Source: Thermoanaerobaculia bacterium
Lineage (GTDB): Bacteria > Acidobacteriota > Thermoanaerobaculia > UBA5066
Assembly: GCA_963816185.1 (NCBI GenBank)
Contig: CAWFJJ010000028.1
Location: forward strand, 192,001 to 256,000
DNA length: 64,000 nucleotides
Direction of reading: 5' to 3'
Under the pieces are notes generated by a model. It had not been told where the DNA came from and did not search any database. It saw only the letters and a program-made list of their open reading frames with translations. The position numbers and the translations under genes were made by a program. Of the stretch, positions 1-64,000 are shown one piece after another (positions within the stretch are counted from its first letter, which is position 1; each line of letters opens with the position of its first letter).

Positions 1-99
1 TGCATCGTGGCCGGAGCGCCCGAAGAGGTCCACGATTTCGGGGATCGACAGGCGTCCATCCGACCAGGTCGAATGCACGTGAAAGTCGGCCAGCAGCAT
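1..99 (-). CDS. PHP-domain phosphoesterase, 5' part only (runs off window start)
   Basis: Reverse strand from ATG at 99 reads MLLADFHVHSTWSDGRLSIPEIVDLFGRSGHDA, matching the PHP DxHxHSxxSDG motif. An RBS-like GGAGG lies upstream. Confidence 0.8.
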   Translation of the reverse strand, partial: MLLADFHVHSTWSDGRLSIPEIVDLFGRSGHDA

Positions 100-170
100 G
101 GGTCGCCCTCCTCCCCGCGAAAGATGGGCCCCGGGGGTGCGGAAGGGGTGAACCGGCTGTTCAGGCGGCG

Positions 171-1481
171 TTAAATGTGCACAGATTTCTGTGCATGGTT
201 TTCCCGCAATGGCTGCAAGAGGAAAGACTTGCCGATTTCGCGGAAGATCTCCGTCGAGGGCCGCGGGCTGCGCTCGAAGGTCTCGGGATCGACCGCGAAG
301 AGGCCGAACTTCGGGCCGTAGCCGTCCAGCCACTCGAAGTTGTCGAGGAGCGACCAGTGGAGATAGCCCGCGACGGGCACGCCCCCCGCCTCAGCGTCGG
401 CCAGCGCCGAAAGATGAGAACTCAGGAAGGCGGGGCGAAGCGCATCCGCACCGTCGGCCAGGCCGTTCTCCGTGACGAGGACCGGGAGGCCGAGCCGGCC
501 GGCGTCGCCGAGAAGGGCCGCAAAGGACGCGGGTGCGATCTCCCATCCGTTGTCGGTGAGGCCGTGCCCCTGCCGGTCGCGATACGAAAAGCCCGTGAGG
601 ACACGCGTCGCCGCCGGGAAGCGCACGTGAAGGCGCGAGTAATAGTTGACGCCCACGAGGTCGAGGGAGCCGGGCAGCGCGTCCCGTCGCCCCTTGAAGC
701 GCGTGAATGGCGGGATCCAGAGATTCCATCGCCCCGTCGCGAACGCCTCGAGAAACGCCGTGTTGTAGAGGCGGCGCGCGTGCCGGGCGAGAAGCGCGTC
801 GAGCGGATTTCCCGGGCGGTCCGCGGCGAAGTCCATCATGTTGTGCGCGACGCCGATCGCGGTGCCGGGCGCCTCCTGGCGCAGGACGCCGGCGGCCTCC
901 GCGTGCGCGGCGAGGATGTGGTCGAGGGCGCGCCCCGCGGAGCGCGAGTCGGCGAGGCCGGGCGGGATCTGGCCGTCGAGAAAGCCTCCGAGGAGGAGCA
1001 CGAGCGGCTCGTTGAACGTGAGGAAAAGCCGCACGAGAGGAGACAGGGCGCGCGCGACCTCCCGAGCGAACCGCGCGAAGGCGTCGACCGAAGCCGGAGA
1101 CGTCCAGGGCGTCTCCTCGTGGAACCACCTCGGGTGGGTGTAGTGGTGGAGCGTCACGACCGGCTCGAGGCCGAGAGAGACGAGGCGCTCGACGAAGCGC
1201 CGGTAGCGCGCGAGCGCCGGGGCGTCGAAGACGCCGCGCCGCGGCTCGACGCGGCTCCAGGACACGGAGAATCGGAACGCGTTCGCGCCGAGGGAGGCCG
1301 CGAGCGCGGCGTCCTCCTCGTATCTGCGCCACGAGTCCGCCGCGCGCCCGCACGCTCCGCCCTTCGTGCGGCCGGCGGCTTCCCAGTCCGTCCAGTCGCA
1401 CGGATCACCGCCCTCGACCTGGTAGTGGGAGACGGCGACGCCGAAGAGCCGCGGCCGGTCGGGGAACGGGAAGACGCTCAC
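171..1481 (-). CDS. Glycoside hydrolase family 1 (beta-glucosidase-like)
   Basis: FGVAVSHYQVEG N-terminus, RFSVSWSRVEP, TFNEP (acid/base), VTENG (nucleophile), WSLLDNFEW. Confidence 0.93.
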   Translation of the reverse strand: MSVFPFPDRPRLFGVAVSHYQVEGGDPCDWTDWEAAGRTKGGACGRAADSWRRYEEDAALAASLGANAFRFSVSWSRVEPRRGVFDAPALARYRRFVERLVSLGLEPVVTLHHYTHPRWFHEETPWTSPASVDAFARFAREVARALSPLVRLFLTFNEPLVLLLGGFLDGQIPPGLADSRSAGRALDHILAAHAEAAGVLRQEAPGTAIGVAHNMMDFAADRPGNPLDALLARHARRLYNTAFLEAFATGRWNLWIPPFTRFKGRRDALPGSLDLVGVNYYSRLHVRFPAATRVLTGFSYRDRQGHGLTDNGWEIAPASFAALLGDAGRLGLPVLVTENGLADGADALRPAFLSSHLSALADAEAGGVPVAGYLHWSLLDNFEWLDGYGPKFGLFAVDPETFERSPRPSTEIFREIGKSFLLQPLRENHAQKSVHI

Positions 1482-1527
1482 TTCACGTCAAGATAACAGG
1501 GCTACGATACGGTCGAGACGATTGGGA

Positions 1528-3069
1528 ATGGCGGCGAAGAACATCGCGGCGATCGACGTGGGCTCGAACTCGATCAAGCTCCTCGTCGCGCGACACGATC
1601 CTTCGGACGGCGGCAGCTGGTCGGAAGTCCTGCGCGAGAAGGAGATGGTGCGGCTCGGGCAGGAGACGCTCGCGTCGGGATCGCTCTCGGAAGAGGCGAT
1701 GGCCGACGGGATCGACTGCCTCGTGCGCTACGCCGCTCTCGCGCGCGCCGCAGGGGCCGGCTCGATCACGGCGGTCGCGACGTGCGCGGTGCGTGAGGCC
1801 GCGAACGGGGACGAGTTCGTCAAGCGCGTGCGCAAGGAGACCGGACTCCGCCTCGCGGTGATCTCCGGCGAGGAGGAGGCGCGCCTCATCACGCGCGCCG
1901 TGCGCTCGGAGCTGCCGCCTTCGTGCGACCCGCTCCTGGTCCTCGACATCGGCGGCGGATCGACCGAGGTCGTCGTCGCGGAGGGCGACCGGATCCTCCT
2001 GGCCGAGAGCCTCGATCTCGGAGCCGTGCGCCTGACGGATCTCTTCGTCTCGTCCGACCCGCTCTCGGCGAAGGACGAGCGGCGCCTGCGCCGCGCGGTG
2101 AGGAGCCGCCTCGAGCGCCTCCGAAAGCCGGTCCGCCGGGCGAAGGTCGCAACGGCGGTCGGAACGTCGGGCACGATCCTCGCGGTCGCCGCGATCGCCG
2201 CGGAGCTCCAGGGGCGATCGCCGGCCGGCGCGGGCCACCGGGCGCTCGACCGAAAGGACGTGACGCGGATCGCGAGCCTCCTCGCGAAATCGACCGCGAG
2301 GCAGAAGCTCCGCGTCCCGGGGCTCGAGGCCGACCGGAGGGACATCGTGACCGCGGGAGCGATCCTCCTCGAGGAGCTCCTCGACGCGTTCGACGTGGAA
2401 GGCCTCCTCGTGTCGGACCGCTCGCTCCGCGACGCTCTCGTCCTCGAGGCGCCGGCCGCTGCGGGCCGCGGACGCAACGCGGAGCGGAACATTCGCCGCG
2501 AGTCCGTTTCGCGACTCGGAAAGCGCTCGGGCCTCTCGCGGGTCCACGCGGGCCGCGTACGTGACCTCGCCCTCGCGCTCTTCGACCAGACCCACAGCCT
2601 CCACCAGCTCACGGCGCTCGAGCGCGAGTGGCTCGAGCACGCCGCCGTGCTGCACGACATCGGCTTGTCGGTCGCTTATGCGCGCCACCACCACCACTCT
2701 TACTACCTGATCCTGCACGGCGACCTGAAGGGGTTCACGCAGGCCGAGGTGGAGCTGATGGCGCTCGTGGCCCGGTATCACCGCAAGGCGCCTCCTCTCG
2801 ATGCGCACGAGCCGTTCCGGGCGCTCGACCCGTGGAAAAAGCCCGTCGTCGAGAAGCTCGCCGCGCTCCTGAGGGTCGCCGACGCGCTCGACCGCACGCA
2901 TCGCGGTCTCGTCAAGCGCGTTCGCGTGACGTTCCGCGGCAAGCGGGTCCACATGGCCCTGTCCGCGCGCCATCCTTTGGATCTCGAGCTGTGGGCGCTC
3001 CGGAAGAAAGGCCGCCTTTTCGAGAGGACATTCGGCGTGGATCTCGTCGCGCGCACGGTTGTCGGATAA
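1528..3069 (+). CDS. ppx: Ppx/GppA exopolyphosphatase with C-terminal HD domain
   Basis: AAIDVGSNSIKL, SGEEEARL, LDIGGGSTE, LHDIG, ARYHRK and LRVADALD motifs. Confidence 0.92.
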   Translation: MAAKNIAAIDVGSNSIKLLVARHDPSDGGSWSEVLREKEMVRLGQETLASGSLSEEAMADGIDCLVRYAALARAAGAGSITAVATCAVREAANGDEFVKRVRKETGLRLAVISGEEEARLITRAVRSELPPSCDPLLVLDIGGGSTEVVVAEGDRILLAESLDLGAVRLTDLFVSSDPLSAKDERRLRRAVRSRLERLRKPVRRAKVATAVGTSGTILAVAAIAAELQGRSPAGAGHRALDRKDVTRIASLLAKSTARQKLRVPGLEADRRDIVTAGAILLEELLDAFDVEGLLVSDRSLRDALVLEAPAAAGRGRNAERNIRRESVSRLGKRSGLSRVHAGRVRDLALALFDQTHSLHQLTALEREWLEHAAVLHDIGLSVAYARHHHHSYYLILHGDLKGFTQAEVELMALVARYHRKAPPLDAHEPFRALDPWKKPVVEKLAALLRVADALDRTHRGLVKRVRVTFRGKRVHMALSARHPLDLELWALRKKGRLFERTFGVDLVARTVVG

Positions 3070-3076
3070 TCGACGT

Positions 3077-3700
3077 GTGATCGTCGCGCTGATCCTTTTT
3101 CTCGCCGCCCGGGCCGCGTCGACGGCGCCCACCGTCACGCCGACGGCCTCTGTGACTCCGACTCCCTCGACACCAACTCCCATCCCCTCTCCGACCCCCG
3201 TGACAGCCGCGGATCCGTACCGCCCGCGGGCGCTCTCGGAGATCGCGCGCGACCGCCGTCTCGGTCGCCTCTCAGGCGTCGCCGTCGTCACGACGCCCGA
3301 GCCCGAGCCGGCGCCGTCCGGAACAGCGCCGGCGCGCCGCTCGGGTCCGGTGCGGGTCGTGGACGTCCAGGAGAACGGGGCGGTCACGGACGGCTTCGTC
3401 TCGGTCTACGGCACGGTCCGCAATACCGGCCACCTTGCCGCATGCCGCGTGAGGATCTTCCTGAAGGTCTACGACGGTCACGGAGTCCTGCTCTCGACGG
3501 GAGAGACCACGACGGACCTCAAGATCGTGGGACCCGGTGAGGCGGTTCCGTTCGGAGGGTTCGTCCAGGTTCCTGCGGGTGTGCGCGGCTCGCGCGAGCG
3601 GAAACCGGACCCGCTCGACAACGGGACCACCCCGACGAACTGGAAGCGCGTGGGCCGCGTCGAGGCCGAGATTATGGAGTCGAGCGAGGAATGCTCGTGA
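3077..3700 (+). CDS. Secreted FxLYD-like Ig-fold domain protein (paralog 1)
   Basis: Signal peptide, Pro/Thr linker, then VYGTVRNTG...KVYDGHG...VGPGEAVPF. Start is uncertain (TTG 3059 or GTG 3077). Confidence 0.65.
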   Translation: MIVALILFLAARAASTAPTVTPTASVTPTPSTPTPIPSPTPVTAADPYRPRALSEIARDRRLGRLSGVAVVTTPEPEPAPSGTAPARRSGPVRVVDVQENGAVTDGFVSVYGTVRNTGHLAACRVRIFLKVYDGHGVLLSTGETTTDLKIVGPGEAVPFGGFVQVPAGVRGSRERKPDPLDNGTTPTNWKRVGRVEAEIMESSEECS

Positions 3701-4344
3701 GCCCTGCCGCCCTCGCGCTTGCCCTTCTTCAGGTCGCGGCGGCCACGCCGGGTTCGACGCCCAAGCCCACGCCGACGCCGACGGTGAGCGGCCCCGCCCG
3801 GCCCCGCACGCTCCAGGACATCGCACGCGAGCGCCGCCTGAAGACGGGCCCGGACGCGAAAGGGAAGGGGACGACGATCACGCTCGGGCCCGCCCCCGGC
3901 GCAACGCCCGCCCCTACGGCTTCCGCCTCACCCGCCCCGACCGGGGACGCGCCGGCCGGCGACTCTCCGATCGCTTCGGACGTACGCGTCGTGGCCGTCT
4001 CGAACGACGGGGTCGTCGATCCAGCCGGCCTCGTCCGCGTCTCGGGCACGGTCCGAAACGCCGGAGACCAGACCGTGTGCGGCGTCGCGATCCTCGTGAG
4101 GATCCTCGACAGCAAGGGCGAGTACCTCGCGTCCGCCCAGATCGCGCCGGACGTGAACGTGCTGCCGGCGAAAGAGACGTCCAGCTTCCATGCGAGCGTT
4201 CAGGCTCCGCCGGGCGTGCGGGGCGCGCGTGTGAGCCCGGACCGCCGGGACGCCTCGGATGGAAGCACGACGATGGCGGGCGACTGGAAGCTCCTCGGGG
4301 GCGCCGAGGCGAAGGTCGTCGACGTGACCGCGTGCCCGAAGTGA
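3691..4344 (+). CDS. Secreted FxLYD-like Ig-fold domain protein (paralog 2)
   Basis: Signal peptide, PT linker, VSGTVRNAG...ILDSKG. Clearly similar to the upstream gene. Confidence 0.65.
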   Translation: MLVSPAALALALLQVAAATPGSTPKPTPTPTVSGPARPRTLQDIARERRLKTGPDAKGKGTTITLGPAPGATPAPTASASPAPTGDAPAGDSPIASDVRVVAVSNDGVVDPAGLVRVSGTVRNAGDQTVCGVAILVRILDSKGEYLASAQIAPDVNVLPAKETSSFHASVQAPPGVRGARVSPDRRDASDGSTTMAGDWKLLGGAEAKVVDVTACPK

Positions 4345-4348
4345 CGGC

Positions 4349-4810
4349 TCAGCGCGCGGGCGGACGGCCTTTGACGAGCAGCTTCTTCGTCTGGATGTAG
4401 CCGCTGAGGATCCGCAGGGTCGCAGCCCGCGTGTTCGGGTTGCGGCTGAAGATGGCGGTCGTGGCCTCCGGGCCGACGGCTTTGTTCTGCCAGACGAAAT
4501 CCTCGATGAACTTGTTTGGTTGCTCGGGTTTGCCCCACCCGGCGTGAAGATCCTTCAGGACCCGGTCGGCCGACGAGGAGGGCATCTCGATGAAGACCTC
4601 CGCGAAGCGGTTCTCCCAGAACTCGTAGACGATCTTGTCGACGGGCGCGCCGCCCCACGTGAGATCGTCTTTGGCGATCCAGCAGAACTTCGCCTCATTG
4701 TGCTCGTCGAGGACTTCCATGCGCGGCCCCGGTCCGTCACCCCACTTCAGGTCCCGGAAGCCGGGTTTCATCCCTCCACTCGCACCGCTCTTCCCGCCGA
4801 AAAGGGCCAT
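4349..4810 (-). CDS. Hypothetical protein (153 aa)
   Basis: Protein-like composition (GFRDLKWG...WGKP...W) and GGAGGAG RBS before the ATG. Confidence 0.7.
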   Translation of the reverse strand: MALFGGKSGASGGMKPGFRDLKWGDGPGPRMEVLDEHNEAKFCWIAKDDLTWGGAPVDKIVYEFWENRFAEVFIEMPSSSADRVLKDLHAGWGKPEQPNKFIEDFVWQNKAVGPEATTAIFSRNPNTRAATLRILSGYIQTKKLLVKGRPPAR

Positions 4811-4815
4811 CGCTC

Positions 4816-4844
4816 CTCCCCCGAAAGGATCTCCCCCGAAAGGA
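4816..4844. repeat. Tandem 14-bp direct repeat CTCCCCCGAAAGGA upstream of the 4810 ORF
   Basis: Copies at 4816-4829 and 4831-4844. Confidence 0.7.
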
Positions 4845-4910
4845 AAAGGATAGCGCGTCCGGGCCGGAGCGGTCCCGCTCCTCGCCGCAGGTCCTCCTGT
4901 CCGTTGCGGG

Positions 4911-5168
4911 CTACGTTCCCGTCTTCAGGGCCACGTCGAGGAGATCCATGTCGACGCGCGGCATCGCGTCGCCTTCCGCGCGCCGGCGCTCGACCTCCGC
5001 GCGGACGAGAGTCGCTTTCGCCGGGCTCTGGCGAAGGGCGTTCACCGCGCCGACCGTGATCGTATAGACGCCGCACACGTTGCATCGCAGCTCGATCTCT
5101 GCGGTCGCGCTGCGGGCTCCGAGGGCCGTTCCGCCGCAGAGGAGACAGGCCATGTCCACGATCGACAT
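4911..5168 (-). CDS. Small zinc-ribbon protein (85 aa)
   Basis: CLLC...CNVCGVYTI. GGAGGTG RBS upstream. Confidence 0.65.
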   Translation of the reverse strand: MSIVDMACLLCGGTALGARSATAEIELRCNVCGVYTITVGAVNALRQSPAKATLVRAEVERRRAEGDAMPRVDMDLLDVALKTGT

Positions 5169-5238
5169 GGGGCACCTCCCGTTGGAGACGATTCTCCCTC
5201 TTTTTGAAGGTCGAGGGAGGCTGAACCTGCAAGCTGAG

Positions 5239-5315
5239 TGGTACCCCCAGAGGGATTCGAACCCTCGATCTCCACCTTGAAAGGGTGGCGTCCTGGGCCA
5301 CTAGACGATGGGGGC
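5239..5315 (-). tRNA. tRNA-Glu (TTC)
   Basis: Reverse complement GCCCCCATCGTCTAGTGG...CCACC-CT-TTC-AA-GGTGG...GGTTCGAATCCC...GGGGTACCA, with CCA encoded. Confidence 0.96.
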
Positions 5316-5373
5316 ACCCGGCCGCAAAGCGGGGATTCTAACCGGCCTGGCGCCGGTCGGTCGCAAGACGCCC

Positions 5374-5733
5374 TCAGCGGAGGAACGCCGCCTCGAAGAG
5401 GCGGATCACCTTGGCGATGTCGTCGGCTGCAAAGTAGCTGGGCCGGGCGTCGACGGTCGGGGTCTTCTTCGACGGCACGCCGGGTTCTTCGTGCTCGAGG
5501 CAGAGCGTGTAGGCGCCCCGGAGCGCCTGGAGCACGTCGGCGGCGACAAACGGATGGGGTTCGAGGCCCTCCTTCGTCGCGTGGAGGAGCAGCTGCGCGT
5601 CGCCGACTCGCTCGCTTCCGAAGTCGCACAGGATTTCGAAGGCCTTCCACGACGCGCGGAGACGCTGGGGCTGGGGAGCGGGGAACGAGTGCAGCGGGTG
5701 CGCGGCGGACGAGCGGGCGAAGTTCATGCTCAT
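5374..5733 (-). CDS. Hypothetical protein, EPHP-motif family paralog A (119 aa)
   Basis: AGGAG RBS. Shares RLRAS..AF..L...GS.R...A.LL.HA..EPHP.V...V.QAL and FE.AF with its neighbour. Confidence 0.72.
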   Translation of the reverse strand: MSMNFARSSAAHPLHSFPAPQPQRLRASWKAFEILCDFGSERVGDAQLLLHATKEGLEPHPFVAADVLQALRGAYTLCLEHEEPGVPSKKTPTVDARPSYFAADDIAKVIRLFEAAFLR

Positions 5734-5867
5734 GACGGCGGCTCCTAATTCCGCGGTGGATGAAAAAACTTCCAACCGAGCAGGAAACCCCGGCGTGGCA
5801 CTCAAGAGTGATGCCAAGGTGGCTCCGGATCTCTTGTTGTTGCGGGTCGATCCCGCGAGTCCCGGCT

Positions 5868-6188
5868 TCAGCCCGGCTGGACGAACGCCTGCTCGAATCG
5901 CTGGACGATGTCGTCCAGTCCCGATGGCTCGGACGCCGCCTTCCGCGAGAAGATCCCCGAGATCTTCTTGAGGGGCGACGCCTGTACTTTGGGCTGCGCC
6001 GCGCGCGCCTCGAGAAGAGCCTGGTGCACCTCGCGCACGACCCGCGGGTGAGGCTCGTGATCACTCCGGACCGCGTGCTTCAGGAGTTCCGCGTTCTTGA
6101 TTCTCGGGCTGCCGTTCGTTCGAAGGACGTCGAAGGCTTCGGCCGAGGCGCGAAGCCTCAGGCTCCGTAGAGCCGCTGAACTGCTCAT
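5868..6188 (-). CDS. Hypothetical protein, EPHP-motif family paralog B (106 aa)
   Basis: GAGGAG RBS before ATG 6188. Paralogous to 5374-5733. Confidence 0.72.
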   Translation of the reverse strand: MSSSAALRSLRLRASAEAFDVLRTNGSPRIKNAELLKHAVRSDHEPHPRVVREVHQALLEARAAQPKVQASPLKKISGIFSRKAASEPSGLDDIVQRFEQAFVQPG

Positions 6189-6303
6189 GTCTCCTCTTCG
6201 CACGAGACCGGCGAAACGATGGATCACGTCCACCGGCCGCCGGTATCGGCTCCGGTCATCTTACATCGCTGGACCCGGACGAGAAGCAGCCAGGCGGGAA
6301 GGT

Positions 6304-6380
6304 TGGTGAGCCGTGCTGGACTCGAACCAGCGACCCCCTGCTTAAAAGGCAGGTGCTCTAACCGACTGAGCTAACGGCCC
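6304..6380 (-). tRNA. tRNA-Lys (TTT)
   Basis: Reverse complement GGGCCGTTAGCTCAGTCGGTTAGAGCA-CCTGC-CT-TTT-AA-GCAGG...GGTTCGAGTCC...CTCACCA. Confidence 0.96.
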
Positions 6381-6418
6381 GCCGGCGGCGGAGTGTAACA
6401 GGGCGGATTCGGGGATCG

Positions 6419-7759
6419 TCAGACCGGCGCGCCGACGTTCGCTTTCAGCCAGCCGTCCAGAGCGGTGCCCGGGCGGACGATCGTCTCCTCGCGCCGCGGG
6501 CCGGTCGAGAGCAGGCCGACTTTTGCGCCGACGATCTCCTCGAGCGCCGAGACGTACTCGCGGGCGCGTGCGGGCAGAGCGTCCCAGCTCTCGATGCCCG
6601 CGATGGAGGTCTTCCATCCCGGGAACGAGCGGTAGACCGGTTTGGCGCGCTCGTAGAGGTCCGCGCGCGCGGGGACGGCGGACGCGGGCTTCCCGTCGAT
6701 CGTGTAGCCGGTGGCGATCCGAACCTCGTCGTGATCGTCGAGAACGTCGAGCTTCGTGAGGGCGATGGCGTCCAGGCCCGTCACGCGCACCGCCGTCCGC
6801 GCGACGACGGCGTCGAACCAGCCCACGCGCCGCGGCCGGCCCGTGACGGTGCCGAACTCGTTTCCTCGAGCCCGAATCCGCTCTCCGACCTCGTCGGTGA
6901 GCTCGGTCGGGAACGGGCCCGACCCGACGCGCGTCGTGTAGGCCTTCATGACCGCCACGACTGCCCCGAGCGCCGACGGCGGGAGCCCGAGACCCGTGCA
7001 CGCGCCCCCCGGCGCACAGGACGAGGACGTGACGAACGGATAAGTCCCGTGGTCCACGTCGAGCATGATTCCCTGCGCACCTTCGCAGAGGAGCTTCCTG
7101 CCCTTCGCGAGCTCGCCGTGGAGGAAGAGCGACGTGTCGGTGACGAAGCGGGCGAGCTTCCGGCCGCACTCGATGTACGTCTCGAGCGTCTCCTCGATGG
7201 GGGCGCCCTCGACGCCGTAGAAGTGCTTGAGCACCGCGTCGTGATGGGCGACGACGGGCCGCGCGACCGCGCAGAACCGATCGGGGTCCACGAGGTCCGC
7301 GATGCGAAGTCCGGTCCGATTCGCCTTCGACTCGTAGGCCGGGCCGATGCCGCGCGAGGTCGTGCCGATACTCGCGCCGCCGAGCGCCTTCTCGCGCGCT
7401 CCGTCGAGGAGCGCGTGCGTGGGCAGGATGACGTGGGCGCGGTCGGAAAGGCGGAGGTTGTCGCCGACCGTTACGCCGGCCGCGCGCAGAGAGTCCATCT
7501 CGTCGAGCAGCGCACGCGGGTCGATGACGAGCCCGTTGCCGATCACGTTCATGACACCCGGACGGCAGATGCCCGACGGGACGAGCCGTAGCGCGAAGTG
7601 CTTGTCACCGAACCTGACGGTGTGGCCGGCGTTGTGGCCGCCCTGGTAGCGCGCCACGAGATCGAAGGAGGGGGAGATGAGATCGACGACCTTGCCTTTG
7701 CCTTCGTCGCCCCACTGGCCTCCGACGACGGCGAGAGTCGAGTCTTTGATGTGTATCAC
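6419..7759 (-). CDS. purA: Adenylosuccinate synthetase
   Basis: GGQWGDEGKGK, QGGHNAGHT, IGTTSRGIGPAY, EGAQG, GTYPFVTSS, EFGTVTGRPRRVGW. Confidence 0.98.
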   Translation of the reverse strand: MIHIKDSTLAVVGGQWGDEGKGKVVDLISPSFDLVARYQGGHNAGHTVRFGDKHFALRLVPSGICRPGVMNVIGNGLVIDPRALLDEMDSLRAAGVTVGDNLRLSDRAHVILPTHALLDGAREKALGGASIGTTSRGIGPAYESKANRTGLRIADLVDPDRFCAVARPVVAHHDAVLKHFYGVEGAPIEETLETYIECGRKLARFVTDTSLFLHGELAKGRKLLCEGAQGIMLDVDHGTYPFVTSSSCAPGGACTGLGLPPSALGAVVAVMKAYTTRVGSGPFPTELTDEVGERIRARGNEFGTVTGRPRRVGWFDAVVARTAVRVTGLDAIALTKLDVLDDHDEVRIATGYTIDGKPASAVPARADLYERAKPVYRSFPGWKTSIAGIESWDALPARAREYVSALEEIVGAKVGLLSTGPRREETIVRPGTALDGWLKANVGAPV

Positions 7760-7790
7760 TTTTGAATTGTACCGGAGAAGAGAAGGGGAT

Positions 7791-7820
7791 TCGGGAGAAG
7801 ATTTCTTAGCCTTCTCCCGA
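7791..7820. promoter_or_regulatory. Perfect 10-bp inverted repeat in the purA/hutH divergent promoter, with a TTCTTAG half-site in the loop
   Basis: TCGGGAGAAG-ATTTCTTAGC-CTTCTCCCGA. Confidence 0.55.
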
Positions 7821-7834
7821 TGCGAGAATGCCGC

Positions 7835-9358
7835 ATGGTGAATCGCGTTCTCGAGCTCGACGGGGACTCTCTTTCACTCGAAGATCTCTACGCCGTGTCC
7901 CGCGGCGAGGCGTCCGCGGGGCTTGCGCCCCGCGCGGTGGAGCGCGTCGATGCGGCACGGGCCGTCATCGACCGCGCGGTCGCCGAGAACCGGGTCGTCT
8001 ACGGCGTGACGACGGGCTTCGGAAACTTCGCCGACGTCGTCATTCCGAGGGAGAAGCTCGGAGCGCTCCAGCTCAACCTCGTGCGGAGCCACGCGGCCGG
8101 TACCGGCGCGCCGCTCTCCGCGCCCGCCGTTCGGGCGGTCATGCTGCTGCGCGCGAACTGCCTCGCGAAAGGGTTCTCCGGCGTCCGCAGGCAGACTCTC
8201 GACCTCCTCCTCGCGTGCCTCGCGAAGGGGATTCACCCCGTCATTCCCGAGCAGGGCTCGGTCGGCGCCTCGGGAGACCTCGCCCCCCTCGCGCACCTCG
8301 CGCTCGCTCTCGTGGGGGAAGGGGAGGTGGACTGGGACGGAAGGCGACGCCCGGCCTCGGAGGCGCTGCGGGCGGCGGGCCTCGTACCCGCGGTGCTCGA
8401 GGCGAAGGAGGGGCTCGCCCTCATCAACGGGACGCAGCTGACGACGGCGTTGGGGGCGCTCGCTCTCCACCGTACCTTGCGCCTCCTCAAGGCGGCGGAC
8501 CTCGTCGCGGCCCTCACGCTGGACTGTCTGAAGGGCACGGACGCCGCATTCGACGCGCGCATTCACGCGGCGCGCCCGCATCCCGGCCAGGTCGCGTCGG
8601 CGCAAAACCTCCGGAGGCTCCTTGCGGGCTCGCCCCTGCGCGAGAGCCACCGGGATTGCGGCATCGTGCAGGACGCTTACGCGCTCCGCTGCATCCCGCA
8701 GGTGCACGGCGCGGCCCGCGACGCGGCCGCGCACGCACGGCGCGTGATCGAGATCGAAATGAACGCCGCGACCGACAACCCGATGGTCTTCACGGAGACC
8801 GGCACGCTCGTGTCGGGCGGGAACTTCCACGCGGCGCCGGTGGCGCTGGTGTGCGACCTCCTCACCGCTTCGGCGGCGGACATGGCGTCGCTCTCGGAGA
8901 GGCGGACGGAGCGGCTCGTGAACCCGGCTCTTTCCGGGGACCTGCCGGCGTTCCTCACGCGGGACGGCGGCCTGAACTCGGGCCTCATGATGATTCACGT
9001 CACCGCCGCGTCGCTCGTCTCCGAGGCGAAATCGAACTCCTTCCCGGCGTCCGTGGACTCGATCCCGACCTCGGCCGGAAAGGAGGACCACGTCTCGATG
9101 GGTCCGATCGCGGCTCGGAAGCTCGTGAAGAACGTCGACCTCTTCGAGACCGTTCTCGCGATCGAGCTGCTTGCGGCGGCGCAGGCCCTGGACCTCAGGC
9201 GCCCGCTCAAGACCTCGCCGCCCCTCGAGGAGCTGCACCGCCTCGTCCGCTCGCGCGTTGCCACCTGGGACGCGGACCGCCAGGCCGCGCCCGCGATCGA
9301 AGGCGCCCGGGCCGTGCTGACCGGGGATCTCGACGATCTGCTTGCGCCGCTCGTCTGA
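7835..9358 (+). CDS. hutH: Histidine ammonia-lyase
   Basis: VYGVTTGFG, LVRSHA, GSVGASGDLAPL (ASG MIO triad), KEGLALING, QDAYALRC, GGNFH, EDHVSMG. Confidence 0.96.
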   Translation: MVNRVLELDGDSLSLEDLYAVSRGEASAGLAPRAVERVDAARAVIDRAVAENRVVYGVTTGFGNFADVVIPREKLGALQLNLVRSHAAGTGAPLSAPAVRAVMLLRANCLAKGFSGVRRQTLDLLLACLAKGIHPVIPEQGSVGASGDLAPLAHLALALVGEGEVDWDGRRRPASEALRAAGLVPAVLEAKEGLALINGTQLTTALGALALHRTLRLLKAADLVAALTLDCLKGTDAAFDARIHAARPHPGQVASAQNLRRLLAGSPLRESHRDCGIVQDAYALRCIPQVHGAARDAAAHARRVIEIEMNAATDNPMVFTETGTLVSGGNFHAAPVALVCDLLTASAADMASLSERRTERLVNPALSGDLPAFLTRDGGLNSGLMMIHVTAASLVSEAKSNSFPASVDSIPTSAGKEDHVSMGPIAARKLVKNVDLFETVLAIELLAAAQALDLRRPLKTSPPLEELHRLVRSRVATWDADRQAAPAIEGARAVLTGDLDDLLAPLV

Positions 9359-9364
9359 GCGGGC

Positions 9365-11353
9365 CTACCTCACGAGCGCCGACGCGAGCGCGCCCGGCAG
9401 GTCGTCCGTGGGCACGTCCATCTCCGCGAGGGCCAGCGCAGGAAGAGGCGCGAGCCCCTTTGAAAGCTTCGGCGCACTCGTCAGCCGGGGACTCACGCGG
9501 TTCAGGATGAGGCCGGGCGCGGCGCCGCGACGTGCGAGGCCGTCGGCGAGATCCGCCGACGTCGCGAGAGCCGAGAAATCCGTGGTCGTCGCGATGAGGA
9601 AGCGGCCTGCGGTCAGGAGCCTCGCCGCCTCCCGGCTCCTTTCCTTGAAACCGTCGTAGAGGCCGTCGAAGGCGCGGAAGAAGTCCGCGAGGTCCGCGAG
9701 AAAGCCAAGCCCGAGAACGCGGTCCGCGGCGCGGAGCAGGGCCGCGCCGCCGCGGGACGCTTCGGAGAGGGCGCGCCCGAAGAAGCCGTCGCGCCGCAGG
9801 AAGAACCGCAGGGCGTCATTCTCGAGGAGAGTGACCATGCGCTCCGGCGCCGAGAGAAAATCGAGGCCTCGCGCGGCGGGAGGCGTGTCCAGGACGAGAA
9901 GATCGACGTCGGGATCCGCCGCGTGCTCGTGCAGGGCCTCGACGCCCATGTACTCGAGGACGCCGGGCAGCGAATCGACCAGGCCCGAGTAGAGACGGTT
10001 CTGGTGGATTCGCTCGAACGTCTCGCGGTTCGCCGTGCGCTGGAGCAGACGCTCGAACGTGGCTTTCGGATCGATCTGAAGCGCGAGGAGGCGGCCGCCC
10101 TTCGGGATGCCGGGCGCGCTCACTTCGGACGGGCGACTGGAGCGCGCGTCCTGCGCGGAAATGCCGAGGGCCTGGGCGAGGCGCCGTGCGGGATCGACGG
10201 TGAGGACGAGGGCGCGCCGCCCCCGGCGCGCGGCCGCCAGGCCGAGCGCGGCCGCGAGCGTCGTCTTCCCGACGCCCCCCGGACCGGTCAGAACGATCAG
10301 CTTCTCGCCGTCGAGCGCGGGGCGGAGATCGAGGGGAGGGGAACCCCGGAGAACGAAGGACGAAGAAGGGTTTCTTTTGCTTTCCCGAGCGGGTCGGCGG
10401 GCAGAAGTCGTACGGTTGCCTTCCCGCGTCGGCGACGCCGCATTTTCTTCGAAGGTGGTTAGAAAAGCAGAAAAGAACTGCGCGGCCTCCGCGGTGGCCT
10501 GGCCGCTACGCTCGCCGGAAAGGCGCCGCACGGGAGCATTCGAAGAAACGCTTTCGGTCTCCTCGTCCTCTTCGAACGGTTCGCCTTCGATCTCCGGAAT
10601 CTCGATCAGCGGAATGGCTGTGTCCCTCTTCGGCAGCGTTTCTTCTCTTCTTCCTCGTCCGACCCGATTCAGGACCACGAGAGCGGTCGTGAGGCCCGCC
10701 TTATCGGCGGCGCCGGCGATCAGCTCCTCGGTTTCTTTCGCCGCGAAATCCTCGGGCTCGGACACGACGATGAGCGCGGTGTCCTTCGACTGAGAAAGAA
10801 GCGCGTCGAGCCACTCCGCGAGCTTCCGGACCGGCCCCGCAGGGACCGTGGCGAGAAGAGTGCGGGGGAGGGCGACGAGCGAGAGCGCGTGGCCCGTCGC
10901 CGGAGCGTCCAGGACGATGACGTCGACCTTCGGCTCGCGCGCGGTCGACTTCTTGCGCTTGAAGATCTCGCGGATCTTCCCGAGGAGGAGGAGGTCGGGA
11001 AGTCCCGGCGTCGCCCGCGTGAAGAACCGGAAGGCCGGGAGCGCGAGGAGCCGGTCGCCGAGGAACTTGACCGGCGCGACCGAGGCCACGAAGTCTGCGA
11101 GGAGAGCGTCGAAGTCCGCGGTGAGCCCGTGGAGGCGCGGGGCCAGATCCACCTCGTGGTAACCGGAATCTCGTTTCTTGAAGAGTTTCGCGGCGTCCCC
11201 CCGGCCGTCCGTCGAGACGAGGAGCACGGTCTTTCCGGCGTCCGACGCGAGCTTCGCGAGCGCGGCCGCAACGGTCGTCTTCCCGACGCCGCCCTTGCCC
11301 GAGACCACGAGGAGGCGGCGGGAGAAGAGGCTTTCGAGAAGAGGCGATCGCAC
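9365..11353 (-). CDS. Duplicated ArsA/Get3-family ATPase (Rv3679/Rv3680-like halves fused)
   Basis: Two deviant Walker A motifs (GKGGVGKTT, GPGGVGKTT). DAPATGH in the first half, TVDPARRLA and DTPP in the second. A low-complexity linker joins them. Confidence 0.85.
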   Translation of the reverse strand: MRSPLLESLFSRRLLVVSGKGGVGKTTVAAALAKLASDAGKTVLLVSTDGRGDAAKLFKKRDSGYHEVDLAPRLHGLTADFDALLADFVASVAPVKFLGDRLLALPAFRFFTRATPGLPDLLLLGKIREIFKRKKSTAREPKVDVIVLDAPATGHALSLVALPRTLLATVPAGPVRKLAEWLDALLSQSKDTALIVVSEPEDFAAKETEELIAGAADKAGLTTALVVLNRVGRGRREETLPKRDTAIPLIEIPEIEGEPFEEDEETESVSSNAPVRRLSGERSGQATAEAAQFFSAFLTTFEENAASPTREGNRTTSARRPARESKRNPSSSFVLRGSPPLDLRPALDGEKLIVLTGPGGVGKTTLAAALGLAAARRGRRALVLTVDPARRLAQALGISAQDARSSRPSEVSAPGIPKGGRLLALQIDPKATFERLLQRTANRETFERIHQNRLYSGLVDSLPGVLEYMGVEALHEHAADPDVDLLVLDTPPAARGLDFLSAPERMVTLLENDALRFFLRRDGFFGRALSEASRGGAALLRAADRVLGLGFLADLADFFRAFDGLYDGFKERSREAARLLTAGRFLIATTTDFSALATSADLADGLARRGAAPGLILNRVSPRLTSAPKLSKGLAPLPALALAEMDVPTDDLPGALASALVR

Positions 11354-11446
11354 GCGGGCGAAGCCTACGCGAGAGAGGGCGATGGCCTCATAATCCGGAA
11401 CTCTAGCAGGAGGCGCCGGCTCATCGGGCCTCGCGAAAGGGATCGC

Positions 11447-11743
11447 ATGTCCGATTCACTCTTCGACCAGCTCAAAGCCCGGGGCGAGGGCTTCCTCACC
11501 GAGATCTCGAACAACCTGATGGCGAACCCGTCCTTCCTCGAGGTCCTGAAGAAAGGCATCGCCGTCAAGGAAGAGGTCGACAAGCGCGTGCTCGAGGCCC
11601 TCAAGGCCATGAGCGTGGCGACCCGCAAGGACATCACGAAGCTGGAGAAGCGCCTCGAAGAGCTTCAGGCCGACCTCGATTCGCTGAAGGCGAAAGCGTC
11701 GCCGAAGCCGCGGGCGCGCAAGGCCTCCGGGCGGAAAGGCTAG
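11447..11743 (+). CDS. Small phasin-like coiled-coil protein (98 aa)
   Basis: VATRKDITKLEKRLEEL signature resembling the PhaF/PhaI-type C-terminus, plus a basic tail. Confidence 0.65.
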   Translation: MSDSLFDQLKARGEGFLTEISNNLMANPSFLEVLKKGIAVKEEVDKRVLEALKAMSVATRKDITKLEKRLEELQADLDSLKAKASPKPRARKASGRKG

Positions 11744-11752
11744 GGCCTCGCC

Positions 11753-12913
11753 GTGGCGGGGAAGGGCGACGCGAAGACCGCTCGGTCGCTCCGGAACGGA
11801 TCCGGCGGGCACGTCGTCCGCTTCCCGAAGGTCTCCGAGAGCGGAACGAAACGGCTGAAGGTCGTCGTCACGGGCGGCAGCGGCTTCTTCGGGGAGCGCC
11901 TCGTGCGCGCGCTGCTCACGCGCCCAGACCGCGAGGTCGTCGTGTTCGACCTCGTGCCCCCGGCGGACATGTCGGAGGCGAAGCATCGTTTCCTGGATCT
12001 GAACCTGCCCTTCGCCGACGGAACGCTCTTCAAGCTTCTGAAGGAGGAGAGGCCGGACGTCATCGTCCATCTCGCCCAGCTTCGCAGCCCCTCGCGACAC
12101 GCCACGTACGCGCACGAGCTGAACGCCATCGGCGCGCTGCACGTCTTTGCGGCCGCCGGCGAAGCGAAGATCCCGCGCATCCTGCTGGGCTCGACGTCCC
12201 TCGTCTACGGCGCGCGGGGAGATAACCCGAACTTCCTCTCGGAAGACCATCCCATGAGGCCCGATCCGGAGGACCGCTTCGTGGGCGACTTCGTCGAGGC
12301 CGAGGGCCACGCTCGCACCCACGTGCGCCGCCACCCGGAAGCTCGCGTGCAGATCCTGAGGTTCGTGCCGCTGCTTTCCCCGGAGGTTCGGGACTACCGG
12401 ACCCGGCTCTTCGCGGCCCCGTTCTCGTGGCAGCTCCTCGGGTACGACCCGCTCGTGCAGGCGCTGCATCCGGACGACGCCGTGGACGCTCTCGTGAGGG
12501 CGCTCGACCGGCCGGAAGCGCAGGGCGTCTTCAACATCTCTCCCGACGGCGTCGTGCCCCTGTCCTCGGTGCGGCTGCTTTTCGGGTCGCTTGGAATTCC
12601 CGTGCCGCACCCGCTCGGCTACGCGCTCTACGAGGCCGCCTGGCTCGCGGGCGTGGGCTTGATGCCGGGCGTCCACGCGCACTACCTCCGCTATTCCTGC
12701 GTCGTGGACGGCGAGAAAGCCCGGCGGATTCTGGGCTTCTCGGCGAGGCACACGACGCTCGAGGTCGTGCTCGAGACGGCCCGAGCCCGGTTCGGGTCGG
12801 GACGCCTGGTGGACTTCGACGCCGTCGCGGATGCGGCGCGCGCGGCGCGTTATGCCTACGAGCAGCGGGTCCGGCCGCTGTCGCGGGCCCGCGCGCAGGG
12901 AATCGCATCGTGA
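11753..12913 (+). CDS. NAD-dependent epimerase/dehydratase (extended SDR, Rv0501-like)
   Basis: VVVTGGSGFFG, VHLA, STSLVYGA, LGYDPLVQALHPDDA. Confidence 0.85.
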   Translation: MAGKGDAKTARSLRNGSGGHVVRFPKVSESGTKRLKVVVTGGSGFFGERLVRALLTRPDREVVVFDLVPPADMSEAKHRFLDLNLPFADGTLFKLLKEERPDVIVHLAQLRSPSRHATYAHELNAIGALHVFAAAGEAKIPRILLGSTSLVYGARGDNPNFLSEDHPMRPDPEDRFVGDFVEAEGHARTHVRRHPEARVQILRFVPLLSPEVRDYRTRLFAAPFSWQLLGYDPLVQALHPDDAVDALVRALDRPEAQGVFNISPDGVVPLSSVRLLFGSLGIPVPHPLGYALYEAAWLAGVGLMPGVHAHYLRYSCVVDGEKARRILGFSARHTTLEVVLETARARFGSGRLVDFDAVADAARAARYAYEQRVRPLSRARAQGIAS

Positions 12914-13905
12914 GCGCTCGCCGTCATCCTTCCCCGCGCCCGGCTCCCGCCCTCTCCGAGGCCGCACGCAACGAAGGTCTGACGCCGTCGCTCCTCCCCA
13001 AGAATCCGGACGACCTCACGCGGATGCTCCTGGGAGAAGCCGCACGTTTCCTCGACGCGCATCCGGAATTCAAGTCGCCGCGCGCGCTCGTGGACGCCTG
13101 GAACCTCTTTCGCAGCCGGTCGCGCACGTTCCTTCTCGACGATTTCGGCTACGACGAGGTCGCCGCGCGCCCCTGGGCCGAGCTCTTCGACTTCCTTTAC
13201 ACCGTTTGGTGGCGCGTGACGTTGAGCGGAGTCGAGAACGTGCCGAACGCGGGCCGCGCGCTCCTCGTCGCGAATCACTCCGGAGTCCTGCCGTGGGACG
13301 GCGCGATGGTCAAGCGCGGGATCGCCCGCGAGCACCCCGCGCACCGCACGGCGCGGATGCTCGTTCTCGACATGTTCACGACTCTGCCGTTCCTGCAGCC
13401 GTGGCTGCGCCACATGGGCGAGGTGCGCGCCTGCCCCGAGAACGGCACGCGGCTGCTCCAGCGCGACGAGCTCGTCGGGGTTTTCCCCGAGGGCGTCAAG
13501 GGAGTCGGCAAGCTCTTCCGCGACCGCTACCGCCTCGCGCGGTTCGGCCGCGGCGGTTTCGTGCGCCTCGCCCTGCAGACGGGCGCCCCCATCATTCCGG
13601 TCTCCGTCGTGGGCGCCGAGGAAATCCACCCGAATCTCACGCGCATGGACTTCATCGGCAAGCCCCTCGGCCTGCCGTACTTCCCGCTCACGCCCACGTT
13701 CCCGCTCCTGGGCCCGATCGGCTTCCTCCCATTGCCGACGAAATGGTGGATCGACATCGGCAGGCCGATCGCATTCGACCACGGGCCCGAGATCGCCGAC
13801 CGCCCGATGATCGTGAACGAGCTCGCGGACCAGGTGCGCTCGACTCTCCAGACGATGATCGACTCGCGCCTCGCGCGCCGCGGGAACGTCTTTACGGGAG
13901 AGTAG
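12910..13905 (+). CDS. Lysophospholipid/glycerol acyltransferase (Rv0502-like)
   Basis: LVANHSGVLPWD (HX4D-like), VFPEG, FGRGGFV, GAEE. The GTG start overlaps the upstream stop. Confidence 0.88.
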   Translation: MSARRHPSPRPAPALSEAARNEGLTPSLLPKNPDDLTRMLLGEAARFLDAHPEFKSPRALVDAWNLFRSRSRTFLLDDFGYDEVAARPWAELFDFLYTVWWRVTLSGVENVPNAGRALLVANHSGVLPWDGAMVKRGIAREHPAHRTARMLVLDMFTTLPFLQPWLRHMGEVRACPENGTRLLQRDELVGVFPEGVKGVGKLFRDRYRLARFGRGGFVRLALQTGAPIIPVSVVGAEEIHPNLTRMDFIGKPLGLPYFPLTPTFPLLGPIGFLPLPTKWWIDIGRPIAFDHGPEIADRPMIVNELADQVRSTLQTMIDSRLARRGNVFTGE

Positions 13906-13945
13906 CCGCGGAACTTCCGGGGCCATCATTCGTATTTTTCTGCGA

Positions 13946-16195
13946 ATGAAGGTCGGACGGGAAGCCGCGATCGCGCTGGGGGCGGTCCTTCTCTGCGCGT
14001 CGGGGAGAGCACCGCGGCTCCTGGCCGGGGAGAATCCTCATCTGACGACCCGGCCCGCGCGCGGGCCGATCACGGTCGACGGGTCTCTGGACGACCCGGG
14101 CTGGAAGGGGGCGGCCGAGATCCGCGATTTCTACGAGATCTCGCCCGGCGACAACACGCCGCCGAAGGTGAGGACGACGGCCTGGATCGCGTATGACGGC
14201 CGCTTCTTCTACGTCGCGATCAAGTGCGACGACCCGCGGCCTCGGGACATCCAGGCCCAGCACGTCGAGCGGGACCACGTGTCCAACGACCAGGACTTCG
14301 CCGGCATCATGCTCGACACTCGGAACGACGGGCGCACGGGAATCGAGTTCTTCGTCAATCCTTACGGAATCCAGGACGATTTCGTCCTCGACGAATCCAT
14401 CGTGAACGGGAGCAGCGAGGACGTTTCCCCCGACTTCCACTGGGACTCGGCCGCCAGGATCACCCCGGACGGGTGGCAGCTCGAGATGCGGATCCCGTTC
14501 TCGAGCCTGCGTTACGGCGACGCGGACCCGCAGACGTGGGGGATCGTCGTTTTTCGCAACTGGACCCGCGACTTTCGGTACCAGATCGCGAGCAACCGCG
14601 CTCCGCGCGAGTCGAGCTGCTTCATCTGCCATGCGGCGAAGCTCGAGGGGCTCGCGGGCCTGCCGCACGCGGGCCACTTCGTCGTGGCGCCGTATGGGAC
14701 GCTCACGGAAGCGGGCGTGCCGCGCGAGGGGCCCGGTTCGACCTTCCGCAACGAACCGGTCCGCGGGAACGGCGGCCTCGACGTCAAGTGGTGCCCGGAC
14801 GAGAACTTCGCGCTGGACGGGACGCTCAATCCCGACTTTTCCCAGGTCGAGTCCGACGTCGCGCAGATCTCCGCGAACAACCGCTTCGCGCTCTTCTACC
14901 CGGAAAAGCGCCCCTTCTTCATGGAGCGCTCCCAGCTCTTCAACGCCCCGATCCAGGCCATTTACACGCGAACGATCACCTCGCCGCGCTGGGGGGCGCG
15001 CGCTTCGGGTGACGCGGGCGGGAACGCGTGGACCGTCCTCGTCGCACAGGACCGCGGCGGCGGCACGGTAACCGTCCCGGGACCCGCCCAGTCTTCGTCG
15101 GCGCCGCAGGACTTCTCGTCGTTCGTCGGGATCGGCCGCGTCCAGCACGCGTTCGCGGGCCGATCGTTCGCGAGCTTCCTGGTGACGGACCGGGAGGTGG
15201 AGGGCGGCGGGCACAACCGCGTGTTCGGGCCCGACCTCTATTGGGCCCCGAACGACCAGGACAGGGTCACGGGCCAGATCCTCGTGTCGATGACGGCGAC
15301 GCCGTCCCGGCCGGACGTCTCGGCGGACTGGGACGGGCGGTCGTTCTCGTCGCGGGCGTTCACGCTCCAGTGGAGTCACGCGGACACACATTGGAACTGG
15401 ACAAGCATCTACAGGGACCTCGGAGACGGGTTCCGAGCCGACGTCGGGTACGTCCCGCAGGTCGGGATTCGCGAAGGTTCGGCGAACATCAACTACGTCT
15501 TCTACACCGGGGGCCTCTTCTCGCGCGTCATCCCCGTTCTCTTCGGAGACTACGTCGCAGACACGGTGGGCCGGACCGTGACGAGCGTCGTCGCGCCGGG
15601 GATCTCGTTCCAGGGCAAAGCGGGGCTCAACGGCGAGATCGACTACAACGCGCACGATCTCGAGCGCGCGGGGTCGAACCTGCTCCCCGCGGCGCGCTGG
15701 TTTCTCAATCTGTACGTGACGCCGGGAGGTTTCGTGTCCAGCGTCTCACTTCAGGGTCATCTCGGCGGCGCTATCGACTACATCGGAAACCGGGCGGGAC
15801 GCGGCGGCGACGCGACGCTCTCGGTCTCCCTTCGGCCCACGCGGCACTTGCAGCTCCAGTTCGACGGAGCTCTTCAGTGGTTGAACCTCTCGGGCGAGCG
15901 CCTCTTCACGGCGCAGATCGAGAGGCTGAAGACGACGTACGTCTTCGACCGGCGCACGTTCGTGCGCCTGATCGGGCAGTACGTGAGGACCGATCTCGCG
16001 CCCGAGCTCTATCCGGTGCCCCCGCCGAGGACGACCGGCGGCCTCCAGGCGTCCGCCCTCCTCGGCTACCAGCTCGACTGGCAGTCCGTCCTCTACTTCG
16101 GCTACGGGGACAATCGGGCTCTCTCGGAAGACGCGCAGCTCCTGAAGGGAGGGCGCGACTTCTTCCTCAAGATCTCGTACGCGTTCCAGCGCTGA
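13946..16195 (+). CDS. CBM9-like/DUF5916 outer-membrane beta-barrel protein
   Basis: Signal peptide, ITVDGSLDDPGW, EMRIPFSSLRY, NPDFSQVESD, FYPEKRPFF, C-terminal FLKISYAF. Confidence 0.82.
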   Translation: MKVGREAAIALGAVLLCASGRAPRLLAGENPHLTTRPARGPITVDGSLDDPGWKGAAEIRDFYEISPGDNTPPKVRTTAWIAYDGRFFYVAIKCDDPRPRDIQAQHVERDHVSNDQDFAGIMLDTRNDGRTGIEFFVNPYGIQDDFVLDESIVNGSSEDVSPDFHWDSAARITPDGWQLEMRIPFSSLRYGDADPQTWGIVVFRNWTRDFRYQIASNRAPRESSCFICHAAKLEGLAGLPHAGHFVVAPYGTLTEAGVPREGPGSTFRNEPVRGNGGLDVKWCPDENFALDGTLNPDFSQVESDVAQISANNRFALFYPEKRPFFMERSQLFNAPIQAIYTRTITSPRWGARASGDAGGNAWTVLVAQDRGGGTVTVPGPAQSSSAPQDFSSFVGIGRVQHAFAGRSFASFLVTDREVEGGGHNRVFGPDLYWAPNDQDRVTGQILVSMTATPSRPDVSADWDGRSFSSRAFTLQWSHADTHWNWTSIYRDLGDGFRADVGYVPQVGIREGSANINYVFYTGGLFSRVIPVLFGDYVADTVGRTVTSVVAPGISFQGKAGLNGEIDYNAHDLERAGSNLLPAARWFLNLYVTPGGFVSSVSLQGHLGGAIDYIGNRAGRGGDATLSVSLRPTRHLQLQFDGALQWLNLSGERLFTAQIERLKTTYVFDRRTFVRLIGQYVRTDLAPELYPVPPPRTTGGLQASALLGYQLDWQSVLYFGYGDNRALSEDAQLLKGGRDFFLKISYAFQR

Positions 16196-17471
16196 GCTTC
16201 CAACGCTCGAGGTCACTTTCGAGAGCCGCGAGGGAGGCCGTGAGGCGCGTGGCCGTGCAGCCGCTCGCACGATCCGCGTTGAGCTTCACGCGCGAGAGGT
16301 CGCGTGCGCAGGCCGGGCGCAGGACGAGGCCATGCTTCGCGAAGACGCGCTGGAACCGCTTGAAGTCGGAGTCGAGGAGAGCCATCGTCGAGCGGTAGGC
16401 GTACTCGGCGATGCGGGTGCGCCCCGACGTCCGCATGATGTTGCGCATGAAGCGCGGCAGATCCTCGGGCTTCGGCTCGAAGACGAGAACGTCGGCCTCG
16501 GGGGCCTCGCGCCGGTAGCGCGTGAGGCCGTAACGCAGGCGCGAGTGGAGCGTCACGCGAAAAACCTGGTCGAGAATCGTCGGGAGGCCGCGGCTGCGGA
16601 GGAGGCCCGCCTCGTCGGCGCCCAGCCGCTTCACGGCGCTCTCGGGATGCGGGATCCGCACGGGGACGAGCGGGTTGATACAGATCGTCAGGCCGCAGCG
16701 CTCTCGGAGAGCGAGCGAGATGTGCGCGGTCTTGCGCACGCCGCCGTCGATGTAATCCGTGCCGCCGATGCGGACGGGGCGGTAGAGGCCCGGAATCGCG
16801 CACGATGCCGCGACCGCCTTGGAAATCGGGACGTCCTCGAGGCCCGGGGCGCCGAACTTCGCCGTCTCGCCCGTGTCGAGGTCCACGGCGACGAGTCGGA
16901 GCGTCTTGCCCAGTCGGCGGAAGTCGTTGGTGCGCCCCCCCTGTGTCAGCCATTTCTGAAGCCAGGCCTCGAGTCCCTGGTTGTGGAACACCCCGGAAGG
17001 CAGGAGCTGGCCGAGGGACTGCACGAGGTCCGTGAGCGTCGTCTCGCGCCGGTTCTTGTAGAAATCCCAGGCGGCGTCGAGGACCGTGAAGGGGGCCGTG
17101 GCCAGGCGTGTCGCGATCTCGCCGAGGTTGAGGCCGAAGAGGGCGAGGTCGTCGATGTCGGTGCGCGTGCCGGCCGAGCGCGTCACGTTCCGGAAGAGCA
17201 CACCCGGCGTGACGGAGTTCGCGAGCAGGGCCGAGATGTAGGCGCCTGCCGAGACGCCGACGAAGACGTCGAAATCGGTGATCGAAGCGTTCTCGAGGCG
17301 GTCATCGAGCGCCGCGAGGGCCCCGATCTCGTAAATGGCGCCGGTGACGCCCCCGCCCGCGCACACGAGCCCGAGACGCTTGCGGATGGGCGACGGAAAC
17401 GGCCGGAACACCTGCTCGGACGGACCTCTCCCGAGCGTGTCGGTCCCGGGCGGTTGCCTATGGCCGGCCAT
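16167..17471 (-). CDS. Patatin-like phospholipase/esterase
   Basis: AGGGVTG oxyanion loop, GVSAG nucleophile, ASCAIPG, YIDGG. Confidence 0.92.
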   Translation of the reverse strand: MAGHRQPPGTDTLGRGPSEQVFRPFPSPIRKRLGLVCAGGGVTGAIYEIGALAALDDRLENASITDFDVFVGVSAGAYISALLANSVTPGVLFRNVTRSAGTRTDIDDLALFGLNLGEIATRLATAPFTVLDAAWDFYKNRRETTLTDLVQSLGQLLPSGVFHNQGLEAWLQKWLTQGGRTNDFRRLGKTLRLVAVDLDTGETAKFGAPGLEDVPISKAVAASCAIPGLYRPVRIGGTDYIDGGVRKTAHISLALRERCGLTICINPLVPVRIPHPESAVKRLGADEAGLLRSRGLPTILDQVFRVTLHSRLRYGLTRYRREAPEADVLVFEPKPEDLPRFMRNIMRTSGRTRIAEYAYRSTMALLDSDFKRFQRVFAKHGLVLRPACARDLSRVKLNADRASGCTATRLTASLAALESDLERWKLSAGTRTRS

Positions 17472-17486
17472 CTTGCGTTTCGTAAT

Positions 17487-17516
17487 AAAAAAGGCGCCGC
17501 CTTTCGGGCGGCGCCT
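17487..17516 (-). terminator. Intrinsic terminator after the phasin gene
   Basis: GGCGCCGCC-loop-GGCGGCGCC hairpin followed by a T6 run on the minus strand (AAAAAA at 17487-17492 on +). Confidence 0.8.
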
Positions 17517-17542
17517 CGCAGTCTATCCGATTTCGTCCCTTC

Positions 17543-18052
17543 TCAGCGGGCGCGCGCGACGCGTGTCGGCTTGCGGCTCTTCAGCGCGTCGATCTTCTTG
17601 CCGAGGCCGTCGACCTTGGCCGAGAGGGAACGGAGCTCCTTGCGCGTCGGGACGTTCAGGCTGTGAAGGCCTTTCTCGACGGCCGTGCCGACGGTTTCGG
17701 TCACGTTCTTCGCGACGCCCCCGGCGCGGCGTGCCGCCTCGGCGCCCGCCTTCTGGACGCGTTCCTGCACGTCGCCGCCGACCTTCCCGGCGTTCTTGCG
17801 AAGCATCTGGCCGAGGTCCCGGCCCGACTCCATGACATCTTCCATGAAAGCGCGCGGATCCTTCGCGAGGGACTCGCCGGTCTTCTTGAGATCGCGCGCC
17901 GCGACGATGACCTTCTTTTCGGTCTTGGCCGCGACGTTCTTCGCCTTCACGCTGAGCGCATCGAAGCGGCTGCCGGCCGTCTTCAGGACCTTTTCGACCG
18001 GCGGAGGAAAGTGGAAGGGAAGCTTTGGCGAGACCTTGCGGGTGGCTTTCAT
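17543..18052 (-). CDS. Phasin family (PhaF/PhaI-like) granule-associated protein
   Basis: Lys/Ala-rich amphipathic helix. LNVPTRKELRSLSAKVDGL. Confidence 0.75.
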   Translation of the reverse strand: MKATRKVSPKLPFHFPPPVEKVLKTAGSRFDALSVKAKNVAAKTEKKVIVAARDLKKTGESLAKDPRAFMEDVMESGRDLGQMLRKNAGKVGGDVQERVQKAGAEAARRAGGVAKNVTETVGTAVEKGLHSLNVPTRKELRSLSAKVDGLGKKIDALKSRKPTRVARAR

Positions 18053-18768
18053 ACGATTCTCCTTTTGCTGGACCGGGCGGTTCCCGGATGGTTTCGAGAG
18101 GACGCCGCGGCGCGGCGCAGGGATGGCTCTTGCGGGGACTTCGGAGGAAAAGCGCTCTTGGCGAGGGACTCGAGCTGGGCGAGACGCGCCTTGAGATCTT
18201 CGATCTCCTTCGTGAGGCCGGGCTGGGCGCCCGGAGACAGCCGGTTCGCGATGTCGCGGACGCTGCCGACGACGTCGGAAAGGCTCTCGCGGAAAACGAG
18301 GCCGACGTCTTCGCGCAGGCGCGTCCCCTCTTCCCAGGTGAGCCGCCCCTTTTCGACGAGCCCCCCGACGATCTTCTCGACGTCCTGGCGGGCGTCCTCG
18401 AGCCGGCGGGTGAGCGGAGCCAGAGTCCTCCCGAGACGCTCGGGGCGCGAGGCCCTTCGGAGCTTCTCCGCGACGCGGGCGCCGCCGACTCGCTCGACGG
18501 CTCCCGCGACGGTTTCGGCCGCCTCGCTGCCCGCGCGAAGCAGCCGAGTCAACGCGTCGGCCGAGGCGACGATAGGCGTGCGCCCGTGTACGAGGGCGCG
18601 GGAAAGGATTTTCACGGTGATGTCCTCACCCGTATCCGCGGCGATGACTTCCACGCGATCGCCCTCGGAGACCGCCTTCGCGAGGTCGGCGAGGGTCACG
18701 AAACGGCGCTCGCGCGCCTCGTAGAGCTTCCGGTTGCGGTAGCGGACGATTCGACGAGGGTCGCTCAT
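18049..18768 (-). CDS. PhaR-like regulator (PHB_acc_N DNA-binding domain) fused to a phasin-like domain
   Basis: RRIVRYRNRKLYE...FVTLADL...G..V.VI...TGEDIT..IL, followed by LVEKGRLT.EEG. Confidence 0.82.
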   Translation of the reverse strand: MSDPRRIVRYRNRKLYEARERRFVTLADLAKAVSEGDRVEVIAADTGEDITVKILSRALVHGRTPIVASADALTRLLRAGSEAAETVAGAVERVGGARVAEKLRRASRPERLGRTLAPLTRRLEDARQDVEKIVGGLVEKGRLTWEEGTRLREDVGLVFRESLSDVVGSVRDIANRLSPGAQPGLTKEIEDLKARLAQLESLAKSAFPPKSPQEPSLRRAAASSRNHPGTARSSKRRIV

Positions 18769-18779
18769 GCGGGACAATA

Positions 18780-18829
18780 TAACGCGCTGCGTAATCACTG
18801 TCAAGAGAAAACGTGACGCGTTGCGTCAC
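18780..18829. promoter_or_regulatory. Two ACGC-N3-GCGT palindromes, candidate PhaR-type operators
   Basis: TAACGCGCTGCGTAA (18780-18794) and GTGACGCGTTGCGTCAC (18813-18829) in the phaR-like/hutU divergent region. Confidence 0.45.
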
Positions 18830-18846
18830 CGACCCGCCCGGCTAAC

Positions 18847-20538
18847 ATGACGGGCATGCAAAGCACCTCGGCTCCCGCCGCTTTCTCGCCGCCAGCGCTT
18901 CCGAAGGGGACGGCCCTCACGTGCCGTTCGTGGCTCACGGAGGCCCCCTACAGGATGCTCCTGAACAATCTCGACCCCGCAGTCGCCGAGCGCCGCGAAG
19001 ACCTCGTCGTCTACGGCGGCTCGGGCAAGGCCGCCCGGAACCCCGCGTGTCTCGCTGCGATTCTCGAGGAGCTGCGCCGCCTCGGCGACGACGAGACGCT
19101 TCTCGTGCAGTCGGGGAAGCCGGTCGGGGTGTTCCGGACGCACGCGGACGCTCCGCGCGTCCTGATCGCGAATGCCAACCTCGTGCCGCACTGGGCGACG
19201 TGGGACGAGTTTCGTCGTCTCGAAGCCCTCGGCCTGACGATGTTCGGTCAGATGACCGCGGGCTCGTGGATCTACATCGGCACGCAGGGGATCCTTCAGG
19301 GCACGTACGAGACCTTTGCCGAAGCCGCGCGCCGCGACCTCTCGTCGCCTGACGGCTCGCTCGCCGGGCGCCTCGTCGTGACGGCCGGCCTCGGCGGGAT
19401 GGGCGGGGCGCAACCGATGGCCGCCACGATGTGCGGAGGAACCGCGCTCGTCGCCGAAGTGGACGGGGCGCGTATCGACAAGCGCCTCGCGACGCGCTAT
19501 CTCGACGAGCGCGTCGACGACCTCGACACGGGGATCGACCGTGCGCTCGCCGCGCGGGACCGCCGGGAGGCCCGTTCTTTCGGCGTGCTCGCCAACGCGG
19601 TCGACCTCCTCGAACGGCTCCTTCTGCGCGGCCTCGTCCCGGATCTCCTCACCGACCAGACGTCCGCACACGACGAGCTGAACGGCTACGTTCCGCACGG
19701 CCTCCCGTACGAGGACGCGCTCCGCCTCCGGTCGAAAGATCCCGAGGCTTACCGCCGACGGGCCATCGCCTCGATGGGTGCCCACGTGAAGGCAATGCTC
19801 GCGCTGAAGGCTCGCGGCGCCGTGACGTTCGACTACGGGAACAACCTGCGGGCCGGCGCGGTGAAGGCCGGGGTGGCGAATGCCTTCGACATCGTCGGCT
19901 TCGTCCCGCTGTACATCCGCCCCCTGTTCTGCGAGGGCAAGGGGCCGTTCCGGTGGGCGGCGCTCTCGGGAGATCCCGCGGACATCGCGGAGACGGACCG
20001 GGAGATCCTGCGCCTCTTCCCGGGAAACGCCGCTCTGAAGCGCTGGATCACGCTCGCGGGCGAGCGCGTCGCGTTTCAGGGGCTGCCGGCGAGGATCTGC
20101 TGGCTCGGATACGGAGAGCGCGCGCAGGCGGGCCTCGCGTTCAACGAGCTCGTGCGCACGGGACGCGTGAAGGCCCCGATCGTGATCGGTCGCGACCATC
20201 TCGACTGCGGCTCCGTCGCGTCTCCGAACCGCGAGACCGAGGCCATGGCGGACGGCAGCGACGCGATCGCCGATTGGCCCGTCCTGAATGCGCTCCTCAA
20301 CACGGCCGCGGGCGCGACGTGGGTCTCCTTCCATCACGGCGGCGGCGTCGGGATCGGCTACTCGCTTCACGCCGGGATGGTCGTCGTCGCGGACGGGACC
20401 GAGAAGGCCGCGGCGCGTCTCGCGCGGGTTCTCGCGACGGACCCGGGGATCGGCATCGCGCGCCACGCGGACGCCGGCTATCCGGAGGCGCTCGCCTCGG
20501 CCGCGCGTCACGGGATCCGGATCCCGATGGCGCGTTGA
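18847..20538 (+). CDS. hutU: Urocanate hydratase
   Basis: [62 protein letters not shown]. Confidence 0.98.
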
Positions 20539-23500
20539 CGCCCTTGGCCCCGTTGACATTGCGCGCGCGCCGCGCCGCCGTTCTCGGCCTCTTCGCCGCG
20601 GCGCTCGTCGCGTTCGCCATCGCGCTCGCCGTACGCCTCGCGCCGGCGGGCGCCGCCGCTCGGGACGCGCGTGCCGCGCTCTTCCTCGGCGGGGCAGAGC
20701 AGGCGCTCGAACGGGACGGCGAGACGCTTCGCCGGACGGCAGAGCGGATTCACGCCGGGCGGGAGTTCGCGGCGATCGCGGACGGGGGCGGCGCGGAAGT
20801 GCGTCCTGCACGCCTCTTCTCGATTCTGGGGGAGTCGCTGCCGAAAGGCGCGGGCTGGGGCGCGGTCTTCTTCGATCGCACGAGCCGCCCCGTCGCGTGG
20901 GCGGGCGAGGCGGCGGGCCTCGAAGCCGAGCGCGGCCCGGCGACGTCGGGGTTCGTCACTTCTTTTCACGTCACGCGCGTGTTCCTCGGCTGGGTGGCGC
21001 CCCGAGGTGAGCGTGGGGCGCGGGGCACCCTCGTCGTCACCCGCCGCTATCCGACGGGAATCCTGCGGCCGGATCTGATCGAGTTCCTCGCGTTGGCAGA
21101 CGGCCCTACGCGCCTCCGGCTGCGCGTGGCGGCCTCCGAGAGACGCGACCGGCTCCTCGCACTCTCCATGGAAACGCCCGACCCCGCCGTCGCCGAAGAG
21201 GAGGTTCAGCGCGCGAGCGCGTTCAGGCCGGCTCTTCTTCTCGCGATTCTCGCAGTGGCCCTCGGGTTCGGGGCCGGGAGCCCCGCGATTGGGATCGTCC
21301 TCGCCCGGTTCGCCCTCCTGCTTGGCACGCCGCTCGGGGCCTCGGGCGTGTTTTCCGCTGGATGGAACCCGGCGCCGCTCCTCGGACTTTTTCGGACTCC
21401 GGCAGACATCTTTCTCACCGGTGTAGCGACTCTGGTTTTCGCGCGCGCGCTCACCGGGAAAGCGCGCCAGCGGGCAGGCACACCGCGCCTGGGGGCCGCC
21501 GCTCTCGCGATCCCTCTCGTTCTCGCGCCCGGGCTTCTCGGGCGCGCCGCCGCTCTCGTCACCCCGGGACTCTTCGACACGATGAGCCTCGTTCCTGCCG
21601 GCCTGCCGGACTTTCTCGCGCAGACGGGCCTTCTCGCGCTCGCCGCTGCGGCGCTCGTGAGCGGGTCCCTTCTCCTGAGGCCTGGCGCGGCGAAGCGGGG
21701 CGCGCGCGCCGCAGCCGCGCTCGGGCTGGGCGCTCTTGCGGCTGCTTTCGCCTTCGCGGGGTCGCCGCTTCATCTCCCTTGCCTCGGGCTCGCGTCCATC
21801 GCGCTCACGTTCGCGCTCGCCGGACGGGTCCGGCCGTCGCCTCAGAGCGACCTCCTGTCCCGGGCCGCGACCGCGGTCTTCGTCCTCGGGGCAGCGACGC
21901 TTCTCTTCGCGGCCGGTCTGGCAGACGGACGCCTCCGGCGCGCGGACGCAGCGACCCTCAGGGCCGAAGGTCAATCTCAAGGAGACAGCGCGGCCATGCG
22001 GGCGGAGGCCGTGCGGCGCTGGGAGCGCCGGGTCGCCTCGCCATCCCTGGAGCCGTGGCTGCCGGCGGGGGAACGCACGCAGCGTGACGACCTTGCCCGC
22101 GCGCTGTGGGCGCGAGGGGCGGACGAGAGCTTCCCCGAGCTCGGTGACACGCTCACGATCCGGAGCCAGCTCGGCGCCACATTGTCGTCATTCGGCGTGA
22201 TCCGGCCCGGGCGCCGGGCGGCGGACTTCGTCTCGCCGGCCGTCGTGCCCGCAGCGTTCTCCGCGGAGTTCCGGCATGTGCCCTGGCTCCGCGAGCTGGA
22301 TCGGGATCCGCTGCTCTCGGCCGTCGCATCTCGCAACATGCCGGACCGCGTCGCCGTCGAGCGGCTGGAATGGGACGCGGCAGGCCGGGCGACGGGATCA
22401 CGGGGGGAGGGCGTGGAGATGTCCGACAGGATTCTGAGCCGAGCCCGCCTCTCGGGGGAGGCTCTCGGGACCGTCCCCACTCCGGACGGGCTGCGTCGCG
22501 TACGTGTCCGTACCGTCGCCTCCGGTTTCATCGGATTCGCGGCCCCCGCCGACTCGCCCCTTGCGGTAACGGGGGCCGCCGTGGCGGCGGGAGAGGCGGC
22601 GCTCGTCCTCCTCGTTCCTCTCCTTTTCACGGGCTCACCGTTCCGCGGTGTCGCGTTCCGTCTCCCCTGGCGGTTCTTCGCGACGTTCCGGGCCCGGCTG
22701 GTCGCGCTCGTCCTCGTCTTCGGCGCCCTTCCTCTGGGCCTCAGCGTCATGTTCGTGAGGATCGCCCTCGAGGGCCACGCTTCCCGGGAGACGGCGCAGC
22801 GTTCGCGCGACGTGGTGTCCGAGGGGCGACGTCTGCTGGAGGCAGACGAGACGGGAGTGGCCCTTTCGCCGGAGGTTGCGCTGAATCGAGCCGCCGCAGT
22901 CATCGGCTGGGACCTTCTCCGCTATCGCGACGGAACGCTCGTCGCCGCGTCGCGTGCGCTCCCCGTCGCAGCGGAGGTGGCGCGCGAAAGGCTCGCCTCT
23001 CCGATCGCGCAGGCGCTCGCCGAAGGGCGGCCTTCAGCGTTTGCCTCGCGCGGCGCCCTCGCGGCCGGAGTGCCGCGCGTGGTCGAGGCCGCCGAGGCCG
23101 TGTCGGCGGACGGGCGCGAGGCGCTTGCGGTCGTCGTCGCCGAGGACGAGGCCGTCCGGTCCGCGGCCGACGCGCTCCTTCTGCTCTCCGTCGCAGTCGC
23201 GCTCGCGGCCGTGGGTCTCGGGGGTCGAGCGGCGCTCACGTTGGGGGGGCCGCTCGAGGAGCTCATCGCCGCCACGGCGAATGTCGGCGAGGGGAGGCCT
23301 TTGCCGCCGCTCGTGCGCCCGGCCAACGTGGATCTCGCGCGCCTCGTCGACGCGTTCACAGAGATGTCGGCACGCGTCGAGGAACGCACGGAATCCCTTG
23401 CCGAGGAGCGCGCCTCCGCCGTCGGTCTTCTCGGAAATCTCACGGCGGCGGTCCTGCTGTTCCGCCGGCGCGATGGAACGGTCCTCCTCGCGAATCCCGC

Positions 23501-24443
23501 GGCGGATCGCCTCCTGCCGGGAGGGACGCTCTCCGAGCGGCTCGCCGACGCCCGGTGGGCGCCGCTTCGCGCGGCTCTCGGAGAAGCGGCGGTGCGCCCG
23601 TCGCCGTACGAGCTGCGCGTGACCATTCCTGGTCCCTCGGGCGAGCGCTTCTTCCGCGTCGCGATCGTGACGCTTCCGGGAGAAGAACGCGCGCCGCGCG
23701 TGATCCTGCTTCTGGAGGACCTCACGGATTTTCTCCGGGCCGACAGGCTCGCGGCGTGGGTCGACGCCGCCCGCTCCATCGCGCACGACATCAAGAACCC
23801 GCTGACGCCGATCCGGCTCGCGGCCGAGCGCCTCGGGCGTTTCGAAGCGAAGCGCGAGACGCCGCCGCGCGGCGCGATCGGAGACGTCGCGGCGGGAATC
23901 CTCCGGCAGGTCGGAATCCTGACCGACCGCATTGGCCGGCTCGGGCGGTTCGGCGACCCCGCGGCTGTTGAGCGGCGCGTGCTCGACCGCGCTGCCGTGG
24001 CTCTGCTCCTCGAAGAAGTCGCCGCCGACTTCCGGACGCACGAAACCCTCGCGATCGAGACCGTGACCGATCCGGACCTCCACGTGTTCGCAGCGGACCC
24101 TTTCCTCGTCCGCGACGCCCTGACGAACTTTCTCGTGAACGCAACCGAGGCGATCGGCGGAGCATACGGTCACGTCCGGCTTTCGGCCGGGAATTCGACT
24201 CTCGCCGCCGGTGCGCCCGCCGTACGCTTCGCGTGTGCCGACGACGGTCCGGGAGTGCCGGAGGATGTCGCGGGGAGGCTATTCGAGCCTACGTTCTCGA
24301 CGAAATCCCGCGGTTCGGGGATGGGCCTCGCGGCCGTGCGGCGGGCCGCCGAGCGCCATGCGGGGAGCGTGTTCGCGCACCCGAGGATGGGCGGCGGGCT
24401 GGTCGTAGGCTTCACACTGCCCGCGTTATCATCCCCACCGTGA
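20535..24443 (+). CDS. Large multi-TM sensor histidine kinase (NtrY-like, HAMP-PAS-HisKA-HATPase)
   Basis: Many TM segments, [12 protein letters not shown]-box, [28 protein letters not shown] start inferred overlapping the hutU stop. Confidence 0.88.
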
Positions 24444-24487
24444 CTCACCCGGCTCCTTGCCGGCGCGGCGCGTCCGCCGCGGGCCGT

Positions 24488-25993
24488 ATGGCTGTCCGGT
24501 CCCTCACCGGAATCCTCACCACCTCGCTCCTTCTCGCGGCCTCGTGCCGGAAGACCCGGAGGGAGGAGCCCGTGCCGGACGTGTCTCCGGCCGCGCCGCG
24601 CGGCGACGCTCTCTTCCTCGCAGAAGCCCCGGCGTTCGTGCCGGACGACGTCGACGCCGAGCTCGGGACGATGCGGATCACCCGCCTCTACGTGCCCGCC
24701 GCGACGCTCTCCCGTGATGGTGCCATCAAGGCCTTGCCGCCGCCTCCCGTACCGCTCAAGCAGCCACTCGTGCTGACCGTTCTCGGAGAGGAGGGCGCGG
24801 CGGAAGCCCTCTCCGGCCGTGGCGGAGCTGCCGGCGAGGAGTGGGCGCGGGCGCTCGTCCCGATCCTCGGGAACGCCAGAAGCTGGGGCCGGGTCGAGGG
24901 CCTGCATTTCCACATCTGGCCTTCACCCGAGCTGGCCAAGGATCTCGGGACCGCGCTCGCTGCCGTGCACAAGGGACTCGGCATCCCCGTCTCCGTCACC
25001 CTTCCACCCACGGGGCAGCCGGAGAGATGGAAGCCGCTCGCAGGCGCGGCCGACGAGGCTCTCGTTCTGGCGTTCGGCCGGCGGCCCGAGCTCGGCGGCC
25101 AGATCGTGAGCGAGTGGCCCGAGGAGCTCGCGCGAGCGCTTCCGCTTCCGTTCCGGCTGCTGATAGCGTTCGGCGGATACGGGCGCACGGGCGACGGAAC
25201 GACCTTCGGCGGGCGGATCCTGCCGGACGGAAAGATCGACGAGTTCTCCAAAGACCGCGCGCTCGACTTCGATTTCGGGCAGGTTTTCTCGGCCGAGCCC
25301 GGCACCGTCTGCATCTTCAAGCCCAGGGCGGGGACGAGGGGCTCGACCCTCGCCGCGGACGGCGGTTACGCGCGCTTCCAGTTTCTGACGATCGCCGAGG
25401 GCCTGCGGTTTCTCGCCGGAGCGGGGAGATGGTCCGTGCCGAATCTCCGGGGACGGGTCTTTCTCGTGGAAGGCGTGCCGAAGGACGGACACCTCGTTGG
25501 CTACCCGGCGGTGCGTGCCCTTCTGACCGGCAAGCCGCTCGAGCCGCGGCTCGCGGTCGAGGCGATTCGCGGCGAATCGGGGCATGGGTACATCGAATTC
25601 GCCGTTCGAGCCACGAACGAGGGCCCTGCGCCGACCGACCTCTCCCATTACGACAATTGGATCCAGATCCGGGTCGAAGGCGGCACCGTGGCCTTCGTGA
25701 AGCCGGGGGACTTCGACCGGTACGAGCAGCTCACCTCCGCGGCCGACGGGTACAGGCCCACGGGCTCGAGCGGGGCGGTCGTCGCCCGGCTGTTCGAGAA
25801 CATCTTCGCGCCGGGCGAAAGGAACCAGTCGGGTCCGATACGAGCGGCCGGAACGCATCCGCACGTCTTCCTGAGCTGGCACCTCACGCTGCCCGACGGG
25901 AAGGTGACGACCGGGCCCGAGATCGAGGCCGTCGTTTCCGCCCCTGCCCCCACGGTTTCTCCGAGACCGAGAGCCCGCGGGCGCCGGCGCTGA
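24488..25993 (+). CDS. Hypothetical lipoprotein (possible degenerate TIM-barrel/GH18-like domain)
   Basis: Lipobox LAASC. The GLHFHIWP...VSVTLP pattern only loosely resembles GH18/DUF3142. Confidence 0.6.
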   Translation: MAVRSLTGILTTSLLLAASCRKTRREEPVPDVSPAAPRGDALFLAEAPAFVPDDVDAELGTMRITRLYVPAATLSRDGAIKALPPPPVPLKQPLVLTVLGEEGAAEALSGRGGAAGEEWARALVPILGNARSWGRVEGLHFHIWPSPELAKDLGTALAAVHKGLGIPVSVTLPPTGQPERWKPLAGAADEALVLAFGRRPELGGQIVSEWPEELARALPLPFRLLIAFGGYGRTGDGTTFGGRILPDGKIDEFSKDRALDFDFGQVFSAEPGTVCIFKPRAGTRGSTLAADGGYARFQFLTIAEGLRFLAGAGRWSVPNLRGRVFLVEGVPKDGHLVGYPAVRALLTGKPLEPRLAVEAIRGESGHGYIEFAVRATNEGPAPTDLSHYDNWIQIRVEGGTVAFVKPGDFDRYEQLTSAADGYRPTGSSGAVVARLFENIFAPGERNQSGPIRAAGTHPHVFLSWHLTLPDGKVTTGPEIEAVVSAPAPTVSPRPRARGRRR

Positions 25994-25995
25994 AC

Positions 25996-26994
25996 CTAGC
26001 CCAGCCAGCCTCGCTCCCGCACCGCCTGCTCGGCGAGCCGCACGGCCAGGAGAGCCCCCGCGCGTCTCAGATGGTCTGCGGCGAGCGTGAGCGCGACGCG
26101 CTGACCCGACGCCTCACACCGGAGAATCAGCGTTTCGTCGCGTCCGGCCGATTCCACGGGACCAGAGAGATCCTCGGGATCGACGACGTCGAACGCGTGC
26201 TTCCGCGCGCGGAAAGCGGCGAGAAGGTCTGTCGCCTCCGGGGCGTCGCCGCGGAGTCGCAGATCGATGCGCAGGAAATGGCCGTGAAAGACGCCGCTCC
26301 GAGCCGACAGAATCGCCGTAGGGATCTGCCGTTCCAGGAGGGAGGCCAGGTCGTCCGCGACGCCCTTTTCGAACGTGCCCGAGTCGGGCGGCACCCAGGA
26401 ATTGAAGGCCCCCTGAGTTTGGAGTACGTCCTTCGGGAGCGGGCGAAAGGTCGCGAGCGCGAGAGCCTGCTGAAAGAGCTCGTCGAGAGCGGCTTTGCCG
26501 AGCTCGCTCACGGGCCGGTCGACGGCGGCGCTGACTTCGGCGACCGGCGCGAGCGTCTCGACGACACGAATCGTCTCGTAAAGGACGAATGCGACCGGAT
26601 GCGGAGTGAGAAAGAGGTCTCCGGACGGCAGCGCTCGCGACTCGCCGGCCTCCGACGGGACGACGAGCGCCTGGCCGAGCCGGACGCCCGAAAGGTCGAT
26701 CGCGAGGGCGTGGTCCTTTCTCGTCGCGAGAAAACGCGTCGTCGTGGAGGCGTTTCCACAAAAGAAGGCGATCCGGCTGGTCTCGAGAGCGTCGGACGTC
26801 AGCGGGGCGACGAAGGCGACTTCGTCGTCGACGGCGGTCAGAAGGCCCGCGTCGGCTTCGGCCTGGTGGAACAAGGACAGGTGCGACGCCGGGAACTTTC
26901 GCTCCGTCAGGACGGCGCGGACGTCGCGGCCGAGGAGCGTTGTCGGCTCCACGAGGGCGACGACGAGGCCGGTTCCGGGCGCCGCCTTCTTCAC
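25996..26994 (-). CDS. Aspartate-semialdehyde dehydrogenase-like (Usg-like) protein, probably non-catalytic
   Basis: Asd fold motifs (IDLSG, GKAALDELFQQ, AFN, VFHGH, DHLRRAGA) but lacks GATG and the catalytic NC. Confidence 0.75.
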   Translation of the reverse strand: MKKAAPGTGLVVALVEPTTLLGRDVRAVLTERKFPASHLSLFHQAEADAGLLTAVDDEVAFVAPLTSDALETSRIAFFCGNASTTTRFLATRKDHALAIDLSGVRLGQALVVPSEAGESRALPSGDLFLTPHPVAFVLYETIRVVETLAPVAEVSAAVDRPVSELGKAALDELFQQALALATFRPLPKDVLQTQGAFNSWVPPDSGTFEKGVADDLASLLERQIPTAILSARSGVFHGHFLRIDLRLRGDAPEATDLLAAFRARKHAFDVVDPEDLSGPVESAGRDETLILRCEASGQRVALTLAADHLRRAGALLAVRLAEQAVRERGWLG

Positions 26995-27743
26995 GCGGTC
27001 GCGTCTTTCGGGCGCCCGCGTAGGAACCCGGCGAGCCGCGCGAGGGGCGCCGACGCGGCGTACGTCACGAGCAGACCCGCCAGCGCGTACTCGCGGAACG
27101 ACCAGATGAGGCCGAGGGCGGCCGCAAAGAGGAGGAAGTAGAGCCGCCCGCGGCGGGACTTCGTGTCGAGATCCTTGAACGACCGGTAGCGGAACGTCGA
27201 GACCATGAGAAACGCGAGGACGGCGGTGACGCCGAGGAAGACGACCCGGAGCGTGTCCGTGAGCGCAGCGGCAGGCACGGCCCAGATCAGCCCGCAGAGT
27301 GCGCCGGCCGCCGACGGGATCGGCAGTCCGACGAACCAGCGCTTGTCCACGACGTGGATCTGCACGTTGAACCGGGCGAGGCGCGACGCCCCGCAGACGA
27401 CGAAGAGGAACGAGACGACGAGCCCCGCGCGGCTGAAGCCCGTGAGCCCCCAGCGATAGACGAGGAAGGCGGGTGCGACGCCGAAGCTCACGATGTCCGC
27501 GAGGGAGTCGAGCTGCTCGCCAAACGCCGAGGTCGTCCCCGTCCAGCGGGCGACTCGTCCGTCCAGCGCGTCCAGGAAGGCCGCGAGAAAAACGAGCTTC
27601 GCGGCGTACTCGAATTCCCCCTGCGTAGCGGCGTCGAGCGAAAGGTACCCGCAGAGGATGTTGCCCGCCGTGAAGAGAGCGGGCAGCGCATAAATCCCCC
27701 GGCGCACCCCGCGCCGCGGGGCGGACGAAGGCGAATCGGTCAA
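26991..27743 (-). CDS. pssA: CDP-diacylglycerol--serine O-phosphatidyltransferase
   Basis: LDALDGRVAR...FGEQLDSLADIVSFGVAP, RLARFN, FVGLPIP. Confidence 0.93.
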   Translation of the reverse strand: MTDSPSSAPRRGVRRGIYALPALFTAGNILCGYLSLDAATQGEFEYAAKLVFLAAFLDALDGRVARWTGTTSAFGEQLDSLADIVSFGVAPAFLVYRWGLTGFSRAGLVVSFLFVVCGASRLARFNVQIHVVDKRWFVGLPIPSAAGALCGLIWAVPAAALTDTLRVVFLGVTAVLAFLMVSTFRYRSFKDLDTKSRRGRLYFLLFAAALGLIWSFREYALAGLLVTYAASAPLARLAGFLRGRPKDATA

Positions 27744-27750
27744 AGGGTGC

Positions 27751-27987
27751 CTAGTGCGCCGAGACGCGTGCGCGATGCTCGCGCACGATCTCTTCCATCC
27801 GGTCTTTCAGATGCAGTTTGTGTTTCTTCAGGCGCTTCTCCTCGATCTCTTCGTCGGTGGAGAGGAAAGTCTTCGAGGCGAGCTCGGCGAGCCGCTTCTC
27901 GTGATCGTGGTGGTCACGCAGAAGAGAGCGAAATTCCTCGTTCTGGCTCTCGAGCTCGTGCTTGAACTCTTCCGTGATGGTCTGCAT
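27751..27987 (-). CDS. DUF465/YdcH family coiled-coil protein
   Basis: H...E..L...EE.EEKRLKKHKLHLKD. GAGGAGG RBS. Confidence 0.85.
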   Translation of the reverse strand: MQTITEEFKHELESQNEEFRSLLRDHHDHEKRLAELASKTFLSTDEEIEEKRLKKHKLHLKDRMEEIVREHRARVSAH

Positions 27988-28011
27988 CGACACCTCCTCG
28001 GGTGAAATGGA

Positions 28012-28518
28012 TCAGCGTCCGGAGTCTCCCTTCATGGCCGGGGGGCCGTCAAGGCGGTGCGGCCCCGGAAGCTTCCGGACCATGACCAGAGCGTCCTCTC
28101 CGTCGAAGTAATAGCGCGCCCTGCGTCCGGCCTCGGAGAACCCGAGGCCCGCGTAAAACGTCTGGGCTCGCTGGTTCGAGACGCGCACCTCGAGGTACAT
28201 CTCCTCGGCGTCGACCCGCGCGGCGAACGTGAAGACCTCGTCCATGAGCGCAGAAGCGACGCCCTGGCGGCGAAAGGCAGGCGCGACGGCGATCTTGTTC
28301 ACGTGAACTTCGCCTCCCGCGAAGGCGCAGAAGACATAGCCGGCGAGCGTGCCGCCGCAGAGGGCCACGCGGTTGAAGCGCCAGGGGGCCCCGACCTCCA
28401 CCTCGAAGTATTCGCGCTTCCAAGGGACGGGGAACGAGAGACGCTCGAGGTCGGCGATCCCGTCGAGGTCGAAGTGGCGCGCGTCCCGCAGCGTCAGGGG
28501 CTCGGGGAGGGCGCTCAC
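28012..28518 (-). CDS. rimI: Ribosomal-protein-alanine N-acetyltransferase
   Basis: SFPVPW, IAVAPAFRRQG, LEVRVSN, RRARYY..GEDALVM. Confidence 0.92.
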   Translation of the reverse strand: MSALPEPLTLRDARHFDLDGIADLERLSFPVPWKREYFEVEVGAPWRFNRVALCGGTLAGYVFCAFAGGEVHVNKIAVAPAFRRQGVASALMDEVFTFAARVDAEEMYLEVRVSNQRAQTFYAGLGFSEAGRRARYYFDGEDALVMVRKLPGPHRLDGPPAMKGDSGR

Positions 28519-29117
28519 CTGAGATCCGATGCCTCCAGGCGGGTCCGCTTCTCCTCGGCGGCGCTCGGCCTTCCGTAAACCACGCCGTGCGAGCCGGTCC
28601 CGCTCCGTGCGGCGATTCGTCCGGCGGCGGCGGCGAGCGGGAGGTCTTCCGCCCCGAGATCCACGACCGAGCGTCCTCCGGCGGAGGCGGCGGCCTCGAC
28701 CTCGAGCCTCGGACGCGGCGGCATCGCCTCTACGGCGCGGCCCGCCTTCCGCAGCGCCGCGTGCACGTCACCCCGGCCGGCGTCGAGGACGAAGACGGCG
28801 TCCGCGGGCTCGGGCTTTGCCTCTTGGGCTGCCGCGAAAGTGGGCACGAGGACGAGGGGAATGTCGCGCCCCCGCGCGAGCCCGCGCGCGAATGCAAGCC
28901 CCGCGCGCAGCCCCGTGAATGAGCCCGGGCCGGACACGACCGCAATGCACGTGAGATCGTGAACGGTTTGACCGGCCTCGGCGAGAAGGGTCCCGAGCGC
29001 GATCGGAAGGCTTTCGGCGGCATTCGGGGGAAGGGGCTTGGTCTTTTCGGGGCCGTCACCGCCTCCGATTGCCAGAGACGGGAAGGGCGAGGCCGTGTCG
29101 AGCGAAAGGATGAGCAT
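28515..29117 (-). CDS. tsaB: tRNA threonylcarbamoyladenosine biosynthesis protein TsaB
   Basis: ILSLDTA, GPGSFTGLRAG, LDAGRGDV. Adjacent to rimI. Confidence 0.92.
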   Translation of the reverse strand: MLILSLDTASPFPSLAIGGGDGPEKTKPLPPNAAESLPIALGTLLAEAGQTVHDLTCIAVVSGPGSFTGLRAGLAFARGLARGRDIPLVLVPTFAAAQEAKPEPADAVFVLDAGRGDVHAALRKAGRAVEAMPPRPRLEVEAAASAGGRSVVDLGAEDLPLAAAAGRIAARSGTGSHGVVYGRPSAAEEKRTRLEASDLR

Positions 29118-29155
29118 CCGCCGCCTCCCCGCGATGCTAGCATCCCCGCCTCCAC

Positions 29156-31784
29156 ATGCGCGCGACGCCCATGCTCGAGCAGTACTGGGCTCTCAAGCGG
29201 GAGGCGGGAGACGCCCTCCTGCTTTACCGCCTCGGCGACTTCTATGAGATGTTCTTCGAGGACGCCGTGTATGCGGCGCCTCTCCTCGGCCTCGTCCTGA
29301 CCGCACGCCACAAGGACAGCGACGTCGAGGCGCCGATGTGCGGCATCCCGCAGCACGCGCTCGAGCCTTACCTCGCCCGGCTGGTGGCCGCCGGAAGGAA
29401 AGTCGCGATCAGCGAGCAGACGGAGGCGCCCGCGAAGGGACGGACGCTCGTGGCGCGCAAGATCGTCCGGGTCGTGACCCCCGGCACGATCGTCGATCCG
29501 GAGCGCCTCGACGCGCGGCGGCCGAACGAGATGGCCTCCGTGACCTGGAACGGCGATGGCGCGGCCGTGTCCACGCTCGACCTCTCCACAGGCGACTTCG
29601 CGGTCGTGAACCTGCCCGATCGGGCGGCCCTCACGGAGTGGCTGTCACGCCGCGTGCCCCGGGAGCTCGTCGTGTTCCCGTCCGACCGGGCCGCCGGCGA
29701 GTCGCTCGCGTCGTCCATCGCGGCATCCGGAGCCGAGGCGCCCGCCCTCACGGCCCTGAGGGACGAGTCGCCGCGCGGGACCGGGGCGGTGGACCTCCTG
29801 AAGCGCCACTTCCGCACCGCCACGCTCGAGCCGTTCGGCCTGACGGGCGCGGGCTCGGCCGCCGACGCGGCGGCGGCGCTGCTCTCGTATGCGCGGGCCA
29901 CGCAGCGCGCGGACTGCGACCACGTCCGGTCGCTGCGCTGCGAGGCGCCCGACGACGGGCTCGTCGTCGACGCCGTGACCGCCGGCCACCTCGAGCTTTT
30001 CCGCTCGGCGCGCGACGGCGGCCCGAAGGGGAACTCTGTTCTCACTCCTCGATCGCGCAGGCACGTCCTTCGGCGCGCGCACTCTCCGGCGGCTCCTGGA
30101 AAGGCCGCTCGGCCGGCGCGCGGGCATCGAAGCGCGTCTCGATGGCGTCGAGGAGCTCCAGGAGGACGCGGCTCGCCTCGAGAGCCTCGCCTCGGCGTTC
30201 CGCGAGATTCCCGATCTCCCGCGCCTGCTCGCGCGCCTCGCCGTCGGCGCGGGTTCGCCGCGCGACCTGGCGGCGCTCGGCGACGGCCTCGTGCGCGCGA
30301 GCCGTGTCGGCGCGCACCTCGGCGCGGCGCGCGCGTCGATCCTCGCGTCCGGGGGTGATGCGTCGGCGGAGGGTGTGCCGTTCGCGCTGGGAGAGTCGAT
30401 CGCGAGGCGAGTCGTGTCCGAGCCGCCGCCCCACGCACGAGACGGCGGAATCTTTCGCGAGGGCGTGGATGCCGCCGTGGACGAGGTGCGTGCCCTGCGT
30501 CGCGAGGGCGCGTCGATTCTCGGGCGGATCGAAGGCGCGGAGCGTACGGCGCGCGGCATCCCAAGCCTCCGTGTCAAATTCAACCAGGTCTTCGGCCACG
30601 TCTTCGAGGTGCCCGCCTCGGCGCGGGCGCGCGTTCCCGAAGGAGCGCTCAAGCGGCAGACGCTCGCCAACGTGGAGCGTTACGCGACGCCCGAGCTCGT
30701 CGAGGCGGACGAAAGACTGCGCTCCGCAGACGCGCGCCTCGCGGCCCGCGAGGAGGAGCTCTTTCTCGCGCTCGTCGCGGAAGTCGTCGCCGAATCGTCG
30801 CGCATCCTCGGAGCGTGCGCGCGCCTCGGCCTCCTCGACGCCCTCGTCTCCCTCGCGCGCACGGCGCGGGCCGGCGGCTGGGTGCGGCCTCGCGTCGTGG
30901 ACGAGCCCATGCTCCTCGTCGAGGGCGGCCGCCATCCGGTCGTGGAAGCGCTGCGTCCGCGCGAGCCTTTCGTTCCGAACGACACGGCGCTCGGGGGCGA
31001 CGGGGAGCATCTCGTCGTCCTCACGGGCCCGAACATGGGCGGCAAGTCGACGTACCTGAGGCAGAACGCGCTGATCGTCCTCCTCGCGCACGCGGGCTCC
31101 TTCGTGCCCGCGGTTTCGGCCACGGTCGGCCTCACGGACCGCATCTTCACGCGCGTCGGCGCATCGGATTCGCTCGTCAAGGGCGAATCGACGTTTCTCG
31201 TGGAGATGGCCGAGACCGCGCACATCCTGAGGCACGCGACCGCGCACAGCCTCGTCATCCTCGACGAGATCGGGCGCGGCACTTCGACGTTCGACGGGCT
31301 CTCGCTCGCGTGGGCGATCGCGGAGCACCTTCACGATCAGGGAATCCGGCGCGTGCTCTTCGCGACGCACTACCACGAGCTGACGGAGATGGCGCTCGTG
31401 AAGCCGGACGTGAAGAACCGCACGATGACCGCGAGAGAATGGAACGGCGAAGTCGTCTTCCTGCGCAAGGTCGCCGACGGCACGGCCGACCGCTCGTACG
31501 GCGTCCAGGTGGCGCGCCTGGCGGGCATCCCGGAAGGCGTGCTCTCGAGGGCGCGCGAGATCCTCGGCAATCTCGAGCGCCAGCAGATGGACGTCGGCGG
31601 GCGGCCCCGGCTCGCCGAGCACGCGGGCGAGCCGCCGCCGAAGAACGCGCAGCTCGACCTCTTCCGCGGCCAGGGTGAGCTCGTCCTCGACGCGCTCGGT
31701 CGCGTCGACGTCGACCATCTGACCCCTCTCGCCGCCCTCCAGCTCCTCGCCTCGCTGCAGCATCGGTTGAGGGGGGAGGAATGA
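29156..31784 (+). pseudogene. mutS: DNA mismatch repair MutS, interrupted by a +1 frameshift at the G4 run 30028-30031
   Basis: TPMLEQY, GDFYEMF, VVTPGT in one frame. GPNMGGKST, STFLVEM, DEIGRGTST, ATHYHEL in another. Removing one G restores KGTLFSLLDRAGTSFGARTLRRLLERPL. May be a sequencing artefact. Confidence 0.9.
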
Positions 31785-31832
31785 AGAAAGAAAGAATATT
31801 TTGCTTCGGAAAAGAAAAGAAAAGAACGGATT

Positions 31833-32002
31833 TTCTGCTATCGGCGGCTGCAGACGCAGCCGCCACGGAGGGAACTGCGGTCGGCTCGCGGCTGTCAAGG
31901 GCCTTCGGCCGCTACGCGGCGCGCGGAGCGCGCCCTTGACAGCCAGAGCCGACAAGTACAGTCGGTTCTCGGTGGACGCATCAGCGGCCACCGATAGCAG
32001 AA
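31833..32002. repeat. Nested inverted-repeat element (~170 bp hairpin)
   Basis: TTCTGCTATCGG (31833-31844) pairs with CCGATAGCAGAA (31991-32002). Inner GGCTGTCAAGGGC pairs with GCCCTTGACAGCC. Confidence 0.75.
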
Positions 32003-32048
32003 GAAGATCTTCGGAGAACCTCCTAGAAGGTGAGTAGAGCTTCGGTAT

Positions 32049-33104
32049 TTGCCGTCGCGGTTCGTGTTCGGGCTGAACGGCCCTGAGCTCTCGGAATCGG
32101 AGCGTGCGTTGCTCGTCGCGCTTCGGCCGCTCGGCATCCTTCTTTCTAAGCAGAATCTCCAAACGCCCTTACAGAGCACTTCGCTGCTGGAGGCATTGAG
32201 AGGGCTCTTTTCCCCGGCGCCCCTCCTCTTCGTCTCCCAGGAAGGCGGAAGTGAGGATCCGATCGGCCCGCTCCTCGGGACTCCGTGCGCCTCGGCCGCC
32301 GCGTGCGCGGCGGCGGGGACGGACCGCGTGCACGAGAACGCGTACCTCATGGGGCGCGCGGCGCGGCTCCTGGGATTCGACGTGGATCTCGCCCCCGTGC
32401 TCGATCTCGCGCAGCCGGGCACCGGGGCGGTCGTTCTCGAGGGGCGCTGCTTCGGATTTCACGCCGAGGACGTGGTGGTCTCGGGGTTGATGTTCCTGCA
32501 CGGCCTCGCGCGCGCGGGCCTCGCGACCGCCGTGAAGCACTTCCCGGGCCTCGGGCGCGCGGGGAAGGACACGCGCGTCGCGCGCCCGATCGTGGACGCC
32601 CACGACGTGGACCTCATGGTGACCGACGTCGCGCCCTTCGCGAAGCTGGCTCGCGGTGCCGACGCCGTCGTCGTGGGCCACGCGGCGTACCCGGGCTTCA
32701 CGGGTGACGACACGCCCGCGTCGTTGTCACCGAGGATCCTCGGCGTCCTCCGGGGCTCCGTGGGGTTCGAGGGCGTCGCGTTCGCCGACGATCTCGGGAA
32801 AGGCGCTCTCGACGGAACGCTCCCGGAGCGCGCGGAGCGTGCCGCCCGGGCGGGCTGCGACGCGCTCATCATCTCGGCACATAGCGATGCGCGGGAAGAG
32901 TGCGCCTCGCGCGTCGCCGCCCTGGGCGACGACCCGTCGCGCGACGCGCGCTTCGCGGCGCTACGCCGGCGCGTCGCCGACGCGCCGCGTCCGCGGTTCG
33001 ACGAGGAAACCTGGAAGCGGCTTGCGGAAGAAGCCACAGCCTTCGGCGAACTGGTGTCAAAGCCGAGAAAGAAAAGAGAAGACGGAGATTTCGGATTTTC
33101 TTAG
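32049..33104 (+). CDS. Glycoside hydrolase family 3 N-terminal domain, NagZ-like (degenerate)
   Basis: QEGG, LAPVLD, KHFPGLG, PASLS, FADDL. TTG start. The stop TAG lies inside the TTCTTAGAA motif. Confidence 0.82.
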   Translation: MPSRFVFGLNGPELSESERALLVALRPLGILLSKQNLQTPLQSTSLLEALRGLFSPAPLLFVSQEGGSEDPIGPLLGTPCASAAACAAAGTDRVHENAYLMGRAARLLGFDVDLAPVLDLAQPGTGAVVLEGRCFGFHAEDVVVSGLMFLHGLARAGLATAVKHFPGLGRAGKDTRVARPIVDAHDVDLMVTDVAPFAKLARGADAVVVGHAAYPGFTGDDTPASLSPRILGVLRGSVGFEGVAFADDLGKGALDGTLPERAERAARAGCDALIISAHSDAREECASRVAALGDDPSRDARFAALRRRVADAPRPRFDEETWKRLAEEATAFGELVSKPRKKREDGDFGFS

Positions 33105-33275
33105 AAAGGGTATTTGGGCGGAGAGCGAGGCGCCGGCGGCCTGGGCTCGCTCGGCCCGGTACCCCCTGCTCCTTCGCGCGTGAACTCGCTTCGCTCAGAC
33201 AGCACGCGCGTGCGTCGCAAGGGGCACCGGCGCCTCGTTCGCCTCTCCCCCTTCTAAGAAAATCTTCTCTTCTCT
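33094..33275. repeat. Paired TTCTTAGAA/TTCTAAGAA element, intergenic copy forming a long hairpin
   Basis: GATTTTCTTAGAAAGGG (33094-33110) and CCCTTCTAAGAAAATC (33249-33264). Inner GCGAGGCGCCGG pairs with CCGGCGCCTCGT. Confidence 0.85.
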
Positions 33276-33288
33276 TTCTAGAAATTTC

Positions 33289-33720
33289 CTAGAACGGGAC
33301 GTCGTCGTCCGCGTCGCCGCCGCCGGCCGCGGCGTCCGGCACCGCCGGAGTCGAAGCGCCCGACGCGCCGGCGGCGTCGGGACGACCGCCGAGCATCTTC
33401 ATGTCGCGCGCCTTGATCTCGGTGGCGTAGCGCTTCTGGCCCGTCTCCTTGTCGTCCCACGTGCGCGTCTGGAGCGCGCCCTCGATGTAGACGAGACGCC
33501 CCTTCGACAGGTATCGCTCGCAGATGCTCGCGAGCTTGTCGAACGCGATGACCGTGTGCCACTCGGTCTTCTCCTGCTTCTGCCCGCTGGCGCGGTCGTT
33601 CCACGTTTCCGTCGTGGCGATACGCAGTCGCGCGATGGGCACGCCCCCCGTCGTGGCGCGCATTTCGGGATCGGCCCCGAGGTGGCCGATGAGGATCACC
33701 TTGTTCACGGATCCAGCCAT
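33289..33720 (-). CDS. ssb: Single-stranded DNA-binding protein
   Basis: SVNKVILIGHLGADPE, TEWH, KGRLVYIEG, C-terminal DDDVPF. Confidence 0.97.
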   Translation of the reverse strand: MAGSVNKVILIGHLGADPEMRATTGGVPIARLRIATTETWNDRASGQKQEKTEWHTVIAFDKLASICERYLSKGRLVYIEGALQTRTWDDKETGQKRYATEIKARDMKMLGGRPDAAGASGASTPAVPDAAAGGGDADDDVPF

Positions 33721-33760
33721 GTCCGTCCTCCGATCGTCCGGATCCTACAATCGGTCCGGT

Positions 33761-35347
33761 TTGAGCGAAACGCGGAAGCTGGTCCGGTCGGCCTGGGGCA
33801 TTACCGCGTGGACGGCCGTGTCGCGGGCGGCGGGCATCCTGCGCGACGCGACGATCGCCCGTTTTCTCGGCGCATCCGCGTTGTCGGACGCGTTCTACAC
33901 GGCGTTCCGCATCCCGAACACTTTCCGGGCGATCGTGGGGGAGGGCGGCCTGCCCGGGGCGTTCATCCCGATGGCGAAGAAGGTGGAGCGCGAGCGGCCG
34001 GGCGAGGAAGGCGTCTACGCCGGCCGCGTCCTCGCTCTCCTTCTCTGCGTCCTCGTGGCGCTCGTGGCGCTCGGAATCCTCTTCGCGGACCCGATCGTCT
34101 CCCTCTTCGCGAACGGCTTCAAGGCGACGCCGGGGAAATTCGAGCTGACCGTGCGCCTGACTCGCTGGATGTTCCCGTACGTCCTCCTCGTGTCCGCCGC
34201 CGCGCTCCTCGAGGCTTTCCTGAACGCGAAGGGATTCTTCCAGCTCTCGGCGGCGACGCCGATCGCGTGGAACGTCGCGATCGTCGTCTCCGCATGGGCG
34301 CTCGCGCCCGCGGGCGTGTCGCCGCTCGCGGCGCTCACGGTGGGCGTTCTCGTGGGCGGTTTTCTCCAGGTCGCGCTGCAGGGGCCCGCGGTGCGGCGGC
34401 TCGGCTTGCGCTTTTCGGGCTCGCCGTTTCGTGACAGGGACGTGAAGAGGACGGCTCTTCAGATCGCCCCGCGCCTCTATGGCTACGGCATCGGGCAGCT
34501 CTCGTTTCTCGTGTCGACCCGCACGCTGGCGGCGCTCGGAGACGCGTTCGTGACGTACAACTTCTGCGCGTGGCGCGTCACCGACTTCGTCCTCGGCGCG
34601 TTCGTCGTCTCGCTCACGCGGACCATCCTGCCGTCGCTCTCGAACCAGGCGCTCGAAAAGGACCGGACCGCCTACCGCGGGACGATCGCGTTCGCGTTGC
34701 GGCTGATCGGACTCATCACGATCCCCTCGACCGTCGGGCTCTGGCTGCTCGCGACCCCGCTCATCGACGTCGTGTTCCGCCGCGGACGCTTCGGGACTGC
34801 CGACGTGCAGAAGACGGCGCTCGCGGTCGGGTTCTTCGCGCTCGGCCTCTACGCGGCTGCGGGCGTGAAGATCCTCACACAGGCGTTCTACGCGCTCCAC
34901 GACACGCGGACCCCGGTCCTCGTCGGCACGTTCGACCTCGCCGTGTTCTGGATCCTCTGTGTCGCCCTGGCCGGGCCGATGCAGCACGCGGGCGTCGCCC
35001 TCGCGACGGCAGCCGGCTTCTGGATCAACTTTCTCGCGCTCCTCGCTCTGCTCAGAAGACGGCTCGGCCGGGTCGGCGGCCGCCGTATTCTCGCGTCTCT
35101 TCTCCGGCTCGCGGTCGCGAGCCTCGGGATGGGCGCCGTCGTATGGGTAGTCTCGGCGAGACTCGTGCCCTACCGGATGATCTGGCTGCTGCCGCTCCGG
35201 ATCGGATGGGTCGGCGCGGTCGCCTCGCTCGGCGCAGTCGTCTTTCTCGCCTTCGCGAAGCTTCTCCGCGTACCGGAGGTCGACGAGGTCCTCGGCGCGT
35301 TTCGGAAAAAGGGGACGGATACACACACGGCACAGGAGCCGCGATGA
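33761..35347 (+). CDS. murJ: Lipid II flippase MurJ (MviN)
   Basis: SRAAGILRD, DAFYTAFRIPNTFR, EGG...AFIP, RGRF, FYALHDTRTP. Many TM segments. Confidence 0.95.
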   Translation: MSETRKLVRSAWGITAWTAVSRAAGILRDATIARFLGASALSDAFYTAFRIPNTFRAIVGEGGLPGAFIPMAKKVERERPGEEGVYAGRVLALLLCVLVALVALGILFADPIVSLFANGFKATPGKFELTVRLTRWMFPYVLLVSAAALLEAFLNAKGFFQLSAATPIAWNVAIVVSAWALAPAGVSPLAALTVGVLVGGFLQVALQGPAVRRLGLRFSGSPFRDRDVKRTALQIAPRLYGYGIGQLSFLVSTRTLAALGDAFVTYNFCAWRVTDFVLGAFVVSLTRTILPSLSNQALEKDRTAYRGTIAFALRLIGLITIPSTVGLWLLATPLIDVVFRRGRFGTADVQKTALAVGFFALGLYAAAGVKILTQAFYALHDTRTPVLVGTFDLAVFWILCVALAGPMQHAGVALATAAGFWINFLALLALLRRRLGRVGGRRILASLLRLAVASLGMGAVVWVVSARLVPYRMIWLLPLRIGWVGAVASLGAVVFLAFAKLLRVPEVDEVLGAFRKKGTDTHTAQEPR

Positions 35348-35706
35348 TCGACAAAATCAACCTCCGCGAAAAGCTGGCGCGCTTCACGTCGCGCTGGGAC
35401 CCGAAGATCGTGGCCGAGCTGAACGGCCAGCACGTGAAGCTCGTGAAGTTCGAGGGGCCGTTCCTCTGGCACCGGCACGAGAACGAGGACGAGCTGTTTC
35501 TCGTCGTCGAGGGCGAGTTCGTCATGGAGTTTCGCGACCGCTCGGTTCCGGTGCGGGCGGGCGAGCTCATCGTCGTGCCGCGCGGCACCGAGCACCGGCC
35601 CGTTGCCGAGAAGGAAGTCCACGTCCTCCTCTTCGAGCCCGTCTCGACGGTCAATACGGGAGACGCCGGCGGAGAGAGGACGATAACCGCGCCGGAGTGG
35701 ATCTGA
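35344..35706 (+). CDS. Cupin domain protein
   Basis: WHRHENEDELF, VVPRGTEHRP. Confidence 0.9.
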   Translation: MIDKINLREKLARFTSRWDPKIVAELNGQHVKLVKFEGPFLWHRHENEDELFLVVEGEFVMEFRDRSVPVRAGELIVVPRGTEHRPVAEKEVHVLLFEPVSTVNTGDAGGERTITAPEWI

Positions 35707-35731
35707 GGGAAGAAGAATCGCCGAAGAAGAA

Positions 35732-35760
35732 ACGCCCGCCGACGCGTGGCCGGCGGGCGT
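35732..35760. terminator. Hairpin between convergent genes
   Basis: ACGCCCGCCG-N9-CGGCGGGCGT, preceded by an A-rich tract on + (U-rich on -). Confidence 0.55.
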
Positions 35761-35783
35761 CATGAATCAAAGGGAGCCGGGAC

Positions 35784-36752
35784 TTAGTGCCCGTCGAGGC
35801 AGCCCTTCTGGCCGCTGCTGTTGGGGTATCCCGTGCCCGCCGTGTACGCGGCGTTCGACCATTCCCCCTGCAGCTTCCAGCTCGTGCCGTTCGGGAAGCT
35901 CACGGAGGGCACGTTGAACGTCCAGGCGCACTTGTCGCCGTTCTCGGCGCCGCGGGAGTCGTACCACGCGCCCGGGCTGGCGGGATCGGTGCGGGCCTCG
36001 GAGAGCTCGTGCGCCGAGACATTCGCGAGCGCCGCGAGGCCCTGCGACTCTCCGCTCACGGTCGACTGAGCATCGCAGCCGGGGTCGCCGTCCAGCTTCC
36101 AGAAGAAGGCGAACTGGACCGGAACACCTCCGCATGTGCCCGAGCTGTGCCACGCGCAGTACCCGGCGTTGCCGCGCGGGAGGTCCGTGTAGACGGCGTA
36201 GTAAGCCGTTCCGTCGTTTGGCCCGGTGAACTGCCTGCAGGCCTCCGCGAGGATCGCCGAGGTGGACCCTCCGCCGGAGGCCGCCGAGGTGTCGACGACG
36301 TGGGCGAGAGAAAACAGGGTCGGACCAACCTGATGACCCGTCCCGAGGGTGTCCTTGTATTCGTCGGAAGTCTTCGCGTAGTTGCTGCCGCTGAAGCCTG
36401 AATAGAAGTTGTCGATGCCGGTGATCTTGTCGCCCGGGCTGGAGTTCCAAGTCGTGCCCCAGAAGATGCTCTTGACGGTCGCCGTCGTGAGGATCTTCCC
36501 CCCGTGGTACGTCATGTTCGCGGTGCGGCGCGCGAGAGGCTGGCGGGCGATCGCCTTCTCGTACTCCCCACGCGTCAGGAGAATGACGACCGGCGCATCG
36601 GTCGGTGCGCCTTCCACCGCCGCCGGAGCCACGGCGGTGCTCGTACCGACCTGCGGCGTCGTGGCCTCTTCGACCTCCACCGAGAGCGCGGGCGCGGCCG
36701 TGAGGGTGAGCGCCGCCGCGAACGTCAACCCCGGGATGAGCCCCTTCTTCAT
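35784..36752 (-). CDS. Secreted EXORDIUM/Phi-1-like protein
   Basis: Signal peptide MKKGL..., MTYHGGKIL, FWG..W, YCAWHS, HELSEARTDP, WYD..GAENGDKCAW, LQGEWSN. Confidence 0.72.
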   Translation of the reverse strand: MKKGLIPGLTFAAALTLTAAPALSVEVEEATTPQVGTSTAVAPAAVEGAPTDAPVVILLTRGEYEKAIARQPLARRTANMTYHGGKILTTATVKSIFWGTTWNSSPGDKITGIDNFYSGFSGSNYAKTSDEYKDTLGTGHQVGPTLFSLAHVVDTSAASGGGSTSAILAEACRQFTGPNDGTAYYAVYTDLPRGNAGYCAWHSSGTCGGVPVQFAFFWKLDGDPGCDAQSTVSGESQGLAALANVSAHELSEARTDPASPGAWYDSRGAENGDKCAWTFNVPSVSFPNGTSWKLQGEWSNAAYTAGTGYPNSSGQKGCLDGH

Positions 36753-36922
36753 CGATTTCCTCCTGAACGGATAGATCTCGCCGGGACGATGGCCGGATGG
36801 ACGGTCAGCGAGTACCCCGCCCGAGGCCTCGAGGACGTTTGCTGGACACATAGGCTAGCAGAGAAGAAGACTCCGTCTCAAACAGAATCGGGAGACACAG
36901 GCCGACTCCTTGCGCGCCCCTT

Positions 36923-37843
36923 CTAGAGGATCTGGATCGGGACCGGGGCGAAGCAGAGGACGAAAATGAGAAGCACACCCGCGGCGACGAGCTTGCGCCG
37001 GTCGTCGAGCGGCTCGCCTTCGTTCGCGACCGGCGGATGGCGGATGCCGGTGAAGAACGTGAAGAGCACCCACACCCACCAGCCCGCCCACTTCAGGCCG
37101 AGAACCGCAAGGACGACGAGGAGCGGCAGCGCGAGGACGCGCTGGAATCGGCCGAACACGGCGTAGACCGCGTGCCCGCCGTCGAGTTGCCCGAGCGGCA
37201 GCAGGTTCAACGCGGTCACGAAGAGCCCGAACCACGCGGCGAGAAAGACGGGATGCTCGACGACGTCCACGCTCGTGTACGTCGTGCCGGCGAAGAGCTT
37301 CTGGAAGAGCTGGACGAGCATCGGGTACTGGAAGATCACGGTCCCTTCCGCGAGCGCCGGGGACGGATTGACCCTCGAGTGCGAGACGCCCCAGGCGAGA
37401 AGCGGGACGGCCACTGCAAACCCGGCGATCGGGCCCGCCACGGCCATGTCGAAGAGCTGGCGCTTGTCGCGAATCTGCTCGCGGATACGGATGAAGGCGC
37501 CCATCGTCCCGACGAGGGAAATCTGCGGCGGAAACGGGATGAAGTAAGGAGGCGACGCGTCGATGCCGTACCGGCGGCAAACGAGATAGTGGCCGAGCTC
37601 GTGTGCCAGGAGGATGGCCAGAAGGGGAAGCGAGAACACGAGCCCTTCCTTGAAAAAGCGGGGATCGAAGAAAGACGGTGCCCTTTCGATTCGAAGACGA
37701 AGTGCAGGACGAAATCCCGCCGCGAAGACGAGGCCCGCGTACGTCGTCGTGAGGAACGTCGCCGCGAAGAGCAGCCCGTGAAGCCACCACCGCTCCTTCC
37801 GCCGCGGCACGGCGGCCGGCGCGCTCGCCGAGACCTCGCTCAT
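36923..37843 (-). CDS. Site-2 protease (M50 family)
   Basis: HELGH, AGP, NLLPLGQLDGGH. Multiple TM segments. Confidence 0.92.
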   Translation of the reverse strand: MSEVSASAPAAVPRRKERWWLHGLLFAATFLTTTYAGLVFAAGFRPALRLRIERAPSFFDPRFFKEGLVFSLPLLAILLAHELGHYLVCRRYGIDASPPYFIPFPPQISLVGTMGAFIRIREQIRDKRQLFDMAVAGPIAGFAVAVPLLAWGVSHSRVNPSPALAEGTVIFQYPMLVQLFQKLFAGTTYTSVDVVEHPVFLAAWFGLFVTALNLLPLGQLDGGHAVYAVFGRFQRVLALPLLVVLAVLGLKWAGWWVWVLFTFFTGIRHPPVANEGEPLDDRRKLVAAGVLLIFVLCFAPVPIQIL

Positions 37844-37847
37844 CGTT

Positions 37848-38186
37848 TCAGGAGGACGTGCCGGAGGGGGGAGGGCCGGGGGACGCCGCCTTCGCGGCCG
37901 GCTCTTCGGGCGGGCCGGTCATGTCGCGCAGCTCCTTGCCCGGCTTGAACCGGATCGTGAAGCCGGGCGGAATCTGCACTTCCTCGGTGGGGCGTTTCGG
38001 GTTGCGGCCGATGCCGCGCTTCCTGGGCTTCACGAGGAACACGCCGAAGCCGCGCAGCTCGATGCGCTCGCCCCGGGACAGCGCCTGGCGCAGCACGTCG
38101 ATGATCGTCTCGACGGCTTGCGTCGCTTTCTGTCGCCCCACGCCGGCCGCTTCCGCGACCGCGTTGATGATGTCGTTCTTGATCAC
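37848..38186 (-). CDS. HU/IHF family DNA-binding protein
   Basis: IELRGFGVF, GRNPK, IRFKPGKEL. Confidence 0.93.
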   Translation of the reverse strand: MIKNDIINAVAEAAGVGRQKATQAVETIIDVLRQALSRGERIELRGFGVFLVKPRKRGIGRNPKRPTEEVQIPPGFTIRFKPGKELRDMTGPPEEPAAKAASPGPPPSGTSS

Positions 38187-38254
38187 GTGGAGCTGAGTCT
38201 ACCTGTCCTCGGGCATCTCGTTCAAATCAAGTCGTTTGGGCCGTCTTCCGCCGG

Positions 38255-39541
38255 TCAAAGGCGACCGAGACGCCTTTTCAGCAGAACGATCTCGAGGGCC
38301 GTCGCGGCCATGGCCGCGAGGCGCTTCAGCGCCGGCACCGATGGAGGGCGCTCCTCGGACTCGGCCTCGCCGTAGAGGTAGAGAACGGTCTTGCCTTTGA
38401 GGTTGACGGGAACGACGGCCATCAGCCCGAGACCGTCCGACCCGAGGGCCTCGAGCGTCGAGGCCGTTCCGGGCAGGTCCGGCTGCGGTCCGACGTAGAA
38501 CCCTTCGGTGTTGCGCAGCGTCGCGAAGACGGAGGGTTCCGTGTCGGGCAGATGAAGCGACGAAAACGCGGACGAGGCGGGCCGGGCGGCCCAACCCCGC
38601 ACGTGGTCGGGATACGCGACGAAGAGAGCCGCGCGGCGCACGTGGCGCATCGATTCTTCGAGCACGGCGTCGGCGATGTCGTCACGGCTTCGCGCCGCGC
38701 CCAGGCGCGCGACGAGTCGCTCTTCGCCCTCCGGCTCGCCCCCGACCTCGACGTCCGGCTCCTCGAGCCGGTGCGGGAACTCCATCGAGTCCGGCTCCGG
38801 GTCGATGGACGCGAGCGGATCCTCGAAGATTTCCGACTCCATGAGCCGCGCGGTGACCGCGAGCGAGGCCGCCGGTGTGAGATCGGCCGCGGCCTGCCAC
38901 GGGTCACCCTGATCGAGACGCCGTGCGCGTTGCGGGTAGGGGGACGTGAGGTCGGGCGGCGGGGGCGGCACGACGCGCAGATCCGGCCGGCTCTTCGGAC
39001 GTGGCACCCGCGCGGGCTGCGTCGGCTCGTCCGGATCCAGGTCGGTGGCGGGCTGGGTCTCGCGGAGGAATGCGGCTGCCGAAAGGTAACGGGGCTCGAC
39101 GTCGGCGGCGTAATAGCGGTAGAGAAGCGCGTAGATGCGCACTTCGAGCGCGGCGTGCGGGACGATGCGGAAACCCGTGAGGGCCGTGAGCTCGTCGAGA
39201 GCAGGGAGGTCGCCGGGATCGCGCATCGCGACGGCGAGGCTGCGTCCGTCCCTGCGAAAGGGCACGGCGTGCAGGCGCTGGGCGACGCGGCCGGGCACGA
39301 GGCGCAGGACGTCGGCGCGTATCTGCTCGAGCGCCTCCGGCGAGGCCGGTGGGACCCGGTGCTGGACGGAGAGGCCGTGGAGAACGATCTCCTCGGACGC
39401 TTCTTCCTCGAGCAGCGCCGTCCCGATCCGCCCCTGCTGGCGGATCTGCCGCATCACGGCGCGGTTTCGCTGCTCGTCGGTGATGAGTGTCTTTTCGATG
39501 AGGAGGTCGCCCAGCCGCGGCATGATTCCTCGAAACTCCAT
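38255..39541 (-). CDS. MshEN/T2SSE_N domain protein without ATPase, with C-terminal GAF-like region
   Basis: RLGDLL...ITDEQ...Q...GRIG..LL, VPF...LAVAMRDP.D...DEL...TG, Pro-rich linker. No Walker A. Confidence 0.75.
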
Positions 39542-39573
39542 CTTACACGGCGTCTCCCTGTAGAATCGCGAGC

Positions 39574-39978
39574 ATGAGCGAGCGGCCCATTCGCGTTCTG
39601 GTCGCGAAGCCCGGCCTCGACGGGCACGATCGCGGCGCGAAGGTCATCGCGCGCGCGCTTCGCGACGCCGGCATGGAGGTCATTTACTCCGGCCTGAGGC
39701 AGACGCCCCGACAGATCGCCGCCGCGGCCGTCCAGGAAGACGTCGACGTCGTGGGTCTTTCGATCCTCTCCGGCGCCCACAACGTCCTCGTGCCCGAGGT
39801 CATCGACGCCCTGAAGGAAAGCGGCGGCGGAAGCATCGCCGTCGTCGTCGGCGGAATCATTCCCGAGAAGGACATCGCTCCGCTCAAGGCCCGGGGCGTC
39901 CGCGACATCTTTCTTCCGGGAACGACCACCGGCGCCACGGTCGATGCCATCCGCCGCCTCGCGGGCGAGCGGGCGTGA
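39574..39978 (+). CDS. Cobalamin-binding domain of acyl-CoA mutase (methylmalonyl-CoA mutase small subunit-like)
   Basis: [10 protein letters not shown] (DXHXXG), [14 protein letters not shown]. Confidence 0.93.
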
Positions 39979-41588
39979 GCGAAGTCCTCGTCTCGCAACT
40001 CTCCACGTCCTCTCCGGAATTCCGGGAGAATGCCGCCCACCACCGCACGCTCGCCGCGCGCCTGAACGGCGAGCTTGCAAAGGTCCGGGAAGGCGGAGGA
40101 GAGAAAGAGCGTGCGCGGCACGTCGCGCGCGGCAAGCTTCCGGTCCGCGAGCGCCTCGAGCGCCTCCTCGATCCGGGGACCGCCTTTCTCGAGGTCGCGC
40201 CCCTCGCGGGCTGGGGTCTCTACGGAGACGCCGCGCCCGGCGCGGGCCTCGTCACCGGAGTGGGCCGCGTCTCCGGCCGTGAGGTCGTCGTCGTCGCGAA
40301 CGACGCGACGGTGAAGGGCGGCACGTATTACCCGGTCAGTGTGAAGAAGCACCTGAGGGCGCAGGAGATCGCGATGGAGAACGCGCTTCCGGCGGTCTAC
40401 CTCGTGGATTCGGGCGGCGCGTTCCTGCCGCTGCAGGCCGAGGTGTTTCCCGACCGGGACCACTTCGGCCGCATCTTCTACAACCAGGCGCGCATGAGCG
40501 CGGCGCGCCTCCCGCAGATCGCGGCCGTGCTCGGCTCGTGCACGGCGGGCGGCGCTTACGTACCCGCGATGTCGGATGAGACCGTCATCGTGAAGAACCA
40601 GGGGACGATCTTTCTCGCGGGCCCGCCGCTCGTGAAGGCCGCGACCGGGGAAGACGTGACCGCCGAGGAGCTCGGCGGGGGCGACGTGCACACGCGCCTT
40701 TCGGGCGTCGCGGACCACCTCGCCGAGGACGACGCCGACGCGCTCGAGAAGGTGCGCGACATCGTCGCCCATCTCGGGGGCGCGCCGCGCGACGCGCCGG
40801 GCCGCGTCGAGCCCGAGGAGCCCCGATACCCCGCGGACGAGCTCTACGGCGTCGTCCCGAAAGATCTTCGCAGGCCGTATGACGTGCGCGAGCTGCTGGC
40901 GCGGATCCTCGACGGATCGCGCTTCCACGAGTTCAAGCCGCGGTACGGGGCCACGCTCGTGACGGGCTTTGGCCACGTCTCGGGCTTTCCCGTGGCCATC
41001 CTCGCGAACAACGGCGTTCTCTTCTCCGAGTCGGCGCTCAAGGCGACGCATTTCATCGAGATGGCGTGCCAGCGCGAGGTGCCGCTCGTCTTCTTCCAGA
41101 ACATCACGGGGTTCATGGTCGGAAAGACGTACGAGCAGGGCGGCATCGCGAAGGACGGCGCCAAGATGGTCCATGCGGTCGCGAATGCCGCCGTCCCGAA
41201 GTTCACGCTTCTCGTCGGAGGCTCCTTCGGCGCAGGCAACTACGGGATGTGCGGACGCGCGTACCAGCCGCGCTTTCTCTGGACGTGGCCGAACGCCCGG
41301 ATCAGCGTCATGGGAGGCGAGCAGGCGGCGGACGTTCTGGCGACCGTCAAGGACGACCAGCGCCTCAGGGAGGGAACGGCGAAGATGACCGAAGCGGAAC
41401 GGAACGCGTTCAAGAAGCCCACTCTGGAGAAGTACGAGGTCGAAGGGAATCCCTATTTCGCCACGGGGCGCCTGTGGGACGACGGGATCCTGGACCCGGT
41501 CGAGACGCGACGCGTCCTCGCGCTCGGTCTGGCAGCCGCCGCGAACGCGCCGCGCCGTGAGACACGCTTCGGCGTGTTCCGGATGTAG
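39975..41588 (+). CDS. liuB: 3-methylcrotonyl-CoA carboxylase, carboxyltransferase (beta) subunit
   Basis: [51 protein letters not shown]. Confidence 0.93.
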
Positions 41589-41590
41589 AC

Positions 41591-42430
41591 ATGAGGCGCG
41601 CCTTCCTTCCGTTGCTTTTCGCGGTCCTTCTGCCGCTCGTGTCGCGCGCGGATCAGCGCCTCGACTGCGGCACCGTGGATGCTCTCGAAGTCACGTCTCT
41701 GACCCGGACGAAGGTCACGGCGTTTCTGCGCACGTCCCTCCCGGGTACGCCCGAGGGGGGCAAACAGAAGTTCTCGGGTGAGATCGCCGTAGCGAACACG
41801 CCGCTGCCGATCGCACCTTCCCTGACGGCGATGGTCCAGCAGGGGCCTGGAGGAAACGCCGTTGTGCTCCTCGTGGATCTCGAGCTTGCGAGGATTCCCC
41901 AGGCTCTTCTCTCGCGGCTCCATCCGCTCGCGCTCGACGTGATGGTCAACGGCTTGCTCGCGGGTGCGACCGGGCCGCCGGTGCCTGTCTGCGCGGTAGG
42001 AATCCTGAAGGTCGGAACGCAGGACGTGCGATCGTCGGCGCCCATGGGCGCCACGCTCGCGGGTTTTTCCGGGGCGCGCTTCACGGGAATGTCGCTGACC
42101 GAGATGGAGGGGCAGGCCACGGCGACGTTTTTCAACCCGCTCTCGTTTCCTCTCGACGTGAAGGACCTCGTGTACGCCGTGTGGGTGGGCGACCGGAAGC
42201 TCGCCGAAGGCGAGCGTCACGGCGTCAGGCTCCACCCGGGCCGCGAGAACGCGATCGAGCTTCCGATCAGCGCCGCAAACGCCGATCTTCTGGCCGCCCT
42301 CGGCGGCGTGGTGACGGGAGGCGGCCGCGTCGCCGGCAGGCTCGTCGCGCGCGTCTCCCTGCGCGTCGGCAAGGATCAGCTTCTCACGGTTCCGCTCGAC
42401 CTTCCCGGGTCGGTCCAGGTGATGCGATGA
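41591..42430 (+). CDS. Secreted LEA_2/WHy domain protein
   Basis: Signal peptide. NPLSFPL...Y.V.V....LAEG signature. Confidence 0.7.
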   Translation: MRRAFLPLLFAVLLPLVSRADQRLDCGTVDALEVTSLTRTKVTAFLRTSLPGTPEGGKQKFSGEIAVANTPLPIAPSLTAMVQQGPGGNAVVLLVDLELARIPQALLSRLHPLALDVMVNGLLAGATGPPVPVCAVGILKVGTQDVRSSAPMGATLAGFSGARFTGMSLTEMEGQATATFFNPLSFPLDVKDLVYAVWVGDRKLAEGERHGVRLHPGRENAIELPISAANADLLAALGGVVTGGGRVAGRLVARVSLRVGKDQLLTVPLDLPGSVQVMR

Positions 42431-43236
42431 GCGACTCCGGCGTCCTACTCGAGCGCGCGTCTGATCCGCGGATCGCGCGCCTCATCCTGAACCGTCCGGC
42501 CCGCCGAAACGCCTTCGACGGCGAGCTCGTGGCCCTCCTGCAGCGCGCGGTGCGAGAGCTGGCATCGGACGCGACGACCCGCGTCATCGAGCTCTCCGGC
42601 GCGGGCAAGACGTTTTGCGCCGGCGCCGACATCGACTGGATGAAGAAGGTCGCGGGCTTCACGATGCAGGAAAACCTCCGCGATTCGGCGGAGCTGGCGT
42701 CGCTCTTCCGCGCGTTCGACGAGCTGGCGAAGCCGATCGTGGCGCGTGTCCAGGGCGCGGCTCTGGGAGGAGGGACAGGCCTCGTCGCCGTGTGCGACGT
42801 CGTCGTCGCGGCCGAGAACGCCATTTTCGGCACGACCGAGGTGAGGCTCGGAGTGATTCCCGCCGTCATCTCGCCCTACCTCGTGCACAAGGTCGGAGAA
42901 TCGCGCGCGCGGGCGTGGTTCGTCACGGGAGAGCGCGTCTCGGCGGAAGAGGCCCGGCAGGCCGGGCTCGTGCACCGCGTCGTCCCGGAGAAGGATCTCG
43001 CCACCACAGCACGAATGGTCCTCGACGCGATCCTGCTCGGTGGCCCTGAGGCCGTGGCCGAGGCCAAGCACCTGGCGCGCGCCGTCGCCTCGATGCAGCT
43101 CCGGGACGCCACGAACATGGCGATCCAGCGCCTGGGCGAGCGACGCGCTTCGGCCGAAGGGCGAGAGGGCCTCGCGGCGTTCCTGGAGAAGCGCAAGCCG
43201 TCCTGGGCGGTGGAGCCGCCTGCGAAGAAGACGTGA
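42427..43236 (+). CDS. liuC: Enoyl-CoA hydratase (methylglutaconyl-CoA hydratase-like)
   Basis: LNRPARRNAF, FCAGADIDWM, ALGGGTGL, TEVRLGVIPA, FLEKRKP. Confidence 0.88.
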   Translation: MSDSGVLLERASDPRIARLILNRPARRNAFDGELVALLQRAVRELASDATTRVIELSGAGKTFCAGADIDWMKKVAGFTMQENLRDSAELASLFRAFDELAKPIVARVQGAALGGGTGLVAVCDVVVAAENAIFGTTEVRLGVIPAVISPYLVHKVGESRARAWFVTGERVSAEEARQAGLVHRVVPEKDLATTARMVLDAILLGGPEAVAEAKHLARAVASMQLRDATNMAIQRLGERRASAEGREGLAAFLEKRKPSWAVEPPAKKT

Positions 43237-44816
43237 CGAAGCTCCCGCGGCTCGGCCGCATTCTCGTCGCGAATCGCGGCGAGATCGCGGTGCGCGTGAT
43301 CCGCGCCTGTCGGACTGCCGGGGTCCCGGCCGTTGCGGTGTACTCCGACGCCGATCGCTCCGCGCGCCACGTCGCCCTCGCCGACGCGGCCGCGCACCTC
43401 GGCCCCGCGCCTGCGCGCGAGTCGTACCTTTCGATTCCGCGCCTTCTCGCGGCGGCGCGCGAGACCGGCTGCGGCGCCGTGCATCCCGGCTACGGGTTTC
43501 TCTCGGAGAACGCGGATTTCGCACGGGCGGTGAGGGACGCGGGACTCGTCTGGATCGGTCCGCCTCCCGAGGCGATGGAGGCGATGGGATCGAAGATCGC
43601 TGCGAGAGAAAGAATGAGGACGGCCGGAGTTCCGGTCGTCCCGGGCGCGCTCATTGAAGGATCCGAAGAGCACGAAGAGAAGAAGAGGATTTCTTCGAAT
43701 GGTAAAGAGGCTGAGGGCAGCGCAGCCGCTCGTCGAGCGGCGCTGACGCATCCCGAAACCTCTGGCACTTTCTCAGAAAATCTTTCTTCGGTTCTCTCTC
43801 TCGGTTTTCCCGTCGTCGTGAAGGCGTCTGCCGGCGGGGGCGGCAAGGGAATGAGGATCGTGGCGTGCCCCTCCGATCTTTCCGAGGCAATAGATTCCTG
43901 CCGCCGTGAGGCGCTCGCCGCGTTTGGGGATTCCACGGTCTATGTCGAGAAATACCTACCTTCGCCCCGCCACATCGAGGTGCAGGTATTCGGCGACACG
44001 CACGGGAACGTGGTCGCGCTCGGCGAGCGCGAGTGCTCGCTCCAAAGGCGCCACCAGAAGGTCATCGAGGAGTGTCCCTCGCCCGCCGTGACGCCGGAGC
44101 TTCGAACACGCCTCCAGAACGCCGCCTGCGATGCGGCGCGCGCCGTGGGTTACGTTAACGCGGGGACGGTCGAGTTCCTGCTCGAGCCCTCCGGAGAGTT
44201 CTACTTCCTCGAGATGAACACGCGCCTTCAGGTCGAGCATCCCGTGACGGAAGAGGCCTTCGGCGTGGACCTCGTCGCTCTGCAGCTCCTCGTCGCCGCA
44301 GGCGAGCCTCTGCCCGATCTCCCCACCACGCCCACGGCGCACGCGATGGAAGCGCGCGTCTACGCGGAGGATCCCGACGCGGGTTTCCTTCCGCAAGCCG
44401 GGCATCTCCTCTCGTGGGTCGAGCCTTCGGGACCGGGCGTTCGCGTGGACTCGGGCGTGACGGCCGGCCAGACGGTGGATGTTCACTACGACCCCCTGCT
44501 CGCGAAGATCGTCGCGAAAGGGCGGGACCGGGAGGAGGCACGAGGGCGGCTCGTCGCGGCGCTCGGCGAGACGATCGCTCTCGGCGTGGCGACGAATCTC
44601 TCGTGGCTGAGACGGTTGCTCGAGGCCGCTCCGGTCGTGCGCGGAGATCTGAACACCGGCCTCGTCGAGACGCTTTCGCTCCCCGCGCCTCCATCCCCTC
44701 CGGACGAGGTCTTCGAAGCCGCCTCCTCGGTTCTCTCTCGTGCCGAGCCCGGAAGAAGGTCTCGAGGCGTCCTTTCGAGTCCGTTCGAGGGGCGGTTTCG
44801 GATGGGCGGCGCTTGA
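43233..44816 (+). CDS. Biotin carboxylase subunit (MCC alpha N-part) with ~33-aa in-frame insertion
   Basis: ANRGEIA, HPGYGFLSEN, KASAGGGGKGMR, ECSLQRRHQK, EMNTRLQVEHPVTE. Confidence 0.94.
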   Translation: MTKLPRLGRILVANRGEIAVRVIRACRTAGVPAVAVYSDADRSARHVALADAAAHLGPAPARESYLSIPRLLAAARETGCGAVHPGYGFLSENADFARAVRDAGLVWIGPPPEAMEAMGSKIAARERMRTAGVPVVPGALIEGSEEHEEKKRISSNGKEAEGSAAARRAALTHPETSGTFSENLSSVLSLGFPVVVKASAGGGGKGMRIVACPSDLSEAIDSCRREALAAFGDSTVYVEKYLPSPRHIEVQVFGDTHGNVVALGERECSLQRRHQKVIEECPSPAVTPELRTRLQNAACDAARAVGYVNAGTVEFLLEPSGEFYFLEMNTRLQVEHPVTEEAFGVDLVALQLLVAAGEPLPDLPTTPTAHAMEARVYAEDPDAGFLPQAGHLLSWVEPSGPGVRVDSGVTAGQTVDVHYDPLLAKIVAKGRDREEARGRLVAALGETIALGVATNLSWLRRLLEAAPVVRGDLNTGLVETLSLPAPPSPPDEVFEAASSVLSRAEPGRRSRGVLSSPFEGRFRMGGA

Positions 44817-45193
44817 AGCTGCGCGACCTGCGAACGGGAGAGGAGCGCGAGGTCGCGGGGGACGTTCCGCCCGGCGCGGTGGCCGCGCGCGACGGCGACG
44901 TCGCCTGGGTCTGGTTCCGGGGCGAGACGTACCGTCTCTCACCGGCCCGTTCGCGCCGCGCCGCTCGTGCCGGCGAGGAGGCGCCGTCGCTCGAGGCGCC
45001 GATGCCGGGCCGGATCGCGGCCGTCCGTGTCGCGTGCGGAGCATCCGTCTCGAAGGGAGACGTCCTCGTCGTCGTCGAAGCGATGAAGATGGAACACGCG
45101 GTGCGCGCCCCGAAAGACGGGACCGTGGAGAGAGTTCTCGTCTCCGAGGGCCAGATGGTCGGCCTCGGCGACGTCCTCGTGGAGATGGCGTGA
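44813..45193 (+). CDS. Biotin carboxyl carrier protein
   Basis: APMPG, EAMKME biotinylation motif. TTG start overlaps the upstream TGA. Confidence 0.88.
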   Translation: MKLRDLRTGEEREVAGDVPPGAVAARDGDVAWVWFRGETYRLSPARSRRAARAGEEAPSLEAPMPGRIAAVRVACGASVSKGDVLVVVEAMKMEHAVRAPKDGTVERVLVSEGQMVGLGDVLVEMA

Positions 45194-46107
45194 ACGCGAC
45201 ACGCGTCACCGTCGTCGAGGTCGGCCCGCGCGACGGCCTTCAGAACGAGGCGACGGCGGTCCCGACGGACGTGAAGGTCGCGTTCGTCGACGCGCTCTCG
45301 GCGGCGGGCCTGCCCGTCGTGGAGGCGACGGCGTTCGTCTCGCAGAAGTCGATTCCGCAGCTCGCGGACTGCGAGGAGGTCTTCCGGCGGATCGCGAAGC
45401 GCCCGGGCGTGCGTTATCCGGTCCTCGTCCCGAACGAGAAGGGGCTGGACCGGGCCGAGGCGGCTGGCGCGCGCGAGATCGCGGTCTTCACGGCGGCGTC
45501 GGAGACGTTCAACCGGAAGAACATCAACGCCTCGATCGACGAGTCGTTCGTACGCTTTTCGCCCGTGATCCGGCGCGCGTTAGAGTCCGGAATGCGCGTG
45601 CGCGGGTACGTGTCGTGCGCGTTCGGCTGCCCGTACGAGGGGGCGATTCCGCCGGCCGCGCCCGCTCGCGTCGCGCGGAGGCTGCTCGACGCGGGGTGCG
45701 ACGAAGTTTCCATCGGCGACACGATCGGCGTCGGCGTGCCCACACAGGTTCCCGAGGTGGTCGGCCGCTGCGTAGACGCGGGCGTACCGCGCGCGCGCCT
45801 CGCGCTCCATTTCCACGATACGCGCGGAACGGCGCTTGCGAACGTGGCCGAGGGTCTGAGGCAGGGCGTCCGGATCTTCGACTCCTCGGCAGGGGGTCTC
45901 GGCGGCTGCCCATACGCTCCCGGGGCTTCGGGAAACGTCGCCACGGAGGACCTTCTCTATCTCCTGCACGGCATGGGTTACGAAACGGGCGTGGACCTTT
46001 CCCTGGTCGCGTCGGCCACCCGGACCCTGTCGGACGCGATCGGGCGGCGCCCGGCGTCGCGCGTCTATCAGGCTCTCGAGTCGGCCCGCGGGCCGCGGCC
46101 GGTGTAA
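45190..46107 (+). CDS. liuE: Hydroxymethylglutaryl-CoA lyase
   Basis: EVGPRDGLQNE, GDTIG, HFHDTRG, GLGGCPYAPGASGN. Confidence 0.95.
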   Translation: MNATRVTVVEVGPRDGLQNEATAVPTDVKVAFVDALSAAGLPVVEATAFVSQKSIPQLADCEEVFRRIAKRPGVRYPVLVPNEKGLDRAEAAGAREIAVFTAASETFNRKNINASIDESFVRFSPVIRRALESGMRVRGYVSCAFGCPYEGAIPPAAPARVARRLLDAGCDEVSIGDTIGVGVPTQVPEVVGRCVDAGVPRARLALHFHDTRGTALANVAEGLRQGVRIFDSSAGGLGGCPYAPGASGNVATEDLLYLLHGMGYETGVDLSLVASATRTLSDAIGRRPASRVYQALESARGPRPV

Positions 46108-46141
46108 ACTGGGGCGACACCTTACCCTGCGAGGAGATCGA

Positions 46142-47248
46142 ATGCCGTATCGGATTCTCTTGGCGGACGACAGTCTGACCATCCAGAAGGTCATCGAGCT
46201 GACGTTCTCGGGTACGGATTTCGAGCTCAAGGCTGTCGGAAACGGCGATCTCGCGCCGCCTCTCCTCGATTCGTTCTCTCCCGACATCGTCCTCGCGGAT
46301 TGCGTCATGCCGGGCAAGACCGGGTACGAGCTGTGCGAGGAAGTCAAGCGGCGACCCGGCGGCCGATTCGTGCCCGTGGTCCTCCTCACGGGGACTTTCG
46401 AGCCTTTCGACAAGCCGCGTGCCGAGCAGGCGGGCGCCGACTCGGTCGTGACGAAGCCATTCGACTCGCAGGGACTCGCCACGCTCGTGCGGGACCTCGT
46501 GAACCGAGCCGCTGAAGAGCGAGCCGCTGCGCCTCCCGAGCCCCCTCCGCCGCCAGAGCCCCCTCCCGCGCCGGAATTCGTCCCACCGCCTCCCGTCGAG
46601 GAGCTTGCTGAGTCCACCGACCCCACGCTCGGCGGCGGAGCGGCGTTCTCGACGGTTCCGATGCCCGCGACGACGGCGCCCGTTTCCGAGCCGGATTTCT
46701 ATGCGACCTCGGCAATCCCGGTCCATCGAGAGAGCGAGTTCGAGCCCCCTCCGGATTCAGAGGCCGCCTTCCTGCCGCCTTCCGATCAGCCCACGGAACG
46801 GGTTCCCCCGGTACCTGAACCCTCGCCGGCCGCGTACGAGATGGATCTGGGCGCTCTCGACGACGAGCCGCCCCATCGCGACCTCGAGGCGGACATCGCC
46901 GCGTTCGAGGCGTCCGGGCGCGGCGCCACCCGGCCGGATCTCTGGGACACGCCCGCCGCGAAAGCCGCGGTCGCCGCTTCGCTCGCTGAGCCCGCTCCGG
47001 GCGAGCTCGAAGCCCTCGCAGCCGAGGCGAGCCTGTCCGATCTCAAGAGCCTCATCCCGAAGGCAACGGCATCGGCCGCGGGGGCGCCCGCCGGGCCCCT
47101 CACTGATGACGAGATAGACCGCATCGCGCGGCGGGTTCTCGAGCTCTCCGGCGAGCGCATCGTCCGGAAGATCGCGTGGGACGTCGTGCCGGAGCTCGCC
47201 GAACGCCTCGTGAAAGAGCGCCTCGACGAGCTGGATAAGACGGAATAG
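46142..47248 (+). CDS. RomR-like response regulator (receiver, Pro/acidic linker, conserved C-terminal helix)
   Basis: ILLADDSLTIQKVIELTF receiver domain, Pro/Glu linker, C-terminal KIAWDVVPELAERLVKERL. Confidence 0.78.
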   Translation: MPYRILLADDSLTIQKVIELTFSGTDFELKAVGNGDLAPPLLDSFSPDIVLADCVMPGKTGYELCEEVKRRPGGRFVPVVLLTGTFEPFDKPRAEQAGADSVVTKPFDSQGLATLVRDLVNRAAEERAAAPPEPPPPPEPPPAPEFVPPPPVEELAESTDPTLGGGAAFSTVPMPATTAPVSEPDFYATSAIPVHRESEFEPPPDSEAAFLPPSDQPTERVPPVPEPSPAAYEMDLGALDDEPPHRDLEADIAAFEASGRGATRPDLWDTPAAKAAVAASLAEPAPGELEALAAEASLSDLKSLIPKATASAAGAPAGPLTDDEIDRIARRVLELSGERIVRKIAWDVVPELAERLVKERLDELDKTE

Positions 47249-47264
47249 AAAAGATTTCGGAAGA

Positions 47265-47372
47265 GAGATTTCCTAGAAGGTAAGAGGGCTTGCTGCACGG
47301 GCGTAGCGGACGCGGCGGCGGCGGTGCGGATGCAGCGTCCGGATCGCGCGCCTTCTAAGAACCTCTTCTTCT
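47265..47372. repeat. Paired TTCCTAGAA/TTCTAAGAA element, intergenic copy
   Basis: GAGATTTCCTAGAAGG (47265-47280) and CCTTCTAAGAACCTC (47351-47365), with outer purine and pyrimidine tracts. Confidence 0.82.
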
Positions 47373-47421
47373 CCCTGGTTTCCTGAGTCCTCCTTCCCAA
47401 ACCCGCGTAGCGGTCGGACCG

Positions 47422-48768
47422 CTAACCTACCTCGTGGGCGAGCACCAGCCCCCGGTCGAGGTGGTCGATGAGGACGTCCGCGCCCTCGAGGCCCACCGAA
47501 AGGCGGATGAGGCCGGGTGTGATGCCGCGCAGTACGCGATCCTCCTCGGGGACGACCGCGTGCGTCATCGAGGCGGGATGCTGGATGTACGAGATGGCCG
47601 AGCCGAGGCTCACGGCGAGCTCCATCGGCGTGTCCTTTCGCGCGAAGTAGTTCATCAGCTTCTCGCCGGCCGGCGCGCCCCCCACGACCTCGAAGCTGAT
47701 GATCGATCCGCCGTCGCGCATCTGCTTTTTCGCGAGCGCTGCCTGCGGGAAGTCCTCGAATCCGGGCCAGACGACACGTGAAACGCACGAGTGGTTCCTC
47801 AGGAAGGTCGCGACCGTCGCGGCGGTCTCCGATTGGGCCTGCTGCCGGGCCGCCAGGCTTTGCAGAGTCATCGAGTTCAGCCACGAGTCGAACGGAGACG
47901 GGGTCGCGCCCAGGTCCTTGTACCAGGGGAAAAGCGTCTCCTTCATGAACCTGAACGGCCCGAGGACGGCGCCGCCAACGGAAGTCGAGTGGCCGTTCAC
48001 GAACTTGGTGAGCGAGTGGACGACGAAGTCCGCGCCAAGGCGGAACGGCTGCTGAAGGTAAGGCGAGCAGAACGTGTTGTCGACGATGAGGACGATGCCG
48101 CGCTCTTCCGTCAGGCGCGAGATCGCCTCGATGTCGGCGAGTCGAAGAGTCGGGTTCTCGGGCGACTCGAGAAAGACCGTCGAGACTTCAGGATGCTCCT
48201 CGAGCGCGGCTTCGACGGCTACGAGGTCCCCCGTGTCGCAGAAGACCGAGCCGACCCCGAACTTCGCGAGGCCGCGCAGGAGGCTGTCCGTGCAGCCATA
48301 GATGTTCCCCGCGAGAACGGCGTCGCCCGACCTGACCAGGGAAAGGAGGAGCGCCGAGATCGCGCCCATCCCGGACGCGCAGATGAGGCACCCGATCGTG
48401 GGCTCGGTCTCGTCCTCGGCGAGAGCTTTCTCGATGACGTGCTCGGCCTCGAGCCGGAACAGGATGCGCTCGAGGTACTCGGTGGTCGGATTCCCGAGGC
48501 GCGTGTAGATGCGGGCGTACGGACGCTCGCCGCCACGGGACATCCCCAGAAAGCGGTCGGCGCCGTCCTTCACGCTGCGGAACGGGAACGTCGAGCGCTG
48601 GTGGATCGGCGGGAGACCCGTCCCCGCCGCGAGGGTGCGAAACAGGCCTTCCGGCATCTGTTTTTCAGCGTCGCGCACCCAGCGGGTCTTGCGATCGATC
48701 CACCAGTCCCAGAACGAGTGTCGGGCGGAGCCGAAGCGGACGGGGGACCTGCCGAGTGTCGTGCTCAT
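47422..48768 (-). CDS. PLP-dependent Cys/Met metabolism enzyme (methionine gamma-lyase-like)
   Basis: YTRLGNPT, SGMGAI, ESPENPT, VDNTF, HSLTKFVNGH (PLP Lys), AVSLG, HPASMTH, RLSVGLE. Confidence 0.9.
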   Translation of the reverse strand: MSTTLGRSPVRFGSARHSFWDWWIDRKTRWVRDAEKQMPEGLFRTLAAGTGLPPIHQRSTFPFRSVKDGADRFLGMSRGGERPYARIYTRLGNPTTEYLERILFRLEAEHVIEKALAEDETEPTIGCLICASGMGAISALLLSLVRSGDAVLAGNIYGCTDSLLRGLAKFGVGSVFCDTGDLVAVEAALEEHPEVSTVFLESPENPTLRLADIEAISRLTEERGIVLIVDNTFCSPYLQQPFRLGADFVVHSLTKFVNGHSTSVGGAVLGPFRFMKETLFPWYKDLGATPSPFDSWLNSMTLQSLAARQQAQSETAATVATFLRNHSCVSRVVWPGFEDFPQAALAKKQMRDGGSIISFEVVGGAPAGEKLMNYFARKDTPMELAVSLGSAISYIQHPASMTHAVVPEEDRVLRGITPGLIRLSVGLEGADVLIDHLDRGLVLAHEVG

Positions 48769-48887
48769 GTGTCGAATGTAGCGACTCGGGAAGGAGCGCG
48801 CCCCCGTGCAGATGCCTCATGCGGCCGGGTTTGCCGGGGGTCCCTTCCCCTAACCGGCGCCCTCGTGCGATCCTCTCGCGTTCCCCG

Positions 48888-51556
<2,669 letters not shown>

Positions 51557-51560
<4 letters not shown>

Positions 51561-52342
51561 GCGGCGTCACGGATCCCCTCGAGGGCCGGTCGTTCTCGCA
51601 CATCGAGAACGTCATCTACCTGCCGTCGACGCCTTCCACGAACGACGTCGCCAAGACGATCGTGGAGAAGATGCTCGCCGAGAGCGAGGACATCCGGCCC
51701 ACGATCATCGTGGCGGGGGAGCAGACGGCGGGGCACGGGCGCATGGGCCGAAGCTGGACCCCGCTGCCCGAGGCCCTCGCGGTCTCCATCATCGTCCCGT
51801 GGCCGGCGGGGCCGGAACGCGTCCGCCTGCCGGTGCGGGCCGGGATCGCGGTCGCGCGAGGTCTTTCCAAGGCGTTCGCCCTCGACGTGCGGCTCAAATG
51901 GCCGAACGACCTCCTCGTGAAACGCAAGAAGGTCGGCGGCATCCTCGTCGAGGCGCGCGCGAACGACGAAGGCGAAGGCTGGGCCGTCGTCGGCGTCGGC
52001 CTCAACGTGCGCGGCACACGGAAGGACCTCGATGCCCGGGGTCTGAGGGATGCGACGTCGCTCGAAGAGGCAGGCGTCACGTCGGCGAGGCTCGCTGGTG
52101 TCGCGCCGCTCTCGGCCCTCCTCGACGTCCTCGACGCGCCGCTCGGCGAGGCGGGAAGAGATCCGCTGCCGGAGGCATTCGCGGCCGTCTCGGCCCATGC
52201 GCCGGGCGACGCGATGAGCGTCATGGACGCGGGCCGATCCGTGTCGGGCGTCTTCCGCGGAGTGAACGCCGACGGCGCGCTGCGCCTTTCGACCGGGCGC
52301 GGCGAGGAGACGATCGTGTCGGGCGACGTCGTCCTCTTCTAG
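51557..52342 (+). CDS. birA: Biotin--[acetyl-CoA-carboxylase] ligase (no HTH)
   Basis: STN, EQTAGHGRMGRSW, KWPNDL, KVGGILVE, GVGLNV. Confidence 0.92.
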
Positions 52343-52355
52343 GGGCCGTTTCTCC

Positions 52356-53228
52356 GTGAACGAAACGCCGGAGTCCGGGCGCGCACCGTCCCCGGCGGAC
52401 ACGGGCCTCGACGAGGCGGGCTACGCGACCCGGATCGAGGACGCCTTCATCGCCGAGCGAGGCACGCCGTTCCTCGTGTCGGCGAAGGACTGGAGCTTGA
52501 TCCGCGGATGGCGGGAGACGGGCGTACCCGCCGACACCGTCGTGCGCGCCGTGCGCGAGACATTCGAGAGGCGCCGCGCTCGCGGCCAGGCCGGGAAGAT
52601 CTCCTCCCTCGCGTACTGCGCCGACGCCGTCACCGAGCGCTGGGAGATGGAGCGCCGGGGCCTCGTCGGGAAGGAAGATGCGCCCCCCGCGGCGCCAGAC
52701 GCGGCCGCAACGCGTGAAACGCTCGCCACGCTTGCTGCCGCGCTCCGCGCGGCGGGAGAAGAGAAGAAGAACTTCTTGCTTCGGAAAGAGAAAGAGAGGG
52801 ACCCAGGAGCGACGAGCGATGGCGGAGCGACGGGGATCGCTCTGGAAGTTCTTAGAAGGGGGTATGGGAAGGCGGACGCAGCATCTGAAGTCGGCGTTCC
52901 GGCGCACTCGGGACCCTTCGAAGAATCTTCAGGTGCTCTTCGTAAGGCTCTCGACAAGGCGGCGGCTCAGGTCGAAGAAATCTCCCCCGATCTTCCCTTC
53001 GAAGAAATCGAACACAAGCTGTCCTCTATCGAGGCATCACTCGTGCGAACGGGTCTGAAAGCAATGAATCCCTCTTTTCAGGCCCGCGTGGAAGAACGCG
53101 TCTCTTCGGCGTTGGGAGACGTGTCCCTACTTGCTCCCCACGTCGTCGAGCGCATGCGCAAGGCGCTGACGCGCCGCGAGGTGCGAGCGCTCGCCGGCTT
53201 TCCGCCGTTGACGCTGCTCCATGGCTGA
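52356..53228 (+). CDS. Hypothetical protein (DnaD-like N-terminus) containing a motif-derived segment
   Basis: IEDAFIAERG...SAKDWSLI..W...GVP pattern. Operonic position, overlapping the next start. Confidence 0.65.
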   Translation: MNETPESGRAPSPADTGLDEAGYATRIEDAFIAERGTPFLVSAKDWSLIRGWRETGVPADTVVRAVRETFERRRARGQAGKISSLAYCADAVTERWEMERRGLVGKEDAPPAAPDAAATRETLATLAAALRAAGEEKKNFLLRKEKERDPGATSDGGATGIALEVLRRGYGKADAASEVGVPAHSGPFEESSGALRKALDKAAAQVEEISPDLPFEEIEHKLSSIEASLVRTGLKAMNPSFQARVEERVSSALGDVSLLAPHVVERMRKALTRREVRALAGFPPLTLLHG

Positions 53229-54645
53229 CGTCCGTCCCGGGGAGCGCGCCGACGTGGCGATCGAGCGCGTCGTGCCGGGGGGAGACGGGCTGGCGCGCCT
53301 TTCGGGCGTCGTAACGCTGGTGTCCGGAGGACTGCCGGGAGATCGTGTGCGCCTGCGGGTGACGGAGGCCTCGGATCGTCTCGTGTCGGGCGCCCTCGAG
53401 ACGGTGCTTTCTCCCGGCGAAGCGCGCCGGCCGGAGGCTGAGATGTGCCCCCGGGCGCGGGACGGCTCGTGCGGCGGATGCGACTGGCCGGCCGCGCGCC
53501 TCGAGCATCACCGCGAGCTGAAGACGGCGATCGTCCTCGACGCCCTCCGGCGGCTCGCGGGCCTTCGTGCCGAGGCTCTTCCGGAGCCGCGCTGGCTCGG
53601 CTCCGCGCGGAACTATCGGTTGCGAAACCGCCTGCATCTCGATCGGCAGGAAAGACTGGGCTTCTTCGCGCCTCGCTCGAACACCGTCGCGAACCTCGAG
53701 ACGTGCGAGATCGTCTCGAAGGCGCTGCTCGCACGGCTGCCCGCGATTCGCGATTTCCTGAAGGGCTTCGGGGGGATGGAAGGAGAGCTCTGGACGCTGG
53801 AAGACAGGGAAGGAAAAACGCTGCTCGGCGAGATGCGGCTCGACGGGCCGCGTCTCGGCGAAGGTCATGGTCCGCTAGTTACTTCGAAGGTGAAAGACAG
53901 GGGGAGGGGACCGTTCGACGGATTTCGAGTCGTCGATGCGGGCGGCCGCATCCTGCTCTCGGACGGGCCGTCGTCCCTGTCGATCGTCGCGGGCTGCGCA
54001 TCATTCGACGTCTCCGTCTCTTCTTTCTTTCAAGGAAACCTCTACCTCCTCGACGCGTTTCTCGAAGAGGTCCGGACCGCGCTTCGCGCCGAGCGAGAAG
54101 ATTCCGCGCTTCGCGCGGTGCTTAGAAGGGAAGAGGGGCGAAGGGAAAAGGGGCGCGCCCTGCCCGTTCGCGCGCTCGACCTCTACGCTGGGGTAGGGTT
54201 CCTCACACGTCCTCTTCTCGAGCTCGTGCGCGATGCGGGCGCGGGGGACGTGACTTCAGTGGAGATCGAGCCGTCCGCGTCAAATTCCCTTTCTAAGAAT
54301 CTTTCTCTCTGGTCTTCCCAGGGCCTACCCCTTGCGCGCGCGGTCCGTGCGACCGCGGAGTCTTTTCTTTCTTCGCAGAGAGCGTCGAATTCTCCGAATC
54401 CGCCGATCGACGTGCTCGTCGCCGATCCGCCGCGCACAGGCCTTTCGCCCGCCGTGCGTGCCGGAATCCTCCGCCTCGCACCGCGGCATCTCCTGATGGT
54501 CTCGTGCGATCCGCCGACGTTCGCGCGCGATCTTTCGGCCCTGGGATCGCGTTACGCGGTCGAGCGGCTGACCCTCCTCGATCTCTTCCCCCAGACGCAC
54601 CACGTGGAAACGGTCGCCTTGCTCACGCGGCGCGAAGTCGGATAG
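53221..54645 (+). CDS. TRAM-domain RNA (uracil-5-)-methyltransferase, RlmD/TrmA family
   Basis: TRAM domain, C..CGGC, SFFQGN, LDLYAGVG, DPPR, VSCD, DLFPQTHHVE. Confidence 0.92.
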   Translation: MADVRPGERADVAIERVVPGGDGLARLSGVVTLVSGGLPGDRVRLRVTEASDRLVSGALETVLSPGEARRPEAEMCPRARDGSCGGCDWPAARLEHHRELKTAIVLDALRRLAGLRAEALPEPRWLGSARNYRLRNRLHLDRQERLGFFAPRSNTVANLETCEIVSKALLARLPAIRDFLKGFGGMEGELWTLEDREGKTLLGEMRLDGPRLGEGHGPLVTSKVKDRGRGPFDGFRVVDAGGRILLSDGPSSLSIVAGCASFDVSVSSFFQGNLYLLDAFLEEVRTALRAEREDSALRAVLRREEGRREKGRALPVRALDLYAGVGFLTRPLLELVRDAGAGDVTSVEIEPSASNSLSKNLSLWSSQGLPLARAVRATAESFLSSQRASNSPNPPIDVLVADPPRTGLSPAVRAGILRLAPRHLLMVSCDPPTFARDLSALGSRYAVERLTLLDLFPQTHHVETVALLTRREVG

Positions 54646-54654
54646 AAGCGCGGC

Positions 54655-57078
54655 ATGCGAGCGTCGTGGTCGAGGGAGGCGGGGGCGCCTTCGCTGCCCC
54701 TTGCGGGTGGCCTGGCTGCCGGAATTCTCGCGGCAGCCGTTCTCCCCGTGCCGCCAACGCACGCCCTCGGCGCCGCTCTCGTCATCGCATCGGCCGCCGG
54801 GGTCGCCCTGGCAATGCGGAAAAGCCGTGTGCGTGCTTTCGCCGGACTGATTCTCACCGTGTGCGCCGGGTTCTGGAACGCCCGCGAGCGATACCTGCTT
54901 CCTGCTCTCCGCTCGGAGTCCGAGGCGCACGCCGCGCTCGTCCGTGCGCGGGCGGCGGACCCGGCCGCCGACGGAGCTCTTCTCGAAGTCACCGGTCGTC
55001 TCGACGCACCGTGGACCACGAGCGGCTCGCTTTTCAGGACGCGGCTCGCCGTCGAAGCGGCCTCGGCGAACGGGCGCTCGCTGCGTCTGGAGTCGGGTGT
55101 GCCTCTCACGGTCGCCGGACAGCGGGACCCCGCCAGCGTCGCCGAGCTCGGTGACCGCGTGCGCGTGCGTGGCACGCTGCGCCTTCCCGAGGCGGGCGGC
55201 CCCAGCCGTTCTCCGTTCGACCTTCCCGCCGAGCCTCGGCTCGCGCTCAAGAGCGCCGCCCAAGTCGAGCGGCTCGGCCCGCCCAAGGGACCTCTCTCGC
55301 TCGTGGCGCGCGCGCACGCCGCCGTGAAGCGGCGTCTTCGCACGAATCTCGCCGGTGCCACACCCGAAACGCGCGGAGCGCTCGCGCTCCTCCTCGCCCT
55401 CGTGATGGGCGAGACGCAGGACCTGCCCGCGGCGACGATAAGCGCCTTCCGAGACGGCGGAGTCGCGCACATCGTCGCCATCTCGGGATTGCAGGTCGGA
55501 CTCGTCGCGGCGCTGCTCGGATGGCTCGCGCGGAGACTCGGCGCATCCCTTGCCGCGCGCGACTCGTTCGTGCTCGTCGCGACGGCTCTCTTCGCGATCT
55601 TCGCCGGAGGCAGGCCGCCGGTCGTGCGCGCGGCGCTGATGATCGGCCTCTATCTCTTCGCGCGCCTTCTCGGACGCCCAACCTCGGCGATGCACGTCCT
55701 CGGGTTCGCCGCGGCCGTGCTGCTCGCCGCCGATCCCTCGAATCTCTTCGACGTGGGGTTCCTCCTCACGTTCGCGGCCGTGTTCGGCCTGGCGGCGTTC
55801 GGCGTCCCTGCGTCAAGAGCCATGCGCCGGATCGGGATTCCGGGGCTCGTCGCGGACGCCCTCGGCGCAACCACGGGCGCCGAGATCGCTGTTCTCCCGA
55901 TCCAGCTCTTCGTGTTCAACGTCGTGCCCGTCGTGGCGTTCCTCTCGAACCCGTTCGTCGTGCCTCTCTCGAGCGCCTTCCTGTTCGCGGGCCTTTTCCT
56001 CCTTCCTCTCTTGCTGCTATCCCCCGCGTCGGCGGCCGTCGCGATCGTGCCGCTGAGATTCCTGTCGGATGTCCTGCTCGCGATGCTCCTGGCCCTCGAC
56101 CGGCTGCGTGCGGTGAGGGTCGTCCCGACGCCCGCGTTCGCCCTGGTCGCGATCACGGCCGCGCTCCTCGTCGTCGCGGGTTTCGCGCGGCGCCTCGCTC
56201 TCCGGCGCGCGGCGCTGGCCGGGGCGGCGGCGGTCGTCCTCGCCGTCGTTCTCGCCCGGCCGGCCGCAGCGGAGCGGGGCACGGTGGTGCTTCAGGCGCT
56301 CGACGTGGGGCAGGGGGACGCGTGGCTCCTCGTGACCCCCGAAGGCCGCGTTCTCGTGGACGGAGGGGGCAGCCCCGACCGCGCTTACGATTTCGGCCGC
56401 CTCCGGCTGGTGCCGCGGCTGACCGACCTCGGGGCGGTGGCCTTCGACGCCGTCATCCTCACGCATCCGCACCCCGACCACACGCGCGGGCTCCTCGCTG
56501 TCCTGACGTCGCTCCCGGTCGGGCGCGTGATCCTGGCCCGGGCGGCGCCCCGCAATCTCTTCCTCGACGAGTTCGAGGATGCGGCCGCGCGCCGGCACCT
56601 CCTGCTGGAGCGCTTCGGCGCCGGTCAGCGCTTCACGGCGGCGGGCCTGTCCTTCGAGGTGCTGCATCCGGGGGACGATCGATACCCCCGCGCGCGGGAG
56701 AACAACGGATCGCTCGTGCTGCGCGTAGCGCTCGCGGGGCGCACGGCGCTTCTCGCAGGCGACATCGAGGCGCTCGCCGAGAGCGATCTCGTCGCGTCGG
56801 ACCGGAACCTTGCCGCCGACATCCTGAAGGTCCCGCATCACGGGAGCCGGACGTCCTGTACGGCTGCGTTTCTCGCCCGCGTCTCTCCGCGGCTCGGGTT
56901 GATCGGCGTCGGCCGCCGCAACCGTTTCGGCCATCCGGCGGCCGAAGTCATCGAGCGACTGGCCTCCGCGGGCGTCCGGACGTTCCGGACGGATCACGAC
57001 GGGGAGGTTGCGCTCCTCATCGCGGGCCGCCGCATCTTGCCGATCTTCCCCGAGCACCTCGCGCGGGAGGTCCCGTGA
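54655..57078 (+). CDS. comEC: DNA internalization competence protein ComEC/Rec2
   Basis: AHIVAISGLQV, RAALM, GFLLTF, LDVGQGDA, THPHPDH, KVPHHGS, NRFGHP. Confidence 0.93.
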   Translation: MRASWSREAGAPSLPLAGGLAAGILAAAVLPVPPTHALGAALVIASAAGVALAMRKSRVRAFAGLILTVCAGFWNARERYLLPALRSESEAHAALVRARAADPAADGALLEVTGRLDAPWTTSGSLFRTRLAVEAASANGRSLRLESGVPLTVAGQRDPASVAELGDRVRVRGTLRLPEAGGPSRSPFDLPAEPRLALKSAAQVERLGPPKGPLSLVARAHAAVKRRLRTNLAGATPETRGALALLLALVMGETQDLPAATISAFRDGGVAHIVAISGLQVGLVAALLGWLARRLGASLAARDSFVLVATALFAIFAGGRPPVVRAALMIGLYLFARLLGRPTSAMHVLGFAAAVLLAADPSNLFDVGFLLTFAAVFGLAAFGVPASRAMRRIGIPGLVADALGATTGAEIAVLPIQLFVFNVVPVVAFLSNPFVVPLSSAFLFAGLFLLPLLLLSPASAAVAIVPLRFLSDVLLAMLLALDRLRAVRVVPTPAFALVAITAALLVVAGFARRLALRRAALAGAAAVVLAVVLARPAAAERGTVVLQALDVGQGDAWLLVTPEGRVLVDGGGSPDRAYDFGRLRLVPRLTDLGAVAFDAVILTHPHPDHTRGLLAVLTSLPVGRVILARAAPRNLFLDEFEDAAARRHLLLERFGAGQRFTAAGLSFEVLHPGDDRYPRARENNGSLVLRVALAGRTALLAGDIEALAESDLVASDRNLAADILKVPHHGSRTSCTAAFLARVSPRLGLIGVGRRNRFGHPAAEVIERLASAGVRTFRTDHDGEVALLIAGRRILPIFPEHLAREVP

Positions 57079-58028
57079 CCGCACCGCGCCCGAACGGCGT
57101 GCTCGCGATCGTGGGTGCGACCGCGACGGGGAAGTCGGAGCTCGCCGTTGCCGTCGCCGAGCGGCTCGGCGGCGAGATCGTCTCGGCCGACGCATTCGCG
57201 GTTTACCGCGGGTTCGACGCCGGGACCGCGAAGCCCGCTGCCTCTCTGCGCGCACGCGTGCCGCACCACCTCGTCGACGCGCGCGACCCGCGGGAGCCCT
57301 GGAGCGCCGGCGAATTCGCCGCCGAAGCGCGAAGACTCGGCGAGGAAATTCTCGGTCGCGGGCGGCTCCCCATCCTGGCGGGGGGGACCGGCTTCTATGT
57401 GCGGGCGTTCTTCGGCGGGCTCTTCGAGGGGCCGCGTCGGAACGACGAGGTGAGGCGCGCTCTCGAGGCGGTGAGGGCGCGCCGCGGAGCGGATTTCCTC
57501 GTTCGGATGATCGCTCTCCTCGACCCGGAGAGCGCGAATCGGGTCGGCGCGGCGGATGCCGCGCGGGCCATTCGGCTGCTCGAGATCCTCCTTCTCTCGG
57601 GAGAGCGCCCGTCGCGCCTCTTCCGGGAGAGGCCGGGACGCGTGTGGGGAAAGCCGTCCGTCAAGGTGCTTCTCACGTTGCCGCGCGAGGTGCTCTATGG
57701 AAGAATCGCGAGGAGGTTTCAGTCCGAGTTTGTGAACGAGCTGCCCGCGGAAGTGCGTCGCCTGCTCGCGGCGGGGGTCCCGCTTGCGGCGCCTGCATTC
57801 GCGGCGATCGGTTACCGGGATACGGCGGCGCTCGTCTCCGGCACGCTCTCCGAGGCCGAGTGGAAGGAACGCGTTCTGCGCGACACGCGGCGGTACGCGA
57901 AGCGCCAGGAGGCGTGGTTCCGGCGCGAAAGCGACCTCATCCCGGTGCGGGCCGACCGACCCGATCTCGTCGAGTTCGTCGCGCGCGAGGCGCGACTTCT
58001 TTTTTCCGTTACCGGCGAAGGGGGATGA
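57075..58028 (+). CDS. miaA: tRNA dimethylallyltransferase
   Basis: GATATGKS, GTAKP, PHHL, GGTGFY, AIGY, TRRYAKRQ. Upstream of hfq. Confidence 0.95.
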   Translation: MTAPRPNGVLAIVGATATGKSELAVAVAERLGGEIVSADAFAVYRGFDAGTAKPAASLRARVPHHLVDARDPREPWSAGEFAAEARRLGEEILGRGRLPILAGGTGFYVRAFFGGLFEGPRRNDEVRRALEAVRARRGADFLVRMIALLDPESANRVGAADAARAIRLLEILLLSGERPSRLFRERPGRVWGKPSVKVLLTLPREVLYGRIARRFQSEFVNELPAEVRRLLAAGVPLAAPAFAAIGYRDTAALVSGTLSEAEWKERVLRDTRRYAKRQEAWFRRESDLIPVRADRPDLVEFVAREARLLFSVTGEGG

Positions 58029-58294
58029 CCATGATCGGACCGAGCAAGCCGCCCATCAACGTCCAGGACGGGTTCTTCTATCAGCTTCGCAAGGACAACA
58101 CGCTCGTCGAGATCTTGCTCCTCTCCGAGAGGAAGCGCGTGGGACGGATCCGCCGCTTCGACAAGTACGCGCTGGTTCTCGAGGTGGAGGGACGTGAGGA
58201 GATGATCTACAAGCACGCCATTTCCTCCGTGACCTCTCTGGGTGCGAGCCCCGCCGGGCCCGTCACGGCCCCCGCGCGGACGCCCGCAGCTTGA
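58025..58294 (+). CDS. hfq: RNA chaperone Hfq
   Basis: NVQDGFF..LRK, FDKY, MIYKHAISS. miaA-hfq synteny. Confidence 0.93.
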   Translation: MTMIGPSKPPINVQDGFFYQLRKDNTLVEILLLSERKRVGRIRRFDKYALVLEVEGREEMIYKHAISSVTSLGASPAGPVTAPARTPAA

Positions 58295-59307
58295 CGCGAC
58301 GGCTTCTTCCCGTCTTCGTTCTGGCGGCTGCGGCAATCACGGCCTGTTCGCCGGCGCCGCGGCCCGTCGATCCGTCGTCACCGGAGGTCCGCGCCGCGGC
58401 CTTTGCGACGCGTGCGGAAGGTGAGGCTGCCGACGGGCGTCTCCGCGATGCGCTCGACGCATACCGCGAGGCCTCGCGCCTCGTGCCGGAAGACGGGCGT
58501 TATCGGGAGCGAGCTAACGAGTTGTGCGAGGCGTTCGAGACGTCGCTCCGCGACGAGGCGGAGCCGGCGCTCCAACGCGGGGACTTCCCTTCGGCTCGTC
58601 GCGCCGCCCTCGCTCTCGTCGAGGTGGATCCGGATTCCCCGGCCGGCTACCACATCCTGGCCTCGGCAGCCGAGGCCGAGGGAAAGCTCGAGGACGCCTG
58701 GACAGCTGCCCGGGAGGCACACGAGCGGGCCCCGGCCGATGGCGCGCTCACGGAAGCGCTCGCGAATCTCGCCATGAAGACCGCGCGATTCGCCGAGGCC
58801 GAGGCGCTCTACGGCGACCTCGTAAAAGGCGATCCCGCCATGCTCGAGAAGCAGGCCTCGGCCCGTCTGGAGTTCGAGGTCCAGAACCTGCCGCCCCGCG
58901 CGCGGAAGGCGGTGGCGGCCGCGCGCGTCACGCGCGGCCAGCTCGCGACGCTCCTGGTCACGCTCGTACCCGAGGTGGCGTCCGCCCGTGTGCCGCCGGG
59001 AGCGGACGTTGCGACGGACATCCTCGACCGTCCCGAGCGAAATGCTCTCGTGAAGGCCATCGCGCTCGGTTTCTTTTCCGTGTCGCGTGAGACGCATCGG
59101 GTGGGCGCGGACGTGCCGGTCACGCGCACGGAGATGCCCGCTCACCTTCGTCGCATCGCGGCGCTTCGCGGGAATCCGGAGAACGACTGCCTGGCCGCGC
59201 CTGCTGCTCTCGCCACCTGCGGCATACTCCCGGAGACGGCGTCCCGGCTGCTGAGCGGCCGGGAGGCCTTCGCCGCCATCGACGCGACGCTTCGGCTCAC
59301 CCCTTAG
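58291..59307 (+). CDS. TPR-repeat lipoprotein with SLH-like C-terminus
   Basis: Lipobox ITAC, TPR-like helices, VTRGQLA and VTRTEM SLH-like motifs. Confidence 0.7.
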   Translation: MTRRLLPVFVLAAAAITACSPAPRPVDPSSPEVRAAAFATRAEGEAADGRLRDALDAYREASRLVPEDGRYRERANELCEAFETSLRDEAEPALQRGDFPSARRAALALVEVDPDSPAGYHILASAAEAEGKLEDAWTAAREAHERAPADGALTEALANLAMKTARFAEAEALYGDLVKGDPAMLEKQASARLEFEVQNLPPRARKAVAAARVTRGQLATLLVTLVPEVASARVPPGADVATDILDRPERNALVKAIALGFFSVSRETHRVGADVPVTRTEMPAHLRRIAALRGNPENDCLAAPAALATCGILPETASRLLSGREAFAAIDATLRLTP

Positions 59308-59320
59308 TGGAGGGTCTTTG

Positions 59321-60019
59321 ATGATCGTCACGGAGCTCTTCTCGAAGGTCCCTCTCTTCGAGGGAATCTCGCCGGAGGACCGTGCCGCGCTCGCGCGCGC
59401 CGCCTCGCTTCGCACGTACCGCCGCGGCGAGACCATCGTCCAGCAGGGCCAGCCCGGGGACGCGTTCTACGTTCTCGTGCGGGGCCGCGTGGCCGTCGCG
59501 ATCGTCGCGCCGGACGGGCGCGAAGTGGTCCTCAACACCCTCAGCGAAGGCGACCATTTCGGCGAGATGGCCCTCCTCGACGACGCGCCCCGATCGGCGA
59601 GCGTCATCGCCCAGGAGAAGTCGGATCTCGCGATCCTCTCGCGCGCGGTCTTCCTGGATCTCCTGAGGTCGAACTTCCTCCTGACGCGTGCCCTGCTCGC
59701 GGCTTTCTCGGCGCGGCTGCGCCGCGCCAACGCCACGATCGAAGGGCTCGCCTCACTCGACGTGAAGAGCCGGCTCGCGCGGTACTTCCGCGAGCTCGCC
59801 GCCGCGCGCGGACGAAAGGCGGGCGGGGGCTGGTCCGTCGTCGTGCGCCCCTCGCAGCGCGAGATCGCCGACACGATCGGCTCCTCGCGCGAGACGGTCT
59901 CGCGCACGATGTCGCAGATGGCCGCCGAGCAGCTCATCGTCCCGAAAGGCAAGGCCGTCTACGTCAAGCTCGACTCCCCGGAGGCCGGATCCCCGGGCGG
60001 CTCGTCCCGGACCGGCTGA
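59321..60019 (+). CDS. Crp/Fnr family transcriptional regulator
   Basis: FGEMALLD..PRSAS cNMP pocket, SQREIA..IGSSRETVSR HTH. Confidence 0.93.
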   Translation: MIVTELFSKVPLFEGISPEDRAALARAASLRTYRRGETIVQQGQPGDAFYVLVRGRVAVAIVAPDGREVVLNTLSEGDHFGEMALLDDAPRSASVIAQEKSDLAILSRAVFLDLLRSNFLLTRALLAAFSARLRRANATIEGLASLDVKSRLARYFRELAAARGRKAGGGWSVVVRPSQREIADTIGSSRETVSRTMSQMAAEQLIVPKGKAVYVKLDSPEAGSPGGSSRTG

Positions 60020-60031
60020 GGCGCCCGGTTC

Positions 60032-60622
60032 GTGGAACTGCGCCCCTGGACGCTGCCGAACTTCCTCACGTTTGCACGTCTCGCGTCGCTGCCTTTCCTC
60101 ATCATGGCGATCCTCGGCGGGCGGCACGGCGTCGCGCTCGTGATCTTCCTCGCGGCCGCGATCACCGACGTCGTGGACGGCTACGTGGCGCGCCGGTTCG
60201 GCATGGGCTCGCCGCTCGGTGCGTGGCTCGACCCCATCGTCGACAAGTTCTTCCTCGTCTCCACGTTCGTCGTCTTCGCGCTGCCTTCCACGCCGACGTC
60301 CCTCCGCATCCCGGTCTGGCTTCTCGTGCTCACGGTCTTTCGCGACGCGTTCGCCCTCGCGATCTGCCTCGTCATGTTCCTGGCGCTCGGCATTCGCGAC
60401 TTCCCGCCCTCGATTCTCGGAAAGCTCACGACGTTCCTCGAGATCTCGACCGTGGTCGCAATCCTCCTCGTGAACGTACATCGGCTGCCCGCCGTCGTCG
60501 CGACGACGTGCATGCAGCTCGTGGCGGTCTTCGCGACCGTGTCGGGGCTTCACTACTCCTGGCGCATCGTGACGCGCCTTCCGCGCCCCGCGTCCGCGGG
60601 ACCCCCCGCCCCGCGCGCGTGA
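60032..60622 (+). CDS. CDP-alcohol phosphatidyltransferase (PgsA/cardiolipin synthase type)
   Basis: PNFLTFAR, TDVVDGYVARR...GAWLDPIVDK, GKLTT. Confidence 0.9.
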   Translation: MELRPWTLPNFLTFARLASLPFLIMAILGGRHGVALVIFLAAAITDVVDGYVARRFGMGSPLGAWLDPIVDKFFLVSTFVVFALPSTPTSLRIPVWLLVLTVFRDAFALAICLVMFLALGIRDFPPSILGKLTTFLEISTVVAILLVNVHRLPAVVATTCMQLVAVFATVSGLHYSWRIVTRLPRPASAGPPAPRA

Positions 60623-60891
60623 GAGTCTTCCGGCGTGCGAGCACGGGTCCGCCTCCCGCGCTTCGCCTTCTCTCGCGTTCGGGCTGCCACCTTTGCGAGG
60701 AGATGAGGACCATCGTCGAGCCACGCGTTCGGGCGCTCGGCGGAACGCTCGAGATCGTGGACGTGGACTCGGATCCGGCGCTCGCGGAGCGGTGGGGGAA
60801 CGAGATCCCTGTTCTCCTGGACGCCGAGGGCCGTGTCGTGGCGAAGGCGCGCGACGGAGCTGCGAGGATCGCCCGGCGCTTGGGCGGCTGA
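60619..60891 (+). CDS. Glutaredoxin-like protein (DUF836)
   Basis: SRSGCHLCEE, VDVDSDPAL, IPVL. Confidence 0.85.
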   Translation: MRVFRRASTGPPPALRLLSRSGCHLCEEMRTIVEPRVRALGGTLEIVDVDSDPALAERWGNEIPVLLDAEGRVVAKARDGAARIARRLGG

Positions 60892-60910
60892 CCCGCAGAA
60901 AGGAAAAAGG

Positions 60911-61105
60911 AGCCCGAGGGGCGCCGGTTCCCCCGGACTCCGGTACACCCCGCGAGGGGCCTGCCGGCGGCGGAAATGGCTTTGCGCGTTGCTGTGCGCT
61001 GGTCCTCGGCGGCCCTCCCGAAAACCCGGGACCTCGAAGCTGCTTTCCGGACCCTGCCTGGTGCCTTTCCGGCCGACCCCGCCGTGTTTTCCGGCGCGCG
61101 GGGCT
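60911..61105 (-). ncRNA. Probable 6S-like rod-shaped ncRNA (~195 nt)
   Basis: 5' AGCCC/GCGCCGG pairs with 3' CCGGCGC/GGGCT, and further nested stems surround an asymmetric bulge. TTGACT-17-TACTGA promoter-like sequence upstream (61140-61112). U-tract downstream. Confidence 0.55.
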
Positions 61106-61144
61106 AACTAATCAGTAGGGCCGGAATCGCATGGAGTCAAGAGA

Positions 61145-61241
61145 ATAAAAGGGAAGATTTCTTAGAAAGTGGATATGCGACGCGGCAATTCGCTGCGCCA
61201 TGATTTCCTCTTTGCCTTTCTAAGAAGATCTTCTCTTTATC
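61145..61241. repeat. Paired TTCTTAGAA/TTCTAAGAA element, intergenic copy
   Basis: ATAAAAGGGAAGATTTCTTAGAAAG (61145-61169) versus CTTTCTAAGAAGATCTTCTCTTTAT (61216-61240), a ~25-bp imperfect inverted repeat. Confidence 0.85.
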
Positions 61242-61267
61242 TTTCTTCACATTGCCTTCCATGCTCG

Positions 61268-62371
61268 TCACTTTGCCGCCGGCGCGGCCACGAGGATTTC
61301 GAAGCTGCCGGCCACGATCGGTCTGCGCGAGCGCGGATTCCCGGACGTCGGCGGCGGGGGAGGCCCGAAATGCGCGGTCGCGAGGAAGATCGCGTGCGTC
61401 TTCGGGTCGAGGGCCATCGTCCGCGCTCCTTCCTTCGTCGTGAGGTTCTGGACGACGCGAAACGCGTCGGGCGAGTCCTCGTGGATGACGGTCAGGGTGC
61501 CCTCTCCGTTCGAGCTGAAGACGAGGTTCGCGTCGGGATCGAAGGCCACGGCGTCCACCCCCCTGCCGATCGGCAGCTTCGCGACGGCGCGGCCGTCTCC
61601 CGTGCTGAGGACGACGAGGACCTTGTTTCCGCAGCCCGAGAAAAGGCGCTTGGCTTTGACGTCGATCGCGAGACCGGTCGGGGAATCGCAGCCCGCGAGA
61701 GGCCAGTGCGCTTCGACCTTCAGCGTGCGCGCGTCGAACGCGACGATCTCGTTCCTGTCCTCGATGTTCACGTAGACGCGGCCCGCGAGATCGGCGACCG
61801 CGAACTCGGGTTTCCCTCCGAGCGGAAACGTGCCGGCGACGGCGCCGGTCGCGCCCTCGAAAGCCGTGACGTTCGCGGTGCGGCCGTTGAACGTGAAGAC
61901 ACGGTGCGAGACGGGTTCATAGAGGATCGCGTCCGGGTTCTCGCCGGGCACCTTGACGGTCCCGAGCGTGGCCAGCGTCTTCGGATCGAAGATCGTGACC
62001 GTGTTCGCGCGGCCGTTGCTCGTGAAACCGCGGCCGAGATCCGGAGCCAGGGCGATGCCGTGCACGCCCTCCGTGTTCGGGATCTCGCCCTCCGGTGCGC
62101 CCGAATCGACGTTCAGGACGGCGACGTGCGTGCCCCTCGAGACGTAGAGCCGCCGGGCCGAAGAGTCGACGGTGAGGTAGTCCCAGCCGCCCTCTCCGCC
62201 CGCGGCGACCGTGCGCACCACGCGATACGAGGGGTCGGCGGCATTGGCGGCGGCCGCGAAAAAGAGGAAGAGGAAGAAGACGAAAAAGGAGAGATTCTTA
62301 GAAGGGAAGAGAAAGAGAGGGAATTTCTTAGAAAGGTGAGTACGGGCCCTCACGCGCTTCAGGGTCATCAT
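61268..62371 (-). CDS. YncE/YVTN-type beta-propeller protein, secreted
   Basis: GGWDYL, GVHGIA, GFTSNG, NPDAI, GKPEF, GARTMALD repeats. Signal peptide ends AAAANA. Confidence 0.85.
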   Translation of the reverse strand: MMTLKRVRARTHLSKKFPLFLFPSKNLSFFVFFLFLFFAAAANAADPSYRVVRTVAAGGEGGWDYLTVDSSARRLYVSRGTHVAVLNVDSGAPEGEIPNTEGVHGIALAPDLGRGFTSNGRANTVTIFDPKTLATLGTVKVPGENPDAILYEPVSHRVFTFNGRTANVTAFEGATGAVAGTFPLGGKPEFAVADLAGRVYVNIEDRNEIVAFDARTLKVEAHWPLAGCDSPTGLAIDVKAKRLFSGCGNKVLVVLSTGDGRAVAKLPIGRGVDAVAFDPDANLVFSSNGEGTLTVIHEDSPDAFRVVQNLTTKEGARTMALDPKTHAIFLATAHFGPPPPPTSGNPRSRRPIVAGSFEILVAAPAAK

Positions 62372-62422
62372 TTTCTTCTCCGCTCTTGTCCTGGACTCTT
62401 TACCTTCCAAGAAATCTTCTCT
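62291..62422. repeat. Paired element with duplicated left arm, overlapping the YncE start and signal peptide
   Basis: GAGATTCTTAGAAGGG (62291-62306), GAATTTCTTAGAAAGG (62321-62336), right arm CCTTCCAAGAAATCTTCTCT (62403-62422). Confidence 0.8.
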
Positions 62423-62449
62423 TACTCTTCTCTTCCCGGGGCGCGATTA

Positions 62450-64000
62450 TCAGCCCGTGAGTTTTCGGACGAAGGCGCGGCCGACGAACCGGAACTTGTC
62501 GCCGAGCGGAAACCTCTTGAGAACGGTCTTCACGACGCCCTGCGTGAACCGCGTCCGTTTTCCATAGTCGATCTTCACGTCCACGACGACGGGCCGGCCC
62601 GTGCCGGCGACACGCAGCGCCTCGCGAATGACTTCGTCGATACCCGCGTCGTGCGTCAACGGGATGAAAGCGGCACCGGTCGCTTGGGCGATGCCCTCGA
62701 GCCGGATCTCCCCGAGGACCGTGCAGGTCTTGCGGTTGTACGGAATCTCCTGGCCCTGCGAAATCTGCGAGAGCTCGCCGTCGTGGAACACGAAGAAGAC
62801 GACGCCCGCCTGGTGCGTCGTGGCCGTCACGATTTCGAGGCCCGTCATGAGGAACGCTCCGTCGCCCACGATCGCCACGACCTCCAGGTCGGGTTTGGCG
62901 ATCTTCGCTCCGATGGCGGCCGGGACCGCGTAGCCCATGCAGTTGAAGTCGGTCGGGCTCACGAAGCGGCGCGGCTTCGTGACGGGGAAGAGCTCGGCCG
63001 CGAGGAACGTGTGATTGCCGTCGTCGGCGACCAGGAGGGCGTCGTTTTCGAGATGGCCGCGCAACGACTCGAAGAAACGCGCGGGGTTGACCCGGTCGCT
63101 CTTGCGAGCAAGCCACTCCTCGCGGTAGGCCTCCTTGTCGGATCGGAGACGCATCTCGACTTGCCGGCGGCGCTCAGGGTTTTCGATGCTGCGCTCGACG
63201 AGACGGGCGAGAAGCCGTGGCACGACGGCGCGCGCATCGCCAGCAATCGCGACTTTGGCGGGGAAGTTCGCGCCGAGAACGGCCGGATCGATGTCCACGT
63301 GGATCAGGTCTCCGGGGACCTTGCAGCCGAAGCTTCCCGTCGGAATCTCGGCGAATCGTGTGCCGATCGCGAGCAGGCAGTCGCAACCCGCAAACGCGTT
63401 CTCGGCCGCGGGCACCGCCGCCCGCGAGAAGCCCATGCCCGCATGGAGGGGGTGCACCGCCGAGAACGCCGAAAGACCCTGAAGCGTCGTCGCGACGGGC
63501 GCCCCGAGGCGCTCGGCGATTCGGGCGATGTCGTCCGCGACGTCGACTGCGCCCCACCCGACGAACAGGCCGGGCGACCGCGCCTTTTCGAGGAGGTCGA
63601 TCGCCGCTTCGAGAAGACCCGCCTCGGGCGCGTGCGGCGGCGGCGGCGGCTCGAAGACGGGCAGTTCGTCGACGGTCTCCTGAAAGAGCTGGAGGTTCAC
63701 CGGGATCTCGACGAAAACGGGGCCGGGCACGCCCGACACGGCCATTCGATATGCCTCGTAGATCGCGGGCACGATCTCGGCGTGCGTCTTCGGGCGCCAA
63801 GTCCCTTTCGTCAGGTCCTTGAGGATCGCATGCTGGTCGAGCTCGTGGAGCTGGTAGCGGAAGGGGACGTCGCTGCGGATGCCGCCCGAGATCACGAGCA
63901 TGGGGATCCCGTCGAGGAAGGCCTCGCCGATGCCGCTCATGGCGTGCGTGATCCCCGCCGCCGGCACGATGACGAGCGTTCCGATCGCGCCGCCGCTCGT
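62450..64000 (-). CDS. Thiamine pyrophosphate-dependent enzyme (acetolactate synthase-like), start beyond window end
   Basis: PGPVFVEIP, IHVDIDP, MGYAVPAAIGA, VGDGAF TPP motif. Confidence 0.9.
   Translation of the reverse strand, partial: TSGGAIGTLVIVPAAGITHAMSGIGEAFLDGIPMLVISGGIRSDVPFRYQLHELDQHAILKDLTKGTWRPKTHAEIVPAIYEAYRMAVSGVPGPVFVEIPVNLQLFQETVDELPVFEPPPPPHAPEAGLLEAAIDLLEKARSPGLFVGWGAVDVADDIARIAERLGAPVATTLQGLSAFSAVHPLHAGMGFSRAAVPAAENAFAGCDCLLAIGTRFAEIPTGSFGCKVPGDLIHVDIDPAVLGANFPAKVAIAGDARAVVPRLLARLVERSIENPERRRQVEMRLRSDKEAYREEWLARKSDRVNPARFFESLRGHLENDALLVADDGNHTFLAAELFPVTKPRRFVSPTDFNCMGYAVPAAIGAKIAKPDLEVVAIVGDGAFLMTGLEIVTATTHQAGVVFFVFHDGELSQISQGQEIPYNRKTCTVLGEIRLEGIAQATGAAFIPLTHDAGIDEVIREALRVAGTGRPVVVDVKIDYGKRTRFTQGVVKTVLKRFPLGDKFRFVGRAFVRKLTG

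Follow-up and report, generated by a model that had tools for sequence, protein, structure and literature searches.

Why does a GC-rich stretch of bacterial DNA carry, between genes and within them, many copies of one short AT-rich sequence, usually as two arms that face each other across unrelated spacers? The window, the whole stretch of 64,000 nucleotides that was analysed, comes from a member of the Thermoanaerobaculia (Acidobacteriota) that is known from metagenome bins only. The original prediction offered two answers: a paired binding site for a DNA-binding or nucleoid-organizing protein, comparable in role to matS, SBS or parS, or a palindromic element that invades coding DNA in the manner of the Rickettsia palindromic elements and whose core turns over. 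The motif is real, and either answer receives partial support. The reading that we favor, with a probability slightly better than even (roughly 0.55), is that of an ancient, orphan family of REPIN-, MITE- or RPE-like elements whose arm cores would still be recognized as sequence by a putative factor.

A paired motif restricted to one genus

The TTTCTTAGAAGG core, with up to two mismatches, marks 23 arms in the window versus 0.88 expected (mean of 100 shuffles of 20-nt blocks; maximum 3), and arms are present at the predicted places. GATTTCTTAGAA, with up to one mismatch, is matched 7 times versus 0.02 expected. The whole 5.09-Mb genome (G000) holds 843 core matches at two mismatches versus 60 to 83 after block shuffling, a density of about one arm per 6 kb and a frequency far above the null. 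The pairing bias is equally plain: neighboring arms form 204 convergent versus 17 divergent pairs (12:1), and an inward-facing partner (up to three mismatches) is present for 549 of 842 arms (65%) versus 76 in the outward control. Spacing has its mode at 74-75 bp, with no helical phasing (vector strength 0.036 at 10.5 bp). Counted contig by contig, the 519 loci are distributed over all nine of the largest contigs (mean 5.25 per 50 kb; variance/mean 1.97), a spread that lends no support to the analogy with matS, parS or SBS as far as chromosomal placement is concerned.

Going inward, each element end runs from a tract rich in purines through (G)ATTTCTTAGAAGG to an inner flank that resembles KGAAKRGGG, and the two ends converge on about 60 nt. 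The 11-12-nt core contains a TTC-N3-GAA dyad with an invariant C and G, and one consensus fits both arms in inverted orientation, so that the elements possess terminal inverted repeats. The predicted polypurine and polypyrimidine flanks are real as a tendency and not as a rule: the purine fraction upstream of 842 arms is 0.62-0.81 at positions -20 to -2, and GAAGA lies 5' of 293 of them. That the most AT-rich patches of the window carry the motif holds for half of them: among the 24 30-nt patches richest in AT, 12 have an arm within 45 nt. Four further patches (31793, 32134, 51344 and 52764) resemble degenerate arms or purine tracts by eye.

All 24 same-genus genomes that were scanned carry the motif, with 59 to 245 near-perfect 14-mers each, whereas there are no matches in five genomes from four sister genera and 0-2 in each of 16 genomes from two other families. 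The genus comprises at least 29 species, and coding nucleotide identity among those sampled falls to about 73-77%. The literature search brought up neither a paper with this motif in a bacterial context nor an account of such a family from Acidobacteria.

Copies at orthologous sites and inside proteins

Arms and arm-like sequences in the window, with their settings and the state of the orthologous sites in three other species (G003, G011 and G014)
Feature	Position	Strand	Setting	Orthologous sites
Truncated left arm (GATTTCTTAG, then a break)	7797..7812	+	Between divergent purA-like and hutH-like genes	Full pair in G003 (154 nt) and G014 (187 nt); left arm and interior in G011; 66 nt left in G000
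Pair, both arms ≤2 mismatches	Cores 10444-10455, 10537-10548	+, -	In frame in ArsA/ParA-like ATPase ORF (9365-11353, -)	Both arms in G011 and G014; G003 without ~90 nt including right arm
Degenerate pair	32016..32155		Left arm just 5' of TTG start (32049) of GH3/NagZ-like gene	Left arm and interior conserved in G003, G011, G014
Pair, both arms ≤2 mismatches	Cores 33097-33108, 33250-33261	+, -	Between 3' ends of GH3 gene and ssb	Arms in G003, G011, G014; G000 and G003 interiors ~130 nt, G014 interior differs, G011 interior nearly gone
Extra arm-like match	33285-33296	+	Beside the 33097..33261 pair	
Pair with purine and pyrimidine tracts, both arms ≤2 mismatches	Cores 43690-43701, 43768-43779	+, -	In biotin carboxylase (43233-44816, +)	
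Pair, both arms ≤2 mismatches	Cores 47269-47280, 47351-47362	+, -	After stop of response-regulator gene (46142-47248, +); adjoins 3' end of Cys/Met PLP enzyme gene (47422-48768, -)	Missing in G003, G011, G014; apparent remnant in G011 by eye
Arm-like 12-mer	51271..51282	+	In ValRS coding sequence (VEISSKVE)	62 nt in all four species, length unchanged
Pair, both arms ≤2 mismatches, then solo arm	Cores 52848-52859, 52915-52926; solo 52996-53007	+, -; -		Pair in G003; left arm only in G011 (42 nt); 21 nt and no arm in G014
Solo arm	53879..53890	+	10 nt upstream of, and antisense to, ATG of ORF 53026-53868 (-)	Conserved in G003, G011, G014
Two arms, both ≤2 mismatches	54118-54129, 54289-54300	+, -	In TRAM/tRNA-U5-methyltransferase-like ORF (53221-54645, +)	Right arm in every species compared (four); left arm confined to G000 and G003
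Pair, shortest clean window copy, both arms ≤2 mismatches	Cores 61158-61169, 61216-61227	+, -	Intergenic	Pair plus ~900 extra nt in G003
Tandem left arms and right arm, all ≤2 mismatches	62294-62305, 62324-62335, 62403-62414	+, +, -	ORF 61268-62371 (-) begins within the element	Also in G003

All but one of the nine pairs that had been listed have their arms within two mismatches of the core. The exception, at 32016/32142, is more degenerate and was missed at this threshold; its right 'arm' (~32142-32155) is GH3 coding sequence (LLSKQN), and its interior is the N-terminus of a GH3 (NagZ-like) protein whose Glyco_hydro_3 match covers residues 19-279 of ORF 32049-33104. The interior of the 54118/54289 pair is likewise a coding segment, conserved and alignable in four species. 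Two listed solo arms differ in nature: judged from the orthologous sequences, the arm at 7797 is what a deletion has left of a full pair still kept in G003 and G014, whereas the 12-mer at 51271 is probably a coding look-alike and not an insertion.

The spacers are mutually unrelated genome-wide, as claimed, with 178 of the 203 interiors in G000 being singletons by blastn-short. Across species, interiors cluster in groups of four at most, and these are read as orthologues because the largest cluster corresponds to a single site in G000. The interior comparison, within G000 and across species, detected no recent paralogous copies. Of 76 elements perfect in another species and placed on G000, 32 still have both arms there, 24 have one and 20 have none, which means loss of one or both arms at 44 of the 76. 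Different species share the same element positions, and decay proceeds by deletion, as observed at 7797, 10444, 33094 and 52848; every clean, polarizable case of presence or absence looks like loss rather than gain. Another MITE-like repeat sits inside or beside some elements. The supposed 'turnover core' is better explained by drift of the interior (0.76 identity between species), interior deletion and an occasional nested MITE.

Some copies are translated. According to gene calls from our own crude codon-score caller, 17 of the 203 pairs in G000 are read through without a stop versus 1 with stops, and 55 of the 843 arms are read through while 702 clearly are not. The copy in biotin carboxylase spans approximately residues 145-182 in frame, and where TAG and TAA would otherwise fall in frame its arms carry the variants TTCGAA and TCTCAGAA. 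Between two anchors there are 84-96 residues at seven loci with the pair, 52-63 at 11 other loci of the genus and 51-52 at four sister-genus loci, with homologue lengths of 523-537, 479-502 and 485-491, respectively. The full pair is therefore an insertion of 35-45 residues relative to sister genera. In the short forms, an arm-like TFEEIL occurs in a segment no longer than that of the sister genera. The Pfam ATP-grasp profile is matched again from residue 178 on (position 25 of the profile), and residues 145-182 of the predicted structure have pLDDT below 50 (model mean 81). In the ArsA/ParA-like ATPase ORF, which is free of stops, the element occupies the linker between two P-loop halves, with profile matches to ArsA_ATPase in two stretches (best 351-511) and to CbiA at 15-239.

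The comparison with coding-invasive Rickettsia elements thus holds for the anatomy and for these in-frame copies, but read-through is limited to about 6-8% of copies. The ORF that begins within the 62294 element has the translation MMTLKRVRARTHLSKKFPLFLFPSKNLSFFVFFLFLFFAAAANA..., and by eye its N-terminus, encoded by the arm and the pyrimidine tract, looks like a putative signal peptide. Elements of this type break gene callers and homology searches, as in the split matches of biotin carboxylase, and host proteins gain linkers, loops and possibly signal peptides from them.

Conservation of the arm core

At 68 orthologous sites, the two cores have between-species identities of 0.916 and 0.904 versus 0.759 for interiors, a contrast obtained from gapped global alignments, which can favor similar words. 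The tracts have values of 0.76-0.79 and the 350-nt flanks 0.83. Across 406 arms, C3 and G7 are invariant even though two mismatches were allowed anywhere. Complementarity between partner arms equals that of the shuffled-partner control at every position of 194 pairs, outside and inside the core, and variants in one arm are not compensated in the other (Fisher p = 0.87 at position 6). The arm core is constrained as sequence, not as half of a stem. These observations are consistent with the putative paired protein-binding site of the original prediction.

Could the arms instead act in RNA, by pairing in transcripts of either direction? A hairpin that terminates transcription or protects upstream mRNA has been proposed for REP elements. 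Single-stranded folds of four window copies do pair the arms (z = -3.24, -1.84, -1.35 and -2.58, the first being the ssDNA fold of the 61158 pair), and in tandem gene pairs the element tends to lie nearer to the 3' end of the upstream gene (medians of about 50 versus 100 nt by eye). However, a role of this kind is very improbable given the lack of compensatory change and of partner-specific complementarity. Moreover, interiors are weakly structured, with z < -2 in 9.7% versus 2.5% of controls and z > 0 in 39%. Terminator-like sites between 43000 and 62900 number 13 versus 12.9 expected and none is within a pair interior, and gene starts flank elements as frequently as gene ends (n+ 28 and -n 23 versus +n 23 and n- 20), both of which set the elements apart from intrinsic terminators. 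Of 131 elements outside ORFs, 27 lie between divergent genes, and Rfam matches in the window are limited to two tRNAs.

Origin of the elements and a putative reader

In a search for transposition hallmarks, direct 4-6-mers were no more frequent at symmetric distances than with shuffled partners, although a target-site duplication of 2-3 nt or one eroded by age would escape this search. In agreement with the original prediction, Y1/RAYT, DDE_Tnp_1, rve, DDE_3 and OrfB_IS605 are unmatched in the contig range of the window. Y1/RAYT (PF01797) and OrfB_IS605 have no matches in the whole of G000 (94.9% complete), and none of the 19 transposase matches that G000 does contain among the tested families is flanked by arms. 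Neither RAYT nor the IS630 transposase is co-distributed with the motif: Y1/RAYT occurs in 4 of 29 genus genomes, where two loci (L065 and L068) have one arm each and two (L066 and L067) have none, and DDE_3 occurs in G000 and 3 of 26 others. No parent IS or RAYT with matching ends was found among the tested families and distant arm pairs, and the 39 distant convergent pairs searched for an autonomous copy enclose ordinary genes. Two candidates of equal length between distant arms look by eye like FG-GAP-like proteins.

Among known systems, REPINs, which are REP doublets that fold into hairpins and depend on RAYT transposases, are similar in many respects. A RAYT gene is typically single-copy, with REPs on its flanks. 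PMC3116915 and the preprint 10.1101/2021.07.10.451892 describe REPINs of Pseudomonas and Enterobacteria as having a preferred first-residue spacing of 71 bp, singlets that are doublet remnants, hundreds of copies with a 'master sequence', long-lasting vertical inheritance and a mostly extragenic location. Compensatory changes are common in REPIN hairpins according to the former, and the latter states that REPINs decay without RAYT. The present elements share the inverted doublet of a short conserved sequence, the preferred spacing, the hundreds of copies, the remnant singlets, the vertical inheritance and the mostly extragenic location. They differ in that RAYT is unmatched in G000 and matched in only 4 of 29 genus genomes, in that compensatory changes between halves are missing, in that spacers have no detectable mutual similarity, and in that some copies are in frame inside genes.

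The RPE of Rickettsia, which Ogata et al. reportedly described in 2000, are said to be short palindromic repeats between genes and in frame within them, and copies of one RPE family align over their whole length. The likeness lies in translated inserts that leave the host protein intact and in an old, genus-wide distribution, whereas the host phylum and consensus are unrelated, few copies are read through and only the arms can be aligned. Bacterial MITEs are also small, non-autonomous, AT-rich relative to the host, mostly intergenic, prone to nesting and bounded by terminal inverted repeats, but here no target-site duplications, matching IS or young copies were found, and the interiors are unrelated.

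The anatomy, the restriction to a genus, orthology, decay by deletion, translation in frame and core conservation are observed directly; from these we infer both a mobile origin and a reader protein for this family. The arms would be the two ends of old, short, non-autonomous palindromic insertion elements, which may have spread in the ancestor of one uncultured genus and have since been passed on vertically at fixed chromosomal sites. An interior under no constraint against drift, deletion or the entry of other small mobile elements would account for both the unrelated spacers and the leftover single arms. Copies in tolerant parts of genes would stay open and be translated as disordered loops, linkers and N-terminal leaders. 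Because the core is held constant as sequence and not as half-stem, a trans-acting, genus-wide factor may still read it on DNA; candidates include a transposase outside the tested families, a domesticated transposase or a host DNA-binding protein. Against an insertion origin are the missing transposition hallmarks and the left arm at 54118, which borders genuine coding sequence and is present in only two of four species. This arm and the TFEEIL segment without added length imply that single arms may arise or persist without net insertion.

A different explanation, which we consider unlikely but which has the most substantial case after the insertion family, is that the arm has never been mobile and serves as a DNA signal specific to the genus, either an uptake sequence or a site for a chromosome-organizing or regulatory protein, with copies that accumulate or are kept by molecular drive or selection and with pairs that represent two cooperating sites. 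The known uptake sequences, DUS of Neisseriaceae and USS of Pasteurellaceae, are taxon-specific motifs of 10-14 nt with hundreds of copies on both strands. They often form inverted pairs close to the ends of genes, keep their places between orthologues and, in coding DNA, lie in frames that avoid stops. The arms match this description in being short, taxon-specific and over-represented, in their equal strand use (100 forward versus 89 reverse matches in a 14-mer scan of G000), in orthologous-site conservation and in their tolerance in coding frames without stops. A signal would also fit cores that are conserved above flanking, mostly coding DNA, the constraint on each arm alone, arm-like coding sequences without length change (ValRS and the short-form biotin carboxylases), a 54118 arm in only some species, and the failure to find a transposase, target duplications or young copies. 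ComEC is encoded in the window, but its presence does not discriminate because ComEC is widespread. However, independent accumulation would not be expected to produce the observed share of paired arms, their convergence and their favored spacing near 75 bp, nor a full pair that is an insertion relative to sister genera. In addition, the density is lower than that of uptake sequences and about 60 nt are enclosed instead of a short loop. Most arms are clearly not read through, whereas uptake sequences are largely intragenic, and a chromosome-organizing site is not suggested by loci on all large contigs that lack macrodomain-like restriction and helical phasing.

Less likely again is a neutral fossil, that is, a dead MITE family with neither function nor reader, whose core conservation is an artefact of ascertainment or alignment. 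Young copies and a partner transposase were not found, as expected for such a fossil, and decay by deletion is frequent. Nevertheless, the 76 sites were ascertained without recourse to G000, whose cores still stand at 0.90-0.92 with interiors at 0.76; every genome of the genus scanned keeps near-perfect 14-mers despite the extent of coding divergence; and two core positions are invariant where mismatches were free.

Dispersed palindromic repeats are already well described in Proteobacteria and Rickettsia. This family is unusual in being as old as a genus, in having no partner transposase among the tested families and in keeping 12-nt cores more strictly than neighboring, mostly coding DNA, a combination that points to a putative protein that reads approximately 500-800 sites per chromosome. 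More tentatively, with odds well short of even, the core could be what a DNA-reading system specific to this genus recognizes, with sites that an extinct palindromic element scattered over the chromosome and that selection or drive now keeps at about 500 loci, even within genes. Such a system may involve a domesticated transposase, a protein for segregation or nucleoid structure, or DNA uptake. If so, an orphan 'REPIN-like' population would persist without RAYT, although REPINs deprived of their transposase are expected to decay. The arms are in any case a sequence marker for this genus in metagenomes. A database search with the paired pattern returned 108 stretches, and all 80 listed records are titled as Acidobacteriota or Thermoanaerobaculia MAGs.

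A dispersed motif with inward-facing arms

The existence of a dispersed AT-rich motif family in this prokaryotic genome (5.09 Mb, 30 contigs, 62-69% G+C), whose contig C28 contains the window, is confirmed and statistically overwhelming. Specifically, the 12-nt core TTTCTTAGAAGG, which is mostly preceded by GA, has 23 matches in the window when up to two mismatches are permitted, versus a mean of 0.88 and a maximum of 3 in 100 block shuffles (20-nt blocks), and the dispersed paired motif of the original prediction is thereby confirmed. Genome-wide, there are 843 matches versus 66-83 and 60-78 after shuffling in 20-nt and 40-nt blocks, respectively, and the exact 12-mer GATTTCTTAGAA occurs 51 + 50 times. 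A position matrix for the arm (purine tract, core and inner flank) is purine-rich from about -20 to -2, followed by the core, in which positions 3 and 7 are C and G, respectively. The inner flank is also purine-rich (GGTGAATGGGG, GGGAAGAGGG and similar sequences), and an arm is present in half of the 24 most AT-rich 30-nt patches of the window.

As had been proposed, the arms preferentially face each other. With 26 self-overlaps set aside, neighbouring matches no more than 400 bp apart are convergent (+ then -) in 204 cases versus divergent in 17, and tandem in 43 and 34. Similarly, 549 of 842 arms have an inward-facing partner (three mismatches or fewer), compared to 76 for the outward control. 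The start-to-start spacing of paired arms has its mode at 74-75 bp and a tail beyond 300 bp, with no helical phasing at 10.5 bp. Merging arms within 400 bp of each other yields 519 loci. Every large contig has some of them, the mean is 5.25 per 50 kb, and the distribution is over-dispersed without an obvious gradient.

Arms can also be duplicated in tandem (see table for the window example). Across the genome, neighbours in the same orientation tend to lie 30-36 nt apart, and the tandem-arm protein of a biotin carboxylase locus from another genome (L010 of G043) reads QKISASERERGETKISSN. Convergent arm matches also bracket the sole 16S rRNA gene found, which may be due to chance.

The 14-mer form of the motif (at most one mismatch) is carried by all 24 same-genus genomes sampled, with 59-245 matches each and 189 in the source genome, G000. 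Sixteen genomes from two other families of the order, including G025 and G030, which are flagged unpublished, have 0-2 matches (0-1 for a reversed control pattern), and none is present in five genomes from four other genera of the same family. The paired exact pattern occurs in at least 108 stretches of a species-representative collection, and the 80 matches listed are all titled Acidobacteriota or Thermoanaerobaculia metagenome bins. Viral contigs contain no match to the paired pattern. Their 34 single 18-mer matches, none of which has a second arm, were taken as chance, and viral copies were rejected.

Coordinates of arm pairs and associated features (window positions unless a contig of G000 is named; G003, G011 and G014 are congeners)
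Site	Feature	Context	State across four species
7797	arm site		full pair in G003 and G014; no right arm in G011; stump in G000
10444/10537	pair, translated through	linker of two-domain ArsA/ParA-like ORF	both arms in G011 and G014; G003 minus ~90 nt including right arm
29156-31784 (+)	mutS, split across two frames	ORF 29156-30358: MutS_I and MutS_II; ORF 30291-31784: end of MutS_III, MutS_IV, MutS_V	
31830-32015; C24:129878-130207; C25:104916-105135; others in G000	second, unrelated MITE-like repeat, ~190 nt	adjoins left arm 32016 in G000	missing there in G003, G011 and G014
32016	left arm	upstream of TTG start of GH3 gene; right 'arm' is GH3 coding sequence	
33097/33250	pair		arms in all four; interior ~130 nt in G000 and G003 and alignable between them, different in G014, nearly gone in G011
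43690/43768	pair, in frame	biotin carboxylase subunit (43233-44816), between VPVVPG and GFPVVVKASAGGGG	
47269	pair		pair only in G000; apparent remnant in G011
52848	arm site		pair in G003; left arm alone in G011; nothing in G014
54118/54289	arms flanking coding segment		segment conserved in four species; left arm in G000 and G003 only
54859-57078 (+)	ComEC/Rec2-type competence protein (Competence and Lactamase_B domains)	adjoins two repeat loci	
61268-62371 (-)	ORF, beta-propeller-like protein	begins within element 62294-62414	
62294, 62324	left arms in tandem, period ~30 nt	window 62294-62335	
C1:442793-447258	convergent arm matches, 4.45 kb apart, 2 mismatches each	16S rRNA gene, 444004-445559	
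C23:5303-5406; C24:616380-616483; C24:620203-620306; C24:602898-603001; C28:51682-51785; others	arm-like 12-mers in kinase-like paralogues		

Interiors, arm folding and copies inside genes

The interiors enclosed by the arms are largely unrelated to one another, in agreement with the original prediction. By blastn-short, 178 of 203 have no relative in the genome, and the few clusters stem from six copies with a nested second MITE-like repeat and from paralogous coding sequence. Interiors of 140 elements from many species form clusters of no more than four members, and three members of the largest map to one G000 site. Interior structure is weak, with a fold z below -2 for 9.7% of interiors versus 2.5% of random genomic pieces.

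Single-strand folds do pair the arms (z -1.35 to -3.24) because both match an inverted consensus. Across 194 pairs, left and right flanks show no partner-specific complementarity beyond that with the flanks of other copies, either outside or inside the core, and where one arm departs from the consensus, its partner shows no compensating change. For example, at core position 6 both arms carry the consensus in 100 pairs, one arm departs from it in 46 and 38, and both depart in 19 (Fisher p = 0.87). C3 and G7 are invariant in 406 arms. The letters that are conserved make up a TTC-N3-GAA dyad, of a kind that a dimeric DNA-binding protein might recognise. When the A and C variants of core position 6 are set against reading frame, one sense phase is rich in C (9/15), although we think paralogous kinase-like genes inflate this class. 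These genes encode both arm-like 12-mers as EEFFEGE ... SFEEI, exactly 104 nt apart, and inflate counts of pairs in coding DNA.

Searches for RNA signals found intrinsic terminators at chance level only, no sigma-70 promoters, and nothing in Rfam except two tRNAs. The arms read AG/GTGAGT ... YAG, as in a spliceosomal intron, a candidate that was dropped because the genome is a 5.09-Mb prokaryotic one and in-gene copies are kept open. The right arm TCACCTTCTAAGAAATC is similar to the 16S rRNA 3′ end and spacer start (C1:445500-445580; GGATCACCTCCTTTCTAAGGGATC), such that the left arm holds the Shine-Dalgarno-like sequence AGAAGGTGA, a likeness that may be coincidence. One arm does precede a start codon, at 32016, but arms overall occur equally at gene starts and ends, and we therefore set this likeness aside as an explanation.

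Most arms (702 of 843) are clearly not translated through, whereas 55 are. Among the 203 pairs, those with coding-like flanks in one frame are stop-free in 17 cases and contain stops in one. Gene positions come from a crude in-house caller, and inspection by eye is the basis of the labels 'kinase-like', 'FG-GAP-like', 'signal peptide', 'purA-like' and 'hutH-like'. In the biotin carboxylase subunit, where the consensus would create in-frame stops, the arms carry the variants TTCGAA and TCTCAGAA, which eliminate them. In loci with the pair, two anchors are separated by 91 residues (G000) or 84-96 residues (six others), compared to 52-63 in eleven other genus loci, some with two arms abutting (EKISLNGTFKEIL), and 51-52 in four sister-genus loci without the motif. 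Close homologues are 523-537 residues long, versus 479-502 and 485-491. The Pfam ATP-grasp match restarts at residue 178 (profile position 25), and an AlphaFold2 model with a mean pLDDT of 81.1 falls below 50 at residues 145-182, the 38-residue insert. In the ORF at 61268-62371, the first 44 residues of the N-terminus (MMTLKRVRARTHLSKKFPLFLFPSKNLSFFVFFLFLFFAAAANA) are encoded by arm plus pyrimidine tract, and by eye look like a signal peptide whose cleavage motif is ANA.

History at orthologous sites

Synteny with three congeners is unbroken across the window, and breaks in the blastn alignments coincide with elements. Block identity to G000 is 78-90% for G003, 80-90% for G011 and 70-80% for G014. 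The sequencing runs listed for the window include none of RNA. Contigs from four DNA runs give thin cover and show no joint at elements, with one contig omitting 9 nt at 47350, and are neutral as evidence. Reverse mapping started from 96 perfect elements of other species; the corresponding G000 position could be located for 76, of which 32 retain both arms, 24 one arm and 20 none. At 68 mapped sites, between-species identity is 0.916 and 0.904 for the cores, 0.759 for interiors, 0.76-0.77 for inner flanks, 0.76-0.79 for purine/pyrimidine tracts and 0.83 for 350-nt flanks. We read these sequence comparisons as pointing to an old, vertically inherited family, eroded mainly by deletion, whose cores appear to be constrained.

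Among the pairs originally predicted, those at 32016 and 54118/54289 proved to be of another kind, involving GH3 or conserved coding sequence. Given these two cases, single arms might arise or persist alone.

Mobile drivers, known systems and rival readings

RAYT, the Y1 transposase (PF01797) of REPINs (inverted REP doublets), has no match in G000 and has matches in 4 of 29 genus genomes with arms inconsistently adjacent, and membership of a RAYT/REPIN system was rejected. Other transposase matches in G000 are DDE_Tnp_1 (1), rve (25, of which 17 are above the cut-off), DDE_3 (1) and OrfB_IS605 (0). None of the first three types is flanked by convergent arms. One IS has a 2-mismatch core match at a fixed offset in three of its four copies, which looks like a chance internal match. 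DDE_3 has matches in only 3 of 26 other genus genomes. An autonomous copy was also rejected, as 39 convergent pairs 400-6000 bp apart enclose ordinary genes. Two distant pairs of near-identical length (2283 and 2284 bp) enclose mutually unrelated proteins that are FG-GAP-like by eye. No target-site duplication of 4-6 nt was seen.

Rickettsia palindromic elements (RPEs) are translated in frame within genes, and the arm family likewise includes in-frame translated copies. The nearest layout is nevertheless that of REPINs, described in PMC3116915 as two invariant, inverted 16-mers whose first residues are 71 bp apart, with a less conserved spacer; this spacing and doublet logic agree with ours. 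The same paper reports that compensatory changes are common and that REPINs are linked to RAYTs. Both traits were tested in the arm family and neither was found, and thus we do not class it as a REPIN. REPINs decay without a RAYT, according to 10.1101/2021.07.10.451892. Literature searches on the motif strings returned no bacterial repeat among the matches listed, and those on Acidobacteria MITEs or palindromic elements returned no description of such a family, with supplementary files outside the scope of both.

We favor, with a probability of roughly 0.55, an ancient orphan REPIN/MITE/RPE-like family of inverted arms, restricted to one Thermoanaerobaculia genus and inherited vertically, whose cores are probably sequence-constrained by a putative reader. 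The main rival, an unlikely one, is a DNA signal that was never mobile, for example a site for uptake or chromosome organisation. The genus-specific, transposase-free and core-conserved behavior of the arm family is like that of uptake sequences, but its preferred pair spacing of 75 bp and its insertion-like nature oppose pure accumulation. That the arms are a neutral fossil is doubtful: erosion is evident at many mapped sites, and the cores are the best preserved part of the element. An RNA hairpin is more improbable still; the arms do pair in folds, but there is no sign of selection for a hairpin, compensatory change being missing and the interiors weakly structured.

Several other features share the window with the favored orphan family. 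The second MITE-like repeat has ends resembling TTCTGCTATCGGCGGCTGC...GCGGCCACCGATAGCAGAA and an inner palindrome (...GTCAAGGGC..GCGCGC..CCCTTGAC...), and its copies are nested within several arm pairs. The copy beside 32016 is missing at that site in three congeners and looks like a recent gain. A ComEC/Rec2-type competence protein is also encoded in the window (see table). Finally, the split in mutS reflects either misassembly of the bin or a frameshift, which might produce a mutator.

Follow-up and report, generated by a model that had tools for sequence, protein, structure and literature searches.

The motif described here is probably the arm of a DNA signal specific to one Thermoanaerobaculia genus and its sister genus, kept at the DNA level under coding constraint. 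Inside genes, even essential ones, its core is left intact except where it would be read as a stop codon; there a single letter differs, and this shows that the DNA word itself is being preserved.

A paired, near-palindromic motif within and between genes

The window, a stretch of 64,000 nucleotides, comes from the MAG of an uncultured soil acidobacterium (Thermoanaerobaculia, Acidobacteriota; 5.09 Mb, 67% GC, 95% complete). Each arm is about 45 nt long and is built from a purine-rich run, the near-palindromic core TTTCTTAGAAGG and then (T)GAATGG, in that order. Arms are AT-rich with purine tracts, and certain copies consist of an insertion of about 100 nt whose interior is GC-rich. The canonical core contains a stop codon in one frame per orientation, TAG in the forward arm and TAA in the reverse arm. 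CTTAGAA occurs 449 times genome-wide. In the window, TTCTAAG is found 11 times against 0.97 expected, a count reached in 0 of 100 shuffles. Copy density is about one per 7-11 kb, with an approximately seven-fold spread between large contigs, and no replication-strand polarity was found for the motif.

The arms are mostly arranged in convergent pairs spaced by 70-200 nt. A convergent partner accompanies 60-72% of strong copies in every class, whereas a divergent one accompanies only 9 of 456 copies, all classes pooled; pairs of canonical cores closer than 600 nt are convergent in 87 cases and divergent in 8. Strong copies lie in genes in 200 of 456 cases. The interiors of paired elements are largely unique: 184 of 212 are unrelated to any other, and, kinase paralogues aside, related interiors form two small families (8 and 4 members). 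Gene calls were made with our own uncurated codon-usage caller, and flanks were scored with our own matrix, trained on canonical copies only. The examples cited in an earlier sequence-only reading were all found in the sequence as described. The copies in the window are as follows.

9365-11308, minus strand: ArsA gene, holding two weak arms
10445-10453, minus strand: substituted ArsA arm, TTC GAA GAA (TFEEN), flank score below 14, in the linker between the two ATPase halves
10539-10547, minus strand: convergent partner arm in ArsA, TCT TCG AAT (VSSN), 94 nt from the other arm, flank score below 14
32144-32150, minus strand: canonical core TTCTAAG in the GH3/NagZ-like gene (32064-33104), read CTT TCT AAG (LSK) in a permissive frame
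33062-33290, unstranded: intergenic palindromic element between convergent genes, with arms at 33100 (+) and 33252 (-), forming a long hairpin (z -5.25); TAG at 33102-33104 in the left arm is the GH3 gene's stop codon
43664-43810, plus strand: whole element translated within the biotin carboxylase gene (43233-44816), both arms in stop frames and both substituted; forward arm ATT TCT TCG (ISSN) at 43691 with core TCT TCG at 43693, reverse arm TTC TCA GAA (TFSEN) at 43770
47272-47359, unstranded: intergenic pair 3' of a response-regulator gene, with forward arm TTTCCTAGAAGG at 47272 and a reverse arm, canonical, at 47353; in the contig of a related strain, the pyrimidine flank contains an 8-nt insertion
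51267-51290, plus strand: arm GAGATTTCTTCGAAAGTGGA in the ValS gene (48888-51560), read E-I-S-S-K-V, with ISSK at 51272 and the rare codons ATT and TCT
52851-52857, plus strand: canonical core CTT AGA AGG (LRR) in ORF 52356-53228, which has a weak coding score (10.4) and no Pfam match
52917-52925, minus strand: substituted core TTC GAA GAA (PFEES) in the same ORF
52998-53006, minus strand: substituted core TTC GAA GAA (PFEEI) in the same ORF, flank score 18.4
54121-54297, unstranded: canonical arm pair in the RumA/RlmD-like methyltransferase gene (53221-54645), at 54121 (+, LRR) and 54291 (-; CTT TCT AAG, LSKN, reading from 54289), with the native SAM-binding motif encoded between the arms
61138-61258, unstranded: intergenic palindromic element just 3' of the YncE-like gene, with arms at 61161 (+) and 61218 (-) and hairpin z values of -4.0 (plus strand) and -2.6 (minus strand)
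62297-62411, unstranded: two tandem canonical arms at 62297 and 62327 (+), read PSK and LSK, both in the signal-peptide region of the YncE-like beta-propeller gene (61268-62371, minus strand), with a convergent partner TTTCTTGGAAGG at 62405, upstream of the start codon

The window also contains ComEC at 54748-57078, and DprA is present in the genome.

The core is substituted where it would encode a stop

The sequence-only reading had proposed that the core is retained where the frame allows and altered where it would create TAG or TAA. Within the window, the core is indeed intact at 52851 and 54121 (LRR), at 32142 and 54289 (LSK) and in yncE (LSK and PSK), and is substituted in the stop frames of biotin carboxylase, valS, ArsA and the copies at 52917 and 52998. 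The proposed genome-wide tabulation of variant against frame was carried out with copies detected by flanks alone, the core masked and paralogues removed. The canonical core is carried by 145 of 222 intergenic copies (65%), by 84 of 120 copies in the four permissive frames (70%) and by 0 of 62 in the two stop frames (TAG/TAA). The zero is circular, following from the definition of an ORF; what does test the idea is how many more substituted copies these frames hold than expected. Of the 98 non-canonical in-gene copies, 62 fall in the two stop frames, where one third would be expected (p=1.3e-9), and more sensitive gene calls leave the pattern unchanged. Stop frames hold 62 of 182 in-gene copies and thus show no deficit, whereas filtering alone predicts about 21.

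The stop-frame cores read TTCG in 28 of 62 copies and mostly TTTG, TGAG or TGCG in the other 34; the sense neighbours are mostly TCG or TTG, and GAA or AAA. The substitutions hit one or two central core positions, which are also the most variable between genes. TTCG is found in 12% of intergenic copies and 5% of those in permissive frames, compared with 45% in stop frames; it is not exclusive to the latter, but it is not equally common elsewhere. Nor does it lack the motif's context: motif flanks (score at least 18) surround 115 of 287 TTCTTCGAA sites, and a convergent partner accompanies 67 of the 111 non-canonical copies in genes. The TAG at 33102 is, as had been stated, the actual stop of the nagZ-like gene, and genome-wide the motif supplies the stop codon of 25 of the 4269 called genes. 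The observation made in the earlier reading is confirmed.

Motif positions at two loci are conserved across the genus

The motif was detected in 28 of 28 genomes of the genus and, weakly, in 7 of 8 genomes of the sister genus, with very different copy numbers in the two; it was not found in any of the 27 genomes searched from 8 further genera of the family, nor in any of 12 from two other families. Synonymous-site conservation across orthologues, suggested earlier as a check, was assessed at two loci, ValS and biotin carboxylase, with related genomes serving as non-independent samples, and motif positions are kept at both. With the exception of L104, whose length differs by 4 nt, all genus sequences recovered by anchors read EISSKV in ValS. 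Of the 662 conserved degenerate columns of ValS, only 12 retain A/T-ending codons in 70% or more of 20 sequences, and the motif codons ATT and TCT are among these 12. The ValS arm is conserved genus-wide without a convergent partner. In biotin carboxylase, third-position identity across species is 0.90 and 0.88 in the arms, compared with 0.61 in the flanking gene and 0.56 in the element interior; the arms stay conserved across the genus while the interior decays. Nine orthologous copies have TCG, TTG or GCG, or GAA, AAA, TCA or AGA, at the stop position, and never a stop.

Arms arise in place and by insertion

New arms come about in two ways, through point substitution in place and through short insertions. 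The ValS outgroup has VVAPKV, equal in length to EISSKV. Alignment to solved homologues needs no gap for either arm of GlmU, either arm of RimO or the reverse arm of RfbB, and the RumA-like reverse arm likewise aligns to RumA without one. The other RfbB arm lies inside a 10-residue insertion. Biotin carboxylase carries an in-frame insertion of about 100 nt, giving 47 residues where the solved homologue has about 13; it is absent from outgroups and partly deleted in some species. In the spacer upstream of valS, elements of about 135 and 190 nt are present or absent independently between species. By our own reading of a sorted list of the 79 in-gene pairs, roughly a third have a non-coding-like interior and more than half flank native, normally coding sequence. 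Given the insertions, the presence or absence of whole elements and the non-coding-like interiors, a mobile or duplicative component is real.

It is nevertheless unlikely that mobility explains the motif, that is, that a non-autonomous MITE- or RPE-like palindromic element inserts at random, copies yielding TAG or TAA are lost and only pre-existing variants survive. The insertions in biotin carboxylase and RfbB and the variable elements upstream of valS are what such an element would leave, but the gapless arms of ValS, GlmU, RimO, RumA-like and RfbB proteins replace native residues one for one, which weakens mobility as the sole process. Two small families do share interiors and the hairpins are long, against which stand the 184 unrelated interiors, the native coding sequence flanked by more than half of in-gene pairs, and genus-wide conservation of arms while interiors decay. 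The variant spectrum between genes resembles that of stop frames, consistent with survival of pre-existing variants; this process would, however, leave about a third of the stop-frame copies observed. No target-site duplication was seen at junctions inspected by eye, and Y1/RAYT (PF01797), the transposase family searched for, was not found in this 95%-complete genome. Between maintenance under coding constraint and filtering after insertion, the two options left by the sequence-only reading, maintenance is favoured because stop frames show no deficit, the arms of ValS, GlmU and RimO and one of the two RfbB arms are free of indels, and third positions in arms are conserved. Since insertion also happens, as in biotin carboxylase, both processes act.

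Possible forces behind the signal

A specific form of the DNA-signal explanation, about as doubtful as the mobile element, is a molecular drive like that of uptake sequences. The motif would be a preferred substrate for DNA uptake or recombination, biased transformation would spread the consensus, and protein-level selection would then dictate which frames and variants persist. Arms originating in place, the synonymous-site signal, the lack of replication-strand polarity and a motif common to two sister genera at very different copy numbers would all be in keeping with it. ComEC and DprA are present as well, but their presence discriminates nothing because they also match in 10 and 11 of 14 control genomes. 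The density is low beside the approximately one copy per kb of known cases, and the drive leaves unexplained the 100-nt insertions, the GC-rich interiors and the dominance of convergent pairs. The set of properties as a whole matches that of the uptake sequences described in PMC2817400.

Less probable still is a function as RNA or single-strand hairpins, with the elements serving as REP-like 3' stabilisers, terminators or processing sites and the in-gene copies being readable by-products. The palindrome would give a similar hairpin in either orientation, and the intergenic elements tested fold far better than shuffles (z -4.0 and -5.25), but the elements tested inside genes do not outperform their shuffles (z -1.5 and -0.07). 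Ribosomes would also open arms that flank 60-200 nt of native coding sequence. In co-directional spacers the elements are nearer the upstream gene's 3' end (50 versus 27), about half within 20 nt, as expected of such a role, yet there is no enrichment of elements between convergent genes and no Rfam family matches at gathering score. The cores of the two arms show no compensatory relation, their states in intergenic pairs being independent (odds ratio 0.76, p=0.67), and the single ValS arm is conserved without a partner. Each arm is thus read on its own.

The reading of TTC GAA GAA and TCT TCG as ordinary codon strings, produced by chance, codon usage or low-complexity protein, is refuted by two null models and by convergent pairing: although TTC and TCG are preferred codons, codon shuffling predicts about 30 of 185 in-gene TTCTTCGAA sites and only 40% of all such sites have motif flanks, 193 in-gene copies reach a flank score of 22 or more, compared with 0.8 under codon shuffling and 7.5 when synonymous codons are resampled with the proteins unchanged, and convergent partners vastly outnumber divergent ones. 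The motif also requires the rarest codons of the genome (TTA, 0.3 per 1000 codons; AGA, 3% of Arg; TCT, 5% of Ser; CTT, 9% of Leu), in agreement with what the earlier reading had said of its codons and of its not being random low complexity.

Something acting on the DNA sequence itself evidently keeps each copy near the consensus, overriding codon preference and even altering amino acids in housekeeping proteins, and is opposed in translated genes by purifying selection against nonsense. The core is canonical in the four readable frames as often as between genes, every stop-frame copy carries a sense neighbour codon, and the motif's own TAG or TAA serves as the gene's stop where truncation is tolerable. 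Each arm may be recognised as double-stranded DNA by a putative lineage-specific protein. Such recognition would act either through selection, if it served chromosome organisation or the handling of DNA, or through a bias that propagates itself, for instance if DNA bearing the motif were preferentially taken up or recombined. The data support the earlier interpretation. The DNA-signal explanation leaves the convergent pairing inside genes and the spread of density between contigs unaccounted for; the intergenic hairpins and their proximity to 3' ends would suit an RNA or single-strand role and count against it.

Comparison with known systems

The closest analogues appear to be uptake sequences, HIP1 and the RPE and BIME repeats. 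Molecular drive has been proposed for USS in Pasteurellaceae and DUS in Neisseria, which occur about once per kb, with inverted pairs often downstream of genes. Unlike USS and DUS, the present motif is roughly ten-fold less dense, has a stop codon in one frame per orientation, forms mostly convergent pairs 70-200 nt apart even in genes, includes copies in the form of insertions about 100 nt long and GC-rich inside, and belongs to an uncultured lineage. It resembles the USS of Pasteurellaceae and the DUS of Neisseriaceae in being a short lineage-specific motif with hundreds of copies in and between genes, with in-place mutational origin, frame preferences and changed peptides; uptake sequences are described as having hundreds of lineage-specific copies in both orientations, including in coding regions, with reading-frame biases, altered peptides and a mutational origin from imperfect copies (PMC2817400).

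REP/BIME repeats are high-copy palindromic units that alternate in orientation and are joined by variable linkers; several proteins are reported to bind them (PMC2817692). The present motif likewise forms high-copy palindromic units, with intergenic copies near gene 3' ends. REPs are extragenic by definition, whereas close to half of the strong copies here lie in genes; the arms are AT-rich with purine tracts rather than GC-rich stem-loops, and the RAYT transposases associated with REP/BIME were not found in this genome in the PF01797 search. Rickettsia palindromic elements (RPE) are about 100-150 bp long and lie in frame in unrelated metabolic genes, where they are translated as an extra peptide; ten families each encode a conserved peptide (PMC10969869). 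The biotin carboxylase insertion looks just like such an RPE or intragenic MITE. Unlike in RPE, most interiors here are unique, many in-gene arms come without any insertion, and what is conserved is not a peptide but a DNA word that is read in every frame.

HIP1 (GCGATCGC) of cyanobacteria is an 8-mer without a stop codon, far more abundant than the present motif, and has neither the pairing nor the purine-rich flanks seen here. Chromosomal periodicity has been reported for it. Like the present motif, HIP1 is an over-represented, lineage-specific, palindromic DNA word, conserved inside and between ORFs, and its authors argue that selection maintains it as DNA, not as a peptide or RNA motif (PMC5861425).

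Core-blind detection of motif copies

The assembly (G000; 5.09 Mb in 30 contigs, 67% GC, 94.9% complete) contains 449 TTCTAAG/CTTAGAA cores, and 11 of these lie in the window, at 192001-256000 of contig C28, where 0.97 are expected. In public genomes the ValS loci closest to the one here all come from MAGs with the label Thermoanaerobaculia or Acidobacteriota, which makes the source an uncultured acidobacterium. The exact 12-mer is present 73 times in forward and 76 times in reverse orientation. Aligned on the core, all copies give a consensus of ~25 nt of purine-rich sequence, (A/T)TTTCTTAGAAGG, (T/G)GAA and a G-rich stretch, and base frequencies return to background past about +25 nt from the core. 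Neighbouring canonical cores (intact TTAG) less than 600 nt apart form 87 convergent pairs versus 8 divergent pairs, with a modal spacing of 72–76 nt; 30 neighbours are tandem in the same orientation. One motif copy with its flanks is called an arm here, and a convergent pair of arms an element.

Genes were called with a codon-usage ORF caller written for this analysis (3870 genes, 82% coding) and with a sensitive version of it (4269 genes, 85% coding), and key genes were verified by Pfam and PDB sequence searches. The first caller overlooked two adjacent genes with low codon-usage scores, apparently because several motif copies lie inside them.

52356-53228 (+), ORF preceding the methyltransferase gene, score 10.4
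53221-54645 (+), RumA/RlmD-like methyltransferase with TRAM and methyltransferase domains and PDB matches, score 14.7

So that copies were detected blind to the core, its four letters TTAG were masked and the position matrix was built on the flanking sequence alone. Strong copies (flank score ≥22, poly-A artefact removed) number 456, versus 28 sites at this score in the reversed genome used as control, and 200 of them (44%) lie inside called genes. The artefact, ~1000 consecutive poly-A positions on contig C10 that gave a false spike of ~1000 matches in the first flank-matrix scan, probably reflects assembly or masking and was left out of all later counts. The genome carries one copy per 7–11 kb, counted either by its ~450 cores or by the 715 copies that have a flank score ≥18. 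Density differs about seven-fold across large contigs (24.5 per 100 kb on C28, 3.6 on C29), and the 57-kb contig C18 has zero copies; these differences could be a regional effect or could mark foreign DNA or a mis-binned contig.

Sites inside genes number 193, versus 0.8 in codon-shuffled genes and 7.5 when the same proteins are written with randomly drawn synonymous codons; the in-gene copies are therefore real. They rely on particular, mostly rare, synonymous codons, and the host proteins too are shifted toward the motif (7.5 vs 0.8). The sequence-only reading had described the codons of intact in-gene cores as rare for this GC level, and they are: TTA occurs 0.3 times per 1000 codons, and AGA, TCT and CTT make up 3% of Arg, 5% of Ser and 9% of Leu codons, respectively.

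Substituted cores accumulate in stop frames

The forward core reads T TTC TTA GAA, TT CTT AGA AGG or TCT TAG, and the reverse core CCT TCT AAG, C CTT CTA AGA or TTC TAA GAA; one frame per orientation is therefore closed by a stop, and the other four are permissive. From the window alone it had been proposed that the motif stays intact inside genes except where its core would make TAG or TAA, and every example cited is borne out in the sequence. For the genome-wide table of core state against frame, 42 of the 456 strong copies were dropped as paralogues or duplicate contigs, which left 414 sites. Substituted cores pile up in the stop frames.

Core state of motif copies by location, paralogues removed. 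The intergenic class includes some coding sequence, because the first caller overlooked the RumA-like gene at 53221-54645.
Location; copies; canonical; TTCG; other
Intergenic; 222; 145; 26; 51
Four permissive frames; 120; 84; 6; 30
Two stop frames; 62; 0; 28; 34

The zero canonical cores in stop frames follow from the definition of an ORF and are circular, hence no proof. Free of this circularity is the position of the non-canonical in-gene copies, 62 of 98 of which fall in stop frames as against an expectation of one third (binomial p=1.3e-9), and this excess confirms frame-dependent stop avoidance. Equally independent of it is the stop-frame share of all in-gene copies, 62/182 or exactly one third, which shows no deficit; if solely insertions that were already variant had survived, ~21 stop-frame copies would be expected. 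The same applies to pairing: a convergent partner accompanies 67 of 111 non-canonical and 60 of 89 canonical in-gene copies, and only 9 of the 456 copies have a partner in divergent arrangement. Under the sensitive gene calls the table holds 223 intergenic, 144 permissive and 74 stop-frame copies, with canonical cores in stop frames again at 0.

TTCG makes up 28 of the 62 stop-frame copies but is not exclusive to them, being found also between genes (12% of copies) and in permissive frames (5%), and its core position is therefore simply the most tolerant one. Before paralogues were removed, TTTG, TGAG and TGCG made up most of the other stop-frame cores. Among the 4269 genes, 25 end on the motif's own stop, including the GH3 gene at 33102; the stop gets used where truncation is tolerable. 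Purifying selection against nonsense accounts for the frame effect, which shows that copies inside genes are translated.

In nine Ser/Thr kinase paralogues of the assembly, a motif pair with arms 91–95 nt apart occupies one and the same site of the kinase domain (LPEEFFEGEE ... YSFEEIP). TTCG cores are found in most of these pairs, despite the permissive frame of the forward arm.

Ser/Thr kinase paralogues with the pair (contig:position)
C23:2637
C23:5306
C24:602901
C24:616383
C24:620206
C5:136943
C4:8676
C28:51685
C24:360208

Arms that arise in place and arms that are inserted

All genus sequences recovered by the anchors, except one (L104, 4 nt length difference), have the ValS arm (E-I-S-S-K-V, GAGATTTCTTCGAAGGTG), whose length exactly equals that of the outgroup stretch V-V-A-P-K-V. 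Six of seven other arms checked align without gaps to solved homologues (both GlmU arms, both RimO arms, the reverse arms of RfbB and of the RumA-like enzyme), and the seventh, the RfbB forward arm, sits in a 10-residue insertion. When the 79 in-gene pairs were judged by eye from a sorted list, roughly a third had a non-coding-looking interior and more than half surrounded normal, recognisably conserved coding sequence. Insertion and in-place origin thus both happen.

Across 20 genus sequences of ValS, conserved degenerate columns number 662, and in only 12 of them do at least 70% of sequences have an A/T-ending codon; the motif's ATT (75%) and TCT (90%) are among these. The conserved A/T-ending codons cluster around degenerate motif copies in the region encoding the C-terminus. 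Besides the arm, that region has two degenerate motif-like stretches, at 51198-51220 and 51340-51380 of the window (CCCCTTTCAAAGGAAATAC and GAGATTTCTTCTGAAGA), which coincide with a cluster of such codons at residues 771–803.

In the biotin carboxylase (43233-44816), residues 143–189 stand in for ~13 residues of the solved homologue. The anchor-to-anchor length is 48 nt in three outgroup orthologues and, in the genus, either 39–66 nt without the insert or 129–175 nt with it; 9 of 30 loci, in which the right-hand anchor is missing, stayed unaligned. The long form is a whole element that is translated and has its two cores in stop frames. In nine species one arm has TCG, TTG or GCG at the stop position, the other has GAA, AAA, TCA or AGA, and neither ever has a stop. 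On the gene tree, which may differ from the species tree and excludes locus L022 for its short C-terminal match, genus members with the long form are dispersed; the pattern takes 6 changes, and at least 3 are unavoidable given the well-supported branches. Such scatter fits an insertion that is old and has since undergone internal deletion repeatedly.

In the nine-species conservation alignment, which excludes loci L010 and L022, the identity of the two arms is 0.89 and 0.85. At third codon positions it is 0.90 and 0.88 in the arms, versus 0.61 in the flanking gene and 0.56 in the element interior. The synonymous-site comparison thus comes from two loci only, ValS and biotin carboxylase, at which it supports upkeep of the DNA word.

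The biotin carboxylase at L010 (G008:C1:73184-77275, in another genome) has a duplicated forward arm and a stop inside the element, and the two gene halves differ in frame; it may be a pseudogene or a split gene, or may stem from misassembly.

The inference first drawn from the frame effect, that the motif is either maintained under protein-coding constraint or filtered after insertion, is supported, and maintenance is favoured over pure filtering. Filtering of insertions does not suffice as a complete explanation: some arms are gapless, copies are not depleted in stop frames, and the arms stay conserved although the interiors decay.

Elements between genes

Close species differ in whether the spacer upstream of valS carries whole elements, and two independent gains there have unrelated interiors. 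Genome-wide, the interiors of 184 of 212 paired elements are without any relative. No target-site duplication was seen at the two junction sets judged by eye.

Intrinsic terminators are GC-rich hairpins with a following U tract at the 3' ends of genes, and intergenic pairs may act in this way: two of them fold into long hairpins (z -4.0 and -5.25), and in co-directional spacers pairs lie closer to the 3' end of the upstream gene (50 vs 27). However, 44% of copies are in genes, and spacers between convergent genes show no enrichment of elements. An RNA hairpin role more generally does not fit three results: the core states of a pair's two arms are statistically independent, so that arm-to-arm covariation is lacking; the two in-gene elements folded do so poorly (z -1.5 and -0.07); and the solitary arm of ValS is conserved. 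At gathering score, Rfam found two tRNAs alone in the window.

Three other readings were considered. Intragenic invertons, suggested by the inverted repeats around short in-gene segments, find no support, the orthologous biotin carboxylase interiors sharing one orientation. A Chi- or KOPS-like replication polarity is rejected, since arm orientation is independent of GC skew on large contigs. A Shine-Dalgarno/start-codon reading of AGAAGGTGAATG is improbable: its spacing is too short, and copies occur in both orientations and inside genes.

A second repeat family, with a conserved palindromic interior of ~200 nt (GTCAAGGGCGCGC...GACCCTTGAC), is nested between motif arms in at least 8 places. 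Rfam gave no match at threshold for five of its loci; a sub-threshold mir-786 match (35 bits, cut-off 93) is taken as chance. The elements at C14:41641 and C24:143240 are 100% identical over 212 nt, and those at C14:32942 and C24:151952 share 94% identity; C14 may represent a duplicate or an alternative haplotype within the MAG.

Loci of the second repeat family (contig:position)
C24:143240
C24:151952
C24:525673
C25:315226
C25:499754
C30:539969
C14:32942
C14:41641

Sequencing data were available as contigs of 15 DNA runs, the best of which contains 0.37 of the sampled words. A related-strain contig (run X4) has 8 extra letters (TTCTTCTC) at window position 47366, in the pyrimidine flank of the 47353 arm, and tandem GGATTTC units adjoin arms at other loci; arm flanks seem to vary by slippage. 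None of the contig joints listed for runs X1–X4, whose contigs are short and of low depth, coincides with an element.

Distribution

The exact 12-mer was found in 28 of 28 genomes of the genus (21–210 copies each) and in 7 of 8 of one sister genus (1–16 copies), where genome G039 also shows the paired architecture. It was found in 0 of the 27 genomes searched from eight other genera of the family and in 0 of the 12 searched from two other families, including the unpublished G019 and G024; these genomes are samples of their groups, and absence here means not found among those searched. At least 120 viral contigs match a 16-mer of the motif once each, with no multi-copy contig among the matches listed, and the matches are taken as chance. 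Among the literature matches listed for the motif, all are unrelated eukaryotic or viral papers, and none of the matches listed for 'Thermoanaerobaculia' with repeats contains that word; no account of such a lineage-wide motif in Acidobacteriota was found in the literature searched.

Interpretation

The element is a lineage-specific over-represented DNA motif, a known type, with an unusual paired palindromic architecture. A frame rule is expected for any stop-containing DNA word that is forced into genes and is unsurprising per se. Its value is that of a natural experiment, showing that in housekeeping genes a DNA-level force is pitted against selection on proteins and codons, and which core positions that force tolerates. 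This opposing force keeps the DNA word against nonsense selection. Of the readings weighed, the best supported has a putative lineage-specific factor recognise each arm as double-stranded DNA, and such recognition could work as selection or as transmission bias.

A more far-reaching version is speculative, and we consider it unlikely: the genus and its sister genus would use the motif as their own DNA signal for self-recognition, either a third, independently evolved system of the uptake-sequence/Chi kind or a paired-site chromosome-architecture code. A putative lineage-specific protein would read the signal as convergent pairs of arms. Such a signal would be strong enough to rewrite codons and amino acids of essential genes such as valS, glmU, rimO and rfbB, and the stop-frame variants would then map the tolerated core positions, the central two bases of TTTCT-TA-GAAGG.

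Lineage-wide motifs of this type are well studied in few groups only, for example Pasteurellaceae, Neisseriaceae and cyanobacteria, and the paired architecture could point the way to a new specificity of DNA binding or DNA uptake in a soil lineage that is abundant but uncultured. In practical terms, motif elements depress codon-usage scores and supply stop codons, and apparently for this reason the first caller overlooked the methyltransferase gene.

Comparison with known systems

Like the uptake sequences USS and DUS, the motif is short, specific and heavily over-represented in both orientations, and it is present across one lineage and not found in the relatives searched. Uptake sequences have a density of about one copy per kb, and in this respect the motif, at one per 7–11 kb, differs. 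It also resembles them in accumulating in coding sequence by substitution and altering peptides (ValS, GlmU, RimO, and the reverse arms of RfbB and the RumA-like enzyme). In-place origin, frame biases and peptide changes are documented for uptake sequences (PMC2817400). ComEC and DprA are both present, and control genomes are also positive in 10 of 14 and 11 of 14 cases, respectively. The ComEC-type gene directly adjoins the motif-rich stretch 52300-54300, and DprA lies on contig C29.

54748-57078 (+), ComEC-type gene, 776 residues, with a 'Competence' domain (PF03772, E 1e-49) at 55399-56184

REP and BIME repeats differ in being confined to extragenic DNA, and a RAYT/REP reading is rejected: the Y1 transposase PF01797 has 0 matches in this assembly, and the same search is positive in 6 of 14 control genomes. 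As for MITEs and RPEs, presence or absence at orthologous sites (valS spacer, biotin carboxylase) is consistent with insertion, and the insertional copies resemble RPEs (PMC10969869). Unlike MITEs and RPEs, however, most elements share no sequence along their whole length, and in-gene copies need not lengthen the protein. HIP1 is conserved within ORFs and its function is unexplained (PMC5861425); the in-ORF sites here, at the two loci compared, are likewise conserved between genomes past the synonymous background. Uptake sequences and HIP1 are the closest precedents, and the paired palindromic architecture joins features of uptake sequences, HIP1 and RPE/BIME repeats.
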